Assembly (NCBI GenBank): GCA_964507615.1 | Contig: CAZDPS010000001.1 | Span: 25,777-89,776 of the forward strand | Length of the DNA stretch: 64,000 bases | Direction of reading: 5' to 3' | DNA from: an uncultured Candidatus Saccharibacteria bacterium | Lineage (GTDB): Bacteria > Patescibacteriota > Minisyncoccia > Phycocordibacterales > DATDWN01 | In this document: positions 1-64,000 of the stretch, one piece after another | How the letters are laid out: each line of letters opens with the position of its first letter | Position numbering within the stretch: position 1 is the first letter of the stretch | Position numbers and translations under genes: made by a program | Notes under the pieces: model-generated | Told to the model about the DNA's origin: nothing | Databases searched by the model: none | What the model saw: the letters and a program-made list of their open reading frames with translations, nothing else

Positions 1-590
1 GCAAGCTCTAGAATACCCTTTGCCCACTCATCTGTATTGTCTTTTGACTCAAGAGCTTTCAATCCTGAACCTCGGATAATAGGAGCACCGGCACCATCGA
101 AACCTTGTTTTGTAAGGAGCTCTCGAACTTCCTCCTCCACAAGATCAATAAGTTCCTTATCAGGCACCATGTCGCATTTGTTCAAAAATACGATCATTTT
201 AGGCACACCAACTTGTTTCGCCAAAAGAACGTGTTCTCTTGTTTGAGGCATCACACCGTCTGTAGCCGCTACCACAAGCACCGCACCGTCCATTTGAGCG
301 GCACCAGTAATCATGTTCTTGATGTAATCGGCGTGTCCAGGAGCATCCACGTGAGCGTAGTGACGTGTAGGTGTCTCGTACTCGTTGTGAGAAAGAGCAA
401 TAGTAATTCCTCTTGCTTTTTCTTCTGGAGCTGAGTCTATTTGATCAACTCCTTTTAATTTAGCTGAATATCCATTACCTGCTCTATTAAGAATAGTTAG
501 GATAGCTGCTGTTAATGTTGTCTTTCCATGGTCAACGTGACCAATTGTTCCCACGTTTACGTGAGGTTTACTTCTATCAAAATCTGCCAT
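1..590 (-). CDS. tuf: Elongation factor Tu, N-terminal part (gene runs off left edge)
   Basis: Reverse strand from ATG (590-588) reads [31 protein letters not shown]...; GTPase motifs present; open to position 1. Confidence 0.95.
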
Positions 591-760
591 AATAATTTTT
601 AATTAAATTAATAATTTTTAAACAAGAACCTCTAAAAATTTAATGTTCGAGAAATCTAAACTTTTAGAACTTCTGCGTTTACTAATAAATAAAAGCATCG
701 CAAAGCGACACTCAATCATAGTAGACAAAAAGAAAAAAATAGTCAAGTTTGGGCTTTTTG

Positions 761-1057
761 TTAAGCCGTAACTAGAAGATCTCGTTTTAGATTGTTTCTT
801 TCCTCCATCACCATTTGGTCAAATGTTGGTATTTTTGATTTGAGAAATGACAACACATCCTGAGGGGTCGAGGTGTCGTTATCTAAAATGGAGTCAAATT
901 CTTCTTGTTCTTTATCAGACAATATATCAAGAGCCCTAACCAAGACAGCCTGGTATATCATCTTACCCATACGGTCTACCACATCGGCCTGTTTATCCGG
1001 AGGTAGTGAGCCAAGACCCCATTCCTCTATGATATCTTTTGATAAAATATTGTTCAT
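761..1057 (-). CDS. Hypothetical small acidic protein (98 aa)
   Basis: Clean ORF packed 4 nt downstream of the 976-aa gene; host-like AT-rich codons; no family recognised. Confidence 0.55.
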   Translation of the reverse strand: MNNILSKDIIEEWGLGSLPPDKQADVVDRMGKMIYQAVLVRALDILSDKEQEEFDSILDNDTSTPQDVLSFLKSKIPTFDQMVMEERNNLKRDLLVTA

Positions 1058-1061
1058 AAGT

Positions 1062-3992
1062 TTATTTTATTTGTAAAAATTTCTTCACATTTTTAAAAGC
1101 TCTCTCATAAGCATTGTCATCTAAAAACCACCCCCCCTTCAAATTGCTATCAAATTTAAGTTTTGGACCTAAAACTGATCCTTTTACTTCCATCGAGCCG
1201 CTAGCTATCTCTTTTCCATTTAATAGAACTTTCATACCCATAGGGTCATTACTCAATCCTTGAATTATATATATTTTTCCACCTTCAAAATCAATTGCTG
1301 TAGGATTTTGACCAATCTGATCTACTTTTGCACTCTTTTCGAACGCCTCAGCAAAGGCCCCTCTGATATCTTTATATTTTGCACCATCTTGATACATGTC
1401 ATCCAAAACTAATATCTTGCTGTCCCCAAAAACCTTATCATGACCTATAATTTGATCTCCAATCTTTACAACCTTCCCTTCTCCTTGAGTCACAATGTCA
1501 ACCAAAGAACCCTTGTGCTCCACTTGGTGTATTAGATTTTCTGGACGAGACACATCAATCGTTGGTGTTACTTCTGGTTCACTTGGAATAGTTACATGTT
1601 CCATCGGAGCCGTCCTAGAATCCCAATCCGGTATCACTTTTGTTTGTATAACTTCTGCATCAACAGGAATATCTGCCAACTTTTCTGGTGTTGGAGCACT
1701 TGATGTGTTTGTATCCATCTCTGGAACCACTGCCTTAACGCTATCTCTCCCAAGACCTGACAAGGTTTCTTTTGTGCCATCTACACGCTCTATAATTAAT
1801 TTTCCATTACTATCTATTGATAGTTTCTCTCCTGCGTAGCCGATTGCGCTTTCATTAACGTCACCCGGTTTATACAAACCATATTCTTTTGCTATCTCTA
1901 CCGTAGGTTTGTCTATAATATTTGTTTTTATTTCTGGAGGAATATTGTCACCATACTGTTTTATGATGTTCGCTTTTAGATTATGAATGTCCTGCAAAAA
2001 CCCTTTCGGACTTAGCTCAACTGTCGCGGAAACAACAGTTGAAGTTTTTATTGATTCTGGAGTTATTATATTTTCAGGTTTATTGACTATCTCATGAATT
2101 AAACTATCTTGTTTATTTAAAACAGGTTCTGTAATGGATGAAGTAGTTGATTTTGACCTAACAACACCATCAAAAGAACCTGCTTTTGGCTTATTAACCG
2201 TCTCCATAGAACCAGTTGCACCTACTGTGCTACCAGAGGACAGCGCAGATTCTGCCAAACCCGCCAAAATACCGGCTCCAGCACCTGCTCCAACCATAAC
2301 CAAGGCTTTTTTTATCCTCTGACTATTTTTTCTTTTTACTTCTTCTTCTTTAGCCTTCATGTAATCGACCTCTCTTTCCTCAAAAGATTTTTCTAAATTT
2401 TCATAACCAGAAGCTGCCTCTTCCTTGGCTTCGGCATTTATCCTATCTGCTCTTTTGCCATATAGACTACCAGCAACACGAGAGCCAATTGCTCCACCTA
2501 AACCCCTACCCAAACGTGTTCCTGCATATAGAGCGCCAGCGCCAAGACCAGCAGTTAAGCCGACTCCTGTACCAATCAAAATTGGAGCCAAAGCCAAACG
2601 TGCACCAATAGGAATCTTTGACCAGACCTTGAGACCCTTGGTGGCAATTTCTTTTATTTTATTAACCTTATCACTTTCTACCGAAGACAGCTCCGCCATT
2701 TGACCTTGTAATAAATCCCACTCTCTTTCTGCTTGTTCTAGTAGTTTTATTTTGATCTGTCCAACCATCTCTCTCTCCTCTTCTGGAGTCATCGTTACCC
2801 CTCCACCCTCCTTTTCCTGTGCCTTAGATTCAAACGTATCAATAATTTCATCTTTCTTTGTTGCTTTTTCCTTAATGTACATTGCTAGTGCACCATCCAA
2901 ACTCCTTTGCGCCTCATCCAATTCCACCTCTGTTGGAGATTTCTCTTTTGAACGTCCAGACAAAATACCCCAAGAGAGCAAGCTCTGCAAAGAGCCTTTC
3001 ATTTTATTATATTTATTATTTTTTTTATTGAATTCTATTTTTGCACGAGCATAATTTTCTCTAGCAATATCTAAACTAGTTTTAACCGTCTCAATTTTTT
3101 CGACTACATCTGGAGCCAAATCACCCAATTCATATCTATTACCCACAGCATCCGCTTCAACCGAAGACGACAACTCTGTTGAAACATTTTCCTCCTTTTC
3201 TTTTTCGTTTATTAATTTTATGAGCAAAGCTTTTCTCTCAACATCTGTTATATTTTCTACACTATTTCTAGCTACTCCAAAATAACCTTCTTCAATGTCC
3301 TTCAGTATCTGGTCCTCATATTTCTTGTCTGGAGAATCTGCTAGTGGAATATTTGTGTTTTCTTCCTCTAAATCTCCTGTAGCTTCTCCGACAGACTGAA
3401 TAGTATCTTCAACTGCTATAGGCGGTTCACTATTTTTCTTAAGTCCTTCTGTATCTTGATGTTCCATCTCAATCATCTGCACCCCTTCAACGTCTTCCTC
3501 TGATGGAGGCCAAGCAAGATCACCAATATCCTGCTTTTTCTCTCCTTTATTCAAACCATTTAACAAATCAAAGGCTGTATTGTATTCCCGTTCAGTTATG
3601 TAATGTCGTGCATAATGATTATTAAGAGCTCTTATTATCGCATCTTTAGGCATACCTTCCATGCTGTGTAATAAAGATCTCTTTCTAGAATTTTCGGACA
3701 AACCGTTGATATAATCCACAAGACTCTTAGGTAATGGAAAAATCTCTTCACTTGCCTTACTACCTTCTATTGATTCTTTAACAACCGCTCCCCCTGATTC
3801 AGTGGTTATTATGGGTGCTGGATCAATACCTATTTCTGTAGGTTTTTTTATTTCAGAAAAATCATGTATACCAGAAAGAGGTTCTTGTTCTGATTTTGAC
3901 TCCACTTGTCCAGCTAAAAAATCTAGTGGATTTTTTGAGGGAGGATTTAGATGTAAATCTAGATCATCTATTCTTTCTGCAGGAGTTGCCAT
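1062..3992 (-). CDS. Large hypothetical membrane-associated protein (976 aa)
   Basis: Long uninterrupted ORF; acidic/coiled-coil-like N half; central Gly-zipper-like hydrophobic segments (IGARLALAPILIGTGVGLTAGLGAGALYAG; VMVGAGAGAGILAGLAE); no family recognised. Confidence 0.75.
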   Translation of the reverse strand: MATPAERIDDLDLHLNPPSKNPLDFLAGQVESKSEQEPLSGIHDFSEIKKPTEIGIDPAPIITTESGGAVVKESIEGSKASEEIFPLPKSLVDYINGLSENSRKRSLLHSMEGMPKDAIIRALNNHYARHYITEREYNTAFDLLNGLNKGEKKQDIGDLAWPPSEEDVEGVQMIEMEHQDTEGLKKNSEPPIAVEDTIQSVGEATGDLEEENTNIPLADSPDKKYEDQILKDIEEGYFGVARNSVENITDVERKALLIKLINEKEKEENVSTELSSSVEADAVGNRYELGDLAPDVVEKIETVKTSLDIARENYARAKIEFNKKNNKYNKMKGSLQSLLSWGILSGRSKEKSPTEVELDEAQRSLDGALAMYIKEKATKKDEIIDTFESKAQEKEGGGVTMTPEEEREMVGQIKIKLLEQAEREWDLLQGQMAELSSVESDKVNKIKEIATKGLKVWSKIPIGARLALAPILIGTGVGLTAGLGAGALYAGTRLGRGLGGAIGSRVAGSLYGKRADRINAEAKEEAASGYENLEKSFEEREVDYMKAKEEEVKRKNSQRIKKALVMVGAGAGAGILAGLAESALSSGSTVGATGSMETVNKPKAGSFDGVVRSKSTTSSITEPVLNKQDSLIHEIVNKPENIITPESIKTSTVVSATVELSPKGFLQDIHNLKANIIKQYGDNIPPEIKTNIIDKPTVEIAKEYGLYKPGDVNESAIGYAGEKLSIDSNGKLIIERVDGTKETLSGLGRDSVKAVVPEMDTNTSSAPTPEKLADIPVDAEVIQTKVIPDWDSRTAPMEHVTIPSEPEVTPTIDVSRPENLIHQVEHKGSLVDIVTQGEGKVVKIGDQIIGHDKVFGDSKILVLDDMYQDGAKYKDIRGAFAEAFEKSAKVDQIGQNPTAIDFEGGKIYIIQGLSNDPMGMKVLLNGKEIASGSMEVKGSVLGPKLKFDSNLKGGWFLDDNAYERAFKNVKKFLQIK

Positions 3993-4026
3993 GTGTACAT
4001 TATATATTCTTTGAAATACTGACGCA

Positions 4027-4060
4027 ATAAAAAATCTCGCATTTCTGCGAGATTTTTTAT
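4027..4060 (-). terminator. Intrinsic terminator after fusA (bidirectional hairpin)
   Basis: Stem aatctcgca/tgcgagatt (4033-4054) flanked by A-run and T-run. Confidence 0.7.
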
Positions 4061-4063
4061 TTT

Positions 4064-6205
4064 TTATTTTCTACTTTCTACAATAGTCTTCTCAACATTA
4101 GGAGGAACCACCTCGTAATGATCAAACTCCATCATCACACTTCCCCTACCCTGTGTCATAGAACGAATATCAGTAGTGTAACCAAACATTTCTGACAATG
4201 GAACTTTGGCATGAATAACTCTGAGCATTCCTCTCTCTTCCATTCCTTCTATTTGACCTCTCTTTCCTGAAAGTGATCCCGTAACATCACCCATGAACTG
4301 TTCTGGCATGATAGCATCAACTTTCATAATAGGTTCTAGAATAACTGGACGAGCTCTTTTGGCTGCGTCCTGGAACGCTTGTGAAGCTGCGATCTTGTAA
4401 GCGATTTCTGAAGAGTCCACATCATGATATGAACCGAACGTAAGTTCACAAGAAACATTTACCATTTTGTATCCAGCAACAATTCCTCGATCCATAGCCT
4501 CGTGAACACCCTTCTCAACTGCTGGAATGAACTCTTGAGGAATAACACCTCCCTTAATTGAGTCAATGAACTCGAAGTCTTCATATCTTTTAACGTTCTT
4601 TGGAATTTTTGCTCCCTCTTCTATCTTCTCAAGAGGTTTGATCGTAAGTTTAACGTGACCATACTGACCCTTACCTCCAGTTTGTTTGATGTATTTGTGT
4701 TCTGCATCTGCTGTACCCAAGATAGTCTCTCTGTATGCCACTTGTGGTTTACCAACATTAACCTCCACACTGAATTCTCTCTTCATACGATCAACCATAA
4801 TCTCAAGGTGAAGCTCTCCCATTCCTGAAACTATAGTCTCTCCTGTTTCTGTGTTTGAAGAAACAACAAATGTTGGGTCTTCGTCAGAAAGTTTTTTCAA
4901 AGCCATACCCATTTTCTCTTGGTCTGCTTTTGTCTTTGGTTCAATACGTAGAGCAACCACAGGAGCCACGAACTTGATAGGGTCTAGAACTATTGGTTTA
5001 TTCTCGTCACAAAGAGTGTGTGATGTTTTCGCAGACTTCAATCCCACAGCTGCGGCTATCTCTCCAGCAAAAACTTTTTTCACCTCCTCTCTTTTATCCG
5101 CCTGGAGTCTCACAATACGTCCAAGTCTTTCTTTCTCTCCTGTTGTTGAGTTATATATGTATGTTCCTGCTTCTATTGTTCCAGAATAAACACGGAAGAA
5201 TGTAAGCTGTCCAACGAAAGGATCATTTTGCAATTTGAAAGCAAGTGCTGCAAAAGGCTCTTCATCAGAAGCATGTCTTATTGTTTCCTCACCTGTCTTT
5301 GGATCCAAACCTTTTACTGGAGGAATGTCGAGTGGAGATGGCAAATACTCTACAACCGCATCCAAAACAAGTTGAATACCTTTGTTTTTCAATGCTGAAC
5401 CAGCCATAACAGGAACAAGCTTTACTTCCAAACATGCCTTTCTCAAAGTTTTCTTTAACTCTTCTATAGTAGGCTCATTTCCATTTAGAAACATTTCCAT
5501 TTGAGCATCATCTTGCTCAACAATTTTTTCGATGAGTTCTGCACGGAATTTCTTTGCCTCGTCTAGATACTCTGCAGGAATTTCTGCCTCACGAATATTC
5601 ATACCCATGTTGCCCTCAAAGTAGTAGGCCTTCATCTTCAAAAGATCTATCACGCCCTCAAACTTATCTTCCAAACCAATAGGGATTTGTAGTCTAACTG
5701 CATTTTTTGTAAGTCGGTCCAAGATAGATTCGTATGATCTCTCAAAAGACGCACCCGTTCGATCAAGTTTGTTTATGAGACAGATTCTAGGAACATTACC
5801 ATCATCCGCGTATCTCCAGTTTGTTTCAGACTGAGGTTCCACACCAGCCACACCGTCAAACACAACAACCGCGCCGTCCAAAACTCGGAGAGACCTTTTC
5901 ACTTCAGCTGTAAAGTCAATGTGTCCCGGAGTATCAATGATATTGAAACGATACTGTGGCTTACCATCTTTTGGCATGTAAGTAGGATTCCAGAAACAAG
6001 TAATAGCAGCGGCGGTAATAGTAATACCTCGCTCTCTCTCCTGTTCCATCCAGTCAGTCACCGTCTCACCTTCGTGTACCTCACCTATTTTGTGTGTCAT
6101 TCCAGTATAGAAAAGCACACGCTCTGATGTAGTTGTCTTACCAGCATCAATGTGAGCAATAATACCGAAGTTTCTAACTCTCTCCAATGGATAATCGCGG
6201 TTCAT
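4064..6205 (-). CDS. fusA: Elongation factor G
   Basis: [35 protein letters not shown]...; start moved to Met16 of the track ORF to match the conserved EF-G N-terminus. Confidence 0.95.
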
Positions 6206-6292
6206 AATAAAATAATAATTTAATAAATAAATAAAAAAGCCCTCAGGCAATCACACAAAACTATATACCAAAAGACATTTTTGAGCAATAAG

Positions 6293-6323
6293 ATAAAATC
6301 CAAGGGTAACCCTTGGATTTTAT
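6293..6323 (-). terminator. Hairpin terminator overlapping the stop of the 63-aa ORF
   Basis: aaaatccaaggg/cccttggatttt stem followed by a T-rich tract on the minus strand. Confidence 0.55.
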
Positions 6324-6511
6324 CTTTCCTTTAGTGCATTAACTTCCCTTTCTAAATCCTCCAGTCTTTCGTGGTCAGATTTATGATGAATGAGAGCTTT
6401 TTGAACAAAAGGCCAAATAAGAAGACCTATAATAACATCAAAAATAATAATGAGCATAAGCTCAAAATACCAGTGAGCCGGATCTCTAACTAGATGTAAA
6501 AATTCTTCCAT
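6320..6511 (-). CDS. Small membrane protein (63 aa)
   Basis: One hydrophobic helix (WYFELMLIIIFDVIIGLLIWPF) plus charged tail; followed by a terminator. Confidence 0.5.
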   Translation of the reverse strand: MEEFLHLVRDPAHWYFELMLIIIFDVIIGLLIWPFVQKALIHHKSDHERLEDLEREVNALKER

Positions 6512-6574
6512 CCAAACATAATAATACTTTTAGACTTTTTATACAAAACAAAATCTAAGAGCACCTCTCAGGTT

Positions 6575-7066
6575 TTACCTATTACGATCTAGAACGTGAG
6601 CTGATACAAACATAATTACCCTCTTTTTACCCTCAGAATCTTCAAATGAATCTCTTTTAATAGATACCTCTATACCAAGAGTCCAAAGTTTTTTTATTAA
6701 TAATTTAAAACCTTCTTCCCTTTCGTTAGCCATTTCCGGATTGGTATAGTGAAGATCGATTGCATCACCCCGCATTAGAGACAGCTTGACTGTTTTTAAT
6801 AAAAGTTTCTCAGATCTAGTAAAAGTATCAAATTTCTCATCAATAACATCCAACATCCTTGGGGCCTCCCTCATCTCTTTAGCAAAATCAGCTAATTTTT
6901 GCTCTGGAGACTCCGCAACATTTTTCGTATAATTTTTTTCTTGTTCTTTCTGTGCAATCTCAAAACCCTCATTCCTACTTTCACTCATGATTTTCTGTTC
7001 ATCTGTCATCATATCTTCAGCTTTTTTAATTTCCTCTTCTGTTGGTTTATATCCTTCTTCACTCAT
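6575..7066 (-). CDS. Hypothetical acidic protein (about 163 aa)
   Basis: Track ORF 6575..7204 trimmed to MSEEGYKPTEEE...; the upstream part overlaps repeat A1 and looks non-coding. Confidence 0.5.
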   Translation of the reverse strand: MSEEGYKPTEEEIKKAEDMMTDEQKIMSESRNEGFEIAQKEQEKNYTKNVAESPEQKLADFAKEMREAPRMLDVIDEKFDTFTRSEKLLLKTVKLSLMRGDAIDLHYTNPEMANEREEGFKLLIKKLWTLGIEVSIKRDSFEDSEGKKRVIMFVSAHVLDRNR

Positions 7067-7156
7067 ATTTTTTAAATTAGATATTAATAACCTAATTTTA
7101 CCCCCACCCACAGGGAATGCAAGGGAAAAACAAATCCCACTGTAAGCGGGTTGTGA

Positions 7157-7285
7157 GTTAGCTCGGAGGATTTTTCGCGAAGGTCGCGTATAAAATTCGA
7201 GCAAGCGAGGAGCCGTACAATGGTACGGTGACGAGAATGCGAGGATTTTAGACGATGAGATTCGTGAAAAAGACCCGAGCGACTA
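7157..7285 (+). repeat. Family A imperfect palindromic intergenic repeat, copy A1
   Basis: Boxes aaggtcgcgtataaaat ... gaggagccgtac-aatg-gtacggtgacgag ... attttagacgatgagatt; related copies at 19041, 28488, 55436. Confidence 0.7.
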
Positions 7286-7753
7286 CCAAGCGAAGTGAGC
7301 AAAAGCTTTGTTAGCCTCCGCCATCTTGTGAGTATCCTCTCTCTTCTTAACTGCCTTACCTTCGTTTTTTGAAGCTAGTATTATTTCATCTGCTAGACGA
7401 GTTGCCATAGGAGCTCCCTTTCCATCTCGAGCTGCGTCAATAATCCATTTCATAGATAAAAATGATCGTCTTTCTGGTCTTACTTCTCTTGGAATTTGGT
7501 AGTTAGCACCACCAACGCGTCTTGAACGAACTTCTGTTAAAGGTCCTGTATTTTTCAAAGCTGTATCAAATACTTCCATAACATCCTCTACTTTTGCCTT
7601 TTCTTTAACCATTGTTAGTGCTTCGTAGACGATTTTCTGAGCTGTAGCTTTTTGACCACGCAACATAACGTAGTTGATAAATTTACCAATCTTTTCTGAA
7701 CCATATTCATGGTCTTTGCCTACTATATTTCTGTTTGTAACTTTTCTTCGCAT
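7283..7753 (-). CDS. rpsG: 30S ribosomal protein S7
   Basis: 156 aa; MRRKVTNRNIVGKDHEYGSEKIGKFINYVMLRGQKATAQKIVYEAL... typical S7; follows rpsL. Confidence 0.95.
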   Translation of the reverse strand: MRRKVTNRNIVGKDHEYGSEKIGKFINYVMLRGQKATAQKIVYEALTMVKEKAKVEDVMEVFDTALKNTGPLTEVRSRRVGGANYQIPREVRPERRSFLSMKWIIDAARDGKGAPMATRLADEIILASKNEGKAVKKREDTHKMAEANKAFAHFAW

Positions 7754-7766
7754 GATTTATTTAAAA

Positions 7767-8180
7767 TTATTTACCTTTTGGTTTCTTTACTCCGTATCTT
7801 GAGCGACCCTTTGCTCTCTTCTCTACTCCTGTTGCATCAAGCATACCTCGTACTATTGTATATCTAACACCAACATCCTTTACCTTTCCACCTCGGAGCA
7901 ATACCACTGAGTGCTCCTGCAAGTTGTGCCCCATTCCTGGAATATATGCTGTTACTTCAAGACCGTTTGTTAGACGAACTCTGGCGATTTTACGAATAGC
8001 TGAGTTTGGTTTCTTTGGAGTCTTGGTTGTAACTTTTGTACACACACCTCTTTTGAAAGAAGATGGGTAATAAACAGGTCTGTTTGTAAGAGTATTGAAG
8101 CCACGAGTTAAAGCAACGGCCTTTGGTTTTGGTCGAGGTTTGAATCTCTTTCTTTTTATTAACTGATTGATTGTTGACAT
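7767..8180 (-). CDS. rpsL: 30S ribosomal protein S12
   Basis: [15 protein letters not shown]...; start trimmed to the conserved S12 N-terminus. Confidence 0.95.
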
Positions 8181-8223
8181 TGCAGGGTTTACTCTAATAT
8201 ATCTACATAAAAAACGCAAGTAG

Positions 8224-8838
8224 TTAGGCCGTGATCCCGGTTATAAGATAAAACTCCCATGATACTACGGGCAAAAGGAACTTCCAGAGGAAAAATATAA
8301 AGAATATCAATATAAATGTGCCGTTTTGCTCCAAAAAATCACGCACATTCTGCATATGATATGGTAAAAATGAGAATAATATTTTTGAGCCATCCAAAGG
8401 TGGTATAGGAATAAGATTGAACGTTGCTAAAACCAGGTTTATTAGAACTATTATGAAAGAAATATGCGTAAAGGCTTCTCCAAACTGGGCTGATATGCCA
8501 AAACGCATCATCAAACCAAAAAACAATGCTATACATATATTAGATAGTGGTCCTGCGACCGCAACTATAGCCTCTCCCCATTTTTGGTTTCTAAGGTTAT
8601 ATGGGTTAAAAGGAACTGGCTTTGCCCAGCCAATTATAAACCCCCCAAGAAAATAGGACATGACTGGGAGTAAAAATGATCCAAACCATTCCAAGTGTTT
8701 CAAAGGGTTAAGAGTTAAACGCCCTTGAAATCTAGCCGTATTATCACCCTGTAGGTAGGCAGCATACCCGTGCGAAACTTCATGGATAACCACAGAAAAT
8801 ATCAATATTATTATGGAAAATATAAAATCTATTTGCAT
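8224..8838 (-). CDS. Site-2 protease family (peptidase M50) membrane metalloprotease
   Basis: HEVSHGYAA (HExxH) in first TM, later [13 protein letters not shown] motif; polytopic. Confidence 0.8.
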
Positions 8839-8870
8839 TTTGTATTTTATATGATAGCATAATCCAACGT

Positions 8871-9113
8871 ATGGCTAAAGCATGTCCAATAACTAATAAG
8901 AGCTCTCAACTATCTGGTGGTTATTCAAACCGTACCCGTGCAACACAATTTAACCCAACAGGTATAAAGAGAAAATATGCAAACCTTCAAAAAAAGAAGG
9001 TTTACATTCCTGAACTCAAAAAAACAGTTAGCTTGACCCTTTCTGCTCGAGCAATCAAGACTATTCAAAAAAATGGCGCCTACGCTACTCTCAAAAAGGC
9101 TAAACTCATATAA
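8871..9113 (+). CDS. rpmB: 50S ribosomal protein L28
   Basis: MAKACPITNKSSQLSGGYSNRTRATQFNPTG... typical L28, 80 aa. Confidence 0.9.
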   Translation: MAKACPITNKSSQLSGGYSNRTRATQFNPTGIKRKYANLQKKKVYIPELKKTVSLTLSARAIKTIQKNGAYATLKKAKLI

Positions 9114-9205
9114 ATATAAATAAAATAGGTCTCATAAAATAACGAGCGGCCGGTCTCTACACGATAGATCCCGGCCGTTATGATATGCGCCATATGATAA
9201 TCTCC

Positions 9206-9388
9206 TCACGATGCAGCTCGGTTTTTGTCTGGCGTTTCCTGTTCCCGCCAAACAACACGTCCGCACTCTGGACAAGCCCATTTCTCCATGACTGGTCCGA
9301 TACCAGTCAAGAAAGGTACGGGTTTGCCGTTGCGATCGAGCACACGCTCGAACTCCACATCACACTTTATGCAATTTTTCTTGTCCAT
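9206..9388 (-). CDS. Small zinc-ribbon protein (60 aa), GC-rich island 1
   Basis: CIKC...CPEC pair; strong SD (aggagaggagg) 6 nt upstream of ATG; hairpin cggccgg/ccggccg (9147-9177) downstream; GC visibly above flanks. Confidence 0.6.
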   Translation of the reverse strand: MDKKNCIKCDVEFERVLDRNGKPVPFLTGIGPVMEKWACPECGRVVWREQETPDKNRAAS

Positions 9389-9436
9389 GGCACACCTCCT
9401 CTCCTAAAACAATTATACATTAAATAACAAACAGCT

Positions 9437-9685
9437 TCACCTTTTGGGTGAAGCTGTCCTAAGAAAAGAAAGATCAATGGACGAGACCTGCTCCTCCACA
9501 ACGACTTCCACGAGATTGAAGCCTGAACACTCTTCTGGATTCGGGAGGCTATCGATGTGGCGCCGAACTACCGCCTCCATCAATCTTTCTGAGTTAGCCT
9601 TGAACTCAAACTTCCCCACGACAAACTTCAGTGGAGAAAGAGAGTGAACAGTCCTAACCCAAGTAAGTCTGTACCTATGAACCAT
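9437..9685 (-). CDS. Hypothetical protein (82 aa), GC-rich island 1
   Basis: SD ggaggtg 4 nt before ATG; stop embedded in hairpin acagcttcacc/ggtgaagctgt followed by a T-rich tract. Confidence 0.55.
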   Translation of the reverse strand: MVHRYRLTWVRTVHSLSPLKFVVGKFEFKANSERLMEAVVRRHIDSLPNPEECSGFNLVEVVVEEQVSSIDLSFLRTASPKR

Positions 9686-9737
9686 GTAACACCTCCAAAT
9701 GGAACTCTACCAAAAACTTATTCTTATAACAACAATA

Positions 9738-10643
9738 TTATTTACACCCACTCGTTGGCTCTCTCACTTTTTTATTTTTCAATATAAATTCTTTTCCGTC
9801 TGACTGAAAATTTATTTGACCCATATTACACGTAACAAGAGTCTTTAATTTTTGTTTATCCAATATTTCTAGAACCTCTTTGTTTGGATGACTGTACATA
9901 TTATTTGTCCCGGCTGATATGACCACCCACTCTGGAGAAACAGCTTTTACATATTCCTCGCTTGAAGATGTTTTTGAACCATGATGTCCCGCCTTTAGAA
10001 TAGAACTTGTCATTTTCTCCGCGCCCAAACCCAGAAGATAGTGCTCTATATTAGACGTGGAATCCCCTTGGAGCAAAACACTTGTCTCACCATAAACAAG
10101 TTTCATTACTATGGAACCATCATTTGGAGAAAGCCCCGAGACATCACGGTCCGGAAAAAATATTTCCAAATACGCTCCCCCACCCAAGTCTATTATCTGA
10201 CCGCGCCTCGCTATTATTTTTGGAATCTTTTTATCCTTAATTTCGTTTTCCAAAACTCCATATGCACTATTTTTATTCGTTGTTCCTGGTTCAAGAACCA
10301 CATCAGTTTTAAATCTTTTTAAAAGAGCGATGAATCCTTCATAGTGATCCTTGTCTGGGTTTGTAACCACAAGCATATCTATATGCCTGTCGTACCAAGG
10401 TAAAACTTTAGAAATTTCTTTCATTAGATTGTTGTTTGGACCTCCGTCTACCAAAACCTGCATACCAGTTGGCGACTCTATAAAAATAGAATCTCCCTGA
10501 CCTATATCAAGAAAACTCACAGTCAAAATACCATCACGATCTTCACGAATTACTACAAACCACAATGTTAAACTAACTAAAAGGAGAATCCCGAGCACAT
10601 ACCATCTCAAGTAAGCACGGATATGAGATAGAATCCTTAACAT
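9738..10643 (-). CDS. ComEC/Rec2-related metallo-beta-lactamase-fold protein
   Basis: N-terminal TM, then DIGQGDS, NPDKDHYEG, KAGHHGSKTSS motifs typical of the ComEC C-terminal MBL domain. Confidence 0.8.
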   Translation of the reverse strand: MLRILSHIRAYLRWYVLGILLLVSLTLWFVVIREDRDGILTVSFLDIGQGDSIFIESPTGMQVLVDGGPNNNLMKEISKVLPWYDRHIDMLVVTNPDKDHYEGFIALLKRFKTDVVLEPGTTNKNSAYGVLENEIKDKKIPKIIARRGQIIDLGGGAYLEIFFPDRDVSGLSPNDGSIVMKLVYGETSVLLQGDSTSNIEHYLLGLGAEKMTSSILKAGHHGSKTSSSEEYVKAVSPEWVVISAGTNNMYSHPNKEVLEILDKQKLKTLVTCNMGQINFQSDGKEFILKNKKVREPTSGCK

Positions 10644-10686
10644 ATGATATATTATACACACAAATTAAGAACCAAAATATAAAAAC

Positions 10687-11301
10687 ATGAAACCATTTGA
10701 AGAAAAAAAATTTAACCTGCCTACCGGACAGGCAGGTATTAGTGAACTAAAAGGAATATCGGCCAAAACAATTGAGGAGCATTTGAAGCTTTATTCTGGA
10801 TATGTAAAAAACTTAAACAACATCTTTACACAAATCGGCGAACTAATGTCTGACCCAACTAAAAACGCATTTCTTATAGGAGAACTACATCGACGCACTG
10901 GTTTTGAATTCAACGGCATGAGAAATCATGAAGTTTACTTTGATTTACTTGAGGGTGGCTCTCAACCACTTCCAGAAAACTCTAAATTTAAAAAACAAAT
11001 GGAAACCCAAGCACCGTCTGTTGAAGCAGCGCTGGGAGGATTTAAAACTCTTGCAATGACTCGTGGTATCGGCTGGGCAATACTTTACTGGGACAAAGAG
11101 TCAGGACAACTAATTGCAACATGGGTTGATGAACAACACCTAGGACAACTTCAAGGATGCACACCAATCATCGCTCTAGACATGTGGGAACACTCATACG
11201 TTGCCGACTACCAACCAAGTGGAAAGAAACAATACGTAGAAGACTTCTTCAGCAATTTAAACTGGAGCAAAGTTGAAGAAAATTTTAATAGTGTTGTGTA
11301 A
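10687..11301 (+). CDS. Fe/Mn superoxide dismutase family protein
   Basis: C-terminal IIALDMWEHSYVADYQ matches the D-x-W-E-H-x-Y motif; N-terminal His motifs are divergent. Confidence 0.75.
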   Translation: MKPFEEKKFNLPTGQAGISELKGISAKTIEEHLKLYSGYVKNLNNIFTQIGELMSDPTKNAFLIGELHRRTGFEFNGMRNHEVYFDLLEGGSQPLPENSKFKKQMETQAPSVEAALGGFKTLAMTRGIGWAILYWDKESGQLIATWVDEQHLGQLQGCTPIIALDMWEHSYVADYQPSGKKQYVEDFFSNLNWSKVEENFNSVV

Positions 11302-11306
11302 AACTT

Positions 11307-11633
11307 TTAGAGCCAAGCTGCAAACATAAGCAGAATCCACAAAAGCAAAAATAAGACAAAACTAGTTAAACCTAATACCACAAAAACAACCCACAAAGTT
11401 TTTTTGACCACCTCTAACCCTGTGTGGCCTTTTTTTCTGAGAAATAAATATACAATTAAACCTAGAATAAAAATTATAGGCCAGATAATTCCTGCAAGTT
11501 CATCGTCCCACAAAATACTAAACATACTTCTAGAATTAGGTCCCCAACTCCCAACCAAAGCATCTACACCAAAACCCATCAATAAGAAACCCGCAATTGA
11601 ACAAATAGTCAAAATTTTATTTTTTTTGGTCAT
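11307..11633 (-). CDS. Small polytopic membrane protein (108 aa)
   Basis: Three or four hydrophobic helices; overlaps the comEC-like stop by a few codons. Confidence 0.5.
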   Translation of the reverse strand: MTKKNKILTICSIAGFLLMGFGVDALVGSWGPNSRSMFSILWDDELAGIIWPIIFILGLIVYLFLRKKGHTGLEVVKKTLWVVFVVLGLTSFVLFLLLWILLMFAAWL

Positions 11634-13089
11634 GTAAATATTTTAACATGAAAATAAGAGCTAAATAAACCATAATTAAAACCCCAAAAGAAAATGCTGG
11701 TAGGTTTAGTGCACCAAACGGAATACTTGCTCCGATGTGAACTACTGTGAGCTGATACCACAGAAGAATGTAGGTAAAAAATGCCGGAATAAAAGAAAGA
11801 TAAAGAGAAAATAATCCCAGAACGCCGGTGATAAACCCCAAAAACATTGTTAGTGGTATGGTACCCAAAATCAAAACGTTCACAGGTAGAGAAACCAGAG
11901 ATAGTATTCCCATATTGTAAATAAGGTATGGCAAAACTGTAATCTGGGTAGCTATGGTAGAAGAAACTATTTCTTGTAGACCAAACCTTTCGGTTATCCA
12001 AGATAAATATGGTGTTACGTGAGGAGTAACAAATATTAATCCAATTGTTGCCAGAACAGAAAGTTGAAAGGAAGGATCAAAGGCAAGTAGAAGCGGATTC
12101 GGAGCGAGCATCAAGACAATAGTAAAACCAAAGACTCTACTGGCTTTGTAATCCCTATTAAATTTTTTAGCAAACAAGGCAACCAAAACCATAATGGCTG
12201 CCCTCCAGGCACTAGCCCCTCCCCCAGAAAGAATAGTAAACAAAATTATACTAACGGCTCCAAAACCGAAAGACATATTCTTTGGTAAAAATTTAAAAAC
12301 CGCCATTATACTACTGGCCACAATAGCAATGTTGTACCCAGACAAAACAACAATATGAGAAACTCCTGTTTTTTGAAACTCTGTAAGTAGTTCTTTGCCT
12401 AAACTCTGTTTTGTGCCAAGAAGAAGTCCCGCAAGTAAACTGGACTCCGGTTCTGGCAGTGCGTCGCGAATAGAGTCTGTAAATTTTCTTTTTGTTTTAA
12501 AGAGAAGTGTCTTCACTAAACTACCATGACCACTTGATACAAATTCAACGTTTGTAAAACGACTTGTATACCACACACCTCGCACACGAAGATATCCCTT
12601 ATAATCAAAAATTCTTCCATTGGTTTCAAATTCCCCCGGCTCCTCTAGCACAACTTTCGCCCTGACCTTGTCTCCATAAGAAAACTCTGGATATATGGGA
12701 ACTGTCACTAATATTTTCTCTTTAATAGGAATAGTAGTGGTGCCACTCAACACACTTCTCACTCCAACAGTCAGTTTTGTATTAGTTTCTCTCACATCTG
12801 GCTCACCGACAATGATTCCTTCTATATTTATTTGCTTTCCAACATACTCATCTAGTTTGGAATCACTATATAAATCAGAAATCATAATCCTTCCAACCCC
12901 ACACAAAACTCCGAGCACAATAAACAAAGCGATATTTAAAATTTTGTGGCTGTTTTCATCCACAAAATATCTGTACACAAAAAATACAACAGTTAAGAAA
13001 ACAAGAGCAACAAAAAATCCGACGTTAATCGGAAAAATTGAACCCAGTGCTATGCCCCCTATAAATCCTAGAATAATAGAGAGGGCCAT
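11617..13089 (-). CDS. comEC: ComEC/Rec2 competence channel, membrane domains
   Basis: 490-aa polytopic ORF with an OB-like N-terminal region and competence-domain helices (GVSHIVVLSGYNIAIV...). Confidence 0.8.
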   Translation of the reverse strand: MALSIILGFIGGIALGSIFPINVGFFVALVFLTVVFFVYRYFVDENSHKILNIALFIVLGVLCGVGRIMISDLYSDSKLDEYVGKQINIEGIIVGEPDVRETNTKLTVGVRSVLSGTTTIPIKEKILVTVPIYPEFSYGDKVRAKVVLEEPGEFETNGRIFDYKGYLRVRGVWYTSRFTNVEFVSSGHGSLVKTLLFKTKRKFTDSIRDALPEPESSLLAGLLLGTKQSLGKELLTEFQKTGVSHIVVLSGYNIAIVASSIMAVFKFLPKNMSFGFGAVSIILFTILSGGGASAWRAAIMVLVALFAKKFNRDYKASRVFGFTIVLMLAPNPLLLAFDPSFQLSVLATIGLIFVTPHVTPYLSWITERFGLQEIVSSTIATQITVLPYLIYNMGILSLVSLPVNVLILGTIPLTMFLGFITGVLGLFSLYLSFIPAFFTYILLWYQLTVVHIGASIPFGALNLPAFSFGVLIMVYLALIFMLKYLHDQKK

Positions 13090-13094
13090 AATAT

Positions 13095-13556
13095 TTAATA
13101 CCCGGCTGGTGGCACTGTTTTCTTACCCAGCATACTTAAATTCATATTTTTTAACTCTTTATCTATTTTGAAAACAAACTTCTCTAATTTCTTCACCTCT
13201 TTTTCTGTCTTTGTAGAAAGTACGTACTCCAATGCTTTATCAAAGTCATTTTTAAATTTTTGGTTTATATCTTTCCATTTCACTCCTTTTAAAATATTTC
13301 CCACCTCATTTGAATATTCAAGAACTCCTTTCTTCATTAAAAAAGCTATGGACGGATACCCCAAATAACCTTTCCAAAAAGATGCGTTGTCATTTGACAT
13401 TACGGCATTCAATTCTGGATCATATTTTATTTCGTAAAACTTATTACCACTTGATGAAAAAACTTTACCACCTAAATCAGAAGTTTCGACTCTTCCATCA
13501 GCCACCGCACCCAGAGCTTCATAAATTTTTGTTATTGGTGGGTGTTTCCATTTCAT
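13095..13556 (-). CDS. Hypothetical protein (153 aa)
   Basis: Clean ORF, 2 nt from rnhA stop; no family recognised. Confidence 0.6.
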   Translation of the reverse strand: MKWKHPPITKIYEALGAVADGRVETSDLGGKVFSSSGNKFYEIKYDPELNAVMSNDNASFWKGYLGYPSIAFLMKKGVLEYSNEVGNILKGVKWKDINQKFKNDFDKALEYVLSTKTEKEVKKLEKFVFKIDKELKNMNLSMLGKKTVPPAGY

Positions 13557-13557
13557 A

Positions 13558-14232
13558 TTACTCTTTAAATTCTTTTATTATTTCTTCTTCATCAGCAGGA
13601 GAAGTAGATTTTTTATAACGGGCCCCAGAAACTCCATTCACCCGGGCTTTGCAGTCATCCCAAGTTTTGTGAACTTTTATTTCTCCGTCTACCATACTTA
13701 TATAAGAATAGGCTTTGCTTTTACTTTTTGTTTTACTCTTTGAATCTTTTGATTCTTTAATAGAAACATCAATACCATATCTTTCTTTGGAACCGTTATA
13801 CAAAACAACAGGCATTTTATCGGCAAAAGACGTAGCGATCACATCACACCTTTCGTTGCCTGCCGTGCCAGAATGCCCTTTTATTAATTTCCAATCAATT
13901 ATTTTGTGAGAAGTTAATTCAATTAATCTCTCCCACAAATCCTTATTTAAAACGTTCTCCTTTTGTGAAGTCTTCCATTTATTTTTCTTCCAACCTTTGA
14001 CCCAACGGGTTGCACCGTTCAGAACATAAGCTGAATCAGTATATATGGTCATCTCCCTCTCAGACGAAACCGACTCCAAGGCAGATATAACGGCTGTGAG
14101 TTCCATACGATTGTTTGTCGTGTGATCTTCTCTACCACCAAGTTCCATGGCTGAATCATCCGTAATAACAATAGCACCCCATCCGCCAGGACCAGGATTG
14201 CCTCTCGCGCTACCATCTGTAAAAATAATCAT
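13558..14232 (-). CDS. rnhA: Ribonuclease HI with C-terminal hybrid-binding (viroplasmin-like) domain
   Basis: MIIFTDGSARGNPGPGGWGAIV...TNNRMELTAV...; C-terminus YSYISMVDGEIKVHKTWDDCKARVNGVSGARYKKSTSPADEEEIIKEF resembles the RNase H1 HBD. Confidence 0.9.
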   Translation of the reverse strand: MIIFTDGSARGNPGPGGWGAIVITDDSAMELGGREDHTTNNRMELTAVISALESVSSEREMTIYTDSAYVLNGATRWVKGWKKNKWKTSQKENVLNKDLWERLIELTSHKIIDWKLIKGHSGTAGNERCDVIATSFADKMPVVLYNGSKERYGIDVSIKESKDSKSKTKSKSKAYSYISMVDGEIKVHKTWDDCKARVNGVSGARYKKSTSPADEEEIIKEFKE

Positions 14233-14291
14233 TTTTCTATTATAACAAAAACAAATAAAATAACTCTATCTACATTTGCCTTATAAGAAAA

Positions 14292-14324
14292 AGGTGGTGG
14301 TTGCCCGAGAGCTAACCACCACCT
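14292..14324 (-). terminator. Intrinsic terminator of GC-rich island 2
   Basis: Perfect 11-bp stem aggtggtggtt/aaccaccacct followed on the minus strand by tttttctt. Confidence 0.75.
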
Positions 14325-14344
14325 ACCGACGTTCTTGTGGGAGG

Positions 14345-14560
14345 TCACCGACGACGAGCTGCTATCATCTTCCCCAAACCGTCGATCAGCTCGGCCAACG
14401 CTAAGCCCAAACCCACCAAGAACGCGAGCTCACCCGTGAGTGGAATGACTGTAGCATCCAGTACGGGAATACCAAGTAGGTCGATGGGCCAGGACAATAG
14501 TCCAATCCCAGCCAGAACCAGCACGGTCGGCAGTAGTAACCGGAACAGCAACTTGATCAT
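14345..14560 (-). CDS. Small hydrophobic protein (71 aa), GC-rich island 2
   Basis: MIKLLFRLLLPTVLVLAGIGLLSWP...GELAFLVGLGLALAELI...AARRR (two predicted TM helices); SD aaggagg 5 nt before ATG; own promoter TTGACT-17-TATAAT (14605-14577). Confidence 0.6.
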   Translation of the reverse strand: MIKLLFRLLLPTVLVLAGIGLLSWPIDLLGIPVLDATVIPLTGELAFLVGLGLALAELIDGLGKMIAARRR

Positions 14561-14576
14561 GTGACCTCCTTTTATT

Positions 14577-14605
14577 ATTATAGTACAATAAAAAATATAA
14601 GTCAA
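14577..14605 (-). promoter_or_regulatory. Sigma70-like promoter for the 71-aa ORF
   Basis: Minus strand TTGACT (14605-14600), 17 nt, TATAAT (14582-14577). Confidence 0.6.
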
Positions 14606-14615
14606 GTCACATATA

Positions 14616-15019
14616 CAAAAAGGGCCCGCGTTGCAAGCAACGGGGCCCTGGTCTGAGAGAATCCGCAAATCCTCTCAATGGACCTGTTAGTCGAGTGATC
14701 GGCTCACTCTGTGCCACCGGGGACCTACCCCCCGGCTAGGACTCAGTTCTTCATTCACACTCCTTGATGAATTTGGAACCACGCGAGTCTTGGATTACCA
14801 CTTAACCAACCCGATACGGGCGTCAGCGTTCCGGCTCAACCATCACCCATTTGCCCCTTCTGGAGCTATGGACCTGATTCGACTTCGCTTTTTTGGAATG
14901 ACCATCAAGTGGTCAGACGCGTAGGCGGTCATCGAGATATTGGTCCTTATTGTTTGGGGACGGCCTTATTTGCCTTTCCGAAGGGTTTTGTGACAAACCT
15001 CTCTCGCTTTTATTTAACT
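14616..15019 (-). ncRNA. Candidate structured ncRNA of about 400 nt (unclassified), GC-rich island 2
   Basis: Bounded by promoter TTGACA-17-TATACT (15054-15026) and terminator hairpin 14621-14649 plus U-tract; no ORF longer than about 30 codons; many short GC-rich hairpins (ccgggg/ccccgg, gagtga/tcactc, tgacca/tggtca, tgagag/ctctca). Confidence 0.5.
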
Positions 15020-15025
15020 GTGTTA

Positions 15026-15054
15026 AGTATAGCACAGCACCATGTTTCTGTCAA
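15026..15054 (-). promoter_or_regulatory. Sigma70-like promoter of the island 2 ncRNA
   Basis: aatcgcTTGACA-17 nt-TATACT; the -35 box starts 5 nt after the recJ stop; flank homologous to the island 6 promoter. Confidence 0.6.
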
Positions 15055-15058
15055 GCGA

Positions 15059-16795
15059 TTAAAATATATCCACTATTCGGAGGCGAAGTTCGGGAAAATT
15101 ACGAAATTGTGATTTTTCAAGAGTTGCCACCAAGTTTATGCTGTCCCCCACACCTAGAGGCACAGTAAATTTGTCTGGAGTTGAAAAAAATGCGATAGCT
15201 GTGACATCCGAGTTTTTAGAATTTTTAAATTTCAATTCCAAATGATTTTGTTCTTTGCCAAAAAGTTTTACATTACTTATTTTTATATTTTCAAAAAGGA
15301 AAAGTGGTTTCGGATTATCTAAACCAAAAGGAGCGAACCTCTCTATTAGTCTATATGTATCCCAACTGACTTCATCCAAGGATAATTTTTTATCGAGTAG
15401 TGTATCTTCTGTCACTTTATTCTCTTTCATCATTTCCAAGAAAGCCTCGTTCAGCCTATCTTCCAAAGTGTGAATGTTTTCCTGCATAACAGAAAATCCA
15501 CCTGCACCTTTGTGTCCACCATAGTCCACAAAAACATCTTTCACTTTTTCCATAAGAGAAACAACATCAGTGTCTCCACCGGCACGACATGAACCTTTTA
15601 TTATTGCGCTTCCATTACTTCCTTCCCTTCCCCAGAAAAAAACAGGGCGATTGTGTTCATCAGAGAAACTATTTGCCACGAGTCCTAATAGACTTGGCTT
15701 CCATTCTGGATTTCCAAAAACCAAAACGTGTTTCATTGTTTCGTCACGATCTGCAATTTTTTTCTTGATTTCTTTTACCATACTTCCCACCACACCTTTT
15801 CTCTCGTCATTTTTATTATTCAAATGCTCAGCCAAAACTCCAGCTGACACTTCATCCGTAGTAGACATCAGAGAAAACGCGTCATGAGGAATACCCATTC
15901 TAGATGCTGCATTGATACGAGGGGTGATCATGAAAGCAATGTCATCCTCTGTTGCTGTTTGTTGGTTTATTTTAAGTAATGAAAAAAGTTTCTGCAGTCC
16001 AACTCGTGGACTTTTCTGCAAAACTTTTAATCCGTAAAAAGACAGGACTCTGTTCTCCCCAACGAGCGGTACCATATCAGAAAGAGTAGCGAGCCCCACC
16101 ATATCAAGCAACCACTTCTCCCAACCAACCGGAATCGTGGTTGCAATTTCTAATTTCAAATTTCTAATTTCTAAAATCAATGCTTGTACAACTTTAAAAA
16201 TAACCCCGGCACCGCATAACATTTTTTCTGGATAATCACATCCTTTTTGTTTTGGATTTATTATGGCAAATGCTTTTGGTAATTTCTTACCCGGTATATG
16301 ATGGTCAGTGATTACTACATCAATACCAAAACTATTGGCCAGATCAACTTGTGTAACATCAGTAATTCCACAATCAATAGTAATGATTAGTTTCACATTT
16401 TGAGAATTTAAATTCTCTATCGCTTCGTCATTCAAACCAAAACCCTCTTCGTTACGTAGCGGAATATAATTTACAAAATTATTGAAATTTATTTTTTTAA
16501 AGAAGTCGTGCAAAACAACAGCACCTGGAATTCCATCCGCATCATAATCACTATATATTCCAATTTTTTCATCCTTCTCGATTGCCTTCAAAATTCTATC
16601 CACAACCTTTTTCATATCCTTCAAAAGATAAGGGTCGTGAAGATGTAACAAATAATCAGGGTTGAGAAACTGTTCAGAACCCTCTACATCACTTATTCCC
16701 CGAGCACATAACATAGACCTTACAAGCGGATGATAAGGTTTCAAAGTCTCATCAACGTTCTGTGTAACAGGATTTCGTAAGGCGTATTTTTTCAT
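15059..16795 (-). CDS. recJ: Single-stranded-DNA-specific exonuclease RecJ
   Basis: DHH family motifs (IYSDYDADGIPG, ITIDCG, VVITDHHIPG); start trimmed to MKKYALRNP... Confidence 0.85.
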   Translation of the reverse strand: MKKYALRNPVTQNVDETLKPYHPLVRSMLCARGISDVEGSEQFLNPDYLLHLHDPYLLKDMKKVVDRILKAIEKDEKIGIYSDYDADGIPGAVVLHDFFKKINFNNFVNYIPLRNEEGFGLNDEAIENLNSQNVKLIITIDCGITDVTQVDLANSFGIDVVITDHHIPGKKLPKAFAIINPKQKGCDYPEKMLCGAGVIFKVVQALILEIRNLKLEIATTIPVGWEKWLLDMVGLATLSDMVPLVGENRVLSFYGLKVLQKSPRVGLQKLFSLLKINQQTATEDDIAFMITPRINAASRMGIPHDAFSLMSTTDEVSAGVLAEHLNNKNDERKGVVGSMVKEIKKKIADRDETMKHVLVFGNPEWKPSLLGLVANSFSDEHNRPVFFWGREGSNGSAIIKGSCRAGGDTDVVSLMEKVKDVFVDYGGHKGAGGFSVMQENIHTLEDRLNEAFLEMMKENKVTEDTLLDKKLSLDEVSWDTYRLIERFAPFGLDNPKPLFLFENIKISNVKLFGKEQNHLELKFKNSKNSDVTAIAFFSTPDKFTVPLGVGDSINLVATLEKSQFRNFPELRLRIVDIF

Positions 16796-16856
16796 TTCAT
16801 TAGTGTAACACACTAATATAGACATAAATAACAACAAATATGATAAAATATTGTCT

Positions 16857-17282
16857 ATGGAAAACTGTATATTTTGCAAAATAGTGAAAGGAGATCTTCC
16901 TTCACATCGGGTTTATGAGGATGATAATTTTTTAGCATTTCTAGATATCAATCCTGAGTCTCCCGGACACACTTTAGTTATACCGAAAGAACACTACCGC
17001 TGGGTTTGGGACCTGCCCGCTATGCCTGAGCAAAGCGACGGCAGGCAGGTGTCACCAAATATTGGGGATTATTTTAGAGTGGCCCAGAAAATTGCACTAG
17101 CACAGAAGAAAGCTTTCAACACCGACTTGGTTATTTCTAGAGTTGTTGGAGAAGAAGTTCATCATGCCCATATCTGGGTATTCCCTGCTTCTTTCAACAG
17201 AGGAGAGTTTGAAAAAACAGCGGGTGACAAAAAAGACTTCGCCGGAAATGCAGAAAAAATAAAAAAGGAATTAGAAAACTAA
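16857..17282 (+). CDS. HIT-family (histidine triad) protein
   Basis: MENCIFCKIVKGDLPSHRVYEDD...; HHAHIWVFP histidine triad. Confidence 0.9.
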   Translation: MENCIFCKIVKGDLPSHRVYEDDNFLAFLDINPESPGHTLVIPKEHYRWVWDLPAMPEQSDGRQVSPNIGDYFRVAQKIALAQKKAFNTDLVISRVVGEEVHHAHIWVFPASFNRGEFEKTAGDKKDFAGNAEKIKKELEN

Positions 17283-18037
17283 ATTGACTCAACTAGTTTT
17301 ATTATTTCAATAAAATCTTTTGCTCTTAAACTTTCTCGTCCAACTAGGAGGCCCGAAACATTTCCATCACGAACAAGCGAGTCTGCGTTGACCCTATCAA
17401 CATCTCCTCCATAAAGAATTTTCATACTGTCTGAAAAATTTCCACACAAATCTTTCAAAACTTTTTTAATAAAAATAGAAGTCTCAAGTAGGTCCCTTGG
17501 GCTCATGGACTCCCTCGCTCCGATAGCCCACAAAGGTTCGTAAGCAATAATAACTTTGTCTAACATTTTTTTTGGAACATCTTTGAGTCCAGATGTGATT
17601 TGCTGTTTTATGAAATTATAAAAATCCCCATTTTGATCTCTCGTCTCCTCCCCTACACAAAGTATGGCCGTCATACCGCCACCCACCACTGCTCTAACTT
17701 TTTTATTTATCAGCTCATCACTCTCTCCCATTTTTCTTCTCTCTGAATGTCCTACAATCACATAGTCAACTTTGAAATCTGATAGCTCGGTGTAACTCAC
17801 TTCACCTGTGAAAGGTCCTTGTGATTCATAACTAACATTTTGAGCACCAAGAAAGAAATGAGTATCTGAAAGAGAAGTTAAGGGTGACAAAAAAACAAAT
17901 GGAGGACAGATGACCACATCTGTTTTTTTTAATTCTCGTGTTCCTCTCTTTACACTCTGCGCTAGTTTTTTTGCTTCATCCAAACTTTGTGGGTTCATTT
18001 TCCAATTTCCCACAACAAGCTTTTTAGATTTTTTCAT
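17279..18037 (-). CDS. tpiA: Triosephosphate isomerase
   Basis: VVGNWKMN, VGHSERR, AYEPLWAIG motifs; start trimmed to MKKSKKLVVGNWKMN. Confidence 0.9.
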   Translation of the reverse strand: MKKSKKLVVGNWKMNPQSLDEAKKLAQSVKRGTRELKKTDVVICPPFVFLSPLTSLSDTHFFLGAQNVSYESQGPFTGEVSYTELSDFKVDYVIVGHSERRKMGESDELINKKVRAVVGGGMTAILCVGEETRDQNGDFYNFIKQQITSGLKDVPKKMLDKVIIAYEPLWAIGARESMSPRDLLETSIFIKKVLKDLCGNFSDSMKILYGGDVDRVNADSLVRDGNVSGLLVGRESLRAKDFIEIIKLVESI

Positions 18038-18063
18038 AGATATAATTGTACCACAGCAGTTTC

Positions 18064-18149
18064 TATACGAAAAAACCCGATACAGAGAATCTGTATCGAG
18101 TGTGCAGGTAGGGCGCACCGAAGCGCCCTACCTTGAATGTGCTACCTGC
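18064..18149 (-). terminator. Tandem-hairpin terminator module of island 3 (shared with island 4)
   Basis: Hairpins aggtagggcgc/gcgccctacct (18106-18133) and cgatacag/ctgtatcg (18078-18098) followed by tttttt on the minus strand; first 41 nt identical to 24663-24703. Confidence 0.75.
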
Positions 18150-18160
18150 CCGCTCAGGAA

Positions 18161-18850
18161 CTAGCAGGCGGGCTTGCTTGCGACTTCTTCCGTCGCGAAG
18201 GCGGCTGGGGTCAGTTGCGGGAGAACGAAGCGACGCCCGTAGCCACCGTACCAGACGTAGGCGTCGGACAGCCGGCGAGCTTGGACGTCAAGGCCATCAG
18301 GGTGGACGCTCACGCCCGCAACGAAGAACCCGTTGCCCTCCTTCAGGAGAAAGAAGGTCCCGTAGCCGTCTTTGCGGAGCCAGCCCCGATGAGTCTCCAC
18401 GAAGGAGATCACTTGGTCCTGGGTCAGGACCAACTTGTCTAGATCTGCGCCGAGACTGTTGTAGATGTCGGTGAAGTCGCCATCGCGAACGAGCTCATGG
18501 ACTTCGACGTCCGTGTCGGGAGTTGCCACCCCCTCCACATCCAAGCCGTAGTTCACGAAGTCGCGGTCGATGTAACCCCGAAACACCTTGTCGACCTTGG
18601 CGATCGTTCGCTGGCCGGAGCATTCGGAGATGGTGAGCTTCGTCCCACCCAAGATGAGGCGGAGGTAGGGTTGAATTGTGAAGATCGGCTTTGGCTTCGG
18701 CACAATGTCCGCCTCGCCATCGAGGTAGGTCTTGACCATCCGAAGACGACCACCTTGACCGAGCAGGGTCACCTGTGACGGAGTGAACCCGTCTTCCTCT
18801 AGGCGATCCGACAACCACTTCATTTGATCGATTGTGTAGAGTGAGGACAT
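18161..18850 (-). CDS. Hypothetical protein (229 aa), GC-rich island 3
   Basis: Only frame with normal amino-acid composition in the GC-rich block; start taken at MSSLYTIDQMKW; C-terminus AYVWYGGYGRRFVLPQ resembles the island 4 protein. Confidence 0.65.
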   Translation of the reverse strand: MSSLYTIDQMKWLSDRLEEDGFTPSQVTLLGQGGRLRMVKTYLDGEADIVPKPKPIFTIQPYLRLILGGTKLTISECSGQRTIAKVDKVFRGYIDRDFVNYGLDVEGVATPDTDVEVHELVRDGDFTDIYNSLGADLDKLVLTQDQVISFVETHRGWLRKDGYGTFFLLKEGNGFFVAGVSVHPDGLDVQARRLSDAYVWYGGYGRRFVLPQLTPAAFATEEVASKPAC

Positions 18851-18981
18851 CGTCCTACCCTTTCTGGCACATCGTGCCAATGCTGGCCCAGCCCATGCTT
18901 TGCCACAGCAGAGAAAGCCCTGTTTTAGGACACTTTCTGTTGTGGCAAATGCAAGTAGTATTTTAAAGAACTATTTCCAGA

Positions 18982-19010
18982 ATTAAATACCTAAAACCAC
19001 CATGCGTCAA
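18982..19010 (-). promoter_or_regulatory. Sigma70-like promoter of island 3
   Basis: TTGACG (19010-19005), 17 nt, TTTAAT (18987-18982); followed by a 5' UTR of about 130 nt with inverted repeat tttgccacaacagaaag/ctttctctgctgtggcaaa. Confidence 0.5.
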
Positions 19011-19040
19011 TACATAAGTCCAGTCTATGTATTCCATAAA

Positions 19041-19189
19041 CTTTCATAATTTGGATGAAATCCCTAGGGCTTTCAGATTTGAGACAAGGTCGCGTATAAA
19101 ATAAAAAACAATTCCGGAGGTGTACATGTCGTACATTGAGGAAATTGTTTTTTATTTTAGACGATGAGATTGGCCAAATGTGGAAGCCC
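19041..19189 (+). repeat. Family A palindromic repeat, copy A2
   Basis: gagacaaggtcgcgtataaaat...ggaggtgtac-atgtc-gtacattgagg...attttagacgatgagattggccaaat; outer stem gggcttt/gaagccc abuts the stop of the PilX-like gene. Confidence 0.7.
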
Positions 19190-20658
19190 TACCTCACTTC
19201 GTCCCAGGAGACGATTTGATACTGATCGCTAGTCAGTGGAAAACTCGGAGGCGGACCATACAACAAATTTGCATCGTATATAATATTTCTAGTGTTATAA
19301 CCGGTACCATCTGTATAGGCAAAACCATAACGAATATTCGTCCCTATCATTCCATATAAGGTTATTGAGTTTCTGTCATAACCAGTACCACAATCAGATT
19401 CGTAGTAATATCTTCCAACACGACCGTTCTGTGCTATAAGCGCAGCATCAATTCGTAAATCGTTGAGACTGCCCAAACCTGCATTTATATTTCCCTGTGC
19501 TATGAGGGCCAAAACATCTTGACCATCATAATTTGTATATAACAAATTATTATTCACTGTTATTGATGGTCTAGTACTTGCGTTATCTGGAAATCTACCG
19601 GCTGCCAAAGTAACGCGAGCTGTATTTATTTGGCCTTCAACCCAAACGTTGTCTTCAACAAAAATAAGTCCATTAGCTGTTATTGGGTAGTTGCCGATGA
19701 AAGTCTGATTTCCACTGCCCGTTGTTCTTATTGTCCATGTCCCCCAACCTGTCTGACCAGAAACAGCACTACATCCCGATGGTGGAGACATGAGATTGTT
19801 AACTCTGTAAACATCAAAAGTATCGTTTACTTTTAGAACAATCCTATAACCAGAAGCTCCTGAGCTTGATAGATATTTACCACTTGCCTGGGCATCGCTT
19901 TTTATTTGAGCCAAATCTGTGGTCAAACCAACAAAATCGATCGCAGGAACAGGAAAAGACCGGCCAATCATAAAAACATCTGCACGACTCGCCACACCAC
20001 TTGGAGGAGCTTCAGCAACTCTGAATGTATCATTGACACCTGTGGCTGGAGGCGGATTAACATGAGTATGAACACCAAATTCCATATTCCCTGTATGATC
20101 AGGATCATCATATCTATCTTTTGCACTTGTGATTATGTTATGGGCCAACCCATCAAAACGTATCCCTCCGTTTGAATGTATGGGTCCAAAAACTTCTGTG
20201 CCTGGACCAAAACGCATGTTATCGTTTGCTGCTATTGCATATTTGGCAAATGATGGGATAGCGAGTTGAACCACTATTGATCTAGAAACTGTGGGGTCCG
20301 ACAGAACTGTTCCGGTGGATTTTATTCTGACCAATGTAAAACCAGGAAGGGGTGGTGTAATCTCTAATGTAAAAGCACCAATTTCAATACCATCCTTATC
20401 ATAAAATGTATGTACGTAAGGACCAGGCTGTCCTGTGCCATCTTGATAGTCTGTCGAGGCATGAGCTAGGTGCCAACGATAATAGTCTATTCCCGCTTCT
20501 GCGATCTGTAGTGCTTGCTCGCGAAAAACTCCTATCCTTGATGCTTTGAGACTAACACTAGCCCAACTAATAAGGGCCCCTATCATTATTATAGAAATGA
20601 CCCCAAAGAAAAAAGCTTGGAGTAGTATAGAGCCGGATTGTAACTTTTTGCTTCTCAT
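19189..20658 (-). CDS. PilX-N-domain-like pilus assembly protein (489 aa)
   Basis: N-terminal TM then REQALQIAEAGIDYYRWHL (PilX_N-like A..AEAG motif); located in the pilus gene cluster. Confidence 0.65.
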   Translation of the reverse strand: MRSKKLQSGSILLQAFFFGVISIIMIGALISWASVSLKASRIGVFREQALQIAEAGIDYYRWHLAHASTDYQDGTGQPGPYVHTFYDKDGIEIGAFTLEITPPLPGFTLVRIKSTGTVLSDPTVSRSIVVQLAIPSFAKYAIAANDNMRFGPGTEVFGPIHSNGGIRFDGLAHNIITSAKDRYDDPDHTGNMEFGVHTHVNPPPATGVNDTFRVAEAPPSGVASRADVFMIGRSFPVPAIDFVGLTTDLAQIKSDAQASGKYLSSSGASGYRIVLKVNDTFDVYRVNNLMSPPSGCSAVSGQTGWGTWTIRTTGSGNQTFIGNYPITANGLIFVEDNVWVEGQINTARVTLAAGRFPDNASTRPSITVNNNLLYTNYDGQDVLALIAQGNINAGLGSLNDLRIDAALIAQNGRVGRYYYESDCGTGYDRNSITLYGMIGTNIRYGFAYTDGTGYNTRNIIYDANLLYGPPPSFPLTSDQYQIVSWDEVR

Positions 20659-20660
20659 TT

Positions 20661-21344
20661 TTATAAATTATCTTTAAGGTTACGTAAGTTTACCTGCGAA
20701 CTTACTATCATTTCAGCCGGGGAACGGTTTGGGTCTTTATCAATTATAACAGTAATTTTAACAAATCTTATTGATTGTATGTCTATGGGATATGACATTG
20801 GTGGTGTACTGCCTGTATAAGTCGATGGATAGTATTCAAATAAAGGTCTAGTAGAGCTCGCCACAAATCCAGATATGACAGTTGATAATTTTTCGTTTGC
20901 ACTATTATATGTAAGAGGGCTACCCGATGGAGCTGTTATGCCTCTCTTAACCTCCGTTCCACTCAAGAAATATCTAACCTTGTCTTTTAGTCCATTATTA
21001 TCTACGTCACTATAAAAAGTAACCCCGGTGGAAGATGCTAATTCGATTGAATACGCACCTACTGCGGATGGACCAACTTCCCGTAGCTCTGTTACCATAA
21101 CCTTCAATACGTGTCTCGCGTCTATTTGCGCATTTAAACTACCTTGTAATGAAAAATTTAGAGAGAAAACGTCTTTCTGAAAAGTAGAGATAATTAAAGA
21201 TAACATGCTCAATATAGCAACACTAATTAATATTTCAACCAAAGTGAATCCCGTAGTGAAGTTGGCATCTTCTTCTGTGCCTTTGGCACTATGCCAACTT
21301 CTACTACCGGAGAATCCTGTTTTCAAACTATTTTTTTTATACAT
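20661..21344 (-). CDS. Type IV pilin-like (pseudopilin) protein
   Basis: Prepilin-type N-terminal motif GFTLVEILISVAIL after a leader. Confidence 0.75.
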   Translation of the reverse strand: MYKKNSLKTGFSGSRSWHSAKGTEEDANFTTGFTLVEILISVAILSMLSLIISTFQKDVFSLNFSLQGSLNAQIDARHVLKVMVTELREVGPSAVGAYSIELASSTGVTFYSDVDNNGLKDKVRYFLSGTEVKRGITAPSGSPLTYNSANEKLSTVISGFVASSTRPLFEYYPSTYTGSTPPMSYPIDIQSIRFVKITVIIDKDPNRSPAEMIVSSQVNLRNLKDNL

Positions 21345-21354
21345 TTTTTAATAA

Positions 21355-23169
21355 TTAACTAGACATTAAAACAACTTCTGTAGATACCCACGGAGCATCT
21401 ACGTTGATCTGTACATCTTGACTCACATACCCCACCTTCTCTAGGTGTAAATTATATATGCCATTCAATAACCCACTAAATGATGTTTGCCCTGGTGGAG
21501 TACAAGATGATGTAAAGGTAAAAAATATGTCAGAAATGTTTGGTGTGGCTGTGGTCACACTAGAGTCAAGAAATAATTTATATCTCAGAAACCTATTACC
21601 ATTGTTACTCGAATGAATATTTTTATTGGCAACTGTGTAGTAGCTACTACTTGTTCCATCTGGGCCACTGAAATCCCAAGTTGCCCCATCATTGTTTGTA
21701 GCTATTTGGATGCGAACATTTGGATCCCCCGTTGCAACAGGCTGGTCTATTGGAGTCCAATCTATTTGCTGAAAATTACTTGCAGAACCAGTATCGAAAG
21801 ACGAAGAAGTCAAAACACCATTATGAACATAGTCACTAAACACTTTTTTTAATAAAACATCTCCTACAGGATCCAGTGTCTCTAAGTTACCGTCAGAAGC
21901 CAGATACATCGTTGTGTTTGTTGATGTTGCTTGCCCACCACCACCCGACCAATCTGTTTGACCCAAGAATCCCTGACCCGTAACTCCTGATTCACTAAAT
22001 CCTGTCTTGGTTAAAGTAGCCGACACACCAGAAAGAGGAAGATTGGTTGCCCCATCTTTTACGATAACAAGTAGGGTGTTTGGATCTTTGGATGCCATTA
22101 TTAATTGAACATTTTGCGTACTACCAGGAGTAACACTGATAGGAAGAAGAGGGTTTGTTCCAACAACATCATAAATTGAATCTGTCCCGGTAAATGAATA
22201 CGTATCCCACTCAATATCACTTAGTAACAATTGACCGCTTCCGTTTGTAATTTTATTTTCATCATATTTTAAAACATCTGGACTTGTTCCGATAAGCTTA
22301 TTTCCTTTAAGAGAGAAATCAAAAGAACCGACCGGATTACAAGTATTAGAAACAGAAGAAATATTTAATGAACTCAACTCGTCGATAACAAAACTAACTT
22401 GTGTTACTTGTTGCAAAACAATAGTTGCATGAGGTTTAGATGGATTAGAGTTGTCTATTGAAGCCATATATGTTTTGTCTGTAGAAAAACCAGGTTTACT
22501 TATGGTAATTTCGTATGCATTTATTCCAGGAGGCGCATCAACGACCTGAAGCATTCCACTATTATTTGTGACGTCATCAATAATGATCGGTGGCACAACT
22601 TGATTGTTTTCGATGTGCACATTAGCCCCTTCTACCGGATCACCGTTGGCATCAAAAACTCTAACAAAAAGTGCTCCGTTGGTAGATGCTGTCTCTAGAT
22701 TTTTTGGAGACACTCTTGTAGTAATAACCATTGGTACAAAATTTTTACAACTCGTACAATTAACCTCTATTTCAACTATTTTAGAATCCGCCGGGGAAAG
22801 ATCGTTCGGCGTCCCACCCAAAGTACCATCAAAGGGATCGTCAAAATTTCTAACTGTTGTTAAGACTGTGTATTGATATGTGTCTCTCACAATGTTTTGT
22901 GAGTGAACAAGAACCCCAGATGGAATACCTGAAACCACTCCAACACTTGAATATGGAAGATTGCGAACAATCTCTAACCTTTCATTTATCAAACTAATCG
23001 CCTCAATTTTTGCACGACTAGCATGAACCACACTAAAAACACCAACATAGGAGTTGTATACAGCCAAAACAATGACAAGAAAAACTGCGGTGCCTATCAC
23101 GAGTTCTACAAGAGAGAAACCAGAGGAAAATTTTTTTAGGTTTATGTTTTTCTGATTTTTCAGTATCAT
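21355..23169 (-). CDS. Large pseudopilin-like protein (604 aa)
   Basis: Prepilin-type motif SGFSLVELVIGTAVFLVIVL; long beta-rich Ser/Thr/Asn-rich extracellular part. Confidence 0.75.
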   Translation of the reverse strand: MILKNQKNINLKKFSSGFSLVELVIGTAVFLVIVLAVYNSYVGVFSVVHASRAKIEAISLINERLEIVRNLPYSSVGVVSGIPSGVLVHSQNIVRDTYQYTVLTTVRNFDDPFDGTLGGTPNDLSPADSKIVEIEVNCTSCKNFVPMVITTRVSPKNLETASTNGALFVRVFDANGDPVEGANVHIENNQVVPPIIIDDVTNNSGMLQVVDAPPGINAYEITISKPGFSTDKTYMASIDNSNPSKPHATIVLQQVTQVSFVIDELSSLNISSVSNTCNPVGSFDFSLKGNKLIGTSPDVLKYDENKITNGSGQLLLSDIEWDTYSFTGTDSIYDVVGTNPLLPISVTPGSTQNVQLIMASKDPNTLLVIVKDGATNLPLSGVSATLTKTGFSESGVTGQGFLGQTDWSGGGGQATSTNTTMYLASDGNLETLDPVGDVLLKKVFSDYVHNGVLTSSSFDTGSASNFQQIDWTPIDQPVATGDPNVRIQIATNNDGATWDFSGPDGTSSSYYTVANKNIHSSNNGNRFLRYKLFLDSSVTTATPNISDIFFTFTSSCTPPGQTSFSGLLNGIYNLHLEKVGYVSQDVQINVDAPWVSTEVVLMSS

Positions 23170-23271
23170 AAAATTTTCAATTTCTAATTGACCTAATTAC
23201 TCTAATTTCTAAGCAAATTCTAGTTTGATTTATTTAGGTCAATTAGAATAATTAGAAATTAGGTTAATTTT

Positions 23272-24483
23272 TTACAGTGCATCTGCCAATGAATATGTTG
23301 GTCCCAGCATCGATATAGCAAAGAACCCAACAGCCACACCTATAACAATCATAATGAGAGGCTCTATTATGGAAGACATGTCCTTTGTCTTCTGATCAAC
23401 CTCCTCCTCATAAAACACTGCTACACCCATGAGCATCTCCCCTATTTTTCCAGTTTCTTCTCCCACTGCGACCATCTCTCCTACAAATAGCGGATAGAGA
23501 TCGTTGTGACTAGAAAGCACAGTTGAAATCTGCTCTCCCTTCTGAATCTTTTCTTGCATTTCATTTAACACTTCTTTGTAATACGAGTTTTGTACAACGT
23601 CTTTTGTAACACCGAGTGCAACCACCACCTCAACTCCGGAAGAAAGAAGTGATGACAAGGTCCTGGCCATACGAGCAGAGTTAATTTGTCTCGTTATTTC
23701 ACCCACAACTGGCAAGTGAAGCAATATTGAATCCATAACCCTATGGCCTTTAACACTTCGGAAAAATACAACCAAAGAAGATATGCCTGCCAATACCCCG
23801 ATTATAATAAATAGAAAATAATTCTTTAGAAAATCACTGATAGCTATGATGATGCGAGTTGATAGAGGAAGCTTAATATTCAAACCAACAAATGTGGCTG
23901 TCAGTGTAGGCACCATGTAAACAAGCATCAGAACTCCAATAATAATCATTAAGGTAAAAATAACTGCTGGGTACATCATAGCTCCCTTTATCTTTTTTGT
24001 TAGTTGGTATGACTTTTCCATTTGCAAACCAACATTCTGTAGAGCAAAAGAAAGATTACCTGACTCTTCACCCGCACGAACCATGGACACAAATAGAGTC
24101 GAAAATATTTTTGGATAATCTTTCATTGCGTCACTGAAGGTCACACCCCTGGAAAGAGAATCATAAAGCCCAGAAATAACTTTTTTGAAAGTCCCCTTAC
24201 TCTGTCTCTGTAATATAGAAAGAGCACGAGTAATAGGAAGCCCTGCCTCAATCATTTTGGAAAGATTTCTTGCAAAAATTATTTTGTCATGAGCTTTTAC
24301 ACTACCAGAAAAAGGCATAGAGAAAGACAGAAAGGAAGACTTCTTTTTTACTTCCTCTGCGAAAATCACCGTACTACCATCTTGCTTTACGGTGTGATAA
24401 AGAGAAAATTTGTCCTGTGCTTCTGCTGTACCCTCAACTGTCCTACCCTCTCTGCTTATCGTTTTGTAATGAAATAGTGGCAT
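23272..24483 (-). CDS. pilC: Type IV pilus platform protein PilC (T2SS F family)
   Basis: 403 aa, two GspF-type repeats, three TM segments; adjacent to pilB. Confidence 0.9.
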   Translation of the reverse strand: MPLFHYKTISREGRTVEGTAEAQDKFSLYHTVKQDGSTVIFAEEVKKKSSFLSFSMPFSGSVKAHDKIIFARNLSKMIEAGLPITRALSILQRQSKGTFKKVISGLYDSLSRGVTFSDAMKDYPKIFSTLFVSMVRAGEESGNLSFALQNVGLQMEKSYQLTKKIKGAMMYPAVIFTLMIIIGVLMLVYMVPTLTATFVGLNIKLPLSTRIIIAISDFLKNYFLFIIIGVLAGISSLVVFFRSVKGHRVMDSILLHLPVVGEITRQINSARMARTLSSLLSSGVEVVVALGVTKDVVQNSYYKEVLNEMQEKIQKGEQISTVLSSHNDLYPLFVGEMVAVGEETGKIGEMLMGVAVFYEEEVDQKTKDMSSIIEPLIMIVIGVAVGFFAISMLGPTYSLADAL

Positions 24484-24545
24484 GAAATAGTTTTTGTAAA
24501 AATTACTAGATGTAAAAGAGTAAAATAAATTTTAATTTATCTTAA

Positions 24546-24591
24546 TTGTATCAAAAATAAATTTTTAATACATAAAAAATGTGTAAAAGTT
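24546..24591 (-). promoter_or_regulatory. Conserved promoter/operator upstream of pilC
   Basis: About 45 nt nearly identical to 27409-27454; minus strand has palindrome ACACAtttttTATGT and extended -10 TGaTACAAT. Confidence 0.55.
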
Positions 24592-24662
24592 TTTTAATTG
24601 CTTCCGTAGTCCCTGTAATCAAACATCTTTTCCATAGTGACACCTGTGTAAAGTTAAAAATT

Positions 24663-24746
24663 TATACGAAAAAACCCGATACAGAGAATCTGTATCGAGT
24701 GTGTAGGTAGGGTGCCGAGGCACCCTACCTTGAATGTGCTACTTGC
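24663..24746 (-). terminator. Tandem-hairpin terminator module of island 4 (shared with island 3)
   Basis: Hairpins aggtagggtgc/gcaccctacct (24705-24730) and cgatacag/ctgtatcg (24677-24697) plus T-tract; C-G to T-A compensatory change relative to island 3. Confidence 0.75.
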
Positions 24747-25161
24747 GAACGCCGAGGAACCGACAGCCGCCACCCCAGCCAACGTCCCACCAGCTGAGGC
24801 CGAGGTCCCGCCGGGAGACGACCCTGTCGAGGTACGCCACGCGACGGTAGCCGGGGACCTCGCACGAAGAGCCGAGAGCGACGATTGGGAACTGCCTCTG
24901 GACATCGGGATTCTTGGCCCCGAAGGAGAGTAGCTCGTGGATCGTTGCTGAGCGGTATCCGAGCTTGTCCATCTCCAGGACTGCGTTGTCGGACGAGATG
25001 AACTTGTTGAAGTGGATGAGCTCTGCACTCACCACAGTCTCGCGGGTTCCCGTCTTGGGAAAGTTCACCTCGGTGATGCTGGGGTTGACCCAGTCGTAGG
25101 CGCCGGCCTTGATCATATCGACCAACGACAGAGCGAAATTCACAACAAATTCATACACCAT
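24739..25161 (-). CDS. Hypothetical protein (140 aa), GC-rich island 4
   Basis: SD aggaga 7 nt before ATG; normal composition, unlike overlapping frames; C-terminus WDVGWGGGCRFLGVRK. Confidence 0.65.
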   Translation of the reverse strand: MVYEFVVNFALSLVDMIKAGAYDWVNPSITEVNFPKTGTRETVVSAELIHFNKFISSDNAVLEMDKLGYRSATIHELLSFGAKNPDVQRQFPIVALGSSCEVPGYRRVAYLDRVVSRRDLGLSWWDVGWGGGCRFLGVRK

Positions 25162-25217
25162 GGTGTATCTCCTGGGGCCATTAGGCCGAAAGTGGCTGTC
25201 AAACCGTTCTGAATACT

Positions 25218-25246
25218 ATCATACACCTAAATGGTGATAATGTCAA
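25218..25246 (-). promoter_or_regulatory. Sigma70-like promoter of island 4
   Basis: TTGACA (25246-25241), 17 nt, TATGAT (25223-25218). Confidence 0.6.
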
Positions 25247-25336
25247 GGATTTTATGGTAAAAATGACAAAAAAGGCCTGAAATAGGCCGTTTTTCCTAAA
25301 ACCTACACGGGCCAGGCCTATGTAGGTTCTAAAAAT

Positions 25337-25493
25337 CTCGTTGAAGTCGTATCTTTTGAAAGCCTCCACAACCCTCCAGCATGGTTCAGTCAATGACCCT
25401 GAGCATAGCGAAGGGCTCTTGACGGATGGAGGGTGAGGACAAGCCAGCCCATTCGCAGGAATGGGCTGGGAAGCTTTCAAAAGATATGACGAG
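25337..25493 (+). repeat. Family C structured repeat, copy C1
   Basis: P1 ctcgt(tgaag)cgtatcttttgaaagc/gctttcaaaagatatgacgag; conserved core agcatggttcagtcaatgaccctgagcatagcgaagggctcttgacgg; second copy at 38554-38728. Confidence 0.7.
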
Positions 25494-25514
25494 AAAGAGA
25501 TTTTGGAAAAACCT

Positions 25515-27266
25515 TTATTCCGAAATAACACGGAGCACCTCTTCAATCGTTGTTAGACCTTGAACAGCTTGGAAAACTCCATCCTCAAACATCGTAAGCA
25601 TCCCCTCCTTCTCTGCTATCTCCTGGATAGCATCTGCTGTTCCCGATTTCAAAATAACCTCCTTTATAGCTGGAGAGACCTTCATTATCTCGTGTATTCC
25701 AATACGACCAGAGTATCCCTCACCTGCCGGAACATCTTTCTTTAACCTCCAGAAAGGTATTTCTGTCCAGTCATCTGACTTGCCGACAACTTTTTCGGCT
25801 TTCAAGGCCTTTAAGACTTTGTCCAAATCAACAGACTTACCCAGTGTTTCTAACTCTGCTTTTGTAAGAAAGTATTTTTCTTTCTGATCTGTCAATCTTC
25901 TAACAAGCCTCTGAGCAATAATAATATTTATTGTTGAAACCAAAAGAAATGGTTCAACTTTCATATCCATGAGACGAGGGATGGCACCTGCCGCGGAGTT
26001 AGTGTGTAGCGTTGAAAGCACAACGTGACCAGTCAAAGCAGCGTTAACAGCCAATGCCGCCGTTTCGTTGTCACGAATTTCTCCCACCATAATAATGTCT
26101 GGGTCCTGACGCACTAAAGTACGGAGACCGTTTGCAAATGTAAAACCTATTTCAGGACGAACCTGAGTTTGGTTTATTCTTTTCATCTGATACTCAATCG
26201 GATCCTCAATGGTAGAAATATTTACATCTGGAGTATTTAAAATATCTAGAATAGTATAAAGAGTAGTAGTTTTTCCTGAACCAGTAGGGCCTGTTGTTAG
26301 AATCATTCCGGTACTGGATTTTACTGCATCATGTATTCTCTCTAAACCGTCACCATGAAAACACAATGCTTCCAAAGTAAATCCAGAAACATTATCACGA
26401 AGAAGTCTCATCACTATTTTTTCACCATAATATGTTGGCAAGCTTGAAACACGAAAAGAAACTTTTTCTCCGTCTGAATCTATTTTAAACCTACCGTCTT
26501 GAGGAAGTCTTTTTTCATCTAGTTTCAAACTCGATAAAACTTTTATACGAGCCACGATACTTCCCGCCATATTTTTTGGCAGAATCATGGCATCATGCAA
26601 AAGTCCATCCAAACGATATCGAACTAGAAGCTCTTTTTCTTGTGGTTCTATATGAATATCTGACGCATTTTGCAAAATAGCATGTTTCAGAAGAGTGTCT
26701 ACTATACGAACCACAGGAACATCGTCCGCAAGTCTCCTCAAATCCTCTTCACTTGCACTTCCTTCAGGATCATCAGAAATATTTTTCAAAGTATTTGCAT
26801 CTTTTTGAATCAGGTCTCCAAATTCTGCCTTGAGAGATTTCTGATATTGCAAAATCGCACTCTTCATAGACTCTGCATCTGTAAGACGAGGAAGGATTTT
26901 CAAACCAACTTTCTTTTTTACGAAATCAATGGCTGTCAAATCCTCCGTATCAAGCATGGCAACCTCAAGGGATGTATCTGTTTTTTTGAAAGCAACAATA
27001 TTATGATTTCGTGCAATAGGTTCTGGAATAAGAGAGAGAACGTCAAAAGGAAGTTTCTCATTTTTTAAATCAACAAAAGGAATACCTAGAATGTAAGCCT
27101 GCATGCGACGCAAATCGTCTTCTGTCATTTTGCCTTTATTTACCAAAGATTTACCGATGCTTATACCAGTTTCTTTAGTTTCGTTTTCTGCAATATCCAC
27201 ATCAGCACGCGAAACCAATCCGGAGTCTAAAATAAATTCTTTTAGTTGTGTTTCTTCTATGTGCAT
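25515..27266 (-). CDS. pilB: Type IV pilus assembly ATPase PilB (GspE family)
   Basis: 583 aa; Walker A GPTGSGKTTT, Asp/His boxes; GspE N-terminal domain. Confidence 0.9.
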   Translation of the reverse strand: MHIEETQLKEFILDSGLVSRADVDIAENETKETGISIGKSLVNKGKMTEDDLRRMQAYILGIPFVDLKNEKLPFDVLSLIPEPIARNHNIVAFKKTDTSLEVAMLDTEDLTAIDFVKKKVGLKILPRLTDAESMKSAILQYQKSLKAEFGDLIQKDANTLKNISDDPEGSASEEDLRRLADDVPVVRIVDTLLKHAILQNASDIHIEPQEKELLVRYRLDGLLHDAMILPKNMAGSIVARIKVLSSLKLDEKRLPQDGRFKIDSDGEKVSFRVSSLPTYYGEKIVMRLLRDNVSGFTLEALCFHGDGLERIHDAVKSSTGMILTTGPTGSGKTTTLYTILDILNTPDVNISTIEDPIEYQMKRINQTQVRPEIGFTFANGLRTLVRQDPDIIMVGEIRDNETAALAVNAALTGHVVLSTLHTNSAAGAIPRLMDMKVEPFLLVSTINIIIAQRLVRRLTDQKEKYFLTKAELETLGKSVDLDKVLKALKAEKVVGKSDDWTEIPFWRLKKDVPAGEGYSGRIGIHEIMKVSPAIKEVILKSGTADAIQEIAEKEGMLTMFEDGVFQAVQGLTTIEEVLRVISE

Positions 27267-27408
27267 TTATCCGCACACTAATTTTGGCATTGTGTTTTTG
27301 TTGCTTGTTAAGTATTAACACAAAACATTATCTGGTCATTTTATAAATCTACTCTGTATATTTTGTAAAAACACAAAGCAACGATGCCAAATTTAGTGTT
27401 CGGATTAA

Positions 27409-27454
27409 TTATATCAAAAATAAATTTCTATTACACAAAAAATGTGTACAAGTT
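27409..27454 (-). promoter_or_regulatory. Conserved promoter/operator upstream of pilB
   Basis: Near-identical to 24546-24591; palindrome ACACAttttttGTGT and extended -10 TGaTATAAT on the minus strand; followed by a 5' UTR hairpin of about 130 nt (27271-27403). Confidence 0.55.
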
Positions 27455-27496
27455 CACTTGTTTGTTAATAAATATTTCAGTTGATATAATCTACTT

Positions 27497-27925
27497 ATGA
27501 AAAAACTAGAAATTGGAGGTACTTACAAACATTACAAAGGAACATTGAGCCTATTCAAAATCTAAACGCAAATAATAAATCAGTTCTTGGCTTGTCTGCA
27601 AAAATATCCAAATTTCGGCTGCAAATTATTCACTCCTCCTCAATCATATCTCGATATGCCTCGTCGGATTTCATAATTTTCGCTCGAAATTTGAACATTT
27701 TATCTAGACATTAGATTTTTCATAGGCTCCGTTACAGTTTTGTTTGAAGCACTACACAGTGAGACACTAGAGCCAATGGTGATTTATATTCATCTAGAAG
27801 ATGGGGGCACCTGGGCTAGACCTAGAAAGATGTTTCTTGAGAGCACAATGGTAAATGGCAAAAAAACAGAAAGATTCAAGAAAATAAACCAGAAATTGGT
27901 CATAAAGCCAAAGAAAAAACAGTAA
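27497..27925 (+). pseudogene. DUF1653-family gene interrupted by a 183-bp insertion
   Basis: N-terminal piece MKKLEIGGTYKHYKGT and C-terminal piece VTVLFEALHSETLEPMVIYIHLEDGGTWARPRKMFLE... match the two halves of DUF1653; removing 27547-27729 joins them in frame. Confidence 0.75.
27547..27729. mobile_element. MITE-like non-autonomous element (183 bp)
   Basis: 19-bp terminal inverted repeats gagcctattcaaaatctaa / ttagatttttcataggctc (17/19 match); no ORF; introduces an in-frame TAA into DUF1653. Confidence 0.6.
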
Positions 27926-27947
27926 TATAAGGTTTGTTTAAGTACTA

Positions 27948-27976
27948 TTGATTTACCTAGTGTTTTATACAATAAT
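27948..27976 (+). promoter_or_regulatory. Sigma70-like promoter of island 5
   Basis: TTGATT, 17 nt, AATAAT, about 23 nt upstream of the SD. Confidence 0.45.
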
Positions 27977-27999
27977 CAAGAAAGAAGGAGGTTGTGAGG

Positions 28000-28212
28000 A
28001 TGGAAACCATCTGTGAGACTTCAGGACATCTGTCAGGGTCAACGGTCAGAGAACACCACCCGACATGCACGTGCAAGACCTGCCTGTGCCCGTGTTTCAA
28101 ACACCGAGAAGAGTTAGCAGAAAGACAGGAGAACCACAGACTTGAGCTCGAGCGAATGTACCGCGACCGCACTCGGGGTCGTCGCGACTATTCCGGTCCG
28201 ATTACAGACTAG
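28000..28212 (+). CDS. Cys/His-rich small protein (70 aa), GC-rich island 5
   Basis: METICETSGH...HHPTCTCKTCLCPCFKH... then charged helix; SD aggagg 8 nt before ATG; hairpin acggccgttccg/cgggacggccgt downstream. Confidence 0.6.
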   Translation: METICETSGHLSGSTVREHHPTCTCKTCLCPCFKHREELAERQENHRLELERMYRDRTRGRRDYSGPITD

Positions 28213-28284
28213 AGCTGAAACGTGCAGTTCTTCTAAATTCCTACGGCCGTTCCGATCTTCGGGACGGCCGTAAAATTTTAATGT

Positions 28285-28427
28285 TTGACCTGGTAGTAGA
28301 TTTTGGCATAGCTCTCTCGAGCGGGCGAAGCCCAATGCCAAATTCACTACCGGGTTGACAAAAACATGCATATTATGATATGATTGTTTTATCGAAGTTC
28401 GCCCACCCGGGCGGGCCATTTTTTTAC
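28285..28427 (+). other. GC-rich structured non-coding tail of island 5 (possible sRNA)
   Basis: Nested inverted repeats cctggtagt/actaccggg and tttggcat/atgccaaa; TTGACC-17-ATAGCT and TTGACA-18-TATGAT boxes; plus-strand hairpin gcccaccc.gggcgggc plus T7. Confidence 0.3.
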
Positions 28428-28487
28428 CCAAATATAGGGTAGAATAAAGAAGTAAAAATTTATAAACAATTATTAGCTAAAATAACT

Positions 28488-28612
28488 GAAAACTTTCAAA
28501 TTTGAGACAAGGTCGCGTATAAAATTTGAAAATAGATTGGAGGCGTACAGCAGTACGATGACAATCATTTTTAAATTTTAGACGATGAGATTGGCCAAAT
28601 ATGGAAGTTTTA
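28488..28612 (+). repeat. Family A palindromic repeat, copy A3
   Basis: gagacaaggtcgcgtataaaat...ggaggcgtac-agca-gtacgatgac...attttagacgatgagattggccaaat, immediately upstream of nusA. Confidence 0.7.
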
Positions 28613-28619
28613 AAATAAT

Positions 28620-29789
28620 ATGATGGATTTAAAGGTAATAAACAGTGTCCTAGCCCAACTAGAAGAAGAAAGAGGTATTCCTAGAGAGAAAATCTTGGAA
28701 GCTATCGAGCTTGCCCTAGCCACTGCCTACAAAAAAGAATACGGCAAAAAAGGCCAGATAATAAGGTCTAAATTTGATATAAACACAGGAAAAGCTGAAA
28801 TGTTCCAGGTTAAAATCGTTGTGGATGAAAGTACTGTAGTTATGGACGAGGATGAGCTTCCTACGGAAATTAAAGAAGGTGAAGTAGAAATGGATTTATA
28901 CAACCCAGAACATCACATAATGATTGGAGATGCTCGTAGAATAAAGAAAGATGTGGTACTTGGTGAAGAAATGGTCTTCCCTCTTGAGGCACAAGACGAC
29001 TATAGTCGTATTGCCGCACAAACAGCAAAACAAGTTATCATGCAGAAGATACGCGAGGCAGAAAAAGTATCTGTTTTAGCTGAATATGGAAAAAGAGAGG
29101 GTGAAATAGTAACTGGAACTGTTCAAAGAATAGAGAGAGGTAATGTCTTTATTGATATGGGACGTGCTACTGGTCTATTACCATACGAAGAGCAAATTCC
29201 TGGTGAAAGATTTGGCCAAGGTGAAAGAGTCAGAGCATACCTATATAGAGTAGAAGAGTCTGGAAAAGGCGTTTTCTTGCGTCTTTCTCGATCACATCCA
29301 AAGCTTTTGGAAAAACTATTTGAAGCAGAGGCTCCAGAAATTGCAAACGGCACTGTTGTAATAAAATCAGTAGCAAGAGAGGCAGGAAGTAGAACAAAAA
29401 TAGCCGTTGGTTCAACCGATCCACACATTGACCCTGTTGGCTCAATGGTTGGACAAAGAGGAGTTCGAGTTTCTACCGTTATGTCGGAACTTGGAGGAGA
29501 AAAAATAGATATTATTGAGTGGTCAGAAGATCCAAAGAAATTTATTGAGGATGCCCTTTCCCCTGCAAAAGCCTTGTCAGTTACTCTTAATGAACAAGAA
29601 AAACAAGCAACTGTAGTGGTTTCAGAGGAGCAACAGTCACTTGCTATTGGTAAAGGTGGACAGAATGTCCGTCTAGCGGCAAAACTAACAGGTTGGAAAA
29701 TTGATATTCAATCAACTTCTATCAAGGCAGAACCTGCGATTGAGACTTTGAGTATTGAGGAGGATGAACCAGAGGAAAGCATTGTATAA
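28620..29789 (+). CDS. nusA: Transcription termination/antitermination factor NusA
   Basis: N-terminal domain, S1 (GEIVTGTVQRIERGNVFIDMG) and two KH domains. Confidence 0.9.
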   Translation: MMDLKVINSVLAQLEEERGIPREKILEAIELALATAYKKEYGKKGQIIRSKFDINTGKAEMFQVKIVVDESTVVMDEDELPTEIKEGEVEMDLYNPEHHIMIGDARRIKKDVVLGEEMVFPLEAQDDYSRIAAQTAKQVIMQKIREAEKVSVLAEYGKREGEIVTGTVQRIERGNVFIDMGRATGLLPYEEQIPGERFGQGERVRAYLYRVEESGKGVFLRLSRSHPKLLEKLFEAEAPEIANGTVVIKSVAREAGSRTKIAVGSTDPHIDPVGSMVGQRGVRVSTVMSELGGEKIDIIEWSEDPKKFIEDALSPAKALSVTLNEQEKQATVVVSEEQQSLAIGKGGQNVRLAAKLTGWKIDIQSTSIKAEPAIETLSIEEDEPEESIV

Positions 29790-29858
29790 ATAGACGAAAT
29801 TGTCTATAGTATTTCTTATTATCAATCCCGACCATAAAGTCGGAAATTAACAAATCAT

Positions 29859-31871
29859 ATGAATAGTTATCTTATTTTTGCCTTAGTGGCTTCGGTTGTG
29901 GCTATTATTTACGGCCTTCTTTTAGCAAAATCAATACTAAAAAAGAGCGCCGGAAACGAAAGAATGCAGGAAATTGCTAAAGCGATACAGGAAGGCGCAG
30001 GTGCTTATCTAAACAAACAATACAAAACCATAGCCATGATTGCTGTTGTTTTGTTTGTTGTTATTGGTTTTATTCCTAAACTCGGATGGGTTATGGCCAT
30101 AGGGTTCCTTGTTGGAGCCATACTATCAGCTGTAGCTGGATATGTAGGAATGAACGTTTCTGTAAGAGCAAACGTTAGAACTGCAGAGTCAGCACGGAGT
30201 GGAATAAAAGAAGCTTTATCTCTTGCTTTCAAAGGAGGTACGGTAACAGGGCTACTTGTTGTAGGTCTCGCACTTCTTGGTGTTACTGTTTTTTATGCAA
30301 TAACGAAAGATGTACCTGCCCTAGTTGGTTTAGGTTTTGGTGCTTCTCTTATCTCGGTTTTCGCTAGACTTGGTGGAGGTATCTTCACTAAAGCAGCTGA
30401 CGTTGGAGCAGACCTTGTAGGAAAACTTGAGGCAAACATCCCAGAAGATGACCCAAGAAACCCAGGAGTTATCGCCGATAATGTTGGAGACAACGTTGGA
30501 GACTGTGCTGGTATGGCCGCTGATCTTTTTGAGACATATGCCGTTACATCAGTTGCAGCAATGCTACTTGGTTCACTTTTGTTTGCAGGATTTGAAAATG
30601 CGGTTATATATCCACTAGTTATTGGTGGAATAGCTATTTTTGCTTCTATTATAGGTACTTGGTTTGTGCGACTCGGTAAATCAGGAAATATCATGGGTGC
30701 TTTGTACAAAGGACTTATCGCTGCTGGCGTTATTGCTGGAGTAGCATTCTACCCTGTTACAAAACTACTCATGGAAAACAATGGTAAATTTGCTACAGTT
30801 GATTTGTTTATCTGTTCTCTAGTTGGGTTGTTTGTTACTGGAGCTCTTGTAGTTATTACAGAATACTTTACATCAACAAAGTACAAGCCAGTTCAATCAA
30901 TCGCAGAAGCTTCTGTTTCTGGACACGGAACAAATGTTATTCAAGGACTAGCTATTTCCATGAAAGCCACGGCTTGGCCTTTGATTACAATCGTTTTGGG
31001 AATCCTTGTTAGTTACTATTTTGGAGGACTTTATGGAATCGCTATTGCAGCCATGTCCATGCTTTCCATGACAGGAATTATTGTTGCTATTGATGCATAT
31101 GGTCCGATTACAGACAATGCTGGAGGAATTGCCGAGATGGCAGAACTTCCAAAAGAAGTTCGAGATGTTACGGACCCATTGGACGCAGTTGGAAACACAA
31201 CAAAAGCCGTAACCAAGGGTTATGCTATTGGTTCTGCGGGTCTCGCTTCTCTCGTTCTATTTGCTTCTTATACAGAAGAAATAGTCAAAGCTGGCAAAAG
31301 TATCTCTTTTGATTTAAGTAATCCTTACGTTATCGTCGGACTATTCATTGGAGGGCTTTTACCTTATTACTTTGGCGCTCTATGTATGGAAGCCGTAGGA
31401 AAAACAGCCGGCAAGGTTGTGGAGGAAATTAGACGACAATTCAGAGAAATACCAGGCATAATGCAAGGTACAGCAAAACCAGATTACGCAAAAGCTGTTT
31501 CTATTATCACAGGAGCCGCTATAAAACAAATGATAGTTCCCGCTCTAATTCCGGTTCTTACACCTATCTTGGTGGCTATAGTATTCGGAAAGGATAACGG
31601 TTTGGTTGTTCTGGGTGGACTTCTCATGGGATCAATCATCACTGGCTTATTCGTTGCTATATCAATGACTTCAGGTGGTGGTGCTTGGGATAACGCTAAG
31701 AAATATATTGAATTAGGTAATCATGGTGGAAAAGGAAGTGATGCTCACAAAGCAGCAGTTACTGGAGACACTGTTGGAGACCCATACAAAGATACCGCAG
31801 GTCCAGCCATGAATCCTATGATCAAAATATTGAACATAGTTGCTTTAATCATTGTTGCCCTAATGGTCTAA
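29859..31871 (+). CDS. hppA: Membrane-bound proton/sodium-translocating pyrophosphatase
   Basis: 670 aa; [18 protein letters not shown] and [11 protein letters not shown] motifs. Confidence 0.95.
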
Positions 31872-31881
31872 TAAAAACCTC

Positions 31882-31989
31882 CAAATCTGGCGCACTTCTT
31901 CGTTGCTCGTTTTGTTCGCTTCCGTGCAGTACTAAATGTACAGCTTGGTCACAAACAAAACTCCGCTTCTCGAACTACATCCAGATTTG
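31882..31989 (+). repeat. Family B palindromic repeat, copy B1
   Basis: Outer stem caaatctgg/ccagatttg; core ttcgttgctcgttttgttcgc..gtgcagtac-taaat-gtacagcttggtcacaaacaaaact; related to 39150-39262. Confidence 0.6.
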
Positions 31990-32015
31990 AAAGTTTTTGA
32001 CAAACGGTCACACAG

Positions 32016-32048
32016 AAAAAACCTGGTTTTACTTGCCAGGTTTTTTTC
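32016..32048 (+). terminator. Intrinsic terminator downstream of hppA
   Basis: Stem aaaaaacctgg/ccaggtttttt with T-run. Confidence 0.7.
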
Positions 32049-32094
32049 TATATAATTAAATCTGGTAAAAACTTATTAATAACTATTAAAACCA

Positions 32095-32868
32095 ATGAGA
32101 AAATTAACTTTAAATATATTACTGGCATTACTAGTTTTTGGTGTAAACACAACCACTTATGCAATTTCAGACGATGGCAGTGAATCTCCTACAACTGGTA
32201 GTGTGGTTTGTACACAAGAAGTGAAACAATGCCCAGATGGTTCTTTTGTAGGTAGGACAGGACCTAAATGTGAGTTCAGTAGATGTCCTTTTGCCACCAC
32301 AACAGGAGTCCAGAAAATTAAAGCCACACTAGAGACAAGGAAAGAAAATCGAGAGGAAGAGAGAAACGAACTAAAAGAAAAGATGGAGGCAAGACTTGCA
32401 AGCTCTAGCGAAAAAAGAGTTGAGAGGAAAGAAGAAGTTAGAGAGAGGATAGAAAATAGAATAGCTAGCACATCAGCATTTAGATTAGAAAAAAGATTTG
32501 AAAAGATTGCAAAAAATTATTTAAAAGAAGTTGTTAGACTAGAACAAATATTGGGAAGAGTTGTCACAAGAATTGAGAAAGTAGAATCACTTGGAGGAAA
32601 CGTGACAGAAGCCACACAATATGCAGAAGAAGCAAGGACACACCTTTCTGAAGCTAGAAAAACATACGATGTACTTAAAACAATCGCAACAAATGCAGAC
32701 AACAATGCCACAACAACAAAAGAAATGATTACTAGCATGAAGAATTCAGGAAAAACAGTAGAAAACCATCTAAGACTTGCCCACAAAGCATTACAAAAAA
32801 CAGTCGGCAGCTTGAGAGGAGTTTCTCAATTAAACAACACCTCATCTACTACACCAACATCAAATTAA
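32095..32868 (+). CDS. Secreted coiled-coil protein (257 aa), hypothetical
   Basis: Signal-peptide-like N-terminus, Cys-containing segment, then Glu/Arg/Lys-rich helical region. Confidence 0.6.
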   Translation: MRKLTLNILLALLVFGVNTTTYAISDDGSESPTTGSVVCTQEVKQCPDGSFVGRTGPKCEFSRCPFATTTGVQKIKATLETRKENREEERNELKEKMEARLASSSEKRVERKEEVRERIENRIASTSAFRLEKRFEKIAKNYLKEVVRLEQILGRVVTRIEKVESLGGNVTEATQYAEEARTHLSEARKTYDVLKTIATNADNNATTTKEMITSMKNSGKTVENHLRLAHKALQKTVGSLRGVSQLNNTSSTTPTSN

Positions 32869-32889
32869 TAACTAATAACTAATAAAAAT

Positions 32890-33186
32890 ATGGAACCACA
32901 AGCACAACAAGAACAACCACAAATGCAACCCCAAGAGAACAAATCATCTATTGGGTCTGTCATAGGTATAATCATAATAATCGCCATAATAATACTAGGA
33001 GGATTATATTTTTGGGGTAAAAGAATAGAAGAATCAAAATTGCAAGATGATTTACTAATGCAAAACGCAACTACATCTGAAGAAATTGTTCCCGAAAACG
33101 TGAGCTCTTCCGATGATGTAAATTCTATAGAAGCCGACCTCAACGCCACAACAGATTTTAGTGGACTGGGTACAGAACTGGAATAA
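32890..33186 (+). CDS. Small single-pass membrane protein (98 aa)
   Basis: Gln/Pro-rich N-terminus, TM IGSVIGIIIIIAIIILGGLYFWG, acidic tail. Confidence 0.55.
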   Translation: MEPQAQQEQPQMQPQENKSSIGSVIGIIIIIAIIILGGLYFWGKRIEESKLQDDLLMQNATTSEEIVPENVSSSDDVNSIEADLNATTDFSGLGTELE

Positions 33187-33273
33187 TTTACCTTTCACAT
33201 AGCCATGTGACAAAAACACCCAAAGGGGTGTTTTTGCTTGCAAACATACGCTCGACAATATAGACTAACAAAC

Positions 33274-34353
33274 GATATGACAAAACAACAAAAAAACTAT
33301 ACGGATATAAAAATTAACCCCCTTCCAGAAAGAGAGGTGGAGATAATTGGTTCTATTACTGCAGAAAAGATGTCTCTTATGAGAGAGAAAGCCCTGGCTA
33401 AACTTAAAGAAGGACTAGAGCTTCCAGGGTTTAGAAAAGGTAATGCACCAGATAATCTAGTGGCACAGAAAGTTGGAGAGATGAGACTCCTAGAAGAGGC
33501 AGCTGAAATAGCATTGTCAGAAGAGTATCCAAATATTCTAGACGAACACAAAATAGATGCTATTGGAAGACCAGAAATAATGATAACCAAAATCGGCCTT
33601 GGAAACCCTCTTGAATTCAAAATCAAAACTTCCCTTATGCCAGAAGTGAAACTTGGTGATTACAAAAAAATAGCAACGAAAGAAGTTGCCAAGAAAACAA
33701 AAAAACCAGAGGTTACTGAAAAAGAAGTTGAGGACGTCATAAAGAATATCCAAAAAAACATTGCTCATGAAAAAATGCATTCTGATATGGGTCTAGATGA
33801 ACACACACACAGCCACGCAGAAATAAAAGATGAGGATCTTCCAGAGGTTAATGACGAGTTCGCAAAAATGATAGGTGGTTTCAAAGACGTTGCCGACATG
33901 AAAGAAAAAATCAAAGAAAACATTGTCCACGAAAAAGAATTAAAAGAGAAAGACAAGAAAAGAACAGAAATTCTTGAGGCAATAATTGAAAGTTCAACAA
34001 TTGACCTACCTAAAATAATAATAGATGGAGAACTTGAAAAAATGACGGCTCAATTCAAAGATGATATAGCAAGAGCTGGTGTGACTTACGAAGATTATTT
34101 GAAACACATAAAGAAAACTGAGGATGATTTAAAAACTGAATGGAAAGAGACAGCTGTGAAACGAGCAAAATCTCAAATTATTTTGAATAACATTGCAAAA
34201 GAGGAGGGTATAACTCCCGAGGAAGAGGAAGTTAAGAAAGAAATGGAGCATATTCTGTCACACTATAAAGATGCGGAACGTTTCAGAGTAAGAATGTATG
34301 TTGAAACGTTTCTTATGAACGAAATGGTATTCAAGTTTCTGGAAAAACAATAA
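33274..34353 (+). CDS. tig: Trigger factor (short form)
   Basis: Ribosome-binding motif ELPGFRKGNAP; C-terminal chaperone-arm-like region; start set at MTKQQKNY. Confidence 0.8.
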   Translation, partial: DMTKQQKNYTDIKINPLPEREVEIIGSITAEKMSLMREKALAKLKEGLELPGFRKGNAPDNLVAQKVGEMRLLEEAAEIALSEEYPNILDEHKIDAIGRPEIMITKIGLGNPLEFKIKTSLMPEVKLGDYKKIATKEVAKKTKKPEVTEKEVEDVIKNIQKNIAHEKMHSDMGLDEHTHSHAEIKDEDLPEVNDEFAKMIGGFKDVADMKEKIKENIVHEKELKEKDKKRTEILEAIIESSTIDLPKIIIDGELEKMTAQFKDDIARAGVTYEDYLKHIKKTEDDLKTEWKETAVKRAKSQIILNNIAKEEGITPEEEEVKKEMEHILSHYKDAERFRVRMYVETFLMNEMVFKFLEKQ

Positions 34354-34480
34354 TATTACCCTATCTGCGTTGTTGCAGTTCAATTTTGCTCGTTCACCTT
34401 ATGACAGTAAGTCTCACTCACAAAATTTCCTGCGCCTAGCATCTGGGGCAATTTATATTGCTTTTCAAAATCACAGAAGT

Positions 34481-34514
34481 AAAACAAAAGAGGCCATCAG
34501 GCCTCTTTTGTTTT
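34481..34514. terminator. Bidirectional terminator hairpin
   Basis: aaaacaaaagaggcc-atca-ggcctcttttgtttt, serves tig (+) and the small minus-strand ORF. Confidence 0.7.
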
Positions 34515-34648
34515 TACTCCGCTGGAGTTTCTTCTGTAACCTCTGGAACAGGAGTCACTTCTTCTGCTTTCATTCCACATTGTGGACACGCACCGTCTAC
34601 CATGGCCACATTACATGTTGGGCACATTACTTCGTTTGTTGGTTCCAT
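34514..34648 (-). CDS. Possible 44-aa zinc-ribbon peptide (below ORF-track cutoff)
   Basis: MEPTNEVMCPTCNVAMVDGACPQCGMKAEEVTPVPEVTEETPAE; CxxC...CxxC; terminator directly after stop; no clear SD. Confidence 0.4.
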   Translation of the reverse strand: MEPTNEVMCPTCNVAMVDGACPQCGMKAEEVTPVPEVTEETPAE

Positions 34649-34718
34649 AAAAAAATTTTGATTAATAAAAAATTCGACTTATTAAGTTTAACTTTTATAT
34701 CCTGATCTGTATACGTCT

Positions 34719-35423
34719 TTAAATTAAAAACAAACTAGAAACAGCGATGGCTGCTGTTTCGGCCCGGAGAATTTGTGAACCAAGAGAAACTACAGACATA
34801 TTGTACTGCTTGAATAATTTTAATTCTTTATCACTGAATCCCCCCTCTGGTCCAACAAACAAAGCAAATGATGCTTCTTTTGTACTGTCTCTGTATTGTT
34901 TAAAAGAAACACCCATTGGATGAAAAACTATTTTCTCCTGTGGCAAAACGCCACTCGGTAATAAACCTGAAAGATTTGTTATTGGATGAACCGTCATAAT
35001 ATCTCCCCTGCCAGACTGCTCTGATGCCTCCACAGCTATTTTTTGCATTCTGTCCATATTTAATTTTCTTTTCTCTGAGTGCTCACAAATAACAGGAACG
35101 ATATGATTTACTCCAAGTTCACTTGCTTTCTGTACAGCTAATTCAAAATTATCTTTTTTTATAAGCGCCATACACAACCAAATATTTTTTCTAGAAGTTC
35201 CGTCTGGAGTTTGTGTCTTTTTTATAACAGAAACTGTTGCACCTAAATTGCGCAAAGATGTAAGGACGCATAGATAATCTATTCCAGATCCATCAAAAAG
35301 AATGACTTGTGAGCCTACATTATATCGAAAAACACTTCGCCATTGGTGGACAAGATCTCTGTCTGTAACATCAAACGTTTCTCCAGAGATTGGTGTTTTT
35401 ATGTAGAATCTATGAAGTCTCAT
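34719..35423 (-). CDS. rsmE: 16S rRNA (uracil1498-N3)-methyltransferase RsmE
   Basis: MRLHRFYI... N-terminus; C-terminal SPOUT knot (LFVGPEGGFSDKE...LGSQILRAETAAI). Confidence 0.9.
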   Translation of the reverse strand: MRLHRFYIKTPISGETFDVTDRDLVHQWRSVFRYNVGSQVILFDGSGIDYLCVLTSLRNLGATVSVIKKTQTPDGTSRKNIWLCMALIKKDNFELAVQKASELGVNHIVPVICEHSEKRKLNMDRMQKIAVEASEQSGRGDIMTVHPITNLSGLLPSGVLPQEKIVFHPMGVSFKQYRDSTKEASFALFVGPEGGFSDKELKLFKQYNMSVVSLGSQILRAETAAIAVSSLFLI

Positions 35424-35572
35424 ACGGAAACTGTACCATATTTTACAAAATACGTCTTTCTGTTATACTCATGGAATGTTAATACCAACAGTTACCCCAG
35501 TACTAGAGTAAGGGGCGAGAAGTGGTAAAACAAATTTTAGATTACTATATAAATTAAGAGATAAAACTAATC

Positions 35573-36142
35573 ATGCTGATTCCTACCGTTATAGAAAAAT
35601 CACAATTCGGTGAGCGAGCATATGACATTTACTCGCGACTTTTGCGTGAAAATATTATATTTCTTGGAGGACCTATAGATGATGATACTGCAAATATTGT
35701 CATTGCCCAAATGCTTTTCCTTCAATCAGAGGATTCAAAAAAAGATATCCGCTTATATATAAACTCACCCGGTGGATACATCTCATCTGGAATGGCTATT
35801 CTAGACACAATGAATCATGTAAAAAATGATGTTTCTACTGTTTGTGTAGGAATTGCTGCCTCAATGGCATCTGTAATACTATCAGCCGGAACAAAAGGTA
35901 AAAGATTTATACTGCCAAACTCAGAGGTTATGATACACCAACCACACGGAGGAGCAGAGGGACAAGCTTCAGATATTGAAATATCAGCTAAACACATACT
36001 AAAAAGCCGAGAAACTCTTAATAAAATGCTGGCTAAAAACACAGGTCAAACACTATCAAAAATAGAAAAAGACGTTGATCGTGACTTCTTTATGACAGCG
36101 GAGGAAGCCAAAAAATACGGAATTGTAGATAAAATCCTGTAA
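35573..36142 (+). CDS. clpP: ATP-dependent Clp protease proteolytic subunit
   Basis: 189 aa; [18 protein letters not shown] (Ser) and MIHQP (His) motifs. Confidence 0.95.
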
Positions 36143-36167
36143 TAACTAAATAAATAGATACGATTAA

Positions 36168-36199
36168 GGCCCAGTACACGATATTCTGTGTACTGGGCC
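36168..36199. terminator. Bidirectional GC-rich hairpin between clpP and the island 6 ORF
   Basis: 12-bp stem ggcccagtacac/gtgtactgggcc, tttt on the plus side. Confidence 0.65.
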
Positions 36200-36232
36200 T
36201 TTTGGGCTGGGGAGCCCGGGAACTGGGAGGAA

Positions 36233-36505
36233 CTAGACGGCGATCCCCGCCCTGGCGAAGGCGGTGGCCAGGGTGTTGAACCCCCTGCCACGGACCGTCC
36301 GTGCGAGATGTTCGCGGTGCTCGGCGTACGCCTTGTCCAGATCGGACTTGGCGCGCTCGGCCATCTCGCGAGCGATCTGCTCGGCAGTCGGCTTGCGACA
36401 GCCGACGCCATGCAGGTGAACGCGCTCGCTCCCGCCCGGAGTGGGCTGCGAGCTGGCGTACGTGGTGAACTGACCACACTGGGCGCACCGGATGTGCTTG
36501 GTCAT
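36233..36505 (-). CDS. Small protein (90 aa) with N-terminal CxxC, GC-rich island 6
   Basis: MTKHIRCAQCGQFTTY...GVGCRKPTAEQIAREMAERAKSDL...; SD aggagg 6 nt before ATG; Ala/Arg-rich, high-GC codon usage. Confidence 0.6.
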   Translation of the reverse strand: MTKHIRCAQCGQFTTYASSQPTPGGSERVHLHGVGCRKPTAEQIAREMAERAKSDLDKAYAEHREHLARTVRGRGFNTLATAFARAGIAV

Positions 36506-36565
36506 GGGGACCTCCTATGGCCGTAGTTAGCCATTCCTTTGGCATCACTCGACCTTCCTGTGTAT

Positions 36566-36594
36566 ATCCTAGCATACTATACATCTTTTGTCAA
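36566..36594 (-). promoter_or_regulatory. Sigma70-like promoter of island 6
   Basis: aatcgcTTGACA-17 nt-TAGGAT; the aatcgcttgaca flank is identical to the island 2 promoter. Confidence 0.55.
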
Positions 36595-36822
36595 GCGATT
36601 TTATGCTTCCTCTGGACAATTCCCCACAATGGATATATAGTGTAGATATTATTTAAATTAATTAAATAACTGGTTGTTTTTGTTTTTCTGTCTATACTTC
36701 CGTTTATTAACCGAACTCTTATACAAATTTTAGAGATAAAAACTTTTCACATGATCCTCACAGACTACATATTGAATAAACTCTATATTTAGAAAAGCGA
36801 AAGCGGCTGTTATCCGCAAAAT

Positions 36823-38352
36823 ATGTCATTAAAAATAGTAATGTTGCTACTGTCAGTAGCATCACTGGTATCGATAGTAATCGGCTACTATTTGCGTCTC
36901 ATTGTTTCCTTGGGTCAAAAAGGCTCAATGGAACTTGATCTCAAGAAAATGATGCTTGAGGCAAAGGACAAGGAGAAAGCAATAATAGATGAGGCTGAGA
37001 AAAAAGCAGAAGAAATTCTTAGAATTGCGAGAGTTGAGATAAAACAAAAAGAAGAAGATAATAGAAAAACAGAAGAAAGACTTATCAAAAAAGATGAGCT
37101 ACTTTTGAGTAGACAAACAGATATTGATAAGGAAGTAGAAGAAATAAAGAAAAGAATAGAAGAAATAAAGGCCATAAGAGAAAAAACTGAACAAATAGAA
37201 GAAGAGAAAAAAGCAGAATTGAGCAAAATAGCAAAACTTTCTCCGGAAGAAGCCAAAGAAGAAATATTAAAAACTGTAGAAAAAGAAAGTGAGGAAGATG
37301 TTTTGGTTCGCATGAAAAAACTAGATATAGAAGGTCGTGATAGGCTTGAAGAAAAAGCAAAAGAGATTTTGACGGCCTCAATTCAACGTCTTTCTAATTC
37401 CGTATCTTCTGACATGCTTACAACCCACGTTACTATTCCAAACGATGAAATAAAAGGAAAAATAATCGGAAAAGAAGGTAGAAACATAAAGGCTTTTGAG
37501 AGATGCACGGGAGTTGAGGTGATTGTTGATGATACGCCCGGATCAATAACAATTTCTTCTTTTGATCCTGTTCGTAGACAAGTAGCAAAAACTGCTCTAG
37601 AAAAACTAATTGCCGATGGACGCATCCAGCCTGCAAAAATAGAAGAGATGGTACAAAAATCAGAACAAGAAATTGCAAAAATAATTAAAGACAAGGGAGA
37701 CGAAGCTGTGTATGAAACTGGAGTTATTGGTTTAGATCCTAGAATTATTTCCATTTTAGGAAGATTGCATTTCCGAACAAGCTACGGACAAAACGTACTG
37801 GCTCATTCAGTAGAAATGGCTCACATAGCAGGAATGCTTGCTGAGGAAATTGGAGCAAATGTCCAGGTGGCAAAAGCTGGGGCATTGGTACATGACATCG
37901 GAAAAGCCTTGGACCATGAGGTTGTTGGAACACACGTAGAAATAGGAAGAAGAATCCTTCAGAAATTTGGTGCAGACGAAAACATAATAAAAGCAATGCA
38001 AGCACATCATGAAGAATATCCTTATGAAACTCTCGAATCTATGATTGTTCAATCAGCAGATGCTATATCAGGAGGACGACCAGGAGCAAGAAGGGACAGT
38101 GTAGAAAACTACTTGAAACGCCTAAAAGATCTAGAAGCTGTGGCTAGTTCGTTTAAGGGTGTTGAAAAATCATACGCCTTGCAAGCAGGACGCGAAATAA
38201 GAATTTTTGTCACACCAAATGAAATAACCGATCTAGAGGCCAAAAAAATGGCTAGAGATATAGCCGTAAAGATAGAGAGTGAACTAAAATACCCTGGAGA
38301 AATAAAGGTGACGGTTATCCGGGAATTAAGAACTATAGAATTTGCTAGATAA
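36823..38352 (+). CDS. rny: Ribonuclease Y
   Basis: N-terminal TM, coiled coil, KH (GKIIGKEGRNIKAFE), HD domain (HDIGKA). Confidence 0.9.
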   Translation: MSLKIVMLLLSVASLVSIVIGYYLRLIVSLGQKGSMELDLKKMMLEAKDKEKAIIDEAEKKAEEILRIARVEIKQKEEDNRKTEERLIKKDELLLSRQTDIDKEVEEIKKRIEEIKAIREKTEQIEEEKKAELSKIAKLSPEEAKEEILKTVEKESEEDVLVRMKKLDIEGRDRLEEKAKEILTASIQRLSNSVSSDMLTTHVTIPNDEIKGKIIGKEGRNIKAFERCTGVEVIVDDTPGSITISSFDPVRRQVAKTALEKLIADGRIQPAKIEEMVQKSEQEIAKIIKDKGDEAVYETGVIGLDPRIISILGRLHFRTSYGQNVLAHSVEMAHIAGMLAEEIGANVQVAKAGALVHDIGKALDHEVVGTHVEIGRRILQKFGADENIIKAMQAHHEEYPYETLESMIVQSADAISGGRPGARRDSVENYLKRLKDLEAVASSFKGVEKSYALQAGREIRIFVTPNEITDLEAKKMARDIAVKIESELKYPGEIKVTVIRELRTIEFAR

Positions 38353-38553
38353 TTTGGCACTAAATCTCTTTTTGTCATATTTTTTGAGAGCAACCTTTCG
38401 TTCGCCAGCGCTCACTCAAGGCCAGTCCTCGGCCTCTAGCTGTCAAGAACGGGATGCCTTGACAGCACCATGCTAGAGGCACTGCGGGGTCTCTCAAAAA
38501 TCATGACCTCAAAGAGATTTGATGCTAGTCCAACCGCCTCAAACCACCAAAAT

Positions 38554-38728
38554 ACAGAATTTCGTTGAAGTCGTATCTTTTTCAGAGCATCCACAGGCCT
38601 TGAGCATGGTTTCGTCAATGACCCGAGCTAAGCGAGGGCTCTTGACGAATCAAGGCCGAGGACTAGAACGAACTTTTCGCTGGAAAAGTGAGTGTATCTG
38701 AAAAAGATACGACGAAAAAGAAATTCTG
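38554..38728 (+). repeat. Family C structured repeat, copy C2
   Basis: Same P1 with tgaag bulge and the same core as C1; P2 ggccttga/tcaaggcc replaces C1 ccctcc/ggaggg. Confidence 0.7.
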
Positions 38729-38876
38729 TTACTTTTTTAAACAACTATTTTAATCCACAGTCAATATATTGCTTTAAAAAAGCCTTGTAGTATACTGCTA
38801 TTTATAGTAGATAGTTAGAACTAGCTTTTTGGTGGTTCTAAAAATAAAAAATTATTAGCGAATTTAATTAATTATT

Positions 38877-39149
38877 ATGAATAAAGCATCAATTGTAGAC
38901 GCAGTACATGAGAAACTAGGTGGTACAAAAGTTCAAGCAGAGGAAGTTGTTGATTTGGTGGTAGATTCTATAGTTGGAACTCTAAAAAAAGGTGGTGAGG
39001 TTTCAATTGCAGGTCTAGGAATCTTCTCAACAAAAACTCGAGCAGCAAGACAAGCTCGAAACCCAAGAACAGGAGAAACAATTTCTGTTCCGTCTATGAA
39101 AGTTCCTAAGTTCAGAGCAGCTAAAGCCCTAAAAGAAGCAGTAAAATAG
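38877..39149 (+). CDS. hup: DNA-binding protein HU
   Basis: 90 aa; ...GLGIFSTKTRAARQARNPRTGETISVPSMKVPKFRAAKALKEAV. Confidence 0.9.
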   Translation: MNKASIVDAVHEKLGGTKVQAEEVVDLVVDSIVGTLKKGGEVSIAGLGIFSTKTRAARQARNPRTGETISVPSMKVPKFRAAKALKEAVK

Positions 39150-39262
39150 TCGCTTGGTCTTTTTGTCCGATTTTTTCGTTGCTAGTTTTATTTTCTCCAC
39201 GCGCAGTATTAATATACAGCTTGGTCGTAAATAAAACTTCGCGCCTCAAACTCGAACAAAAA
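39150..39262 (+). repeat. Family B palindromic repeat, copy B2
   Basis: ttcgttgctagttttatttt..gcgcagtat-taata-tacagcttggtcgtaaataaaact, directly after the hup stop. Confidence 0.6.
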
Positions 39263-39304
39263 TCCTCAAGCTTACAGTTTTTAAAAATTTTATTTGCGCA
39301 ATTC

Positions 39305-39330
39305 AAAAAACACCCTCTCGGGTGTTTTTT
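39305..39330. terminator. Bidirectional terminator
   Basis: aaaaaacaccc-tctc-gggtgtttttt. Confidence 0.75.
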
Positions 39331-39332
39331 GA

Positions 39333-39722
39333 TTATTTTAATTTTTTAGCAAGCTCTGCTGGAGAAGAAACTATTTCTCGAAAAAAAACGTGTCTACATA
39401 ATTCTTTATCATCTCCACTCAAAGCATAGATTGGTTTACCTAACGCAATGGCATACCCTATTTCTAAAGTGGTACTATTACCAGAATATCCATCTTTATT
39501 ATACACAAAAACAACATCTGCCATTTTAATTTTATAAAAATGATCGTGACTAAGACCAAGTGCAATAAATTTTTGGTAGTCCGAAGACAATTTTTCCCAC
39601 TCATCTTGTCCAGAATGTAGAAAAGGTTCATACACAACAACACCTAATTTTCTTAAGCGTTTAGAGAATTCTCTTATTTCTGGTTTAAAACGTCGGCTGC
39701 CACACATTACAACTGTTTTCAT
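39333..39722 (-). CDS. Nucleoside 2-deoxyribosyltransferase-like protein (129 aa)
   Basis: Rossmann-like MKTVVMCGS... and GNSTTLEIGYAIALGKPIY resemble the NDT-like fold; weak assignment. Confidence 0.5.
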   Translation of the reverse strand: MKTVVMCGSRRFKPEIREFSKRLRKLGVVVYEPFLHSGQDEWEKLSSDYQKFIALGLSHDHFYKIKMADVVFVYNKDGYSGNSTTLEIGYAIALGKPIYALSGDDKELCRHVFFREIVSSPAELAKKLK

Positions 39723-39888
39723 ATTAATGTAATATATCAGATGCTTCGCAAAATTGGAAAGTCGAAGCCAGATAATTCCGTTTTCGTCAAAACGAACAAG
39801 TCGGTCAGGAATAATTTTGATTCCGCCAAATCAAAATTTTCACGACCCTGACTCGCGATCCATCGTGCTCGATGGGTACCCCGCTCCG

Positions 39889-39935
39889 TCTTTCGACTCT
39901 CCACACAAAGCTATGCTTTGCTCATCCCGCACAAT
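39889..39935 (+). repeat. tRNA-Gly 3'-end-like fragment X1
   Basis: tttcgactctcc (T-loop-like) + hairpin caaagc/gctttg + ctcatcccgcacaat; compare tRNA-Gly(UCC) 3' end gagttcgactctcccatcccgcaca. Confidence 0.55.
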
Positions 39936-39999
39936 ATAAAACCGGCCTATGCCGGTTCTTTATTGTGTGCAGGTTATTGTATGAAGTTAGAACCGATAT

Positions 40000-40794
40000 T
40001 TATACAACATAATTACCTTTATGGAGCTTTTGAAGTTCATCTGGTTTCGCATAGAACACATTCGTTCCTTGTCGGAGACAAACACGGCCCTCGTACTGAT
40101 AAATGTTTTTCCTGTTCCAAGGAGGAATAGAAATGATAATTATTTTATGTCCTATCACATCGTTTTCAGTAATTTTTACAGTTAGAGAAGGAGATATTGT
40201 GTTACGTATACTGTTTCGGAGTGATTGATCTAGTTTTTGCCTAGAAATATCTGAATTACCAATCGTGCCATCGTCTTCTACTCCATAAAATATATATCCA
40301 CCATCTTTTGTATTTGCAAAAGCACATATTTCTTTAGATAAGACTTTCATTTCCACTCCTGCTCTTTTGAACTCATAAAGTTGATCTTCGCCGTTATTTT
40401 TACATATGTCTAGTATTTCCGGCGCAGACAAAACACGCATTCCTCGAAGTGTGCCCGTCTTAAATTTTTTATTTATATCCTTGTCAGGTTTAGGTAATCT
40501 GGTTGGATCTTGAAAATATGATTCTGACAAATGTTTAAGAAGTGGGACTTTTTCATAAACTAGTGAGTTTTCTTTCTTTATGACTTTACCGTTTTCATCT
40601 TTAATAAAATCAATTAATTCAAGGTCTCTTAACATTTGGAGACCTTTAAGAGTGTTTGCTTGTGAACTGCCTGTTTTCCTAGCAATTTCCTTAGCTGAAC
40701 GCTTACCATTTATCAACTTAAAGTAAGCAGCCCTCTTTTTTGAGCCATTTATAATCAATCTTGCTCTAGATACCAGTTCTTGAAGAGTATTCAT
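40000..40794 (-). CDS. Winged-HTH plus AlbA_2/Schlafen-type domain protein
   Basis: N-terminal wHTH (KRSAKEIARKTGSSQANTLKGLQMLRDLELI); C-terminal EDQLYEFKRAG...ICAFANTKDGGYIFYGVEDDGTI typical of AlbA_2. Confidence 0.65.
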   Translation of the reverse strand: MNTLQELVSRARLIINGSKKRAAYFKLINGKRSAKEIARKTGSSQANTLKGLQMLRDLELIDFIKDENGKVIKKENSLVYEKVPLLKHLSESYFQDPTRLPKPDKDINKKFKTGTLRGMRVLSAPEILDICKNNGEDQLYEFKRAGVEMKVLSKEICAFANTKDGGYIFYGVEDDGTIGNSDISRQKLDQSLRNSIRNTISPSLTVKITENDVIGHKIIIISIPPWNRKNIYQYEGRVCLRQGTNVFYAKPDELQKLHKGNYVV

Positions 40795-40806
40795 CTATAA
40801 AATATA

Positions 40807-41016
40807 TTATTTATTTTTTACTTTACGACTTAAATGTAAGTGTACCGCTATAGTTTTAGGAGGAATGCTTAAGAAATTGGATATTTCTAGATTTGTAAAA
40901 CCAGCTAAATTTAGTTGATGCACTTTTTCTGCTATGGTTACTTCTTTGATAGAATTTAAGAGAATCATTGCAAGAATATTTTCAGTTCTACTAACAGCTG
41001 TTTGATTTTCTTTCAT
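40807..41016 (-). CDS. Small HTH protein, paralog 4 of 4 (69 aa)
   Basis: ...LAGFTNLEISNFLSIPPKTIAVHLHLSRKVKNK; start trimmed to MKENQ; 1 nt from the upstream paralog. Confidence 0.6.
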   Translation of the reverse strand: MKENQTAVSRTENILAMILLNSIKEVTIAEKVHQLNLAGFTNLEISNFLSIPPKTIAVHLHLSRKVKNK

Positions 41017-41017
41017 G

Positions 41018-41218
41018 TTATTTGTTTTTTTTACTTTGAATAAGGAGAGATGACACATTTTTACTTTGAATATTGGTGTACATTGCTATCTTAGCCACAG
41101 AAAATCCTGCTTCATATAGTTCCATAACAATATCTTTCTTTGTCCTAGAACCTTTAAAAGCCCAAACTATAAGTTTTGCGAGATCTGTAAAAATACCGTC
41201 TTTTTCTTCATTTTTCAT
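41018..41218 (-). CDS. Small HTH protein, paralog 3 of 4 (66 aa)
   Basis: ...EAGFSVAKIAMYTNIQSKNVSSLLIQSKKNK. Confidence 0.6.
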   Translation of the reverse strand: MKNEEKDGIFTDLAKLIVWAFKGSRTKKDIVMELYEAGFSVAKIAMYTNIQSKNVSSLLIQSKKNK

Positions 41219-41222
41219 ATTT

Positions 41223-41423
41223 TTATTTGTTATTTTTTCTAATACTATGAAGTGCTACACTTACGGTGTTTGAGCTTGTGTTCAAAAGCTCAGATATCCT
41301 CTTGGGTGAGAAGCCAACTTTGTCGAATTCCGCTATAAGCGTAGACTGAGTTCTGTCTCTTTTTACAAGTATGGCGAGCAAACGTACAATTTCTTTTTGT
41401 GTTTCTAAAATTTCTTTATCCAT
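41223..41423 (-). CDS. Small HTH protein, paralog 2 of 4 (66 aa)
   Basis: ...KVGFSPKRISELLNTSSNTVSVALHSIRKNNK. Confidence 0.6.
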   Translation of the reverse strand: MDKEILETQKEIVRLLAILVKRDRTQSTLIAEFDKVGFSPKRISELLNTSSNTVSVALHSIRKNNK

Positions 41424-41424
41424 G

Positions 41425-41637
41425 TTATTTTTTTCTATTTATTGCCTTAACAACTGTATCTGATTTCTTTCCTAGTAGTTTAGCAATTCTACTGGGAGCT
41501 AGGCCGGCATTATTAAGAATAATTTCAACCCTTTCCTTCTTGCTGGGGTCTGAAGCATGTTCCACTTGATAAGCGATTAGAGCTATAAGGGCTCCGAGCT
41601 TCTCATCTATACTCCTTAACGCATTTAGATCATCCAT
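41425..41637 (-). CDS. Small HTH protein, paralog 1 of 4 (70 aa)
   Basis: ...NAGLAPSRIAKLLGKKSDTVVKAINRKK. Confidence 0.6.
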   Translation of the reverse strand: MDDLNALRSIDEKLGALIALIAYQVEHASDPSKKERVEIILNNAGLAPSRIAKLLGKKSDTVVKAINRKK

Positions 41638-41986
41638 ATTGGTGGATCTTAGCTAATAAGAGGACATGTTATATAAAATCATCCTACGAGTCAAGCTATT
41701 CTGGTGTTTATGTCCTTTAGTACTAAGAATCTAGCATATTAGAGTGTTATTTGTGGCCATATTATAAAGAATTTGACTTAGTAAGTTTTTTGATTCATAG
41801 CTGCCCAGTATATTATTTTTGGTTATAACCGCACAAAAAATACACAATTCTTTGTGTTTTTCAATATGAAATCAGCATTTACGTCTAAAAACGTTTAGTC
41901 TTCTGTATTTCTATATAACAAAGGTATAACCGCCGAAAATCGTTGTAGATTCAGACACTATCAGAAAAACGTTAGAAATTTCTACT

Positions 41987-42144
41987 ATTGTGCGGGATGG
42001 GAATCTAAGCCCGTATAATTTTTTCGCCGTCGCTCAAAAATTTACGTTGGCCTCACCTCGACCGTTTTGCTTGGTAGCAAAACATGTCTCCGGTCAGTTC
42101 GACTCTCACACAAGAGTGTGCAGACACTCTTGTTCCATCCCGCA
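41987..42144. repeat. tRNA-Gly-derived composite (fragment X2 plus inverted acceptor copy)
   Basis: attgtgcgggatggga (41987-) is a direct copy of the tRNA-Gly 3' end (minus sense); cagttcgactctc + hairpin + ccatcccgca (42095-42144) is the same motif on the opposite strand; the ends can pair (gcgggatgg/ccatcccgc). Confidence 0.55.
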
Positions 42145-42173
42145 AAAAAGAGCCCTGAGGCTCTTTTTTTCTG

Positions 42174-42244
42174 TGCGGGATGGGAGAGTCGAACTCCCCA
42201 CCACAGTTTGGAAAACTGTTATTTTACCGATAAACTAATCCCGC
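42174..42244 (-). tRNA. tRNA-Gly (anticodon UCC)
   Basis: Cloverleaf by hand: acceptor gcgggat/atcccgc, anticodon stem acagt/actgt, loop ttTCCaa, T arm gggag-ttcgact-ctccc; no encoded CCA. Confidence 0.85.
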
Positions 42245-42301
42245 AATAAAACCATATTATCAGAAAAATGAACAACAAGCAAAAAATGTTATAATCACCT
42301 T

Positions 42302-43411
42302 ATGATTCTCAGACTTGCTACCATTTTAATATTGTCATATGTTTTTATGTTTGGTCTTTGGTCTAAACCTGTTTCTGCACCTTTTATAGAGAAAAACAAT
42401 ACTGAAATAGTAGAGATTATACCCATAGCCACAAGTACAGAAAAAATTATCGCTGAAAAACCAAAAGACGGGCAGGCCACTACCACCAAAAAAGTAGTCA
42501 TCAACAAAAAACCAGTAGCTACTACCACCCCGGTAATACAAAAAACCACAACACCAGAACCTGAACCAGATTTTGAGTTAATAAATACAACGGCACGATT
42601 ATCTATCGTCAATATTCTTTGCACAGCCAAAAACAATGATCTGTCCCCTATTTCTGGTACAGGTATTGTGATCAGTCCAGATGGACTCATTCTGACAAAC
42701 GCCCACGTCGCTCAATATTTACTACTGAAAGACTTGTATCAAAAAGATTTTATTAGTTGTGTGATAAGAACTGGTAGCCCCGCCTACCCAAGATACAACG
42801 TAGAACTTGTTTACATTTCTCCACTCTGGATAGAAAGCAATAAAACAGAAATAAAATCACAAAACCCACAGGGTACAGGTGAGAACGATTATGCCTTCCT
42901 ACGCATCACAGGAGGCATAGATGGCTCTGCTTTGCCTGGTTTACCTTATTTACCACTTAATATTCGTGAAAAAATAGACTTAGGAGAACCTGTGGTTCTA
43001 GTGTCATACCCAGCTGGTTTCCTAGGAGGACTTTCGATACTTCAGGGACTAAGTATTACAAGTGCAATAACTATAATTCAGGATATATTTACCTTTAAAG
43101 AAGGAACCATAGATGTTATAGACGTCGGAGGAACTGTTGTGTCTCAAAAAGGGGCATCAGGAGGAGCTGTGGTAGACAAACAAACAACTCTTATCGGCAT
43201 AATATCAACCAGCACAAATGGTGCCACCACAAGCAGTCGCGAATTAAACGCAATTACATTAAGTTATATAAACAGAGTCTTTAAAAATGAATCTGGCATC
43301 ACTATTCCAGAGCTAATATCAAGTAATTTGGCAGATTTTGCAAAGGTGTTCCAAGAAACAGTTGCTCCAGGCCTCACAAAAACTCTAACTGATATAATAA
43401 TTAAAAACTGA
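42302..43411 (+). CDS. Trypsin-like serine protease with N-terminal membrane anchor
   Basis: GTGIVISPDGLILTNAHV (His), NDYAFLRI (Asp), KGASGGAVVD (Ser). Confidence 0.8.
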   Translation: MILRLATILILSYVFMFGLWSKPVSAPFIEKNNTEIVEIIPIATSTEKIIAEKPKDGQATTTKKVVINKKPVATTTPVIQKTTTPEPEPDFELINTTARLSIVNILCTAKNNDLSPISGTGIVISPDGLILTNAHVAQYLLLKDLYQKDFISCVIRTGSPAYPRYNVELVYISPLWIESNKTEIKSQNPQGTGENDYAFLRITGGIDGSALPGLPYLPLNIREKIDLGEPVVLVSYPAGFLGGLSILQGLSITSAITIIQDIFTFKEGTIDVIDVGGTVVSQKGASGGAVVDKQTTLIGIISTSTNGATTSSRELNAITLSYINRVFKNESGITIPELISSNLADFAKVFQETVAPGLTKTLTDIIIKN

Positions 43412-43432
43412 TAATATACAATATATCGTATA

Positions 43433-43726
43433 TTATTGATCGGCTGAAATCTGGACTATCATTTGAAAATTGTCTTCTTTTACAGCTTTGTTTGGTTTTT
43501 TAAAACCACATTTTTGGCATTTGTGTATGATTATGTATTCCTTGCCTTTTTTCTCTATTGTTTCCGGCTCCATCATTCCACCACAATCCCCTGCTCTGTC
43601 TCCCGGAAAAATATCAACATGTTTGGACCACAAACATTCCGGACAGTGGTTCGTGTAGCCATTCCCTTTCACACTGAAACCACATTTCTGACACACAAAA
43701 TCTTCTGTTGTACGAATAAAAGGCAT
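43433..43726 (-). CDS. RNHCP domain protein (97 aa)
   Basis: CQKCGFSVKGNGYTNHCPECLWSKHVD...CQKCG; start trimmed to MPFIRT because the longer ORF runs through tRNA-Pro. Confidence 0.75.
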   Translation of the reverse strand: MPFIRTTEDFVCQKCGFSVKGNGYTNHCPECLWSKHVDIFPGDRAGDCGGMMEPETIEKKGKEYIIIHKCQKCGFKKPNKAVKEDNFQMIVQISADQ

Positions 43727-43731
43727 TTTTG

Positions 43732-43803
43732 TCGGAGTGCCGGGATTCGAACCCGGAATGCTTGATCCCAAATCAAGTATGATAGCCGTTTCACTACACT
43801 CCG
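43732..43803 (-). tRNA. tRNA-Pro (anticodon UGG)
   Basis: Acceptor cggagtg/cactccg, anticodon stem cttga/tcaag, loop ttTGGga, T arm ccggg-ttcgaat-cccgg. Confidence 0.85.
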
Positions 43804-43859
43804 ATACCCACAAATAACTATTGAAGTCTATCATGAAAACCAAAAATAACAAATAAACC

Positions 43860-44216
43860 TCATTTAAAAAAATTAAATATTAGGCTCTTAATTATACCTG
43901 TTTTAATAAAGTCATATGTAAATAACACACAAACACCCACAACAAATGGCACTAAAATCCACCAAAATAATTTCGAGTACCCGGCCTCCAACATATCACC
44001 ACTTTTTTCTTTTTTAAAACCATCATTCTTACCATAAACAACATTACTATCCAATTCCAAGTTGTCGCTCGAAATTGAGCGAATCCCCACATCAAAACCA
44101 CTAACTATGTTATTCTCCAGTTTTACACCGTGACTATTTTGTATATCTATTCCGATACTTTGTTTTTTGCCCTCCTCCAGATCATTGCTCATATTTTTAG
44201 TATTAATGCTATACAC
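43860..44216 (-). CDS. Hypothetical membrane-anchored protein (118 aa)
   Basis: C-terminal TM FWWILVPFVVGVCVLFTY; start uncertain. Confidence 0.45.
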   Translation of the reverse strand: MYSINTKNMSNDLEEGKKQSIGIDIQNSHGVKLENNIVSGFDVGIRSISSDNLELDSNVVYGKNDGFKKEKSGDMLEAGYSKLFWWILVPFVVGVCVLFTYDFIKTGIIKSLIFNFFK

Positions 44217-44251
44217 ACCAGCATATTATCACCTTTCTAATGAAATAAAAA

Positions 44252-44695
44252 CTATAGGACAAGATCGTCTACCAGAGAGATTTTGTGGAGTCCCCTTTCT
44301 GTGTCTATTTGCACCGTAACAACATCAAACTGCCAATCCAAATCATCTGAAATGTCCTTTTCCAAAAGATAGGACTGCACTGCCCTACCCAACCTTTTCA
44401 GTTTCCAAGGATGCATATTATCTTCAGCCCGGTATCCATCCTGCGTTCCACGTGTAACACAGGAGTCCGCTTCATCAGCGGACCCGCCGATGAGGCGGGA
44501 AACGCTCTTAACTTCAACAAAATGAAGAACATTCCCTTTTCTGGCCACAATATCTAATTCTCCCCATTTACGTGAATAGTTTCTGTCTAGTATTTTATAA
44601 CCATTTTTCTGTAAGTATTCACAAGCCAAATTTTCCCCAATTTCCCCTATTTTCTGTTTTTCAGTAGGTTCTTTTGTTTGTTTCTTGCCAAACAT
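44252..44695 (-). CDS. YraN-family (UPF0102) endonuclease-like protein
   Basis: GEIGENLACEYLQKNGYKILDRNYSRKWGELDIVARKGNVLHFVEVKS. Confidence 0.8.
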   Translation of the reverse strand: MFGKKQTKEPTEKQKIGEIGENLACEYLQKNGYKILDRNYSRKWGELDIVARKGNVLHFVEVKSVSRLIGGSADEADSCVTRGTQDGYRAEDNMHPWKLKRLGRAVQSYLLEKDISDDLDWQFDVVTVQIDTERGLHKISLVDDLVL

Positions 44696-45006
44696 TCCTA
44701 AATTGTACCTCAAATTTGTCTTTGTTTCATGTATAACAATATTCTCCATTTCACGTGAAACTTTTACCTACTTTATCAAAAACAGACACTTTCAAGACAT
44801 GTCTCATTATAAAAATCCCTAAACAAAGCCATATTTTTAAACAGACAATCAAAAATAAACGAAATGACCCAAATTCAAAGACCTGTCTTTAATACACATG
44901 TCCCCAGAGTTATCCACATTTTACACATAAATAGGGAATTAGGTTGTGGACATATTTCGCTTTTGTTTTTTACGGGTTTAGTATATGATTATTAAGTTCC
45001 CAAAAT

Positions 45007-45077
45007 GCGGGTATGGTTTAATGGTAGAACACGTCCTTGCCAAGGACGAGATTCGGGTTCGATTCCCGGTACCCGCA
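45007..45077 (+). tRNA. tRNA-Gly (anticodon GCC)
   Basis: gcgggta..cgtcc-ttGCCaa-ggacg..tcggg-ttcgatt-cccgg-tacccgc-a. Confidence 0.9.
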
Positions 45078-45094
45078 CAGTTTTATTAATAAAT

Positions 45095-45169
45095 GCGCTC
45101 GTAGCTCAATGGATAGAGTACCGGTCTTCGGAACCGTGGATGTGGGTTCGATTCCTGCCGAGCGCACCA
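45095..45169 (+). tRNA. tRNA-Arg (anticodon UCG), CCA encoded
   Basis: Acceptor gcgctcg/cgagcgc, anticodon loop ctTCGga, T arm gtggg-ttcgatt-cctgc, 3' acca. Confidence 0.85.
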
Positions 45170-45311
45170 ATAATATTGCAAAAACACGTAGTGTTTTGTC
45201 TCTGGCAGGAATCGAAGCCCAATTGAGATATTTTATGAGTAAAATGAAATAAAATATCTCAATTGGGGTACTGATCCTGTAAGGATCGATTCTTTTAAAT
45301 CCGAAGCCACA

Positions 45312-46796
45312 ATGTATAATACTATTATGTCAGATTTCTCAATTCCAAAAGAAGTTACACATGTAACAAACGAGCTAGAAAAGGCTGGTTTTGAGGCTTT
45401 TCTCGTAGGTGGATGTGTACGAGACCTTATTTTAGGTAAAACACCAAAAGACTGGGATGTGACCACAAATGCAACACCAGACCAGATAATAGCCTTATTT
45501 GACAAGACATTTTACGAAAACGACTTCGGTACAGTAGGGGTGGTTGACGAAACAACTGAAAATGAAACACTTAAAGTCATTGAGGTTACTCCTTACAGAC
45601 TAGAATCTGGTTATTCTGATAACAGACACCCAGATGATGTTGTTTTTAGCCAAAAAATAGAGGATGATTTGAAAAGACGAGATCTTACAATAAACTCTCT
45701 AGCTTATTCTGTTTCACACAAAAAAATTATTGATTTGTTTAAAGGACAAACAGACATTGAGGGGAAACTCATCCGCACAGTAGGGGAACCAGTTGATCGT
45801 TTCACTGAAGATGGCTTGCGTATTTTACGAGCTGTGAGACTAGCTACAGAACTTTCTTTTGAAATAGAATCAAAAACCGAAAAAGCTATACTTGAAAACG
45901 CCCACTTGTTAAAAAACATATCTGCAGAACGTATTCGTGACGAATTTACCAAAATAATCATGTCAGATAAGCCCATGGATGGACTATTGATAATGAAAAA
46001 ACTGGGTATTATTAAATACGTTATACCAGAACTAGAAGAAACTTTCGGAGTAGAGCAAAACAAGGCCCACTCATACGATGTTTGGGAACATCTAATACGC
46101 GCTCTTCAACACTCAGCTGACAAAAAATACCCCTTAGAAGTCCGTTTAAGCGCTCTGTTGCACGATATTTCTAAACCAGAGTCACGAAGATGGGGACAGG
46201 AACAGGGAACTTGGACTTTTTATGGACATGAAGTTCTTGGGGCAAGAAAAACCAAAAAGATACTAACCAATCTGCGTTACCCAACAAAAATAACTGAAAA
46301 AACCACAACCTTGGTTAGATGGCACATGTTCTTCTCTGACACAGAGCAAATTACGCTCTCAGCGGTCCGTAGGATGATTGTAAATGTTGGACGGGAGAAT
46401 ATATGGGATTTAATGAATATGCGCATATGTGACCGTATAGGCACAGGTAGACCCAAAGAAGATCCTTATAGACTACGCAAGTACCATTCAATGATTGACG
46501 AAGCCCTTCGTGATCCAATATCAGTTGCAATGCTAAAAATAGACGGTAAAAAAATAATGGAAGTTACAGAAGTAAATCCCGGACCTAAAATTGGTTTTAC
46601 TCTGCATGCCCTGCTTGAAGAAGTGTTGGAAGATCCGACCAAGAACACAACTGAATATTTAGAAAATAGGGCTAAAGAATTGATTATTTTGCCAGAAACA
46701 GAGCTAGAAGCCCTAGGAAAACAAGGAAAAATAACCAGGGATCAGGCTGATGAAGAGGAAGTAAAGAAAATAAGAGGAAAACACTACGTAAAATAA
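45312..46796 (+). CDS. cca: CCA-adding enzyme / tRNA nucleotidyltransferase with HD domain
   Basis: GGCVRDLILGKTPKDWDVTT, RRDLTINSLAY, LLHDISKPE; start may be Met6. Confidence 0.85.
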   Translation: MYNTIMSDFSIPKEVTHVTNELEKAGFEAFLVGGCVRDLILGKTPKDWDVTTNATPDQIIALFDKTFYENDFGTVGVVDETTENETLKVIEVTPYRLESGYSDNRHPDDVVFSQKIEDDLKRRDLTINSLAYSVSHKKIIDLFKGQTDIEGKLIRTVGEPVDRFTEDGLRILRAVRLATELSFEIESKTEKAILENAHLLKNISAERIRDEFTKIIMSDKPMDGLLIMKKLGIIKYVIPELEETFGVEQNKAHSYDVWEHLIRALQHSADKKYPLEVRLSALLHDISKPESRRWGQEQGTWTFYGHEVLGARKTKKILTNLRYPTKITEKTTTLVRWHMFFSDTEQITLSAVRRMIVNVGRENIWDLMNMRICDRIGTGRPKEDPYRLRKYHSMIDEALRDPISVAMLKIDGKKIMEVTEVNPGPKIGFTLHALLEEVLEDPTKNTTEYLENRAKELIILPETELEALGKQGKITRDQADEEEVKKIRGKHYVK

Positions 46797-47156
46797 AAAA
46801 ACCGCTCAATGATGAGTGTCCATACCTAAGGCACAGACACTCGTCATTGAGCGGTTGAAGTAGAAGATCCATCCAGCTAATTCTGCAAGCTAGTTATAAT
46901 AACGAAGCTCAAAAAAATATAGTAGATAGTGTAGGTTCGATTAAGGCTAGACATACGAACCACCAAATGGTCTTCAAAGAGGGGACTCGGCCGAGTCCAA
47001 AAAAAGAAAACATGTTTTTAAAAAGAACAAATTGTAGAGATTCAATCCGACAAGGTATCGGACATTCAATCTACGTCTGAAATAAGTTTATCATTTGTAA
47101 AAGACATGTAAAGGACATTCACAAATAAAAAGTGGATAACTCCCAAAAATTAATTT

Positions 47157-47954
47157 TTAAATTTCTAGATCTATCTCAATAGGGCAGTGGTCAGAACCAA
47201 AAATGTCACTATGTATAACACTTTTTTTTAGTTTTGGTAAAAGTATTTTGCTTATAAAAAAGTAATCTATTCTCCAGCCAACATTTCTTGAGCGCGCATT
47301 AGCCCAGTGAGTCCACCATGTATAGTGACCGTTTCCTTTTGTAAAATTTCGAAAAGTATCCACAAATCCTGCGGAAATTACTTTGTCTATACCCTCTCTT
47401 TCTTCATTTGTAAAACCGTGTTTACCAATATTCTGTTTTGGATTAGCTAGATCATCTTCTGTATGTGCCACATTCAAATCACCGCAAAAAACAACTGGTT
47501 TAACTTTCTGTAGGGTATTTACGTGTTCAAGAAAAGCAGGATCCCATTGTTTATGACGAAGCTTAAGTCTGCTCAAATCTTCTTTAGAATTAGGAGTGTA
47601 AACGTTCACCAGGAAAAAATCTTTAAATTCTGCAGTTAAAACACGACCCTCTTTGTTTGGATCTCCATAATCGTCTTTTGAAAGTTTGTATTTATCACAC
47701 AACTCTTCAGATAAACCGAACGTAACCTGAACAGGTTTTTCCTTAGTAAATATGGCGGTCCCACTATAACCTGGTTTTTCAGCTGAGTTCCAATATTCTT
47801 CAAACTGGCTCAAATCAACCTCATTTTGATGTTGCATTGACTTTGTCTCCTGCAAACAGACTATGTTTGGATTAAGTTTTTCTATAAACGGCACAAAAAG
47901 ACCTTTCTTATGCACAGCTCTTATTCCATTTACATTCCAGCTTATTATCTTCAT
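47157..47954 (-). CDS. xth: Exodeoxyribonuclease III
   Basis: MKIISWNVNGIRA...LQETK...GDLNVAH...SDHCPIEIDL. Confidence 0.9.
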   Translation of the reverse strand: MKIISWNVNGIRAVHKKGLFVPFIEKLNPNIVCLQETKSMQHQNEVDLSQFEEYWNSAEKPGYSGTAIFTKEKPVQVTFGLSEELCDKYKLSKDDYGDPNKEGRVLTAEFKDFFLVNVYTPNSKEDLSRLKLRHKQWDPAFLEHVNTLQKVKPVVFCGDLNVAHTEDDLANPKQNIGKHGFTNEEREGIDKVISAGFVDTFRNFTKGNGHYTWWTHWANARSRNVGWRIDYFFISKILLPKLKKSVIHSDIFGSDHCPIEIDLEI

Positions 47955-47955
47955 A

Positions 47956-48888
47956 TTAGTGATTTTTATTATGAAACTTTTTGTGTATATCTTTCAAGTG
48001 TTTATCCGTCACGTGTGTATATATCTGAGTGGTCACAATACTTGAGTGGCCTAAAAGAGCCTGAACTGAACGTAAATCAGCACCGTTTGAAAGCAGATCT
48101 GTAGCAAATAGGTGACGCATTGTATGCGGTGTGACTTTTTTTGAAATTCCTGCCTTTGTAGCGTGTTGTTTTACGATTCTTTCTATTGACCTTTTGTCCA
48201 AGAAGCCAAAATTTCTCGTACTGTTTTTATTAAAATTTTTAGCATCAATAGGAACAAAAAGTGCATCGCTTATATCTTTGCGAGCCTTCAAATAATCTCC
48301 AACACACTTTTTGGCATTATCAGAAAGGAAAACAACTCTAACTTTTCCACCCTTACCACGAATAGACAGTTCATCGGACTTAAGGTTTATATCGGAAGTC
48401 AGGGAACATAGTTCGGAAACACGAAGGCCGGTAGAAAATAGTAGTTCAAGAATAGCTTTGTCACGCAAATCTTTTAAGCTAGTGCTATTTGGAGAATCGA
48501 GTAGTCTCTGTAACTCTTCCTGGGTAATAAGGTCAAGCGAGCGTTCAGATGTTTTGGCCAATTCTATACGCTCTGCGGGAAGAGTTTTGATCTCTTGTCG
48601 AGCAAGATATTTTAAGAAAGCCCGAAGTGCGATGAGATAATAGTTTTGTGTTTTTTTGGATAAAGTTTCTGATTCAGCCTTTTTGTGCCCCGTCAGTTGG
48701 CGATTAAGCCATAGGCGGAACTCGCGAACAGAGGTGTCTGTTATGCTTGCAGGATTATCGTTTTTGGTAAAATCAAGAAAACGAGAGAGGTAGTGGTCGT
48801 AGTTCTCGACAGTTTTCATAGAACGGCCTTTTTCTATCTCTATATACTCCAAAAATTGTTGTTTGAGTTGTTTCAGACCTCGAGCCAT
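47956..48888 (-). CDS. Tyrosine recombinase XerC/XerD family
   Basis: SAM-like N domain; R...HTMRHLFATDLL...LLGHSSIVTTQIYTHV catalytic motifs. Confidence 0.85.
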   Translation of the reverse strand: MARGLKQLKQQFLEYIEIEKGRSMKTVENYDHYLSRFLDFTKNDNPASITDTSVREFRLWLNRQLTGHKKAESETLSKKTQNYYLIALRAFLKYLARQEIKTLPAERIELAKTSERSLDLITQEELQRLLDSPNSTSLKDLRDKAILELLFSTGLRVSELCSLTSDINLKSDELSIRGKGGKVRVVFLSDNAKKCVGDYLKARKDISDALFVPIDAKNFNKNSTRNFGFLDKRSIERIVKQHATKAGISKKVTPHTMRHLFATDLLSNGADLRSVQALLGHSSIVTTQIYTHVTDKHLKDIHKKFHNKNH

Positions 48889-49005
48889 GGGTGAATTATA
48901 TCACAAACCGTGTCGCAAAATAATTGAACCACTTAAAACGGCCGGGAATTGCCATCACAAAAGGCTCTTGCAAAGGCCTGTCTTTTGTGATATCCTGTGG
49001 GAACA

Positions 49006-49272
49006 ATGCTTACAAAGACAAAAAAATCAAAAATTGTTAAAGATGTTCAAGTGCACGCCACAGACACTGGTTCTCCAGAGGTACAAATTGCTATTTTGAC
49101 TAAAAGAATAGATGATCTGGCTTCTCACCTAAAGAAAAACACAAAAGATAACCATTCAAGACGTGGGCTACTACAAATGGTTGCTGATAGAAAATCCCAG
49201 ATGAAATATCTTGAGAAAAAATCTCCTAAAAGATATAACGCTTTAGTTAAGAAAGTTGGTTTGAAAAAATAG
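49006..49272 (+). CDS. rpsO: 30S ribosomal protein S15
   Basis: MLTKTKKSKIVKDVQVHATDTGSPEVQIAILTKRIDDLASHLKKNTKDNHSRRGLL... Confidence 0.9.
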   Translation: MLTKTKKSKIVKDVQVHATDTGSPEVQIAILTKRIDDLASHLKKNTKDNHSRRGLLQMVADRKSQMKYLEKKSPKRYNALVKKVGLKK

Positions 49273-49357
49273 TCGCCAAAAGCGATTATTTTTCTATTTT
49301 TTGATACAATTGCTTTATAGCAATAACTTTTTATTATTAATTTAAAAAAACCATTTT

Positions 49358-49897
49358 ATGTCAGTAATTAAACACAAAAACCAGCGCGTTGGTATTTTTA
49401 TAGATACACAAAACCTATACCACTGTGCAAAAAATATATACGGGGCAAAAGTAAATTTTGATCAGGTAGTAAAAGATGGTCTTGCGGGAAGACAGTTAAT
49501 ACGTGCTGTAGCTTATGTAATCACAACAGAAGCAGGTGATGAAAAGAGCTTTTTTGAGGCTCTGGAAAAAATTGGAATAGAAACAAAAACAAAAAATTTA
49601 CAGATATTTTCAGGAGGAGCTAAAAAGGGAGATTGGGATGTTGGCCTTGCGGTAGACGCCATTAAACTCGCTCCAAAACTGGATGCTGTTATTCTGGTAA
49701 CTGGTGACGGAGATTTTGTTCCTCTTGTAGAATATCTACAAGTAAATGAGGGGTGTCAAGTGGAAGTGATGTCTTTCGGAAAAGCATCTTCGGCAAAATT
49801 AATAGAAACCAGTGATGATTTTATAGACCTAGATCTGAACCCACGAAAATATCTGATAGGATTTGGTACAAACAAACGAAATCGCAGGGCTATGTAA
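49358..49897 (+). CDS. NYN-domain (LabA/DUF88-like) protein
   Basis: RVGIFIDTQNLYH...VILVTGDGDFVPLVEYLQ. Confidence 0.8.
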   Translation: MSVIKHKNQRVGIFIDTQNLYHCAKNIYGAKVNFDQVVKDGLAGRQLIRAVAYVITTEAGDEKSFFEALEKIGIETKTKNLQIFSGGAKKGDWDVGLAVDAIKLAPKLDAVILVTGDGDFVPLVEYLQVNEGCQVEVMSFGKASSAKLIETSDDFIDLDLNPRKYLIGFGTNKRNRRAM

Positions 49898-49939
49898 TAA
49901 ACAGAGAACTTGACCTAATATACTACTAGGTATACATTT

Positions 49940-50066
49940 AAGTAGCCACTAGGCATGTCGCCTGGTGGCTATCGTCGGGAAAGCGGCTGGCAACCACTCC
50001 GAGGGTGGTGTTGGAGAGCTCGACAGCCCTTTTCAACACCACCCGCAGGGGTCAAGTTCTTTTTTA
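49940..50066 (+). ncRNA. Candidate GC-rich sRNA of about 125 nt (unclassified), island 7
   Basis: TTGACC-17-TACATT at 49910-49938; hairpins tagccactagg/cctggtggcta (49943-49971) and gggtggtgtt/aacaccaccc (50003-50044); ends in T6; no ORF. Confidence 0.45.
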
Positions 50067-50087
50067 TACTTCTGCATTTTTATGCGC

Positions 50088-50122
50088 AGTCGGTACCTAC
50101 ATGGTAACCGACTTTTTTCGTA
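50088..50122 (+). terminator. Intrinsic terminator
   Basis: agtcggtacc/ggtaaccgact stem followed by tttttt. Confidence 0.65.
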
Positions 50123-50177
50123 TATCTGAACACTAAATTTCTATTATTATAGAAATATCTGATATAATATCTACAAA

Positions 50178-51062
50178 ATGGAACCTCAAAAACAAAATTT
50201 AGAAGGACCTTCACACAACCCTGGCGTTCAGATAAAAAATCTCCGCACATATCAAGGTGACGTTGAAGAAGCTATTGCAAAAAATCACTTCACAACATCC
50301 ACAATTCTTATTGCTGAACAAAAAAGAAAAGCTCAGAACGAAACCTCTAATCCAGAGACAGCAATAAATTCTGGAGCCAGAAATAAATTTTTTATTTTAA
50401 CCGGTGCTCTTTTCCTCATACTGGGAATCGCCACTGTAAGTGTGGTTTTTTATCTAAAATCTAGAAACACAGCCGTGGTAGTACAGAACACCAAAGCCCT
50501 GATGGGTTTCTCGGAAGAAAAAATTATCCCAATATCTGATTTAAATAGAGAAAAATTTATAAATGACATTCTGTCAGAAAAACTGTCCGCCAATCTACAA
50601 GTAAACTCTGTACTATATATAAACACCACAGACACCAGAGATGAACCTGAAGATCTAGAAAACGTTCTGTTGATTTTAGCACCAAACATGCCCCCTTCTC
50701 TATCTAGATCTTTTGACAAAGAATATATGTTGGGAATTTATTCGTTTGGCAGCAACGAGCCATTCATCATTCTAACAACTAGTGATTTTGCGAACAGTTA
50801 CAGTGGAATGCTTAAGTGGGAAAAAGATATGGTGTTGGATTTGGGCAAAATTTTCTCTATACCACAATACGTAGGTTCTTCTACTCCAGAATTCAAAGAT
50901 GAAGCCATGAAAAACAAAGACCTCCGAGTACTAAAAAGTAGTGACAAAAAAACCGTACTATTATACTCATTTATAGACAAGAACACTTTAGTTATAACCA
51001 CCAACGGGGACATTTTGAACGCAATCATTGGAAAATACAGCATTAGCAAACAAATAAGATAA
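50178..51062 (+). CDS. Hypothetical single-pass membrane protein (294 aa)
   Basis: TM FFILTGALFLILGIATVSVVFYL about 80 aa from the N-terminus; no family recognised. Confidence 0.6.
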   Translation: MEPQKQNLEGPSHNPGVQIKNLRTYQGDVEEAIAKNHFTTSTILIAEQKRKAQNETSNPETAINSGARNKFFILTGALFLILGIATVSVVFYLKSRNTAVVVQNTKALMGFSEEKIIPISDLNREKFINDILSEKLSANLQVNSVLYINTTDTRDEPEDLENVLLILAPNMPPSLSRSFDKEYMLGIYSFGSNEPFIILTTSDFANSYSGMLKWEKDMVLDLGKIFSIPQYVGSSTPEFKDEAMKNKDLRVLKSSDKKTVLLYSFIDKNTLVITTNGDILNAIIGKYSISKQIR

Positions 51063-51344
51063 ACCTAGACACCAATTCAGGTATGGTTTTTATTCTTTTT
51101 TTGGTGTTTCATATAAACTTAACTTATGGCTACAATACTGGTGTAATAATTTGTCTACCTTTCAAGACAGAATGATGCTATATATATTTGGTGTGCGAGT
51201 AAATTTGCGTAGGTATTTTTTTCTGCTACAATACGGATATGAATCCCGTTAGAGGTTTCAGTCTATCCTTACCTCAAGGGAAAATGAACGTATTTATCAT
51301 TAACTTTTGTATCGTAGCTAAAAGCTACTGGTACCTCTAATGGG

Positions 51345-51707
51345 ATGAAACCAAACCTACAGCATTTAAGAGATCTTTTGCTCAAAGAATCAGGGGTTTT
51401 AGAAGGTCAATTATCCTCAATCGGCAGGAAAAACCCAGATGACTCTACAGACTGGGAAGCTGTGGCAACTGGACTCGACGATGACAATGCAGACGAATTT
51501 GACGTAGCCGAAGACCTAGAAAACTTTGAAAATAACAAAGCAGAGCTGGAGGCACTCGAAACACAACTAAACAATGTAAAAACCGCCCTCAAAAAAATGG
51601 ATGAGGGTAAATATGGTTTATGTGAAACTTGTGGCAAAGAAATTGAAAACGACAGACTAGAAGCAAATCCTTCAGCTAAAACCTGTAAGGAACACATGAA
51701 CGACTAG
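51345..51707 (+). CDS. DksA/TraR-family C4 zinc-finger protein
   Basis: C-terminal CETCGKEIENDRLEANPSAKTCKEH; acidic coiled-coil N part. Confidence 0.8.
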   Translation: MKPNLQHLRDLLLKESGVLEGQLSSIGRKNPDDSTDWEAVATGLDDDNADEFDVAEDLENFENNKAELEALETQLNNVKTALKKMDEGKYGLCETCGKEIENDRLEANPSAKTCKEHMND

Positions 51708-51717
51708 AAACACCACA

Positions 51718-53826
51718 ATGACTAAAAAAACTTTTACTACGGATTTTGGAGGAAGAGAATTACGAGTAGAGTTTAGCGATATGGTGGACCAAGCACACGG
51801 ATCGTGCCTTGTTCAATATGGAGATACTACTGTGTTGGCTACTGCAGTGATGGCAAGAACAGCTCGTGAAGGAATTGATTTCTTCCCATTAACTGTAGAT
51901 TTCGAAGAGAAATTTTACGCTTCTGGCAAAATTCTTGGTTCACGTTTTCAAAAAAGAGAAGGAAGACCAACAGACGAGGCTATTTTGTCTGGCCGCATTG
52001 TAGACCGAACAATAAGACCGTTTTTTGATAGTTGGATTAGAAACGAAGTACAAGTAGTTGTAACTGTGTTATCCATCGGTGAAGACGATCCTGATATTTT
52101 GGCAGTGTTAGCCTCATCTATTGCACTTGGCACTTCTCACATACCATGGAACGGACCGACAACAGCTGTTCGTATTGGAAAAAATAGTGAGTTTGAAATA
52201 AATCCAACGTATACACAAAGAAACACTGAAAACTACCAGATGGACCTTTTGGTTTGTGGAAAGAATGGAAACGTAAATATGATTGAAATCGGCAGTAACG
52301 AGATAGATGAAACAGAAATAATGAAGGCGTTGGAGTTGGCCAAAACAGAAATATTAAAAATACAAAAATTCCAAGAACAAATATTTAAAGAAATTGGAAA
52401 AGAAAAAAAGAAAATAGAAAAACCAGAATTAAAAAAAGAAACTTTGGATTTGTTTGAAGCAAAAATAGTACCTTTGTTTGAGAAAAATCTATTCTGTGAA
52501 AACAGTAAAGAGGGACTAGTTTTTCTAATTGAAGAATGGAAGAAAAATCTTGAAGAATCTGTGGAAGACGATAAAGAAAAAATGCTAGCTATGGATTATA
52601 TCCAAGAAAGAATAGACGAAACGATTCACAAAGAAATAATCGATAACCAAAAGAGACCTGACGGAAGAAAGATAGATGAATTACGAAAACTTTTTGCCCA
52701 AGCTGGAGGATTATCAAAAGTTCTCCATGGATCAGGACTGTTTTATAGGGGAGGAACCCATGTTTTGTCTGTACTAACTCTTGGAGGACCTGGAGATGCA
52801 CAAATACTAGACGGAATGGAGATAAAAACAGAAAAAAGATTTATGCTTCACTACAACTTTCCCCCATATTCAGTGGGTGAGGTAGGTAGGATGGGAGGTA
52901 CAAACCGTCGTATGGTGGGGCATGGAGCACTAGCAGAGAAAGCTCTAATTCCTGTATTACCAAAAAAAGAAGATTTTCCATACACAATACGTCTAGTTGC
53001 CGAATCAATGGCCTCAAATGGTTCAACATCAATGGCCTCTGTCTGTGCTGGTACTTTGGCACTTATGGATGGTGGAGTTCCAATAAAAAGACCTGTGGCC
53101 GGAATCGCTTCAGGACTTATGATGCATGATGAAAACAACTACGTAGTTCTAACAGATATACAAGGACCAGAAGACCACCACGGAGATATGGATTTCAAAG
53201 TTGCTGGAACAGAAATGGGTGTTACCGCCGTACAGATGGATGTTAAAGTATCTGGAATTCCTCTCAAAATCCTGAAAGAGGCTTTTGAAAAAGCAAAAGT
53301 GGCTAGATTAAATATTTTAAAAGTTATGACAGATGAAATTTCCACTCCTCGAGAGAAAATTTCAGAGTACGCGCCTCATATTGTTTCAATAAAAGTAAAA
53401 CTAGATCAAATCGGACTTGTCATAGGAACCGGAGGTAAGACAATAAAAGAAATTAAAGAAAGAACGGGAGTAGATGCTATAGATATTAGTGACGATGGAA
53501 CGGTATTTATAACAGGAAAAGGGGACACTTGTGATAAAGCAAAATCTATTATAGAGGAAATGACTCATGAATTTGCGGTGGGAGACAGAATGAGAGCCGA
53601 GGTAGTAAAGATCGCTGATTTTGGTGCGTTTGTGAGACTAGCCGGTAGCTCTGCTGAAGGACTGGTCCACATCTCTGAAATTACTCCTCGACGCCTACAA
53701 TCTGCAAACGAAGTTATGAAAGTCGGTGACATCGTACCGGTGGTAGTAAAAGAGATAGATGAACGTGGAAGATTGAAACTTTCAATCAAAGATATCGCTC
53801 CCGCTTGGTTTGACACCCAAAAATAG
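51718..53826 (+). CDS. pnp: Polyribonucleotide nucleotidyltransferase (PNPase)
   Basis: Two RNase PH domains, KH (GLVIGTGGKTIKEI), S1 (GDRMRAEVVKIADFGAFVRL). Confidence 0.95.
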   Translation: MTKKTFTTDFGGRELRVEFSDMVDQAHGSCLVQYGDTTVLATAVMARTAREGIDFFPLTVDFEEKFYASGKILGSRFQKREGRPTDEAILSGRIVDRTIRPFFDSWIRNEVQVVVTVLSIGEDDPDILAVLASSIALGTSHIPWNGPTTAVRIGKNSEFEINPTYTQRNTENYQMDLLVCGKNGNVNMIEIGSNEIDETEIMKALELAKTEILKIQKFQEQIFKEIGKEKKKIEKPELKKETLDLFEAKIVPLFEKNLFCENSKEGLVFLIEEWKKNLEESVEDDKEKMLAMDYIQERIDETIHKEIIDNQKRPDGRKIDELRKLFAQAGGLSKVLHGSGLFYRGGTHVLSVLTLGGPGDAQILDGMEIKTEKRFMLHYNFPPYSVGEVGRMGGTNRRMVGHGALAEKALIPVLPKKEDFPYTIRLVAESMASNGSTSMASVCAGTLALMDGGVPIKRPVAGIASGLMMHDENNYVVLTDIQGPEDHHGDMDFKVAGTEMGVTAVQMDVKVSGIPLKILKEAFEKAKVARLNILKVMTDEISTPREKISEYAPHIVSIKVKLDQIGLVIGTGGKTIKEIKERTGVDAIDISDDGTVFITGKGDTCDKAKSIIEEMTHEFAVGDRMRAEVVKIADFGAFVRLAGSSAEGLVHISEITPRRLQSANEVMKVGDIVPVVVKEIDERGRLKLSIKDIAPAWFDTQK

Positions 53827-53852
53827 TTTTGTGTGTTAAAATTAAACTAAAT

Positions 53853-55430
53853 ATGGCTGTTTCAAAAATCTACAGCGCACAAACCACACTCCTTAGCGCA
53901 CAGATAATAGATATAGAAGTGGACTTGTCAAAAGGGCTTCATAGTTTTTCTGTTGTTGGACTTGCAGACAAATCAGTTGATGAAAGTAAAGACAGAGTAG
54001 GTGCGGCAATAAAAAACACTGGGTTTAAATCTCCCAAGAATAAAAATCAAAAAATTGTTGTTTCTCTGGCTCCGGCGGACATTAAAAAGGAAGGTCCGCT
54101 TTTTGATTTACCGATTGCCATTGGATATCTACTGGCCAGTGAAGATATAAAAGCTGATACAGAAAAAAGAATTTTTGTTGGAGAGTTGTCACTTGATGGG
54201 GAACTGCGTCCAATTAAGGGTGCATTACCTATAACACAAAAAGCCAAAAAAGAAGGCTTCAAAGAGATATTTTTACCAAAAGAAAATGCAGAGGAAGCCG
54301 TAAACATAGAAGGAATAACTGTCTTTGGCGCCGGAAGCTTATTAGAAGTTTTACAACATATTAATACTAAAAAGATAGGTGAGGACGAGGATGGAAAAAC
54401 TCAAGTCCCCAATATACAAATAGCTCCGTTTAAAAAAACCAAAAAGAAAAAAGTCGTACGTGAAGTTGATATTGATTTTGCCGATGTGAAGGGCCAGGAA
54501 TCCGCAAAAAGAGGATTGGAGATAGCTGCGGCCGGTGGACACAACATAATAATGTACGGGCCTCCAGGAACAGGTAAAACCATGCTGGCCAAAGCCTTTA
54601 CTCACTTATTACCATCTCTTTCTTTTGATGAGATGCTCGAGGTGACTTCTATTTATTCTATTGGAGGAATGCTGGCAGATGGACTTATAGAACACCCTCC
54701 TTTTCGTTCTCCCCATCACACCGCATCATATGTTTCCCTTGTTGGAGGAGGAACAAATTTAAAGCCTGGAGAAGTTACGCTAGCTCACAAGGGAGTTTTG
54801 TTCCTAGATGAATTTCCTGAATTCGATAAAAAAGTCTTAGAAACCCTAAGACAACCACTAGAAGACAGAGAAGTTACTGTGTCACGAGCCAAAGGAAGTG
54901 TTAGGTATCCCGCGCACTTTATACTAGTGGCCACAATGAACCCATGCCCATGTGGAAACTATGGGGTAAAAGGTAAAGAATGCATTTGTAGTGCACAAAA
55001 CATAGAAAAATACAAAAGAAAGCTGTCGGGACCTATAGTCGACCGCATTGATTTATGGGTTGAGGTTTCAAAAGTTGAACACCAAAAACTAACAGACGCG
55101 AGGGAAATGCACGAGGGAACAGGAGTGATGAAGCCCCGAGTAGAAAAAGCCAGAAAAATGGCGGAAAACAGATATAAAAAATTAGGTTTAAAAATAAAAA
55201 CAAACGCCGAACTTTCTCCAAAAGATTTGGTAAAACACATTATCCTTTCAGAAAAAGTAAAAGAAACTTTAAACAATTCTGCCAAACAATTGGATTTATC
55301 GGCCCGCTCATATCACAGAATAATAAAACTGGCCCGAACCATTGCGGATATGGAGGAAAGTCCGGATATTTCTGAAAACCATATCCTAGAAGCACTGCAA
55401 TATAGACCAAAAAAATATCAGAGTATTTAA
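53853..55430 (+). CDS. comM: YifB/ComM Mg-chelatase-like AAA+ protein
   Basis: Lon-like N domain; Walker A GPPGTGKTM; LFLDEFPEF; Cys cluster CPCGNYG...CIC. Confidence 0.9.
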   Translation: MAVSKIYSAQTTLLSAQIIDIEVDLSKGLHSFSVVGLADKSVDESKDRVGAAIKNTGFKSPKNKNQKIVVSLAPADIKKEGPLFDLPIAIGYLLASEDIKADTEKRIFVGELSLDGELRPIKGALPITQKAKKEGFKEIFLPKENAEEAVNIEGITVFGAGSLLEVLQHINTKKIGEDEDGKTQVPNIQIAPFKKTKKKKVVREVDIDFADVKGQESAKRGLEIAAAGGHNIIMYGPPGTGKTMLAKAFTHLLPSLSFDEMLEVTSIYSIGGMLADGLIEHPPFRSPHHTASYVSLVGGGTNLKPGEVTLAHKGVLFLDEFPEFDKKVLETLRQPLEDREVTVSRAKGSVRYPAHFILVATMNPCPCGNYGVKGKECICSAQNIEKYKRKLSGPIVDRIDLWVEVSKVEHQKLTDAREMHEGTGVMKPRVEKARKMAENRYKKLGLKIKTNAELSPKDLVKHIILSEKVKETLNNSAKQLDLSARSYHRIIKLARTIADMEESPDISENHILEALQYRPKKYQSI

Positions 55431-55435
55431 ACGTA

Positions 55436-55606
55436 ACCAAAAATTTCAAATTTGGATGAAATCCGACGTGAAAAATGTACAAAATGTATTTGTGGAGATT
55501 TTTGTTCGAGTTCAAGGCGGAATGAGAAAATGTGAGGAGCCGTACTAAAGTACGGTGACGAGAATTTTTGAAATTCCAACGCAGAAATCGAGCAAAAAGA
55601 TCACAA
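55436..55606 (+). repeat. Family A palindromic repeat, copy A4 (long variant)
   Basis: Centre gaggagccgtac-taaa-gtacggtgacgagaa almost identical to A1; left end aatttggatgaaatcc also found at 19050. Confidence 0.65.
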
Positions 55607-55609
55607 AGA

Positions 55610-56644
55610 CTAGAATGGGTTGCGGGCACCACGTATTTCGAAATGTAGATGCACTCCCGTCGGACCATTCACTCTTCCTGTATTACCCATTTTACCTATA
55701 ACCTGACCCTGTTCAACATAGTCTCCAGTATTTACTGTAACGGCACTTAAGTGTCCATACAAAGTTTGTGTACCATTACTATGTTTTATAACCACATACA
55801 AACCGTATCCACCATTCCACCCTGAACCTCTTGCAATCAAGACTTCTCCAGCCGCTGACGCCAATATATCTGCTCCGTATGAAGAAGCTAGGTCAACTGC
55901 ATATTTATCATGCAATCCTTGTGTTTTTATTCCACCAACAATAGGCCTCATATAATATCCTTCATAAGTTGGGTATGAAACAGTTTTCCTTGTGACACCA
56001 CTACTTATTGAAACTTTTGGAGCAGTGGCTGCTTCTCCACCAGGAACCATAATAACATCACCAACTGCCAATTTAGAGTTTTTGCTTAGATTGTTGTATT
56101 GCAAAACCTCGTCCAAATTACCTTTATATTTATTTGTAATACTTTGCAAAGTATCCCCTGATTTTACTGTGTGTTGTATTCCAGAAATAGGCAATATGAC
56201 CAATTTTTGACCCTCAGTTATTATGCTTCCTTTTATATCGTTACCCCACCTAATAGTGTTAACAGAAACACCAAACATCTTAGCTATTGCAGGTAGAGTA
56301 TCTCCTTTTCTCACCACATACAAACTTATTTGATCCTCATCTGCTGTTTTTGTTTCAGTTATTTTCTGGGTGTTGTCCGACAAAAGAAAAGCCCCGTCTA
56401 CTATAACCATTTCTTCTTCTGTGCTGGTTGAGCTCTGATTTGGAGATCTTACCGCTTGCAATAAAGCCATATTTTGTGAGTTAATCTCCACCTCTTCTAC
56501 TTGTGCCTCTGCCGAAGAAAAGAAACCTGATAAAAAGGAAATAACCCCAGCTTGAGCTGAGACAGGTGTGAGAAACGACGTCAGGAGAATTGTATTTAAA
56601 AATAAAGACGTCCATATGTTCACCACAGACTTGCCTGATCCCAC
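55610..56644 (-). CDS. LysM-domain M23 family peptidase
   Basis: Signal peptide; two LysM repeats (YVVRKGDTLPAIA..., HTVKSGDTLQSIT...); M23 motif GHLSAV...GNTG...HLHFEIR. Confidence 0.85.
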   Translation of the reverse strand: MGSGKSVVNIWTSLFLNTILLTSFLTPVSAQAGVISFLSGFFSSAEAQVEEVEINSQNMALLQAVRSPNQSSTSTEEEMVIVDGAFLLSDNTQKITETKTADEDQISLYVVRKGDTLPAIAKMFGVSVNTIRWGNDIKGSIITEGQKLVILPISGIQHTVKSGDTLQSITNKYKGNLDEVLQYNNLSKNSKLAVGDVIMVPGGEAATAPKVSISSGVTRKTVSYPTYEGYYMRPIVGGIKTQGLHDKYAVDLASSYGADILASAAGEVLIARGSGWNGGYGLYVVIKHSNGTQTLYGHLSAVTVNTGDYVEQGQVIGKMGNTGRVNGPTGVHLHFEIRGARNPF

Positions 56645-56873
56645 GTGACGACTTTTTGAAGAGTTTGTCTGCCTCGTGCTTTTAAGACCTGGCCCGAATC
56701 GCGGATCTTGTTGTGAGCTTATAATAAGCTAAAATTAAAGTATATTCTGACTTTCAGACATAAAAAATGGCTCTACTAAACCATATTTTAAATATCGAAT
56801 TCGGTACAATTAAAGTATATACCGACCACCCCATAGGTCAATATGGGTTATAAACAGCCCACAAAAAGCCAGT

Positions 56874-57665
56874 TTAGTACACAACAACCGCTTTATTCTC
56901 TAGAGCCCCCCAGTTTTCCAAAAACTTATCCCGACTCATACGAATTCTTCCGTAAATAGGGTCCATCATTACTATATGTGATGGGTTTGATATGGTTCCT
57001 GAGTAACCAATAACCACCCTAGCATGCTCTCCTGGGAAAGCAGTGATTTTCTTACCTTTTTTTGTGTTCCATTCCATTATTTCTTTGTTTGAAAGTAAAC
57101 CCCAAACAATAACAGGGTTACCTTTATTGGCCTCTTGCAAAACTCTGGTAAGTTTTGCATTTTCTATAATAAAAGCATCTCTGTAACTGAGAGCTAAATC
57201 TCTAATTGGTTCCTCATAGACTCCATAACCGGTACCTAAGAATATTGAGCCATCAACACTGCCGACAAAACCCCTGTCTGGGTCACCCCATATATTGTCT
57301 ACTGTCTTTGGACCTTTTGCATCAAAGGGAATTCTTGCTATAAGCTCATCCTCTGTCACATCTGAATCAAAATAATTCAAAGCCATGCGCAAAGCCGCAA
57401 GTTCACAAGTCACAGAATGTTCTTGTTTTATAAATTCCAAAGGAACTGTTATTTTCTCATTAGAATAAATAACAGAAGCCATCATGTCTTGAGTGGAGTA
57501 GGAGATTTGTTTAACGGCGTGAGTCAACATCAATCTTTCTCTGCGAAAAACATTGGTCTGTGTAAACACAAACCCAAAACCAACTACAAACATAATAGCT
57601 ATCCCAACTATTACTTTTGAAGCCACTTTCATCTTTTTATTATAACTTAGTTTTTTTATAGACAA
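56874..57665 (-). CDS. Peptidase C39-like domain protein with N-terminal TM
   Basis: HSVTCELAALRMALNYF (Cys) ... GEHARVVIGY (His) pattern resembles C39-like/BtrH-type domains. Confidence 0.6.
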   Translation of the reverse strand: MSIKKLSYNKKMKVASKVIVGIAIMFVVGFGFVFTQTNVFRRERLMLTHAVKQISYSTQDMMASVIYSNEKITVPLEFIKQEHSVTCELAALRMALNYFDSDVTEDELIARIPFDAKGPKTVDNIWGDPDRGFVGSVDGSIFLGTGYGVYEEPIRDLALSYRDAFIIENAKLTRVLQEANKGNPVIVWGLLSNKEIMEWNTKKGKKITAFPGEHARVVIGYSGTISNPSHIVMMDPIYGRIRMSRDKFLENWGALENKAVVVY

Positions 57666-57701
57666 AACACGACCCCGAGCTCCTCATGCTATAATCACTC
57701 C

Positions 57702-59666
57702 ATGCAACACCTGGAAACCCTTAACGACGAACAAAAAAAGGCGGTCCTAGCCACAGAAGGACCGGTTATTATAGTTGCTGGTGCTGGTGCTGGTAAAACA
57801 AAAACAATAACCCACAGAATTCTACACTTAATAACAAAAGGAGTACCACCTGAAAAAATATTAGCTATTACATTCACCAATAAAGCCGCCAGAGAAATGA
57901 GAGAAAGAACTATTCATTTACTCGAAGAATACAACAAAGGTTCCGGAACAAAACACAGAGGAATACCGTTTATCAGCACTTTTCACTCCTTGGGGGTTCA
58001 GATAATAAAAGAAAATGCAGAACTTTTAAAACTACCTCGTCATTTTAATATTTTTGATAAATCGGATTCAAAAAAAGTTATGAAAGATGCTATAACATCT
58101 TTCGGTTTGGACCCAAAAGAACATTTGGACAAAATTCAACACATCATATCCACAGAAAAGAGTAAGGGTGTAGATATAAAAGAATACTCGGAAAGGGAAA
58201 GTTTTGACTATACAAGTGACATTACAAAAAAAGTTTGGATAAAATATGAAGAAGTTTTGAAACGTGAGAGCGCATTGGACTTTGACGACCTCCTGTTGAA
58301 AACTTTAAAAATCTTAGAAAAAAATCAGGATGTGCTAGAAAAATACCAAAATCGTTTTCTGTATATACACATTGACGAGTACCAAGATACCAACAAAGTC
58401 CAGAACAAAATCACCCTGCTTCTTGCAGAGAAAAACAGAAATATTTGTGTTGTGGGAGACACAGATCAAAATATTTACAGCTGGCGAGGAGCTGAAATAA
58501 AAAACATGCTCCGTTTTGAAAAAACTTACCCTGAAGTACAAACTTTTTTCTTGGAACAAAATTACAGATCAACAAAAAATATTTTGGCGGTAGCGAATGA
58601 AATAATTGAGAAAAATAATTTTCGAATACCAAAAAAACTTTTTACAAACAACATAGAAGGAGAAAAGGTAGGACTATTCAAGGCTCGTAGTGAGGTAGAT
58701 GAGGCTCATTTTATTGCACTTAAGTCGAAGGGGTTAATTTCAAGTGGAGTAAAAGATGAGAACATAGCTGTGTTATACAGAGCTAATTTTCAATCCAGAA
58801 TCCTAGAAGAAGCTTTCCTGTCTTATGGTGTCCCGTATCAGATGCTCGGGACTAAATTTTTTGAAAGAAAGGAAATTAAGGATTGTTTGGCTTATATTAA
58901 AGCTTCTTTAAACCCAGATGATCTGAGTGACTTCATAAGGGTTATTAATGTTCCACCGAGGGGAATAGGTAAAACAACAGTACAAAAAATATTACAAGGG
59001 CAAGAAAGTGATTTACCGGAAAGCATAAAAATTAAAATAAATAGTTTCAGAAATATGCTTTCTGATTTTGAAAATATATTAATCACACAAAGACCAAGTG
59101 AGGCAATAAAACACATCATAAAAACTTCGGGAATAGAAGATTCCCTAAACACGGGCAAGGAAGAGGATTTAGAGAGACTAGAAAACGTAATGGAACTTGT
59201 TTCATTGGCCACCGAATACGATGATGTCACAGAGAATAACACTGAAAAAAATGACGGGGAAAGCCGGATAGAAAAATTTTTGACAAACACATCTCTTACT
59301 TCAGACCAAGACTCTCTAGATGACACCAAAAGAGGGGTAAAACTCATGACTGTTCATTCTTCTAAGGGCCTTGAGTTTGATTATGTCTTTATTTCAGGAC
59401 TTGAAGATGATTTGTTTCCACACAAAAAAAAGTTTGATACAAAAAAATCAGGGGAGGATAGTGAGGAAGAGAGAAGGCTTTTTTATGTTGCTGTTACACG
59501 CGCTGGTAAAAAACTGTTTTTGACACACGCTGAAACTCGTAATATATTTGGGAAAACAGAGATAAATTCACCGTCTGAGTTTATTGACGACATCCCAGAA
59601 AAATACACCGAAAAAGAATCTTTTGGTGAAACATACAAAGAACCATTGTTTAGTATCGACTTTTAA
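57702..59666 (+). CDS. pcrA: UvrD/PcrA/Rep-family DNA helicase
   Basis: AGAGAGKTKT Walker A, HIDEYQDTN, VGDTDQNIYSWRGA, TVHSSKGLEFD. Confidence 0.9.
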   Translation: MQHLETLNDEQKKAVLATEGPVIIVAGAGAGKTKTITHRILHLITKGVPPEKILAITFTNKAAREMRERTIHLLEEYNKGSGTKHRGIPFISTFHSLGVQIIKENAELLKLPRHFNIFDKSDSKKVMKDAITSFGLDPKEHLDKIQHIISTEKSKGVDIKEYSERESFDYTSDITKKVWIKYEEVLKRESALDFDDLLLKTLKILEKNQDVLEKYQNRFLYIHIDEYQDTNKVQNKITLLLAEKNRNICVVGDTDQNIYSWRGAEIKNMLRFEKTYPEVQTFFLEQNYRSTKNILAVANEIIEKNNFRIPKKLFTNNIEGEKVGLFKARSEVDEAHFIALKSKGLISSGVKDENIAVLYRANFQSRILEEAFLSYGVPYQMLGTKFFERKEIKDCLAYIKASLNPDDLSDFIRVINVPPRGIGKTTVQKILQGQESDLPESIKIKINSFRNMLSDFENILITQRPSEAIKHIIKTSGIEDSLNTGKEEDLERLENVMELVSLATEYDDVTENNTEKNDGESRIEKFLTNTSLTSDQDSLDDTKRGVKLMTVHSSKGLEFDYVFISGLEDDLFPHKKKFDTKKSGEDSEEERRLFYVAVTRAGKKLFLTHAETRNIFGKTEINSPSEFIDDIPEKYTEKESFGETYKEPLFSIDF

Positions 59667-59673
59667 AACTACT

Positions 59674-60456
59674 GTGAAAACAAAAAAATCTCTCGGCCAA
59701 CATTTTTTAAATTCTCCAAAAATAATTGCTGATATAGTTTCTGCTGGAAAAGTTACTGAAACAGATTTAGTAGTAGAAATAGGACCTGGTGAAGGAATAC
59801 TAACAGAGACACTTCTTGAAACTGGAGCCCGGGTTATTATTATAGAAAAAGATGATCGCCTAATTCCATTTTTAGAAGAAAAATTTTCAAAAGAGATATC
59901 TTCTGGCCAATTAAAAATAGTACATCAAGATGTTTTGAATTATGATTTAGAAGAAATTACAAAAAGTTCATACAAAATAATAGCCAATATTCCATATTAT
60001 ATAACTGGACAAATAATCAGAATGTTCTTAGAAACAAACAGGCAACCAGAATCCATGACCCTGCTTGTTCAAAAAGAAGTAGCAGAAAGAATTGTGGCTA
60101 GAGATGGAAAAGAGAGTTTATTATCTCTTTCTGTAAAAATATATGGCGAACCTAGGATGGTGCGCACAGTAGGCAGGGGAGCATTCAACCCCCAACCAAA
60201 AGTTGATTCTGCAGTGCTTAATATTGAAAAAATTTCCAAGAAAAAACTGGGTAAGGTAGACGAGAAACTATTTTTCAGCGTCTTACATGCTGGATTTGCC
60301 CACAAACGCAAACAATTGTTACCAAACCTATCTGTTCTCTATAAAAAAGAAAGTCTTTTAAAAATCTTTGAATCTTGTGACATAGATCTAAAATCCCGTG
60401 CCGAGGATATAAATCTTGAGACTTGGGTGAAACTTTGTAATACAATTAATAAATGA
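59674..60456 (+). CDS. rsmA: 16S rRNA dimethyladenosine transferase RsmA/KsgA
   Basis: GTG start chosen 5 nt after the helicase stop; KKSLGQHFL, EIGPGEG, ANIPYYIT. Confidence 0.85.
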   Translation: MKTKKSLGQHFLNSPKIIADIVSAGKVTETDLVVEIGPGEGILTETLLETGARVIIIEKDDRLIPFLEEKFSKEISSGQLKIVHQDVLNYDLEEITKSSYKIIANIPYYITGQIIRMFLETNRQPESMTLLVQKEVAERIVARDGKESLLSLSVKIYGEPRMVRTVGRGAFNPQPKVDSAVLNIEKISKKKLGKVDEKLFFSVLHAGFAHKRKQLLPNLSVLYKKESLLKIFESCDIDLKSRAEDINLETWVKLCNTINK

Positions 60457-62099
60457 TCGATAGGCTATTGCAACACATAAAAGACCAACAAATAACCCCT
60501 ACTAAGTGGACAGCGGGATTTGTTGGTATTTTTTTTATAAGATTCATCCTTGAGTCTTTTTCTAGTCCAACAAATACGGGCATAATCGCCTCTGATCCTT
60601 ACACTCTTGTTCATTATGGACTGTTTTTTTTGACAGTTATATTTGGAATAATGTGCATTCTAGGATATTTCAGTAAAGACTATTCTAATGCGTCAAAACT
60701 TGTACTTTTCAGTTTACCTATAATTTGGCTTGGGCCAATACTTGATATGATCATCAGTTTTGGAAAAGGTTATAAAATGACATATCTTTTTGAAAGCCAT
60801 TCCGTCCTCCTGTTAGACTTTTTTAAATTTTTCAGCCCAGAATTTATGCCTGGAGCCACATATGGAATACGCATAGAAATAATAATAATCCTTGTGGGAT
60901 TAGGTTTTTATGTTTGGAAAAAAAGTAAAGACATTATTAAAAGCCTCCTAACTATATTCACCACTTATGTTTTTATATTTATCTTGGCCACCATACCAGG
61001 AATTATATATACCATCTCTAATGTAAACAGTGTACCAGGTACACAAATAGAGATAGTGGAGTACCTAGAGAAAACAATGATCCAGTCCAATATCTTCCAC
61101 AACACCCTGCACGACGGAACATTGTCCACATCAAGAAGTAGATTTATAGAATTGGGTTTTAACAAACTCATGTCTCAAATTCTTTTTATTATTAACATAG
61201 TTCTTTTAGTACTTTGGTTTTTTAAGTCACATCCCCAGAAATTTAAAACAGTTTTGAGAAATTTACGACCAGAAAGAACTCTTTTTTATATTTTGTTGTT
61301 AATCCTTGGAATGAGTTACGCCTACCTTGGTGGAGAACGACTAAATTCTTGGGTTGATATATTTGGAATTACCTGTTTGATTATTTCCTGGATAAGTGTC
61401 TGGATGTATGCGGTATATATGAATGACATAGCTGATGTTGAGATTGATAAAATATCTAACCCAAACAGACCTTTGGTGCAAAAAAAGTTAAGTTCTGATG
61501 AAATGCACCAGATTGGTTTTGTTTGGTTTGTTATGACCCTTGTTGGATCATGGTCTGCGGGGTTTTATCCGTTCGTTATGGCTCTAATTTTCATATCAGC
61601 TTCTCACATATATTCTGTTCCCCCCTTACGACTGAGAAGAGTCCCTTTACTTGCTTCTTTCCTTATTAGCATCGCCTGCCTGGCAACCATAATGTCTGGA
61701 TTTTTCTTTGTTTCAAGCAATAAATCAATGTTAAGTTTTCCCACAGCAACAGCTATTGGTATAGTTGTTATTTTTACACTTGCTGTAAACATCAGAGATT
61801 TAAAAGATGTTGAGGGTGATAAAAAAGAGGGTATTAAAACTTTACCTGTAATATTTGGTCAAACAAACGGTCCGCGTGTGGTTGGGGCCCTCTTTGCTCT
61901 GAGTTTAATTTTAATCCCTTTGTTTTTGTCTTTTTATCTCTTATATATTATTTCCATACCTACATCAATAATTGGATACAAAATAATAAACCGGAAACCG
62001 TACAAGGAAAAAAGATTTTTTGCCCTAATTTTAGTTTTTATAACACTGGTTATTTTATTGTTTGCGCTTAGCCCCATGATCGTTTCTGACATATTTTAA
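60453..62099 (+). CDS. Polytopic membrane protein with C-terminal UbiA-type prenyltransferase domain
   Basis: NDIADVEIDK and RDLKDVEGDKKEG Asp-rich motifs in the C half; extra N-terminal membrane region of about 300 aa; ATGA overlap with rsmA. Confidence 0.7.
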   Translation: MIDRLLQHIKDQQITPTKWTAGFVGIFFIRFILESFSSPTNTGIIASDPYTLVHYGLFFLTVIFGIMCILGYFSKDYSNASKLVLFSLPIIWLGPILDMIISFGKGYKMTYLFESHSVLLLDFFKFFSPEFMPGATYGIRIEIIIILVGLGFYVWKKSKDIIKSLLTIFTTYVFIFILATIPGIIYTISNVNSVPGTQIEIVEYLEKTMIQSNIFHNTLHDGTLSTSRSRFIELGFNKLMSQILFIINIVLLVLWFFKSHPQKFKTVLRNLRPERTLFYILLLILGMSYAYLGGERLNSWVDIFGITCLIISWISVWMYAVYMNDIADVEIDKISNPNRPLVQKKLSSDEMHQIGFVWFVMTLVGSWSAGFYPFVMALIFISASHIYSVPPLRLRRVPLLASFLISIACLATIMSGFFFVSSNKSMLSFPTATAIGIVVIFTLAVNIRDLKDVEGDKKEGIKTLPVIFGQTNGPRVVGALFALSLILIPLFLSFYLLYIISIPTSIIGYKIINRKPYKEKRFFALILVFITLVILLFALSPMIVSDIF

Positions 62100-62122
62100 A
62101 GACACGTGATATAATTCTAAAC

Positions 62123-62935
62123 ATGCCAAGTAGGAAAACTTTATTTGTATTAATAATTAGTTTTGGAATCGTCACATCAGTATACCTGTTCTCAAAAACC
62201 CCTGGTAAATCCTTTCTCCCAACACAAAACAAAATCTCCGCCAACCCTTATGTTAAAATCGATGAAGATAAAAATGGCAACTGGGAAAAAATACTAACCA
62301 CAGTAGATTCTAGCAACAACATCGCAACAGTGCTAAACAATAACAGCGCTGAGTCTTTTGAGGAAACAACCCTAACCGCACAAATGTCTCGTGATTTCCT
62401 ATCTCAATACCTATTGGCCATAAAAGATGGTCCTATTACCTCAGACCAATCTACCCAGATAGCCGCGAATACTTTATCCATTCCTCAATACACAACCATA
62501 ACAGGGCCCCGATATGTTGCTCTAAATTTAAATCTTAGCTCAAAATCTGGTCCAAATGTTGATCTAATATACAAAAACACCCTAAATTCCATATTAAGAG
62601 AAAGGTCTTTACAAGTAAAAGAAGATCCTATGGTTATTTTTAAAGATGCTATTGCCACAGAAAACGAGAGCAAACTAGCCAAACTTGATCCAATAATCCT
62701 CACAAACAAAGGTCTTTTGACTGATTTGCTTAACATAGAGGTTCCAGAAAAAGCTGTTAAGGCCCATCTGGAACTTGTTAATGCAACCAGTAATGTGTTA
62801 TCTGATCTCGAGGCGTTGAGAGTGGCTTTCTCTGATCCTATTAGAAGCTTAACAACAATAAGTGCCTACGAAAGTCACATTTTTGATTTTAAAAAGGCCA
62901 TACAAAATATAAAAACTTATTTTGTCCAGAACTAA
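62123..62935 (+). CDS. Hypothetical membrane-anchored protein (270 aa)
   Basis: N-terminal TM LFVLIISFGIVTSVYLF; no family recognised. Confidence 0.55.
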   Translation: MPSRKTLFVLIISFGIVTSVYLFSKTPGKSFLPTQNKISANPYVKIDEDKNGNWEKILTTVDSSNNIATVLNNNSAESFEETTLTAQMSRDFLSQYLLAIKDGPITSDQSTQIAANTLSIPQYTTITGPRYVALNLNLSSKSGPNVDLIYKNTLNSILRERSLQVKEDPMVIFKDAIATENESKLAKLDPIILTNKGLLTDLLNIEVPEKAVKAHLELVNATSNVLSDLEALRVAFSDPIRSLTTISAYESHIFDFKKAIQNIKTYFVQN

Positions 62936-63036
62936 TTTTTGCACAGTCAACACTTTTCAACAGAAACTCTAGTATTTAATAGGTTAGTTAATGTATAATA
63001 AACATAAACAGGTAAAGCTTTTTACTAACCTAAACC

Positions 63037-64000
63037 ATGTTGTATAAAAAACTTTTTATAGCAATAACCATATTCTCTTTGTTTTTGTTTTCTTCTCCCC
63101 AAACAAGCCATGCCCAATGGGTTGATGTTGCCAACACACCAAAGGAATACGGCTTGGACTGGGCCGCCACCGTACTTGGAAAAATAGCTTTGAAGAAATT
63201 GACCGCCCAAACTGTCAACTGGATAAACTCTGGTTTCAAAGGAAACCCGGCTTTCGTTTCTGACCCCAGACAGTTTTTTCTTGATGCGGCAGATGGGGTA
63301 GCATCATCATATCTATCAAGCACAGCCCTAAATCAATTGTGTACCCCATTTAAAGCAAAGGTCAGGCTGGCTCTAGTAAAAAATTATATTCAGGATAGTG
63401 ATAATTATTCCTGTACCTTGGATACATTGAAAGATAATTACAACGAGTTCATGAATGATTTCAGCGCTGGTGGTTGGGATGGATGGTTTGAGATGACACA
63501 AACAACCGGAGGAAACCCTTATAGTGCTTATTTTGCTGTAGAAAGCCAACTACTCAAAAAAACCACAAAAGATAAGACGCAAAAAGAAAAAGAATTAGAT
63601 CAGGGCCAAGGATTCTTGTCGTATAAAAAATGTAAGGAAGGTACAGCACTCACCGCAGAAATGGTTTCTATTCAATATGCGCTTGGAAACACAAATGCAA
63701 AAATTGGTGATTGTGACGAAAAAAACAAAGAAACAGTTACTCCAGGAAGTGTAATAAATGATTCTTTGGGTAATGCACTCGGTTCTGGATGGAAACAACT
63801 TGAAGCTGCTGATGAAATAAACGAGGTTGTATCAGCACTGATTACTCAACTGATGACAACTCTCCTAGATAAAGGTCTTAGTAGTTTGAGTAAATCGTCT
63901 GGGGGTCAAGCTGCATACACAACACAGATCATTGATGAGCCAGCACCGGAAGCTCAATACACAGATGGTCCAATGGAATTAAGCCCTACCACAATGGAGT
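63037..64000 (+). CDS. Secreted hypothetical protein, 5' part (runs off right edge)
   Basis: ATG at 63037: MLYKKLFIAITIFSLFLFSSPQTSHAQWVDV... signal peptide, open to the window end. Confidence 0.6.
   Translation, partial: MLYKKLFIAITIFSLFLFSSPQTSHAQWVDVANTPKEYGLDWAATVLGKIALKKLTAQTVNWINSGFKGNPAFVSDPRQFFLDAADGVASSYLSSTALNQLCTPFKAKVRLALVKNYIQDSDNYSCTLDTLKDNYNEFMNDFSAGGWDGWFEMTQTTGGNPYSAYFAVESQLLKKTTKDKTQKEKELDQGQGFLSYKKCKEGTALTAEMVSIQYALGNTNAKIGDCDEKNKETVTPGSVINDSLGNALGSGWKQLEAADEINEVVSALITQLMTTLLDKGLSSLSKSSGGQAAYTTQIIDEPAPEAQYTDGPMELSPTTME

Follow-up and report, generated by a model that had tools for sequence, protein, structure and literature searches.

The seven GC-rich blocks found in the window, i.e., the whole 64-kb stretch of DNA analyzed here, are probably a mixed set of accessory units, two of which (blocks 3 and 4) would be remote targets of a diversity-generating retroelement (DGR), with exchange of units between intergenic slots by recombination. 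The window belongs to the chromosome of an AT-rich, Paceibacteria/Parcubacteria-like member of the Patescibacteria. The first-pass annotation had described self-contained units lying in gaps between genes and foreign-looking in composition, a description borne out by composition, GC3, promoters and terminators.

Composition and Layout of the Seven Blocks

The G+C content is 0.383 across the window and 0.32–0.45 in the 500-nt flanks of the blocks, which are distributed as follows:

9141-9737: block 1, G+C 0.467, between the L28 and metallo-beta-lactamase genes
14292-15058: block 2, G+C 0.510, between the RNase H and RecJ genes
18064-19010: block 3, G+C 0.562, between the TIM gene and a 489-aa unknown gene
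24663-25246: block 4, G+C 0.560, between the PilC and PilB genes
27948-28430: block 5, G+C 0.484, between the PilB and NusA genes
36168-36603: block 6, G+C 0.617, between the ClpP and RNase Y genes
49905-50066: block 7, G+C 0.506, between an NYN-domain gene and an unknown gene

The blocks are GC-rich relative to their flanks, but only blocks 3, 4, and 6 live up to the earlier visual estimate of “well over half” G+C; the excess is modest in blocks 1, 5, and 7, and block 7 does not go beyond tRNA genes. Codon usage is, as claimed, unlike that of the neighboring genes: GC3 ranges from 0.51 to 0.86 in the block ORFs vs. 0.297 ± 0.035 (maximum 0.395) in a reference set of 38 host genes that includes those of EF-G, S7, and S12, which amounts to z = 6 to 16. 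These ORFs are coding, according to their GC1/2/3 pattern and pN/pS values of 0.05–0.38. Their products, previously described as rich in Ala, Arg, and Gly, are enriched in Arg (8.2 vs. 4.4%) and not in Ala or Gly, and they contain less Lys, Asn, and Ile, a profile resembling that of high-GC proteomes. Both GC3 and this profile favor recent acquisition of all seven blocks from a high-GC donor (host bacterium or phage) with a composition that has not yet drifted, a scenario that is nonetheless unlikely; a first argument against it is that the units have AT-rich promoters and UTRs.

All seven promoters reported earlier, which are of sigma-70-like type, were found, each with a 17-nt spacer. Exact TTGACA-17-TANNNT occurs at four sites in 64 kb, three of them inside blocks. 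Between positions 9000 and 28999, promoter-like sites are as numerous as expected by chance (51 vs. 49.5), and the four with the highest scores all lie inside blocks, as do the strongest terminator-like hairpins.

Independent Recovery of the Block Junctions

The great regularity of the promoter-SD-ORF-terminator layout and the contrast in composition with the host could be taken as marks of assembly chimeras or artificial insertions, a possibility raised from the outset and now very improbable. The junctions of blocks 1, 3, 4, and 6 were recovered in independent assemblies (NCBI, Logan, ENA, and JGI) derived from different samples and pipelines: those of block 1 in NCBI, Logan, ENA, and two JGI samples, those of block 4 in L075, of block 3 in L076, and of block 6 in L077. 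Since independent assemblies share the same junctions, these four blocks are not chimeras and their junctions are real. Furthermore, orthologous copies have diverged under purifying selection, and the same gene families are present in dozens of Patescibacteria genomes.

Blocks 3 and 4 as Putative Remote DGR Targets

By sequence comparison, the genes of blocks 3 and 4, c3 and c4, belong to DGR target families. Their features are:

24739..25161 (−): gene c4, 140-aa putative DGR variable protein with a predicted C-type-lectin fold, family 1
about 24742-24860 (−): c4 variable region, allelic differences observed at 24767-24855
25162..25302 (−): block 4 5′ part, with small hairpin (25274-25288), promoter, structured 5′ UTR, and SD
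25218-25246 (−): block 4 promoter, TTGACA-17-TATGAT
24663..24738 (−): block 4 3′ module, 9-nt spacer after the stop codon, GC hairpin, terminator
24706-24729 (−): block 4 10-bp GC hairpin
24663-24700 (−): block 4 terminator hairpin, then TTTTTTCGTATA
18161..18850 (−): gene c3, 229-aa putative DGR variable protein, family 2
about 18211-18325 (−): c3 variable region
18982-19010 (−): block 3 promoter, TTGACG-17-TTTAAT
18064..18160 (−): block 3 3′ module, 91–96% identical to the block 4 module
18148-18173 (−): block 3 3′ module hairpin across the stop codon
18107-18132 (−): block 3 3′ module GC hairpin
18064-18101 (−): block 3 terminator hairpin, then TTTTTTCGTATA

Alignments of both families show a conserved core and a hypervariable C-terminus, and remote targets of Patescibacteria/CPR DGRs likewise combine a conserved scaffold with a variable C-terminal region. 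Between c4 (GC3 = 0.81) and its strain variant in L075, 170 nt of promoter and UTR hold a single mismatch and the final 120 nt of the ORF hold 18, 16 of which fall at codon positions 1–2; in the variable region, pN is 0.178 vs. a pS of 0.066. The copy of c4 in the window is undergoing population-level diversification, and confinement of allelic differences to positions 1–2 of NNC codons is another trait in common with Patescibacteria/CPR DGRs. So is the predicted C-type lectin fold of c4, whose AF2 model (pLDDT 96.7) has only C-type lectins as top PDB matches. Identity between c3 (GC3 = 0.76) and its ortholog in L076 falls over the last ~50 residues, and the c3 homolog P0083 is immediately followed by bAvd and RVT_1, in a target-bAvd-RT arrangement. 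A structure search with the c3 model gave no C-type lectin match, and the comparison of c3 and c4 profiles is weak (probability 40%, E = 3e-4). In L063, c3-type and c4-type genes occur together behind a duplicated 159-nt 5′ module.

In the c4 family, bAvd and RT are found 0.5–1 kb downstream in 24 of 58 species-level genome loci, and a 124–140-nt template repeat in 17 RT-linked loci. Mismatches between template and variable repeats lie almost exclusively at template adenines in 14–15 of these 17 loci (e.g., 20/20, 24/24, and 19/19), and the locus of a c4 homolog from Rokubacteria follows the same pattern; adjoining bAvd, template repeat and RT and adenine-only mismatches are likewise characteristic of Patescibacteria/CPR DGRs. 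Patescibacteria have their own DGR clade, the targets of which are without known domains and, when remote, have been overlooked by surveys (PMC8144416). The window differs from such systems in that neither RT, Avd, nor template repeat was found in its 64 kb or in the ~6 kb past its right end; c3 and c4 would therefore both be remote targets, served by a trans-acting RT and template repeat presumably located elsewhere in this genome. Metagenome pattern scans for the template repeat gave no match.

The only sequence shared between blocks is the ~85-nt 3′ module of blocks 3 and 4. Pairing in its GC hairpin is kept by compensatory changes (covariation) across the copies of c3, c4, L001, and L076; metagenome pattern scans for the module yielded no match. 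Characterized DGR targets carry a GC-rich hairpin 4–34 bp after the variable repeat (PMC3240598). The GC hairpin of blocks 3 and 4, a few bases past the variable region as in Patescibacteria/CPR DGRs, matches these published target requirements. Under the proposed mechanism, an RT and its partner Avd, encoded at another place in the genome, would copy template-repeat RNA into cDNA with misincorporation at template adenines, and the cDNA would replace the last ~100–130 nt of the c3 or c4 ORF, thereby rewriting NNC codons that specify the ligand-binding face of a small protein of C-type-lectin fold. The shared post-stop sequence would act as a target-recognition element, comprising the very end of the coding sequence, a short spacer, and the 10-bp GC hairpin, followed by an intrinsic terminator.

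Two further differences from Patescibacteria/CPR DGRs are that blocks 3 and 4 are each packaged as their own promoter-to-terminator unit, and that the whole c3 or c4 gene, not the variable region alone, is far richer in GC than the genome, avd, and RT. GC enrichment is a family trait, as in 44 of 50 loci the flanks of the target gene have a lower GC content than the gene itself; in RT-linked loci it is the target gene alone that is GC-rich, the adjoining avd and RT genes being AT-rich. Outside the variable region the enrichment is symmetrical, A and T being equally reduced, and adenine avoidance was therefore rejected as its explanation. A search of the literature found no description of GC enrichment of a whole DGR target gene.

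The closest relatives of c3 and c4 (57–88% identity), and almost all named homologs, are from Patescibacteria, and scans of the viral collection and a phage tblastn search produced no match. Together with the AT-richness of the adjoining avd and RT genes, this argues against the capture from a high-GC host or phage that had been proposed, although one c4 homolog is located on a Rokubacteria contig of 65% GC, in a region resembling a conjugative element.

Small Genes and Structured RNAs of the Other Blocks

Blocks 1 and 6 contain conserved small genes:

9437..9685 (−): gene c1b, block 1, 82-aa protein, no family match, GC3 0.52
9206..9388 (−): gene c1a, block 1, 60-aa CxxC...CxxC zinc-ribbon-like protein, GC3 0.51
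9147-9177 (−): c1a terminator hairpin
36168..36594 (−): cassette c6, block 6, with promoter, 5′ UTR, SD, ORF, terminator
36566-36594 (−): c6 promoter, TTGACA-17-TAGGAT
36233-36505 (−): c6 ORF, 90-aa CxxC...H...C protein, GC3 0.86
36168-36199 (−): c6 terminator

In five independent assemblies, c1b is 95% identical and always at the L28/beta-lactamase locus (pN/pS = 0.38). The pN/pS of c1a vs. L001 is 0.05, and its family search returned zinc-ribbon matches that were all sub-threshold. In L077, c6 occupies the same ClpP/RNase Y locus with 80% amino acid identity, a pN/pS of 0.30, and equal GC. Recent insertion, as first suggested, is disfavored for blocks 1 and 6 by the criterion that the first-pass annotation had itself set, since they occur at the same loci in relatives and evolve under purifying selection; the GC of these syntenic copies is unchanged at pS values of up to 0.41, which also weighs against a high-GC donor. 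Both blocks would be lineage-restricted, vertically maintained genes for small zinc-ribbon-type proteins. That c6 has only six relatives among 1.8 billion representative proteins, which makes it, like c5, a near-ORFan, would fit such a donor, as would the variable presence of c2 and c5 among relatives.

The units of blocks 2, 5, and 7 are:

14293..14605 (−): cassette c2, block 2, with promoter, SD, ORF, terminator
14577-14605 (−): c2 promoter, TTGACT-17-TATAAT
14345-14560 (−): c2 ORF, 71-aa hydrophobic protein
14293-14323 (−): c2 terminator
14618..15054 (−): block 2b, ORF-free ~400-nt transcript unit
15026-15054 (−): block 2b promoter, TTGACA-17-TATACT
14622-14648 (−): block 2b terminator
27948..28272 (+): cassette c5, block 5, with promoter, strong SD, ORF, terminator
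27948-27976 (+): c5 promoter, TTGATT-17-AATAAT
28000-28212 (+): c5 ORF, 70-aa Cys/His-rich protein, GC3 0.59
28242-28272 (+): c5 terminator
28285..28420 (+): block 5b, upstream of nusA
28285-28359 (+): block 5b long hairpin
28355-28384 (+): block 5b promoter, TTGACA-18-TATGAT
28397-28416 (+): block 5b short leader with terminator
49910..50124 (+): block 7, with promoter, ~125-nt RNA, T-run, second hairpin
49910-49938 (+): block 7 promoter, TTGACC-17-TACATT
49942-49972 and 50003-50044 (+): block 7 RNA hairpins
50089-50112 (+): block 7 second hairpin, then TTTTTTCGTATA

The c2 protein is 97–99% conserved in other assemblies; the unit is wholly missing from the relative L001, where the site is empty. 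For c5, there was no family match, no homolog among the loci compared, no counterpart in L072, and no exact protein in the collection searched. Genes c2 and c5 are strain-variable small-protein genes. Block 5 had been taken as a cassette in its entirety; however, positions 28355-28426 are 80% conserved in L072, a relative with ~77% gene identity, and block 5b is most likely the host promoter/leader region of nusA rather than part of a cassette.

GC-rich structured non-coding RNAs in AT-rich genomes are the basis of GC-based intergenic RNA discovery. Blocks 2b and 7 resemble them in being ORF-free (no ORF >40 aa in block 2b), GC-rich, and predicted to be structured (fold z-scores −4.0 and −6.5, respectively), each with its own promoter and terminator. 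They differ in matching no Rfam family (for block 2b, none at E ≤ 1), most blocks are protein-coding, and a relative with ~90% identity shows no conservation of the block 2b body. In L001, the promoter and first ~40 nt of block 2b drive a different, ~290-nt GC-rich RNA. Blocks 2b and 7 are probably unclassified structured small RNAs.

Turnover of Slots and Route of Exchange

Turnover between close relatives is observed, as the earlier reading implied: the block 2 gene is missing from L001, block 5 is absent from L072, and the slot of block 3 is empty in L072, while L001 carries a block-4-type cassette there. Such trading of a few intergenic slots between units of two families is a further difference from Patescibacteria/CPR DGRs. 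The 5′ part of block 4 moves with the c4-type gene and was found again at another locus in L001.

These observations could point to one mobile cassette family with a dedicated site-specific mechanism, e.g., one based on the tyrosine recombinase nearby or on a system akin to integrons. In two relatives, the entire c4-type unit, with everything between upstream hairpin and terminator, is found at two different loci; the TIM and PilB/PilC slots trade c3-type and c4-type units; terminator tails share TTTTTCGTATA (four exact copies vs. 0.09 expected, three in blocks 3, 4, and 7); and a tyrosine recombinase gene, overlooked when the region was said to be free of integrases, is located ~1 kb from block 7 (47956-48888). 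This explanation is nevertheless quite improbable, more so than a high-GC donor. Blocks 1, 2, 5, 6, and 7 have no shared ends or repeats, so that the idea of one dispersed family fails for want of any sequence relationship outside blocks 3 and 4, and the filled and empty c2 junctions show no target-site duplication, in agreement with the earlier account. The recombinase is probably a housekeeping Xer-type enzyme, because its Pfam domains include an N-terminal SAM-like domain and its context is housekeeping. Integron cassettes share with the blocks single genes, structured 3′ ends, and different genes in one position, but the blocks are dispersed rather than arrayed, each has its own promoter, and neither a shared attC-like site nor an integron integrase or attI platform was found.

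The block 3 swap extends from conserved host flank to the shared DGR 3′ module, as homologous recombination predicts, and such clean replacement between conserved flanks makes the new insertion mechanism once invoked unnecessary. Cassettes would be gained, lost, and swapped among a few slots, most likely by homologous recombination via conserved flanks and shared end modules. In this they recall phage morons, which are self-standing promoter-gene-terminator units lodged between conserved genes (PMC3594210): the blocks are likewise autonomous transcription units of small accessory proteins, unlike their neighbors in composition and placed between genes that some relatives have side by side. They differ from morons in that no viral relatives were found, that they lie between housekeeping genes of a cellular chromosome rather than in a phage or prophage, and that two of them have a fixed position among relatives.

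GC-rich Blocks in an AT-rich Genome

The first-pass annotation had flagged seven GC-rich intergenic blocks (blocks 1–7) in an AT-rich genome, and the computed composition confirms that this observation was sound: G+C is 0.383 over the window as a whole, 0.467–0.617 in the seven blocks and 0.32–0.45 in their flanks, and the GC3 of the block ORFs lies at 0.51–0.86 vs. 0.297 ± 0.035 (maximum 0.395) in 38 host genes, including the highly expressed ones for EF-G, S7, and S12. The description of the blocks as well over half G+C does not extend to blocks 1, 5, and 7 (0.467, 0.484, and 0.506, i.e., at or just under half), and of the Ala, Arg, and Gly richness attributed to the ORFs, Arg is enriched and Ala and Gly are not. 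All seven promoters quoted with 17-nt spacers are present. Moreover, 3/4 of the exact TTGACA-17-TANNNT sites in the window fall inside blocks, which also contain the best four promoter-like sites and the strongest terminators of the interval 9000–28999. The neighbors of the blocks are housekeeping genes (among them L28, S12, S7, EF-G, RNase H, RecJ, TIM, PilB, PilC, NusA, trigger factor, ClpP, RNase Y, and PNPase).

By exact sequence match, the window is part of a 103-kb contig in a metagenome-assembled genome of Patescibacteria (CPR). Comparison loci from relatives, numbered with the prefix L, include L001 (GCA_964453075.1), which is syntenic and ~90% identical at the nucleotide level, L077 (~86%) and the Paceibacterota locus L072 (~77%). 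The junctions of blocks 1, 3, 4, and 6 recur in assemblies obtained independently, with different samples and different pipelines, this support covering neither block 5 nor block 7, and the block 2 protein was found again in NCBI and Logan contigs. The GC1/GC2/GC3 pattern of the block ORFs (c1a and c1b in block 1, c2–c6 in blocks 2–6) and their pN/pS ratios (0.05 for c1a, 0.38 for c1b, 0.30 for c6, and 0.19 for the core of c4) support their status as true protein genes, and rule out the alternative of GC-rich RNAs with accidental ORFs.

Blocks 3 and 4 as Remote Targets of Diversity-generating Retroelements

Blocks 3 and 4 are variable-protein genes of diversity-generating retroelements (DGRs) of the Patescibacteria clade, remote targets that exemplify a known system and are the best defined of the blocks. 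The two genes and their hairpins are as follows:

18161-18850 (-), c3, gene of block 3, 229 aa
18107-18132, hairpin of c3, 10-bp stem
24739-25161 (-), c4, gene of block 4, 140 aa
24706-24729, hairpin of c4, 10-bp GC stem and 4-nt loop, beginning 9 nt past the stop codon

A first search retrieved 31 homologues of the c4 family, which extends to 58 species-level genome loci, nearly throughout from Patescibacteria. Its alignment displays a conserved core followed by a C-terminus in which a fixed scaffold alternates with hypervariable residues, and the c3 family likewise combines a conserved core with a variable C-terminus. In 24/58 c4-family loci, an RVT_1 reverse transcriptase (RT) gene and, on the strand opposite to the target, a bAvd gene lie 0.5–1 kb downstream, the RT being non-adjacent in 34/58. 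At RT-linked loci, a template repeat of 124–140 nt is found between bAvd and the RT, and in 14–15 of 17 such loci the mismatches between this repeat and the 3′ end of the gene are almost confined to template adenines (e.g., 20/20, 24/24, 19/19, 22/23, and 25/27 of the mismatches); a Rokubacteria locus (L006) exhibits the same pattern. A Moranbacteria member of the c3 family has the order target-bAvd-RT, and at another locus (L063) c4-type and c3-type genes stand side by side, each after a copy of a 159-nt 5′ module.

The top 50 PDB matches of the AF2 model of c4 (pLDDT 96.7, pTM 0.91) are all C-type lectin domains, with a probability of up to 0.98, a TM of ~0.5 and weak E-values (0.04–0.3). 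[quoted passage not shown] The model of c3 (pLDDT 86) has no PDB fold match; the order of its C-terminal secondary structures is as in c4, to which it aligns by hhalign with a probability of 40%. Neither c3 nor c4 carries a signal peptide.

Diversification is visible in the window's own copy of c4. In both c3 and c4, hypervariability is limited to a short 3′ region of the ORF of an otherwise conserved protein. Between c4 and its strain variant L075, the promoter and UTR (170 nt) contain a single mismatch and the first 300 ORF nucleotides only a few, then 18 differences fall within the last 120 nt. Of these, 16/18 affect codon positions 1 or 2 and the third-position C is retained. Correspondingly, pN and pS are 0.022 and 0.117 in the core, and 0.178 and 0.066 in the last 120 nt. 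Changes at positions 1 and 2 of NNC codons are consistent, if only indirectly, with the footprint expected of AAC template codons. Identity between c3 and its ortholog in L076 falls from ~80% to ~45% at the C-terminus.

The two blocks share a 3′ module of ~85 nt that begins at the last coding bases. The hairpin stem that it carries is altered by compensatory pairs among the c3, c4, L001, and L076 copies, and its loop (CTCG or TTCGGT) is unlike the phage consensus GRNA; a predicted intrinsic terminator follows. In the element of the Bordetella phage, a GC-rich hairpin of 7–10 bp located 4–34 bp past the variable repeat is required for efficient retrohoming, and such hairpins are widespread (PMC3240598). 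By analogy, the 3′ module of blocks 3 and 4, with its GC-rich inverted repeat, would fit a DGR target site.

Family RT and bAvd proteins gave no tblastn match in the 64-kb window or in the ~6 kb past its right end, and no template repeat for c3 or c4 was found in the window; c3 and c4 are therefore remote targets, and a cognate DGR elsewhere in the genome is inferred. Pattern scans of metagenomes for the 3′ end of the variable/template repeat and for the terminator module returned 0 matches each. Patescibacteria are known to possess their own DGR clade, with targets devoid of known domains, and remote targets escape surveys (PMC8144416). Here, two of them were detected by composition alone, then confirmed by family context and strain-level diversification.

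The 11-mer TTTTTCGTATA occurs 4 times in the window vs. 0.09 expected. Three copies (18064-18074, 24663-24673, and 50114-50124) form the T-tails of the cassette terminators of blocks 3, 4, and 7, the other (6921-6931) lying within a gene; the RNA that occupies the block 2b slot (block 2b being the ORF-free part of block 2) in L001 has the same ending. The 11-mer may represent a shared junction between a terminator and the next promoter, or a recombination-prone end.

Source of the GC Enrichment

Over 50 loci of the c4 family, mean G+C rises from 0.43 in the flanks to 0.51 in the gene core and 0.585 in the variable region. In the adenine-poor variable region (14% adenine), G+C is independent of host GC (r = 0.15), which would be expected if adenine has to be kept out of the invariant positions of the template; core G+C follows host GC with an offset (r = 0.62). 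Adenine avoidance accounts for the variable region alone (9–14% adenine), and is rejected as the cause of the core composition since A and T are equally depleted there. Translational selection as the source of high GC3 is also rejected, since the GC3 of EF-G, S7, and S12 is 0.27–0.33.

Evidence against recent capture from a high-GC donor, a possibility raised in the first-pass annotation, comes for blocks 3 and 4 from the GC-rich target gene standing beside AT-rich avd and RT genes, from close relatives restricted to Patescibacteria and from empty phage searches. In AT-rich genomes carrying the full element, the target gene alone is GC-rich; the G+C of avd and RT is that of the host. Scans of viral contigs revealed no relatives of c4, c6, c3, or c1a, and a tblastn search of phages with c6 gave no match. 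For c1 and c6, recent high-GC capture is argued against by the GC content kept in their syntenic counterparts. The targets, like several small accessory genes that are not related to them, remain much richer in G+C than the genome and than the genes of the DGR enzymes, even across diverged relatives.

Other Patescibacteria loci (L056, L034, L051, and L053) contain further short GC-rich islands, whose high-GC3 ORFs have no relation to c3 or c4, for instance at 1306-2058 and 14932-15402 of L056 and at 5058-5582 of L034. GC-rich accessory genes may be a general trait of Patescibacteria genomes.

Turnover of the Intergenic Slots

The intergenic positions (slots) of blocks 3 and 4 vary in content. 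The slot beside TIM is occupied by c3 in the window and by a complete c4-type unit in L001, and is empty in L072. Between PilB and PilC, the window has c4, and L072 has a c3-type gene with a third GC-rich gene whose tail resembles a variable region. In the TIM slot, the swapped segment runs between conserved host sequence and the shared 3′ module, and no target duplication was seen at the c2 junctions when filled and empty sites were compared. ComEC and type IV pili are encoded in these genomes, and homologous recombination would be the simplest route of slot exchange. The proposal that the seven blocks form one new mobile family is not borne out, as a 3′ element is common to blocks 3 and 4 only. 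The reported absence of an integrase also needs correction: a gene at 47956-48888 (-) codes for a tyrosine recombinase in which a SAM-like N-terminal domain precedes the catalytic domain of the phage-integrase type. From this N-terminal domain and its housekeeping context, it is read as a Xer-type housekeeping enzyme.

The third gene of the L072 PilB/PilC slot (L072:4545-5201, 218 aa, 60–63% G+C) adjoins the c3-type gene. The C-terminus of its product (…FATFRRWHGGRR…LLVVR…) is similar to the variable region of a DGR, suggestive of a further family of DGR targets.

A broader interpretation, which we consider unlikely, is that Patescibacteria retain a pool of GC-rich plug-in cassettes (DGR targets, small proteins, and small RNAs) exchanging among a few fixed slots, with a GC content that is actively maintained rather than a relic of transfer. 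Such maintenance might be caused by a recombination-linked GC-biased process, or by selection tied to cassette mobilization or expression. If true, scanning for GC contrast would reveal, as a general method, remote DGR targets and further accessory units of such reduced genomes.

Surveys miss DGR targets away from their RT (PMC8144416), and GC contrast combined with a post-stop hairpin could help catalog the hypervariable surface/ligand-binding repertoire of Patescibacteria. Of the features described, the maintained GC contrast and the shuffling among slots merit follow-up.

Small Proteins and RNAs of the Other Blocks

The blocks other than 3 and 4 are moron-like accessory units. The possibility that every block is a DGR target was rejected, as variants of c1, c2, and c6 are without clustered C-terminal variation. 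Block 1, which codes for an 82-aa protein and a 60-aa CxxC…CxxC protein, has the same location in five assemblies, with 94–98% conservation. Block 6 encodes a 90-aa CxxC…H…C protein that L077 likewise carries between ClpP and RNase Y (80% amino-acid identity, 55–66% G+C in both); very few relatives of it exist in a set of 1.8 billion representative proteins. The 71-aa hydrophobic protein of block 2 belongs to a unit entirely absent from L001, and the 70-aa Cys/His-rich protein of block 5 has a homologue in none of the loci compared and no counterpart in L072. Searches of the small proteins against Pfam, PHROGs, PADLOC, and NCBIfam yielded sub-threshold zinc-ribbon noise only.

Of the remaining units, blocks 2b and 7 are free of ORFs. 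Block 2b is a moderately structured unit of ~400 nt whose slot in L001 starts with the same promoter and first bases, then continues as a different GC-rich RNA. Its identification as RNase P RNA from short motif resemblances by eye was rejected, since it has no model match at E ≤ 1 and conservation does not extend to the RNA body in this 90%-identical relative. The distal part of block 5 (block 5b, 28355-28426) is conserved in L072 and, judged from its sequence, looks like a nusA promoter with a short terminated leader. Block 7 is a two-hairpin RNA of ~125 nt (fold z = -6.5). With Rfam 15, the matches in the window that attain the gathering score are four tRNAs and no others; at E ≤ 1–5 there is no meaningful match in 14560-15080, 28200-28640, 49880-50150, or the L001 counterpart RNA, and permissive thresholds gave none for block 4b.

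The block units resemble phage morons in carrying their own near-consensus sigma-70-type promoters and strong hairpin-plus-T-run terminators, a likeness read from sequence alone. However, they do not reside in a phage or prophage, their neighbors being housekeeping genes, and no relatives turned up in phage or viral collections. They also differ from integron cassettes, which are promoterless ORFs with attC arrayed by intI/attI, whereas the block units are dispersed and have promoters of their own; the window's one tyrosine recombinase adjoins no array.

Other Elements in the Window

Several further elements were observed in the window and its relatives:

25325-25512 and 38547-38736, same orientation, highly structured element of ~190 nt; also L075:1508-1693 and L077:2765-2952
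7140-7270, 19070-19186, 28493-28607, and 55536-55596, repeat family of ~115 nt; also L076:310-436
27497-27930, split gene
24542-24591 and 27405-27454, AT-rich direct repeat of 50 nt, 90% identical
40000-40794 (-), gene with a Schlafen/AlbA_2 domain

In the window, the ~190-nt element follows the 3′ end of pilB closely, beside block 4, and recurs 3′ of the gene for RNase Y. The RNAalifold consensus of four copies has 54 predicted pairs, of which 15 show compensatory changes; a single sequence folds with a z-score of -10.5, loop motifs are conserved and Rfam has no match. The element may represent either a structured RNA outside the known classes or a palindromic repeat. The ~115-nt repeats share the conserved motifs GGTCGCGTATAAAAT, GGAGNCGTAC...GTACG, and TTTTAGACGATGAGATT; one copy is immediately upstream of nusA and another adjoins block 3.

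The split gene, small and presumably DUF1653-like, occupies the spacer between PilB and NusA, immediately ahead of block 5; in this spacer, L072 has an unrelated 137-aa gene. Its N-terminal fragment extends to ~27565 and its C-terminal fragment covers ~27770-27925, with unrelated sequence between them. The 50-nt repeat, found upstream of pilC (24542-24591) and of pilB (27405-27454), is probably a common promoter or operator of pilus genes. Finally, the region of the Schlafen/AlbA_2 gene also contains small unannotated ORFs and tRNA genes, and may constitute a further accessory locus.

What the first reader, a model, noticed from the sequence alone, without database searches (positions are those of the whole stretch)
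14292..15058. Island 2: a promoter- and terminator-bounded structured RNA of about 400 nt followed by a separately promoted 71-aa hydrophobic peptide
Seen on the minus strand, in order:
- aatcgcTTGACA-17-TATACT (15054-15026)
- about 400 nt with no ORF above about 30 codons and many short GC-rich hairpins
- a hairpin plus T-tract terminator (14649-14616)
- a consensus TTGACT-17-TATAAT promoter
- SD aaggagg
- a 71-aa two-helix hydrophobic ORF ending in AARRR
- a perfect 11-bp terminator

I could not match the RNA to RNase P, tmRNA, SRP or 6S signatures by eye.

Inference: a large ncRNA next to a small membrane peptide recalls RNA-antitoxin/small-toxin or abortive-infection layouts. No known family is evident.
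Basis: partly seen in the sequence, partly recalled or inferred. Interest (0 to 1): 0.75.

Follow-up and report, generated by a model that had tools for sequence, protein, structure and literature searches.

The report
Swappable orphan RNA gene plus peptide cassette
Between two housekeeping genes of an ultra-small (CPR) bacterium sit a strongly promoted ~400-nt non-coding RNA gene of no known family and, inserted separately, a small membrane-protein gene. Sister strains use the same promoter to drive a completely different structured RNA, so this looks like a swappable RNA slot and not a toxin-antitoxin pair.

Summary
The described anatomy is real. On the minus strand there are two near-consensus promoters, a ~400-nt ORF-free transcript ending in a strong terminator, then SD, a 71-aa ORF and an 11-bp terminator.

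The host is a Zambryskibacteria-like Patescibacteria genome. The island lies between recJ and rnhA, which are adjacent in most relatives.

The RNA (type A) matches no Rfam family, tRNA/tmRNA, phage, plasmid or predicted protein.

RNA and peptide are separable:
- Three related lineages carry type A without the peptide cassette, a ~336-bp insertion.
- There is no RNA-mRNA complementarity beyond chance.

Two sister lineages keep the identical promoter and ~17-nt leader but carry an unrelated ~300-nt RNA (type B). Type B also sits upstream of rnhA in a more distant Zambryskibacteria genome, and compensatory base changes support its fold.

Type A is 98-100% identical across lineages whose flanks differ by 8-16%. 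That points to recent lateral spread, not only constraint.

The peptide is a real coding gene: third-position substitutions dominate against a distant relative.

Best reading: two stacked, independent, moron-like accessory cassettes in a recombination hot spot. The first fills an idiomorphic RNA slot. What the RNA does is not shown; I infer it acts in trans through its fold.

The parts
15059..16879 (-). recJ (context): left border of the hot spot
   Evidence: Pfam DHH/DHHA1/RecJ_OB. Conserved recJ-rnhA synteny in 80 Paceibacterota loci.
15026..15054 (-). Promoter P1, TTGACA-17-TATACT with extended -10 (TGcTATACT)
   Evidence: 11/12 match. Hexamers identical in L003 and L112-L115. A homologous TTGACA-17-TATGAT promoter drives type B RNA in L005.
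15009..15025 (-). Leader TAACACAGTTAAATAAA, shared by type A and type B RNA alleles. It marks the left edge of the variable segment.
   Evidence: Alignment of six spacers. Type A and type B sequences diverge immediately after ...AAATAAA.
14650..15008 (-). Body of type A non-coding RNA (51-52% GC in a 38% GC genome)
   Evidence: No ORF or conserved small ORF. No Rfam or ARAGORN hit. 98-99.8% identical in L003 and L114, against flanks of 83-92%. All 8 variable sites are unpaired or stay paired in the MFE fold.
14616..14649 (-). Intrinsic terminator T1 of the RNA (GGGCCCCGUUGC-UUGC-AACGCGGGCCC + U5)
14275..14610 (-). Peptide cassette as a unit. It is an insertion relative to L003, L114 and L115.
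   Evidence: Alignment. In L003 the RNA terminator is followed directly by the rnhA promoter.
14577..14605 (-). Promoter P2, TTGACT-17-TATAAT
   Evidence: 11/12 match.
14565..14571 (-). Shine-Dalgarno AAGGAGG. SD segment 14569-14561 is complementary to 14348-14340 (GUGACCUCC), which spans the stop codon.
   Evidence: The MFE of the mRNA pairs the two segments.
14345..14560 (-). 71-aa two-helix hydrophobic protein gene
   Evidence: No Pfam, PHROG or PADLOC hit. A relative, P0123/L125, is 73% identical over 44 aa; 21 of 38 nucleotide differences are at third codon positions. The only 2 differences in strain L124 are at third positions.
14288..14324 (-). Terminator T2: perfect 11-bp stem plus T-tract
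   Evidence: The homologous hairpin is retained downstream of the relative in L125.
13558..14232 (-). rnhA (context): right border of the hot spot, with its own TATAAT a few nt upstream of the ATG
   Evidence: Pfam RNase_H.

Best explanation
Island 2 is two independent, stacked accessory transcription units, not one system. They lie in a recombination hot spot between recJ and rnhA of a Zambryskibacteria-like CPR bacterium.

Unit 1 is a ~400-nt non-coding RNA gene (type A). It is transcribed from a near-consensus extended -10 promoter to a strong intrinsic terminator. The promoter and the first ~17 nt form a conserved 'RNA slot'. In sister lineages the identical promoter and leader drive an unrelated ~300-nt RNA (type B). 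Type B's fold is supported by compensatory changes, and it also sits upstream of rnhA in a more distant Zambryskibacteria genome. Type A has replaced type B and spread recently between lineages by recombination.

Unit 2 is a later ~336-bp insertion. It carries its own promoter, SD and terminator and encodes a genuine 71-aa two-helix membrane protein.

Shown: the anatomy, the separability of RNA and peptide, the allelic A/B replacement, the covariation in type B, and the coding constraint on the peptide.

Inferred: type A is an abundant, stable, trans-acting RNA that works through its fold (protein or ligand binding, or an RNA-only or RNP assembly). It does not work by base-pairing with a neighbouring mRNA. 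Types A and B are interchangeable accessory alleles, as in idiomorphic loci under strain-level (conflict or host-interaction) selection.
For: - Promoters and terminators.
- No coding capacity: no ORF, no conserved small ORF and no recoded frame. A six-frame pseudo-protein finds nothing among 5.8e9 proteins.
- recJ and rnhA are adjacent (2-70 nt apart) in most relatives. Other lineages carry different small cassettes in the same spacer.
- Type A occurs without the peptide in L003, L114 and L115.
- The same promoter and leader with a different body occur in L112 and L113.
- The A and B bodies show no significant similarity, and a covariance model (CM) of the type B 3' domain does not hit type A.
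- Type B is present in L005: nhmmer E=9e-19 and CM 105 bits.
- Type B covariation: 14 of 52 pairs are compensatory. In the 3' domain 97% of cells are paired, against 36-54% when the partners are slid.
- Type A is 98-99.8% identical across lineages, against 83-92% for the flanks.
- In L124 the covered part of the island shows 2 differences, against 30 in rnhA.
- All 8 variable sites of type A are compatible with the predicted structure.
- Peptide coding signal.
Against: - There is no direct evidence of transcription.
- The type A fold rests only on prediction. The z-score is -2.2 without the terminator, within the range of coding controls. Only 8 substitutions, all transitions, are available.
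- Type A's near-identity across lineages can be explained by recent transfer alone, so it is not proof of function.
- Type A is known from only four or five closely related lineages. Two metagenome scans and five viral scans found nothing.
- No partner protein or target has been identified, so 'acts through its fold' is partly a default left after excluding the alternatives.
- Many relatives lack any RNA in this spacer, so it is dispensable.
Confidence: 0.5

Rival explanations
1. Toxin-antitoxin or abortive-infection module. The 71-aa hydrophobic peptide is a membrane toxin and the upstream RNA is its antitoxin or regulator.
For: - It is a small two-helix hydrophobic peptide with a strong SD.
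- Its mRNA can sequester the SD by a 9-nt 5'-3' pairing, as in several type I toxin mRNAs.
- Other relatives carry other small hydrophobic peptide genes in the same spacer.
Against: - The RNA is present without the peptide in three assemblies.
- The cassette is a separate insertion with its own promoter.
- Complementarity is at chance level.
- There are no tandem repeats.
- There is no PADLOC hit.
- No antisense promoter on the plus strand of the island scores above 9/12.
Confidence: 0.07
2. Diverged housekeeping RNA that escapes Rfam thresholds. The main candidate is RNase P RNA, as reported for CPR bacteria; tmRNA, SRP and 6S are the others.
For: - PMC8172020 reports that 10 of 35 closed CPR genomes needed RF00010 thresholds lowered to about 5 bits, and describes missing helices.
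- The RNA has the right size, a strong promoter and elevated GC content.
- Type A has GAAGUC and ACAGAG strings that resemble CR-I and CR-V.
Against: - No RNase P, tmRNA, SRP or 6S match appears even at E<=10 on the isolated 411-nt or 331-nt stretches.
- ARAGORN is negative.
- A P4 helix of the canonical form cannot be drawn (my inspection).
- Two unrelated sequences occupy the same slot in strains about 90% identical.
- The RNA is absent from this position in most relatives. That alone is compatible with a housekeeping gene located elsewhere.
- Replacement of an essential RNA by a non-homologous one would be unprecedented.
Confidence: 0.05
3. Functionless passenger. Type A is a fragment of foreign, higher-GC DNA that landed behind a resident promoter during recombination. 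It is transcribed but does nothing, and its near-identity between strains only reflects how recent it is.
For: - In L124 the whole island, including spacers, is near-identical, which is more than selection on the RNA alone would predict.
- The z-score is modest.
- The genome carries several other GC-rich ORFan cassettes.
- No homologues were found anywhere.
Against: - It ends in its own well-formed terminator.
- It replaced a covariation-supported structured RNA precisely from the leader to the terminator.
- All 8 substitutions spare the predicted pairs.
- CPR genomes of well under 1 Mb (my knowledge; no size was measured here) rarely keep 400 nt of highly expressed junk in three or four diverged lineages.
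Confidence: 0.2
4. Cis-regulatory leader (riboswitch or attenuator) for the downstream gene.
For: It is a long structured 5' region that ends in a terminator hairpin directly upstream of a gene.
Against: - The downstream gene differs between lineages: the peptide gene in the window, rnhA in L003 and L114.
- In each case the downstream gene has its own promoter after the terminator.
- No alternative antiterminator was identified.
- No riboswitch family matches.
Confidence: 0.03
5. Non-coding part of a small mobile element (a non-autonomous intron-, MITE- or IS-like insertion) that targets this site.
For: - The site is a hot spot with many different inserts.
- Type A spreads between lineages.
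- Other dispersed repeat elements flank GC islands in this genome.
Against: - There are no terminal inverted or direct repeats at the borders, only one 9-nt internal direct repeat.
- There is no second copy in the window or in 1 Mb of related loci.
- No group I or II intron or other ribozyme model matches.
- No transposase, reverse transcriptase or recombinase gene is among the adjacent genes identified (recJ, rnhA, UCP014422, comEC).
Confidence: 0.1

Closest known systems
Orphan large structured bacterial ncRNAs (ROOL, GOLLD, OLE, raiA, HEARO)
   Same: These are stand-alone, strongly expressed, GC-rich structured RNAs. They have no coding capacity, a patchy and often laterally transferred distribution, and no obligatory neighbouring protein gene. 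Several act as RNA-only or RNP assemblies (PMC12286853).
   Different: No covariance model of these families matches type A or type B. Type A is shorter (~400 nt) and is known from a handful of strains only. Its fold is not supported by covariation. None of those families is known to alternate with an unrelated RNA behind the same promoter.
Phage 'morons' (promoter-gene-terminator units of deviating GC content inserted between conserved genes)
   Same: Both units of island 2, and the other GC-rich islands of the window, are self-contained promoter-to-terminator cassettes. Their GC content is higher than the genome's, and they are inserted between conserved genes.
   Different: The context is a cellular chromosome between housekeeping genes, not a prophage. 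No PHROG hit or phage DNA match was found. One cassette encodes an RNA, not a protein.
Type I toxin-antitoxin loci (hok/sok, tisB/istR, aapA/isoA)
   Same: There is a small hydrophobic peptide with its own promoter and a possible 5'-3' closure that hides the SD. An RNA gene lies next to it.
   Different: The RNA is not antisense, shares no complementary stretch with the mRNA, and is found without the peptide. At 400 nt it is far larger than known antitoxin sRNAs.
Idiomorphic or allelic-replacement loci (for example fungal mating-type idiomorphs, agr and pherotype alleles)
   Same: Unrelated sequences occupy the same locus between conserved flanks and are exchanged among lineages.
   Different: The known examples encode proteins or peptides. 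Here both alternatives are non-coding RNAs that share only the promoter and a 17-nt leader.

Membership tests
Type I toxin-antitoxin | Small (<~70 aa) hydrophobic membrane peptide | tested here: met
   71 aa with two hydrophobic segments. A coding signal is present.
Type I toxin-antitoxin | Antitoxin RNA with an extended base-pairing region to the toxin mRNA (overlapping antisense, or >=~18 nt in trans) | tested here: not met
   The longest perfect complement is 9 nt. Shuffles average 8.3 nt, and 31 of 100 reach 9 nt or more. The RNA is on the same strand and does not overlap the ORF.
Type I toxin-antitoxin | Toxin and RNA co-inherited | tested here: not met
   RNA A occurs without the cassette in L003, L114 and L115.
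Type I toxin-antitoxin | Peptide toxic on over-expression and neutralised by the RNA | not testable with these tools
   Needs an expression assay.
Type III toxin-antitoxin (ToxIN-like) | Antitoxin is an array of tandem RNA repeats upstream of an endoribonuclease toxin, separated by a terminator | tested here: not met
   There are no tandem repeats. The downstream product is a hydrophobic 71-aa peptide with no PADLOC or Pfam hit.
RNase P RNA (bacterial type A/B) | Match to RF00010/RF00011, including the CR-I/CR-V core forming P4 | tested here: not met
   No hit at the gathering threshold or at E<=10 on the isolated RNA. By eye, GAAGUC and ACAGAG strings exist but no canonical P4 can be drawn. 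Scores below about 10 bits, as used in PMC8172020, could not be inspected.
RNase P RNA (bacterial type A/B) | Single essential copy per genome, orthologous among close relatives | tested here: not met
   Two unrelated sequences occupy the slot in roughly 90%-identical lineages. The rest of the genome is not available, so the presence of another rnpB was not tested.
tmRNA | tRNA-like domain plus a tag reading frame | tested here: not met
   ARAGORN is negative on the window, L003 and L112-L114. There is no Rfam hit.
Riboswitch / cis-regulatory leader | Aptamer coupled to an expression platform that controls the gene immediately downstream, without an intervening promoter | tested here: not met
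   An 11/12 promoter follows the terminator. The downstream gene differs between lineages. No riboswitch model matches.
ROOL/GOLLD/OLE/raiA/HEARO | Match to the family covariance model | tested here: not met
   Rfam 15 at gathering and E<=10 thresholds.
Structured ncRNA (generic) | Secondary structure supported by compensatory substitutions | tested here: inconclusive
   Type A has only 8 variable sites. Four are unpaired and four change A-U to G-U or C-G to U-G, so pairing is kept; there are no double changes. Type B, the alternative occupant of the slot, has 14 of 52 pairs with double changes and 97% paired cells, against 36-54% when slid.
Moron-like cassette | Own promoter, own terminator, deviating GC content, presence/absence polymorphism between close relatives | tested here: met
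Moron-like cassette | Located in a prophage | tested here: not met
   The neighbours are recJ, rnhA, comEC and tpiA. There are no phage hits.

The most novel reading that the evidence does not exclude
The recJ-rnhA spacer of this CPR clade holds an 'idiomorphic RNA slot'. A fixed promoter and leader express one of at least two unrelated, highly structured RNAs (type A or type B). These RNAs are swapped between species-level lineages by recombination. That would make them RNA-only accessory genes, possibly specificity determinants in strain-level conflict or host interaction, and a kind of locus not described for bacteria.
Probability: 0.3. Interest if true: 0.75.

Novelty: new variant of a known kind. 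Interest (0 to 1): 0.55.

Why it matters
CPR bacteria have tiny genomes and are uncultured. Almost nothing is known about their non-coding RNAs beyond rRNA, tRNA and diverged RNase P.

This locus gives two concrete, short, well-delimited candidate RNAs. Type A is in this window, and type B is already supported by covariation. They share one promoter and are mutually exclusive in sister lineages.

If both are functional, that is a natural 'allele swap' experiment. It shows RNA genes behaving as exchangeable accessory cargo in a minimal genome, and it gives targets of tractable size (300-400 nt) for structure probing or cryo-EM.

It also removes a tempting but wrong annotation, a toxin-antitoxin pair. 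And it documents that this genome accumulates GC-rich, self-contained promoter-to-terminator cassettes, one of which has a relative in high-GC DNA.

Tried and rejected
- **Known RNA families.** Rfam at gathering threshold on the whole window and 16 related loci. Rfam at E<=10 on the island, on the isolated type A and on the isolated type B. Only chance-level hits appeared (SraG, miRNAs, WT1-AS). ARAGORN found no tmRNA or tRNA-like gene.
- **Similar DNA elsewhere.** blastn against phage and plasmid collections found no match. No paralogue exists in the window or in about 1 Mb of fetched loci.
- **Pattern scans.**
  - A 16-mer in viral contigs gave 29 hits, which is the number expected by chance, and nhmmer confirmed none.
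  - The other viral patterns gave 0 hits.
  - Both metagenome scans gave 0 hits: a 23-nt pattern from the type A core and a 24-nt promoter/leader pattern.
- **Hidden coding capacity.**
  - Stop-codon maps in six frames, including a TGA-recoded reading, were rejected. The host's genes are long under table 11, and the open frames are not conserved between alleles.
  - SD-led small ORFs are not conserved.
  - A six-frame pseudo-protein against 5.8e9 proteins gave no hit.
- **Homology of type A and type B bodies.** I first saw collinear short motifs by eye. Local and global alignment scores are no better than shuffles, and the type B covariance model does not hit type A. I dropped the idea.
- **RNase P threading by eye.** I tested the CR-I-like GAAGUC/GAAAUGUCCGG strings, the ACAG strings, a UGG-containing loop and a GNRA-like loop in type B. 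No canonical P4 could be formed, so this was rejected as unconvincing.
- **Folding energy as evidence.** The z-score is not discriminating once the terminator is removed.
- **RNAduplex of type A against the peptide mRNA.** It is uninformative without a length limit, so I replaced it with a longest-complement test.
Full report
**Observation**

- Promoter P1, TTGACA-17-TATACT, lies at 15054-15026. It has a TG extension and starts 5 nt after the recJ stop codon.
- Promoter P2, TTGACT-17-TATAAT, lies at 14605-14577. Both promoters score 11/12.
- The whole window has seven sites at >=11/12, against 2.7+-1.7 in block shuffles. Two are in this island. Two more sit next to other GC-rich islands (25246-, 28355+).
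- The RNA terminator is a 12-bp GC-rich stem plus U5 (14648-14617).
- The peptide unit has SD AAGGAGG, a 71-aa ORF (14560-14345) and a perfect 11-bp terminator.
- The 400-nt stretch is 51-52% GC in a 38% GC genome.
- Its longest same-strand ORF is 40 codons.

**Context**

The flanking genes are recJ and rnhA, followed by a UCP014422 gene and comEC. A RecJ-based scan of GTDB species genomes places the window in Patescibacteria/Paceibacterota, close to Zambryskibacteria.

In most of the 80 loci recovered, recJ and rnhA are 2-70 nt apart. The island is therefore an insertion in a conserved gene pair. Other lineages carry different inserts in the same spacer:
- a 26-aa hydrophobic peptide gene (L119, L120);
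- a 69-aa two-helix peptide gene plus repeat elements (L123);
- a 153-aa ORF on the opposite strand that, by eye, resembles the C-terminal part of class II ribonucleotide reductase (NrdJ) (L005, L006).

The spacer is a hot spot.

**RNA and peptide are separable**

L003 has a RecJ 93% identical to the window's. L114 and L115 are from another lineage. All three carry the RNA but go directly from its terminator to the rnhA promoter. The window has an extra ~336 bp (14610-14275) that holds P2, the SD, the ORF and T2.

Only the window's own strain (L001, L002) and a 96%-identical strain (L124) have the peptide. The longest complement between the RNA and the peptide mRNA is 9 nt, no better than shuffles. 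There are no tandem repeats. PADLOC, PHROGs and Pfam give nothing. The toxin-antitoxin reading is therefore not supported.

**The RNA slot**

L112 and L113 are sister lineages whose rnhA and recJ are 84-90% identical to the window's at the nucleotide level. They keep the same -35, the same -10 and the leader TAACA(C/T)AGTTAAATAAA.

After the leader they continue with a completely different ~300-nt sequence, type B. It ends in its own terminator followed by TTTTCGTATATA.

The type A and type B bodies are not significantly similar. Alignment scores lie within about one standard deviation of shuffles. A covariance model of the type B 3' domain does not find type A.

Type B was also found in L005 (Zambryskibacteria Baikal-deep-G185, RecJ 77% identical). 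It lies immediately upstream of rnhA, behind a homologous TTGACA-17-TATGAT promoter (nhmmer E=9e-19, CM 105 bits).

With three sequences, type B shows real covariation:
- 14 of 52 predicted pairs have changes on both sides.
- In the 3' domain, 97% of cells are paired, against 36-54% when partners are slid by 1-3 columns.
- Two invariant complementary pentamers/tetramers (GGAAG/CUUCC and GGCU/AGCC) suggest pseudoknots.

The slot therefore demonstrably hosts a structured RNA in some lineages. Type B also matches no Rfam family.

**Type A conservation and what it means**

Type A is 98.0-99.8% identical among the window, L003 and L114. The flanking recJ and rnhA segments are 83-92% identical. One 205-nt stretch (14853-14650) is invariant between the window and L003. 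L114 has a single change inside it, at 14701.

All eight variable sites are transitions. Each lies in a predicted unpaired position or converts A-U to G-U, or C-G to U-G.

Against reading this purely as purifying selection:
- In L124 the whole covered island, including spacers and promoter P2, has 2 differences, against 30 in the adjacent rnhA.
- Type B evolves at about the same rate as its flanks (87% against 88-89%).
- Type A lineages are not a clade in the flank comparisons.

The most economical reading is that type A recently replaced type B and moved between lineages by recombination. The left boundary of the high-identity block is at the promoter. The right boundary could not be placed, because the sequence downstream of the terminator differs between lineages.

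**What type A is not**

- No Rfam family matches, at gathering threshold or at E<=10 on the isolated 411 nt.
- ARAGORN finds no tmRNA or tRNA.
- There is no phage or plasmid match.
- There is no match in viral or JGI metagenome contigs with core motifs.
- A six-frame pseudo-protein query finds no overlapping predicted protein anywhere.

CPR RNase P RNAs can fall below Rfam thresholds (PMC8172020), so I tried to thread types A and B onto the RNase P core by eye. Isolated strings resemble CR-I and CR-V, but no canonical P4 can be formed. Replacement of an essential RNA by an unrelated sequence in roughly 90%-identical strains is implausible. I keep this rival at 5%.

Folding energy does not discriminate. 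Without the terminator, z is -2.2. GC-rich coding controls reach -3.1, and the covariation-supported type B ranges from +0.2 to -2.0.

**The peptide is a real gene**

An exhaustive HMMER search found one distant relative, P0123.
- Its C-terminal 44 residues are 73% identical to residues 28-71 of the peptide.
- The DNA homology runs through the stop codon into the terminator hairpin.
- Of 38 nucleotide differences, 21 are at third codon positions. Thirteen codons differ only synonymously, against 12 non-synonymous.
- That relative lies on a short, low-coverage, 61% GC contig where it is fused to a GAF-domain fragment. This may be an assembly chimera. It nevertheless shows that the family exists in high-GC DNA.
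- The peptide mRNA can pair its SD (14569-14561) with a 9-nt anti-SD that spans the stop codon (14348-14340). This is noted but not interpreted.

**Mechanism**

Shown:
- two autonomous promoter-to-terminator units;
- a conserved promoter and leader that drive alternative RNAs;
- lateral replacement of one RNA by the other;
- dispensability of the RNA at this position in many relatives.

Inferred: type A is a stable trans-acting RNA that acts through its three-dimensional fold, as the orphan large RNAs ROOL, GOLLD, OLE and raiA are thought to do (PMC12286853). It occupies the same functional niche as type B.

The alternative that it is a transcribed but functionless passenger remains substantial (0.2).

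**Novelty and interest**

No family membership can be claimed. The kind, an orphan structured ncRNA or moron-like cassette, is known. The unusual feature is two unrelated RNAs alternating behind one promoter in sister lineages of a minimal genome.

Interest is 0.55. It is limited by the absence of expression data, by the thin evidence for the type A fold and by the very narrow distribution.

Noticed in passing
window 18064-18149 and 24663-24746 (minus-strand genes 18161-18853 and 24739-25161): Two other GC-rich (57-67%) ORFan cassettes (230 aa and 140 aa, with no Pfam, PHROG or PADLOC hit) end in the same 86-nt, 92%-identical double-hairpin 3' module, ...CACATTCAAGGTAGGG...CTCGATACAGATTCTCTGTATCGGGTTTTTTCGTATA. 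The cassettes appear to be built from shared modules.
   Followed up: partly
window 19070-19186 and 28493-28607; L123 1865-1981: A ~120-nt palindromic AT-rich repeat element lies next to two GC-rich islands of the window. It also lies in the recJ-rnhA spacer of a relative (80-84% identity, and it matches its own reverse complement).
   Followed up: partly
window 34345-34454 and L123 2375-2484; also window 25334-25505 / 38558-38728 and 31896-31976 / 39172-39252: These are further dispersed intergenic repeat families (75-84% identity). Their nature is unknown.
   Followed up: no
window 36236-36505 (-) and about 9200-9390 (-): There are more small GC-rich cassettes with their own promoter-like and SD signals. 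One is a 90-aa ORF at 68% GC, flanked by a bidirectional terminator. The other is a 60-aa CxxC...CxxC zinc-ribbon-like ORF. Neither has a hit in the libraries searched: PHROGs and PADLOC for both, and Pfam only on overlapping ORFs at the 36-kb island.
   Followed up: partly
window 14620, 18072, 24671 (-) and 50116 (+); L112, L113, L123: Cassette terminators are repeatedly followed by the same tail, TTTTT(C/T)GTATA(T/A). It may be a lineage-specific terminator signature or a junction used in cassette exchange.
   Followed up: no
window 13095-13556 (-): The UCP014422 gene between rnhA and comEC is present in the window and in L112. It is absent in L003, L113 and L114. This is another presence/absence polymorphism in the same neighbourhood.
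   Followed up: no
L005 3785-4246 and L006 6366-6833 (opposite strand to recJ): A stand-alone 153-155-aa ORF resembling, by eye, the C-terminal part of class II ribonucleotide reductase (NrdJ) sits in the recJ-rnhA spacer of two relatives. In L005 it lies next to type B RNA.
   Followed up: no
window 14233-14250 upstream of rnhA: In this clade rnhA has a TATAAT box only about 6 nt upstream of its ATG and no SD, which suggests a leaderless or near-leaderless mRNA. In relatives without an insert, rnhA starts 2-18 nt after recJ and is presumably co-transcribed with it.
   Followed up: no
L125 (ENA ERZ5996431, 837-nt contig): The only distant relative of the 71-aa peptide is fused in frame to a GAF-domain fragment on a 61% GC contig with coverage 0.7. 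It is either a genuine insertion into a sensor gene of a high-GC bacterium or an assembly chimera.
   Followed up: partly
L122 1-134: A truncated contig shows yet another GC-rich, hairpin-rich sequence with a terminator directly upstream of rnhA in an 82%-identical relative. It may be a third kind of occupant of the slot.
   Followed up: no

Follow-up and report, generated by a model that had tools for sequence, protein, structure and literature searches.

Two GC-rich genes sharing a 3′ module are probable stand-alone targets of a Patescibacteria-type DGR

Two GC-rich genes, islands 3 and 4, close with nearly the same DNA. Are the two genes related, and does the shared 3′ module do more than end their transcripts? 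These questions arise from the window, the whole 64-kb stretch of DNA that was analysed. An earlier note described ORFs of 229 and 140 aa, both of which are as described, and named the flanking genes, where domain searches confirm pilB (T2SSE, MshEN), pilC (T2SSF) and tpiA (TIM). The reading that we consider probable makes islands 3 and 4 stand-alone targets of a Patescibacteria-type diversity-generating retroelement (DGR), with the first hairpin of the module as a probable target-site hairpin and a terminator behind it.

The two genes and their variable regions

In DGRs generally, a reverse transcriptase copies the RNA of a template repeat (TR) into cDNA, misincorporating opposite adenines, and this cDNA replaces the variable region (VR) of a target gene, whereby the ligand-binding surface of the protein is rewritten. 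DGRs of the Patescibacteria (CPR) are reportedly treated by Paul et al. 2017 (Nature Microbiology). The parts of the two genes are as follows.

18982..19010, minus strand: putative island 3 promoter, read from the sequence; -35 TTGACG at 19005-19010, 17-nt spacer, -10 TTTAAT at 18982-18987
18851..18981, minus strand: island 3 5′ UTR, with leader motif AGTTCTTTAA at 18963-18971, a long hairpin at 18902-18946 and the Shine-Dalgarno GGGTAGG
18161..18850, minus strand: island 3 ORF, 229 aa, or 220 aa (P0032) from an alternative start at 18823
18214..18332, minus strand: island 3 VR, inferred from homology to family VR/TR pairs ending ...CCGCAAC; ends CCGCAAC at 18214-18220
18146..18213, minus strand: island 3 extension from the VR end to the module; two insertions relative to L011 (alignment)
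25218..25246, minus strand: island 4 promoter, TTGACA-17-TATGAT, 11/12 positions matching the consensus
24739..25161, minus strand: island 4 ORF, 140 aa, a single C-type-lectin-like domain
24742..24876, minus strand: island 4 VR, ending ...GTTCGCAAG directly before the stop TAG (24739-24741); extent inferred from the 124-142-nt VR/TR repeats of the family

The island 4 promoter is the best promoter-like site in a scan of 17500-25600 and is identical in strain L006. The weaker island 3 site, TTGACG-17-TTTAAT, was not called by the consensus promoter scan; it is kept in the orthologs L011 and L010, and the corresponding site in L007/L014 reads TTGACT-17-TATAAT. The likeness that had been claimed for the two promoters extends to the sigma-70 hexamers and a shared TTTAGGT(A/G) spacer motif, and to nothing beyond these. 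The leader of island 3 (motif plus long hairpin) is found directly 3′ of the -10 box in the DGR targets of L007/L014, L044, L126, L068, L039 and L053, a 5′ architecture that spans target genes of three families.

The island 3 ORF, judged by its homologs, is a DGR variable protein ('family 3'), with an N-terminal helical region and a C-terminal domain bearing the VR. All 42 homologs come from Patescibacteria, and a DGR-type reverse transcriptase lies ∼0.2-1 kb downstream in 11 of 30 genome loci of the family. When template and variable repeats are compared in L015, L016, L032 and L038, almost all mismatches fall at template adenines. Family members are hypervariable over their last 50 residues, and identity to the L011 ortholog is 53-60% in the inferred VR as against ∼80-90% in the rest of the gene. 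The ORF has a GC of 0.59 and a GC3 of 0.76, compared with ∼0.3 in host genes. No fold could be assigned to the AlphaFold2 model (pLDDT 86.6) by the comparisons run; residues 212-229, the tail encoded by the extension, are disordered in it. The second of the two insertions (18146-18172, CCCGCCTGCTAGTTCCTGAGCGGGCAG) provides the stop codon at 18161-18163, and a homologous insertion stands at the equivalent junction in L127, an ortholog of island 4, whose protein P0006 also ends ..KPAC.

The island 4 ORF (GC 0.60, GC3 0.81) likewise classes as a DGR variable protein, of a 'family 4' with 31 homologs and 143 metagenome matches. In the L001 homolog the VR (6475-6608) and TR (6963-7096) differ solely at TR adenines and are adjoined by bAvd and RVT_1 genes. 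Adenine-only mismatches are also present in many metagenome loci of the family, of which 74 were surveyed; 21 of these encode a DGR-type reverse transcriptase, and a TR-like repeat is present in 27. The AlphaFold2 model is of high confidence (pLDDT 96.9), and in a Foldseek comparison with the PDB C-type lectin or C-type-lectin-like domains take the first 46 places, and 49 of the 50 listed, although the scores are weak (E from 0.04, probability up to 0.98, TM ∼0.5). The searches run found no sequence similarity to any solved structure. Variation between strains is seen against L006, the flanks of which are 99% identical to those of the window at this locus. Only 3 of 399 nt differ upstream, yet 13 VR codons are changed; the substitutions cluster between gene nt 307 and 396, chiefly in the first two positions of the codon. 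Ten of these 13 codons coincide with adenine-bearing codons of 13 family TRs (Fisher p = 1.4e-4). The comparison of the two strains shows DGR-type variation in island 4.

These family comparisons show, at the level of sequence, that both genes belong to DGR-target families of the Patescibacteria (CPR). They do not bear out the proposal of distant paralogy: the similar C-terminal motif is visible, but neither it nor the proteins as a whole reach significance (BLASTP E = 1.4 to 13; hhalign probability 5% and 1%), and what the two proteins share is limited to their DGR-target architecture and the order in which secondary-structure elements follow one another. The other possibility raised at the time, of different cargo in a common chassis, is supported.

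The shared 3′ module

In both flanks the DNA folds into an 11-bp GC-rich hairpin and an intrinsic terminator.

18106..18133, minus strand: island 3 hairpin 1, AGGTAGGGCGC-TTCGGT-GCGCCCTACCT (transcript sense), 11-bp GC-rich stem, 6-nt loop, without a T-tract; proposed DGR target-site hairpin or cruciform
18064..18101, minus strand: island 3 hairpin 2, an intrinsic terminator by terminator scan; stem-loop 18075-18101, T-tract 18070-18075, conserved tail CGTATA
24705..24730, minus strand: island 4 hairpin 1, AGGTAGGGTGC-CTCG-GCACCCTACCT (transcript sense), 11-bp stem, 4-nt loop, starting 12 nt past the VR end; proposed DGR target-site hairpin or cruciform
24663..24700, minus strand: island 4 hairpin 2, an intrinsic terminator by terminator scan; stem-loop 24674-24700, T-tract 24669-24674, tail CGTATA

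The earlier note had reported 41 identical nucleotides followed by near-identity, two hairpins in each flank and a C-G/T-A change that preserves pairing beside a differing loop, and all of this holds. The 41-nt string occurs in two exact copies (18064-18104 and 24663-24703), with none expected in shuffles, and between the flanks 18064-18149 and 24663-24746 identity is 92% over ∼84-86 nt. The C-G to T-A double change lies in hairpin 1 (alignment columns 28/39) and is compensatory, and the loops are unlike in both sequence and length. Among the 11 pairs of hairpin 1, three are altered at both positions and no pair at just one, and 97.7-100% of alignment cells are paired, a proportion that falls to 29-57% if the 3′ partners are slid by 1-3 columns. 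Because the changes are two-sided in 3 of 11 pairs and one-sided in none, hairpin 1 is under structural selection and maintained by compensatory changes. At the island 4 locus of L006, hairpin 1 has the island-3-type stem GGGCGC. Hairpin 2 (CGATACAGA-TTC-TCTGTATCG plus T-tract in island 3, identical in the island 4 copy at 24674-24700) has two compensatory pairs in its L127 version and, by its terminator features, is an ordinary intrinsic terminator; in island 3 it ends just short of the tpiA promoter and start codon. Elsewhere in the window, the other GC-rich islands have, by inspection, one terminator hairpin each and no tandem pair.

Since the two window copies are 92% identical to each other and 74-81% identical to their orthologs, their near-identity appears to reflect recent exchange or homogenisation within the genome. 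The same pattern might be expected if the module marked one terminus of a small mobile element or cassette (MITE, REP or integron-attC-like) that inserts GC-rich cargo independently of a DGR, and the islands are indeed compact, unlike the genome in composition and at variable loci among relatives, the island 3 type lying between pilB and pilC in L007 and beside tpiA in the window. Nevertheless, we regard this as very improbable. The window has just two copies of the module, each directly behind a VR, and the similarity starts exactly at the VR/stop-codon junction, as a DGR target site predicts; no tandem cassette array, terminal inverted repeats or target-site duplications were seen, and the module pattern had no match in the genome, metagenome and viral collections searched.

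Is the module then more than a terminator, as had been suggested? Probably so, given that its layout recurs behind five further DGR targets (L044, L011, L127, L126 and L007), although there is no sign of gene mobilisation. The L044 target gene ends CGCAAG-T-TAGCAC and continues with a GC-rich hairpin, ..CAC.., a terminator hairpin and TTTTTTGATAC, which is the window layout with other stem sequences; the orthologs in related strains again carry this layout with other sequences. What had been suggested as a possible recombination site is most likely, by analogy, the hairpin that DGRs need beside the variable region. Such a hairpin is known to be required (Guo et al. 2011, PMC3240598), and the published examples have GC-rich stems of 7-10 bp placed 4-34 bp past the VR, with structure and not stem sequence being what matters (PMC3240598).

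Several observations fit this less well, and most of them would suit a purely transcriptional 3′ end, in which hairpin 1 would stabilise the RNA or assist termination as an auxiliary hairpin, with hairpin 2 as the terminator; the two 3′ ends would be alike because one was recently copied from the other, and the module would have no role in retrohoming. Hairpin 2 has every feature of an intrinsic terminator, a stable hairpin ahead of it could equally work at the RNA level, and compensatory changes fit an RNA helix no less than a DNA cruciform. Loops of the C(UUCG)G type, as in L011, are classic stable RNA tetraloops, and the loops CTCG, TTCG and TTCGGT fall outside 5′-GRNA, a phage-DGR consensus. 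The distance from the VR end to hairpin 1 is 81 nt in island 3, beyond the published range of 4-34 bp, compared with 28 nt in L011. Perfect stems of at least 7 bp within 34 nt of the VR are rare across the wider island 4 family, being found at 4 of 40 loci (1.6 expected), and these wider-family loci instead carry imperfect palindromes of 8-nt CTTGG units. We still hold a transcriptional role alone to be unlikely: at the loci examined, an additional hairpin lacking a T-tract is seen only behind VR-bearing genes, the five further targets keep its position and layout with unrelated stems, and other GC-rich units in the window close, by inspection, with a single hairpin.

The reverse transcriptase and its template

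P0093, a reverse transcriptase with the motifs LGNLTSQ and YADD and a Pfam RVT_1 domain, is listed for a 103,256-nt contig, and the exact island 3 protein P0032 is likewise recorded on a contig of 103,256 nt. From this equal size in the table and from shared samples, P0093 is probably on the window's own contig, outside the window. It is 65-75% identical to many CPR reverse transcriptases. On the short contigs L044 and L045 it stands with a 226-aa target and a 126-nt TR, and 18 of 18 VR/TR mismatches in L044 are at TR adenines; no avd gene was seen beside it in L044. GC-rich codon usage runs across whole target genes and is absent from the cognate reverse transcriptase. No TR matching the VR of island 3 or 4 was found within the 64-kb window, and the L044 TR, the only one recovered for this genome, matches neither.

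The missing template leads to a further possibility, namely that islands 3 and 4 were once DGR targets and are now orphaned, having lost their TRs and evolving normally, with the module as a target-site fossil. We judge this rather unlikely. A matching TR is absent also from beside the sole reverse transcriptase found, but the sequence covered is a 64-kb window of a 103-kb contig together with 3.2 kb surrounding the reverse transcriptase in other assemblies, and other DGR lineages have remote targets (PMC5758913). Insertions have pushed the island 3 hairpin away from its VR, for many family members no reverse transcriptase lies within 5-6 kb, and L007, with a truncated TR and no reverse transcriptase beside its target genes, demonstrates that such decay occurs. 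On the other hand, both ORFs are intact with strong expression signals, and the concentration of the island 4 codon differences from L006 on TR-adenine codons points to recent templated diversification. Whilst no TR recovered matches either VR, islands 3 and 4 are probably still being diversified.

Relation to known systems

The closest comparison for the target site is the mtd VR and IMH of the Bordetella phage BPP-1 DGR (PMC3240598). There too the VR is at the 3′ end of the ORF, with a stop codon at the VR/hairpin junction and, a few nucleotides downstream, a GC-rich inverted repeat kept by structure and not by sequence; the island 4 hairpin, at 12 nt, is inside the published range. The window stems differ in length (11 bp versus 8 bp) and their loops (CTCG, TTCG or TTCGGT) are not GRNA. 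Without a cognate TR no IMH/IMH* pair is defined for islands 3 and 4, and in the family TR/VR pairs examined here homology stops at CGCAA(C/G). Also unlike BPP-1, reverse transcriptase and TR are not adjacent to the islands, and the L044 reverse transcriptase has no visible avd neighbour. Group IIC introns, which home beside terminator hairpins, offer an analogy drawn by Guo et al. 2011 (PMC3240598), in that a retroelement recognises a DNA stem-loop doubling as a terminator-like structure; the window contains no intron, and a DGR exchanges part of a gene instead of inserting its own sequence.

As to lineage, the passages drawn on here from Roux et al. 2021 (PMC8144416; 'clade 2') and Wu et al. 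2018 (PMC5758913; CPR lineage) describe DGRs with Patescibacteria hosts, the same reverse transcriptase clade and small targets without a recognisable Pfam domain, probably novel C-lectin-like folds. The present genome differs in having at least three target-type genes drawn from three sequence families; two of these genes lie apart from the reverse transcriptase and do not match its TR. That target genes and reverse transcriptase contrast in GC3 is not mentioned in those passages. Targets away from reverse transcriptase and TR are described for Treponema denticola (TvpA) and other systems in Wu et al. 2018 (PMC5758913), where 3′ recognition features common to the targets allow one machinery to act in trans; by that account, however, the remote T. 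denticola targets all match a single TR, whereas the island 3 and 4 VRs match neither each other nor a known TR. The archaeal/nanoarchaeal AvpA (Handa et al. 2016, PMC5006420) is likewise a small variable protein with a C-type-lectin-like fold and a C-terminal VR, and nearly all structural matches of the island 4 model are C-type lectin domains, the fold usual among DGR targets (PMC5006420). Unlike AvpA, island 4 has no sequence similarity to solved structures, and its Foldseek matches are weak (E 0.04 or more, TM ∼0.5).

Taken as DGR targets, each island would form its own transcription unit of sigma-70 promoter, ribosome-binding site, ORF and shared 3′ module, with the last 120-135 nt of the ORF as the VR. 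The module would begin with the junction after the VR end (CGCAA/G TAG CAC), continue with the 11-bp GC-rich hairpin, which by analogy we infer to be the DNA hairpin or cruciform needed for retrohoming next to the VR, and finish with an intrinsic terminator that would stop the transcript before the promoter of the next gene. Recent exchange or homogenisation in this genome would account for the near-identity of the two modules. The system is of a known kind, found here in a little-studied bacterial group.

The repeated 3' module and its two genes

The window has ∼37% G+C overall, with a few short islands at 50–60% G+C. Islands 3 and 4 are GC-rich genes on the minus strand, at 18161..18850 and 24739..25161, and share a module in their 3' flanks. 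The 41-nt exact repeat described in the earlier note is present as two copies in the window, at 18064–18104 and 24663–24703, where shuffled sequences give none, and the similarity spans 84–86 nt, with 92% identity between the island 3 and island 4 copies. The ORF sizes of 229 aa (island 3) and 140 aa (island 4) were verified, as were the neighbouring genes pilB, pilC and tpiA. In the sense direction, two hairpins follow each stop codon.

Hairpins of the two module copies
18106–18133, minus strand: island 3 hairpin 1, 11-bp G+C-rich stem AGGTAGGGCGC/GCGCCCTACCT
24705–24730, minus strand: island 4 hairpin 1, 11-bp G+C-rich stem AGGTAGGGTGC/GCACCCTACCT
18101–18075 and 24700–24674, minus strand: hairpin 2, with a T-tract directly after it, an intrinsic terminator in the scan (12 pairs, 3-nt loop, tail TTTTTCGTAT)

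Hairpin 1 of island 4 has 8 G-C pairs in its 11-bp stem and begins 12 nt past CGCAA; we read hairpin 2 as a terminator. The change from a C-G to a T-A pair between the two copies, proposed as compensatory, is a genuine double change within a single pair. Searched as a degenerate pattern, the module gave no match in any of the collections (genomes, metagenomes and viral contigs), which indicates that the window's genome is absent from them and that the module sequence is specific to its lineage.

The module copies do not fit integron cassettes with attC sites: they are separated by 6.6 kb, with housekeeping genes around them, and each gene has its own promoter, rather than forming a tandem array of promoterless cassettes next to intI. 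Nor are the islands an assembly chimera, since these junctions recur in independent assemblies from several samples (the near-identical strain L006, locus L010, and the island 3 and island 4 orthologs L011 and L127).

DGR signatures in the families of islands 3 and 4

Neither protein matches a Pfam family, and sequences in the PDB gave nothing useful for either family profile. The island 4 family comprises 31 proteins, one of which, in a Rokubacteria contig (L001), is encoded immediately upstream of bAvd and RVT_1 genes. A second copy of this gene's final 134 nt lies 488 nt downstream and all of the mismatches lie at adenines of the downstream copy, which is the signature of a variable region (VR) and template repeat (TR) of a diversity-generating retroelement (DGR). 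Among 74 further metagenome loci of the family, 21 have a reverse transcriptase bearing DGR motifs and 27 a TR-like repeat with mismatches nearly all at adenines; almost all the metagenome genes end ...GTCCGCAAG-TAG/TAA. The island 3 family, with 42 proteins exclusively from Patescibacteria, has a DGR-type reverse transcriptase (defined by the motifs [LIV]GxxxSQ and YxDD) ∼0.2–1 kb downstream in 11 of 30 genome loci. Its C-terminal 50 residues are hypervariable, and four of its loci (L015, L016, L032 and L038) contain VR/TR pairs whose mismatches are all, or almost all, at adenines. In both families there are homologs (L001, L015, L016, L032, L038, L049 and others) whose VR has an adenine-type TR in the same genome. 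These VR/TR pairs and reverse transcriptases identify islands 3 and 4, with high probability, as DGR variable-protein genes, both of them targets. Within the window, a search for the target families turned up neither additional copies nor pseudogenes.

Variation between strains can be checked for the DGR type in island 4 (VR at 24742–24876) independently of the gene's own TR, using as reference the TR-adenine codons from 13 TRs of the family. In island 4 those codons are numbers 9, 11, 14, 18, 20, 22, 24, 27–29, 34, 36, 38 and 40, counting from the stop backwards. Upstream of the gene, 3 of 399 nt differ between the window and L006, a Logan contig. Substitutions within the gene concentrate at nt 307–396, mostly on first and second codon positions, and 10 of the 13 changed VR codons are family TR-adenine codons (Fisher p = 1.4e-4). 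For island 3, identity with the ortholog in L011 is 53–60% in the inferred VR (18214–18332) as against ∼80–90% in the rest of the gene, and indels are also present.

Island 4 gave a confident structural model (pLDDT 96.9). In a Foldseek search of the PDB, C-type lectin or lectin-like domains make up its best 46 matches and 49 of the 50 listed, albeit with weak scores (E ≥ 0.04, probability reaching 0.98, TM ∼0.5). DGR targets usually have a C-type lectin fold (PMC5006420, PMC8144416). For island 3, the model (pLDDT 86.6) found no meaningful match among PDB structures or viral models. The earlier note had suggested that the two proteins are distant paralogs or different cargo. In the comparison here, BLASTP gives E = 1.4 and hhalign a probability of 5% for the full families and 1% for the trimmed domains, so that homology is unsupported. 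The strand and helix order of the island 3 C-terminal domain (residues 60–211) is that of island 4 and hhalign aligns the families co-linearly, neither with statistical support. The C-terminal motif noted in both proteins sits inside the VRs of the two families; the resemblance between the two is not significant.

The pilB–pilC gap is also occupied in the related genome L007 (GCA_041664695.1, Paceibacterota; positions 6400–9000). It contains a 218-aa GC-rich target-type gene with a 3' module like that of L044, a short contig described below, together with a TR leader and a truncated TR encoding FATFNRWNDERK, compared with FATFRRWHGGRR in the gene, and has no reverse transcriptase; an island 3 homolog, P0034, lies in the same gap. 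These contents indicate that the pilB–pilC gap is a recurrent location of DGR genes, and one in which DGR cassettes decay.

Hairpin 1 and a probable exchange of 3' ends

The covariation check on hairpin 1 supports the proposed compensatory pattern. Across four alignable copies, double changes occur in 3 of the 11 pairs and one-sided changes in none, all internal pairs being kept, and pairing falls to 29–57% on sliding the 3' partners by 1–3 columns. The sample of four sequences is small, and among 500 shuffles 9–15 score as high as the real alignment. As judged from these alignments, the covariation is supportive, short of conclusive, of a stem that would be kept for its structure. Unrelated stem sequences occupy the same position behind other target genes.

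In the Bordetella phage DGR, retrohoming needs a hairpin or cruciform adjoining the VR, of which the stem structure counts and the sequence does not; hairpins of phage DGRs have GC-rich stems of 7–10 bp and lie 4–34 bp downstream of the VR (Guo et al. 2011, PMC3240598). Hairpin 1 of island 4 is in keeping with these, its 11-bp stem beginning 12 nt past the VR. The distance of 28 nt in L011 fits the published range, whereas in island 3 two insertions push the hairpin out to 81 nt, beyond that range. The loops also depart from the phage 4-nt consensus 5'-GRNA, reading in the sense strand CTCG (island 4 and L127), TTCG (L011) and TTCGGT (island 3), although this consensus is phage-derived and need not hold in the CPR clade. 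The target gene of L044, which lies beside a reverse transcriptase, ends CGCAAG-T-TAGCAC, followed by 4 nt, a GC-rich hairpin, ..CAC.., a terminator hairpin and TTTTTTGATAC. The series matches the window module in layout, with different stem sequences, and it recurs as a layout behind target genes in L007, L126, L127 and L011. We infer, with moderate confidence, that hairpin 1 acts in retrohoming as a DGR target-site hairpin. A perfect hairpin does not hold up as a family-wide rule, as a perfect stem of ≥7 bp within 34 nt of the VR occurs in just 4 of 40 loci of the wider island 4 family.

In the wider families, the first 80 nt past the target stop codon carry an array of 3–8 units of 8 nt ending CTTGG, CTTTG or CTTAG (loci L046–L125, L015, L016 and L038). 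The units of an array often form an imperfect palindrome; CTTGG is 16-fold enriched over the background of the loci, with a spacing peak of 8 nt. The window modules have a perfect hairpin instead of the CTTGG array.

Against the 92% identity of the two in-genome module copies, each copy is 74–81% identical to the module of the orthologous locus in related strains, and strain L006 has an island-3-type stem at the island 4 locus. In addition, a 27–38-nt insertion (CCCGCCTGCTAGT.CCTGAGC...) is common to island 3 of the window and the island 4 ortholog L127, at one junction. It supplies its own stop codon in both, which is why both proteins end ..KPAC. On the sequence comparison, these observations point to 3' ends that would have been exchanged between the two loci. 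The earlier idea of a common chassis with a structured site was partly right, and what underlies it is a DGR.

Overall, an explanation combining DGR targets, a homing hairpin and a terminator is likely to be correct.

Reverse transcriptase, templates and target gene composition

No reverse transcriptase was found within the window, where the sole YxDD match is in EF-G. Likewise, no TR for the island 3 or island 4 VR was found there: blastn at word size 7 with the last 311–361 nt of both genes matched just the shared module. A search with the reverse transcriptase of L015, the closest complete cassette, recovered P0093, which has the motifs LGNLTSQ and YADD and a Pfam RVT_1 match, and shares 69% identity with the DGR enzyme of L015. 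Since P0093 and the exact island 3 protein (P0032) are each recorded on a contig of 103,256 nt, there is indirect evidence that this DGR reverse transcriptase belongs to the window's genome. The short contigs L044 and L045, which carry P0093, contain a complete DGR comprising a 226-aa target gene, a 126-nt TR and the reverse transcriptase. All 18 mismatches between the L044 TR and the VR of its own target are at TR adenines, and this TR matches neither the island 3 nor the island 4 VR.

A ∼115-nt element of the form TTGAGACAAGGTCGCGTATAAAAT ... GGAGNCGTAC..GTACG ... TTTTAGACGATGAGATTGGCCAAAT.TGGAA is repeated in the window and also occurs in L044.

Copies of the ∼115-nt element
7180–7269, window
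19070–19186, window, beside island 3
28493–28607, window, upstream of nusA (28620)
55509–55596, window
2799–2905, L044, upstream of a gene resembling ribosomal protein S14 (rpsN) by translation

It is probably a promoter with a leader motif. The copy beside island 3 is followed by no plus-strand gene and looks like a fragment carried in a rearrangement. A separate intergenic repeat (..AATGTACAGCTTGGTCACAAACAAAAC..) occurs at 31896–31976 and 39157–39252 of the window and at the end of L044; its copies are 81–90% identical and short-read contigs break there.

Target genes stand apart in codon usage. The whole target ORFs, VRs and beyond, have C3+G3 of ∼0.77–0.81 and A3 of ∼0.10, and GC3 is 0.75–0.85 along the entire ORF in islands 3 and 4, the L044 target and loci L015, L049, L052 and L046–L125. 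Host genes have A3+T3 of ∼0.65–0.7 and GC3 of ∼0.3. In nearly all loci of both families the target genes are GC-richer than their flanks. Horizontal transfer of the whole cassette from a GC-rich donor was rejected as the cause because the adjacent reverse transcriptase genes are host-like: those of the same cassettes (L044, L015, L049 and L052) have a GC3 of 0.29–0.43, much nearer that of the host.

Other small GC-rich units lie in the window. One, of ∼400 nt at 14612–15050 on the minus strand, has its own promoter (TTGACA-17-TATACT) and terminator, stops in all frames and a predicted fold whose stability exceeds that of its shuffles (z = −3.7). Rfam gave no match to the unit even at E ≤ 1, it is neither a tRNA nor a tmRNA, and a 27-nt core of it is absent from the viral contigs; we regard it as a candidate structured non-coding RNA. 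Three more (14280–14610, minus; 28000–28430, plus; 36160–36600, minus) each have a promoter, a Shine-Dalgarno sequence and a single terminator hairpin.

ORFs of the three small units
14345–14560, minus strand: 71-aa hydrophobic ORF
28000–28212, plus strand: 70-aa Cys/His-rich ORF, followed by a second promoter-and-hairpin unit
36237–36509, minus strand: 90-aa ORF

The Pfam matches of all three ORFs are below threshold, and none belongs to the DGR target families.

A 5' leader, A(A/T)AGTTCTTTAA(A/C)A..ACTTGC followed by a long hairpin, lies directly past the −10 box of DGR target genes of three families. In the window the motif occurs once, at island 3, and island 4 is without it.

Positions of the 5' leader
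18902–18971, minus strand, window
∼7866, L007
∼91, L044
∼215, L126
∼4663, L068

DGRs of Patescibacteria were reportedly treated by Paul et al. in 2017. In a later survey they are common in this group, form their own clade and have small targets without recognisable domains (PMC8144416). Remote targets are known from DGRs of other lineages, where they match the single TR (PMC5758913). Here, by contrast, at least three target-type genes of three sequence families have one 3' architecture, and the TR found matches just one of them. The 5' leader is common to part of these genes.

One reading of this arrangement is an exchangeable chassis, in which a conserved 5' leader and a 3' unit (VR junction, hairpin and terminator) would be copied between unrelated C-lectin-like genes, one reverse transcriptase serving several genes in trans via separately encoded 'solo' TRs. 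The homogenisation of the module within the genome, and the GC3 of ∼0.8 of whole target units as against 0.3–0.4 for the host and the cognate reverse transcriptase, would on this view result from frequent cDNA- or recombination-linked conversion at these loci, as side effects. We consider this elaboration improbable. The system belongs to a known kind, although some of its details are unusual, and the known DGR mechanism is unchanged by these findings.

What they add to DGR biology is a codon usage in target genes that differs sharply from that of the accompanying reverse transcriptase, natural covariation evidence for a DGR target-site hairpin in a clade where this hairpin is unstudied, and one genome with three target families and a common 3' architecture, of which the sole template found fits one family. 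As DGR targets, the two GC-rich islands in this AT-rich, reduced genome are accounted for as hypervariable surface or ligand-binding genes, in CPR bacteria that probably need to attach to other cells.
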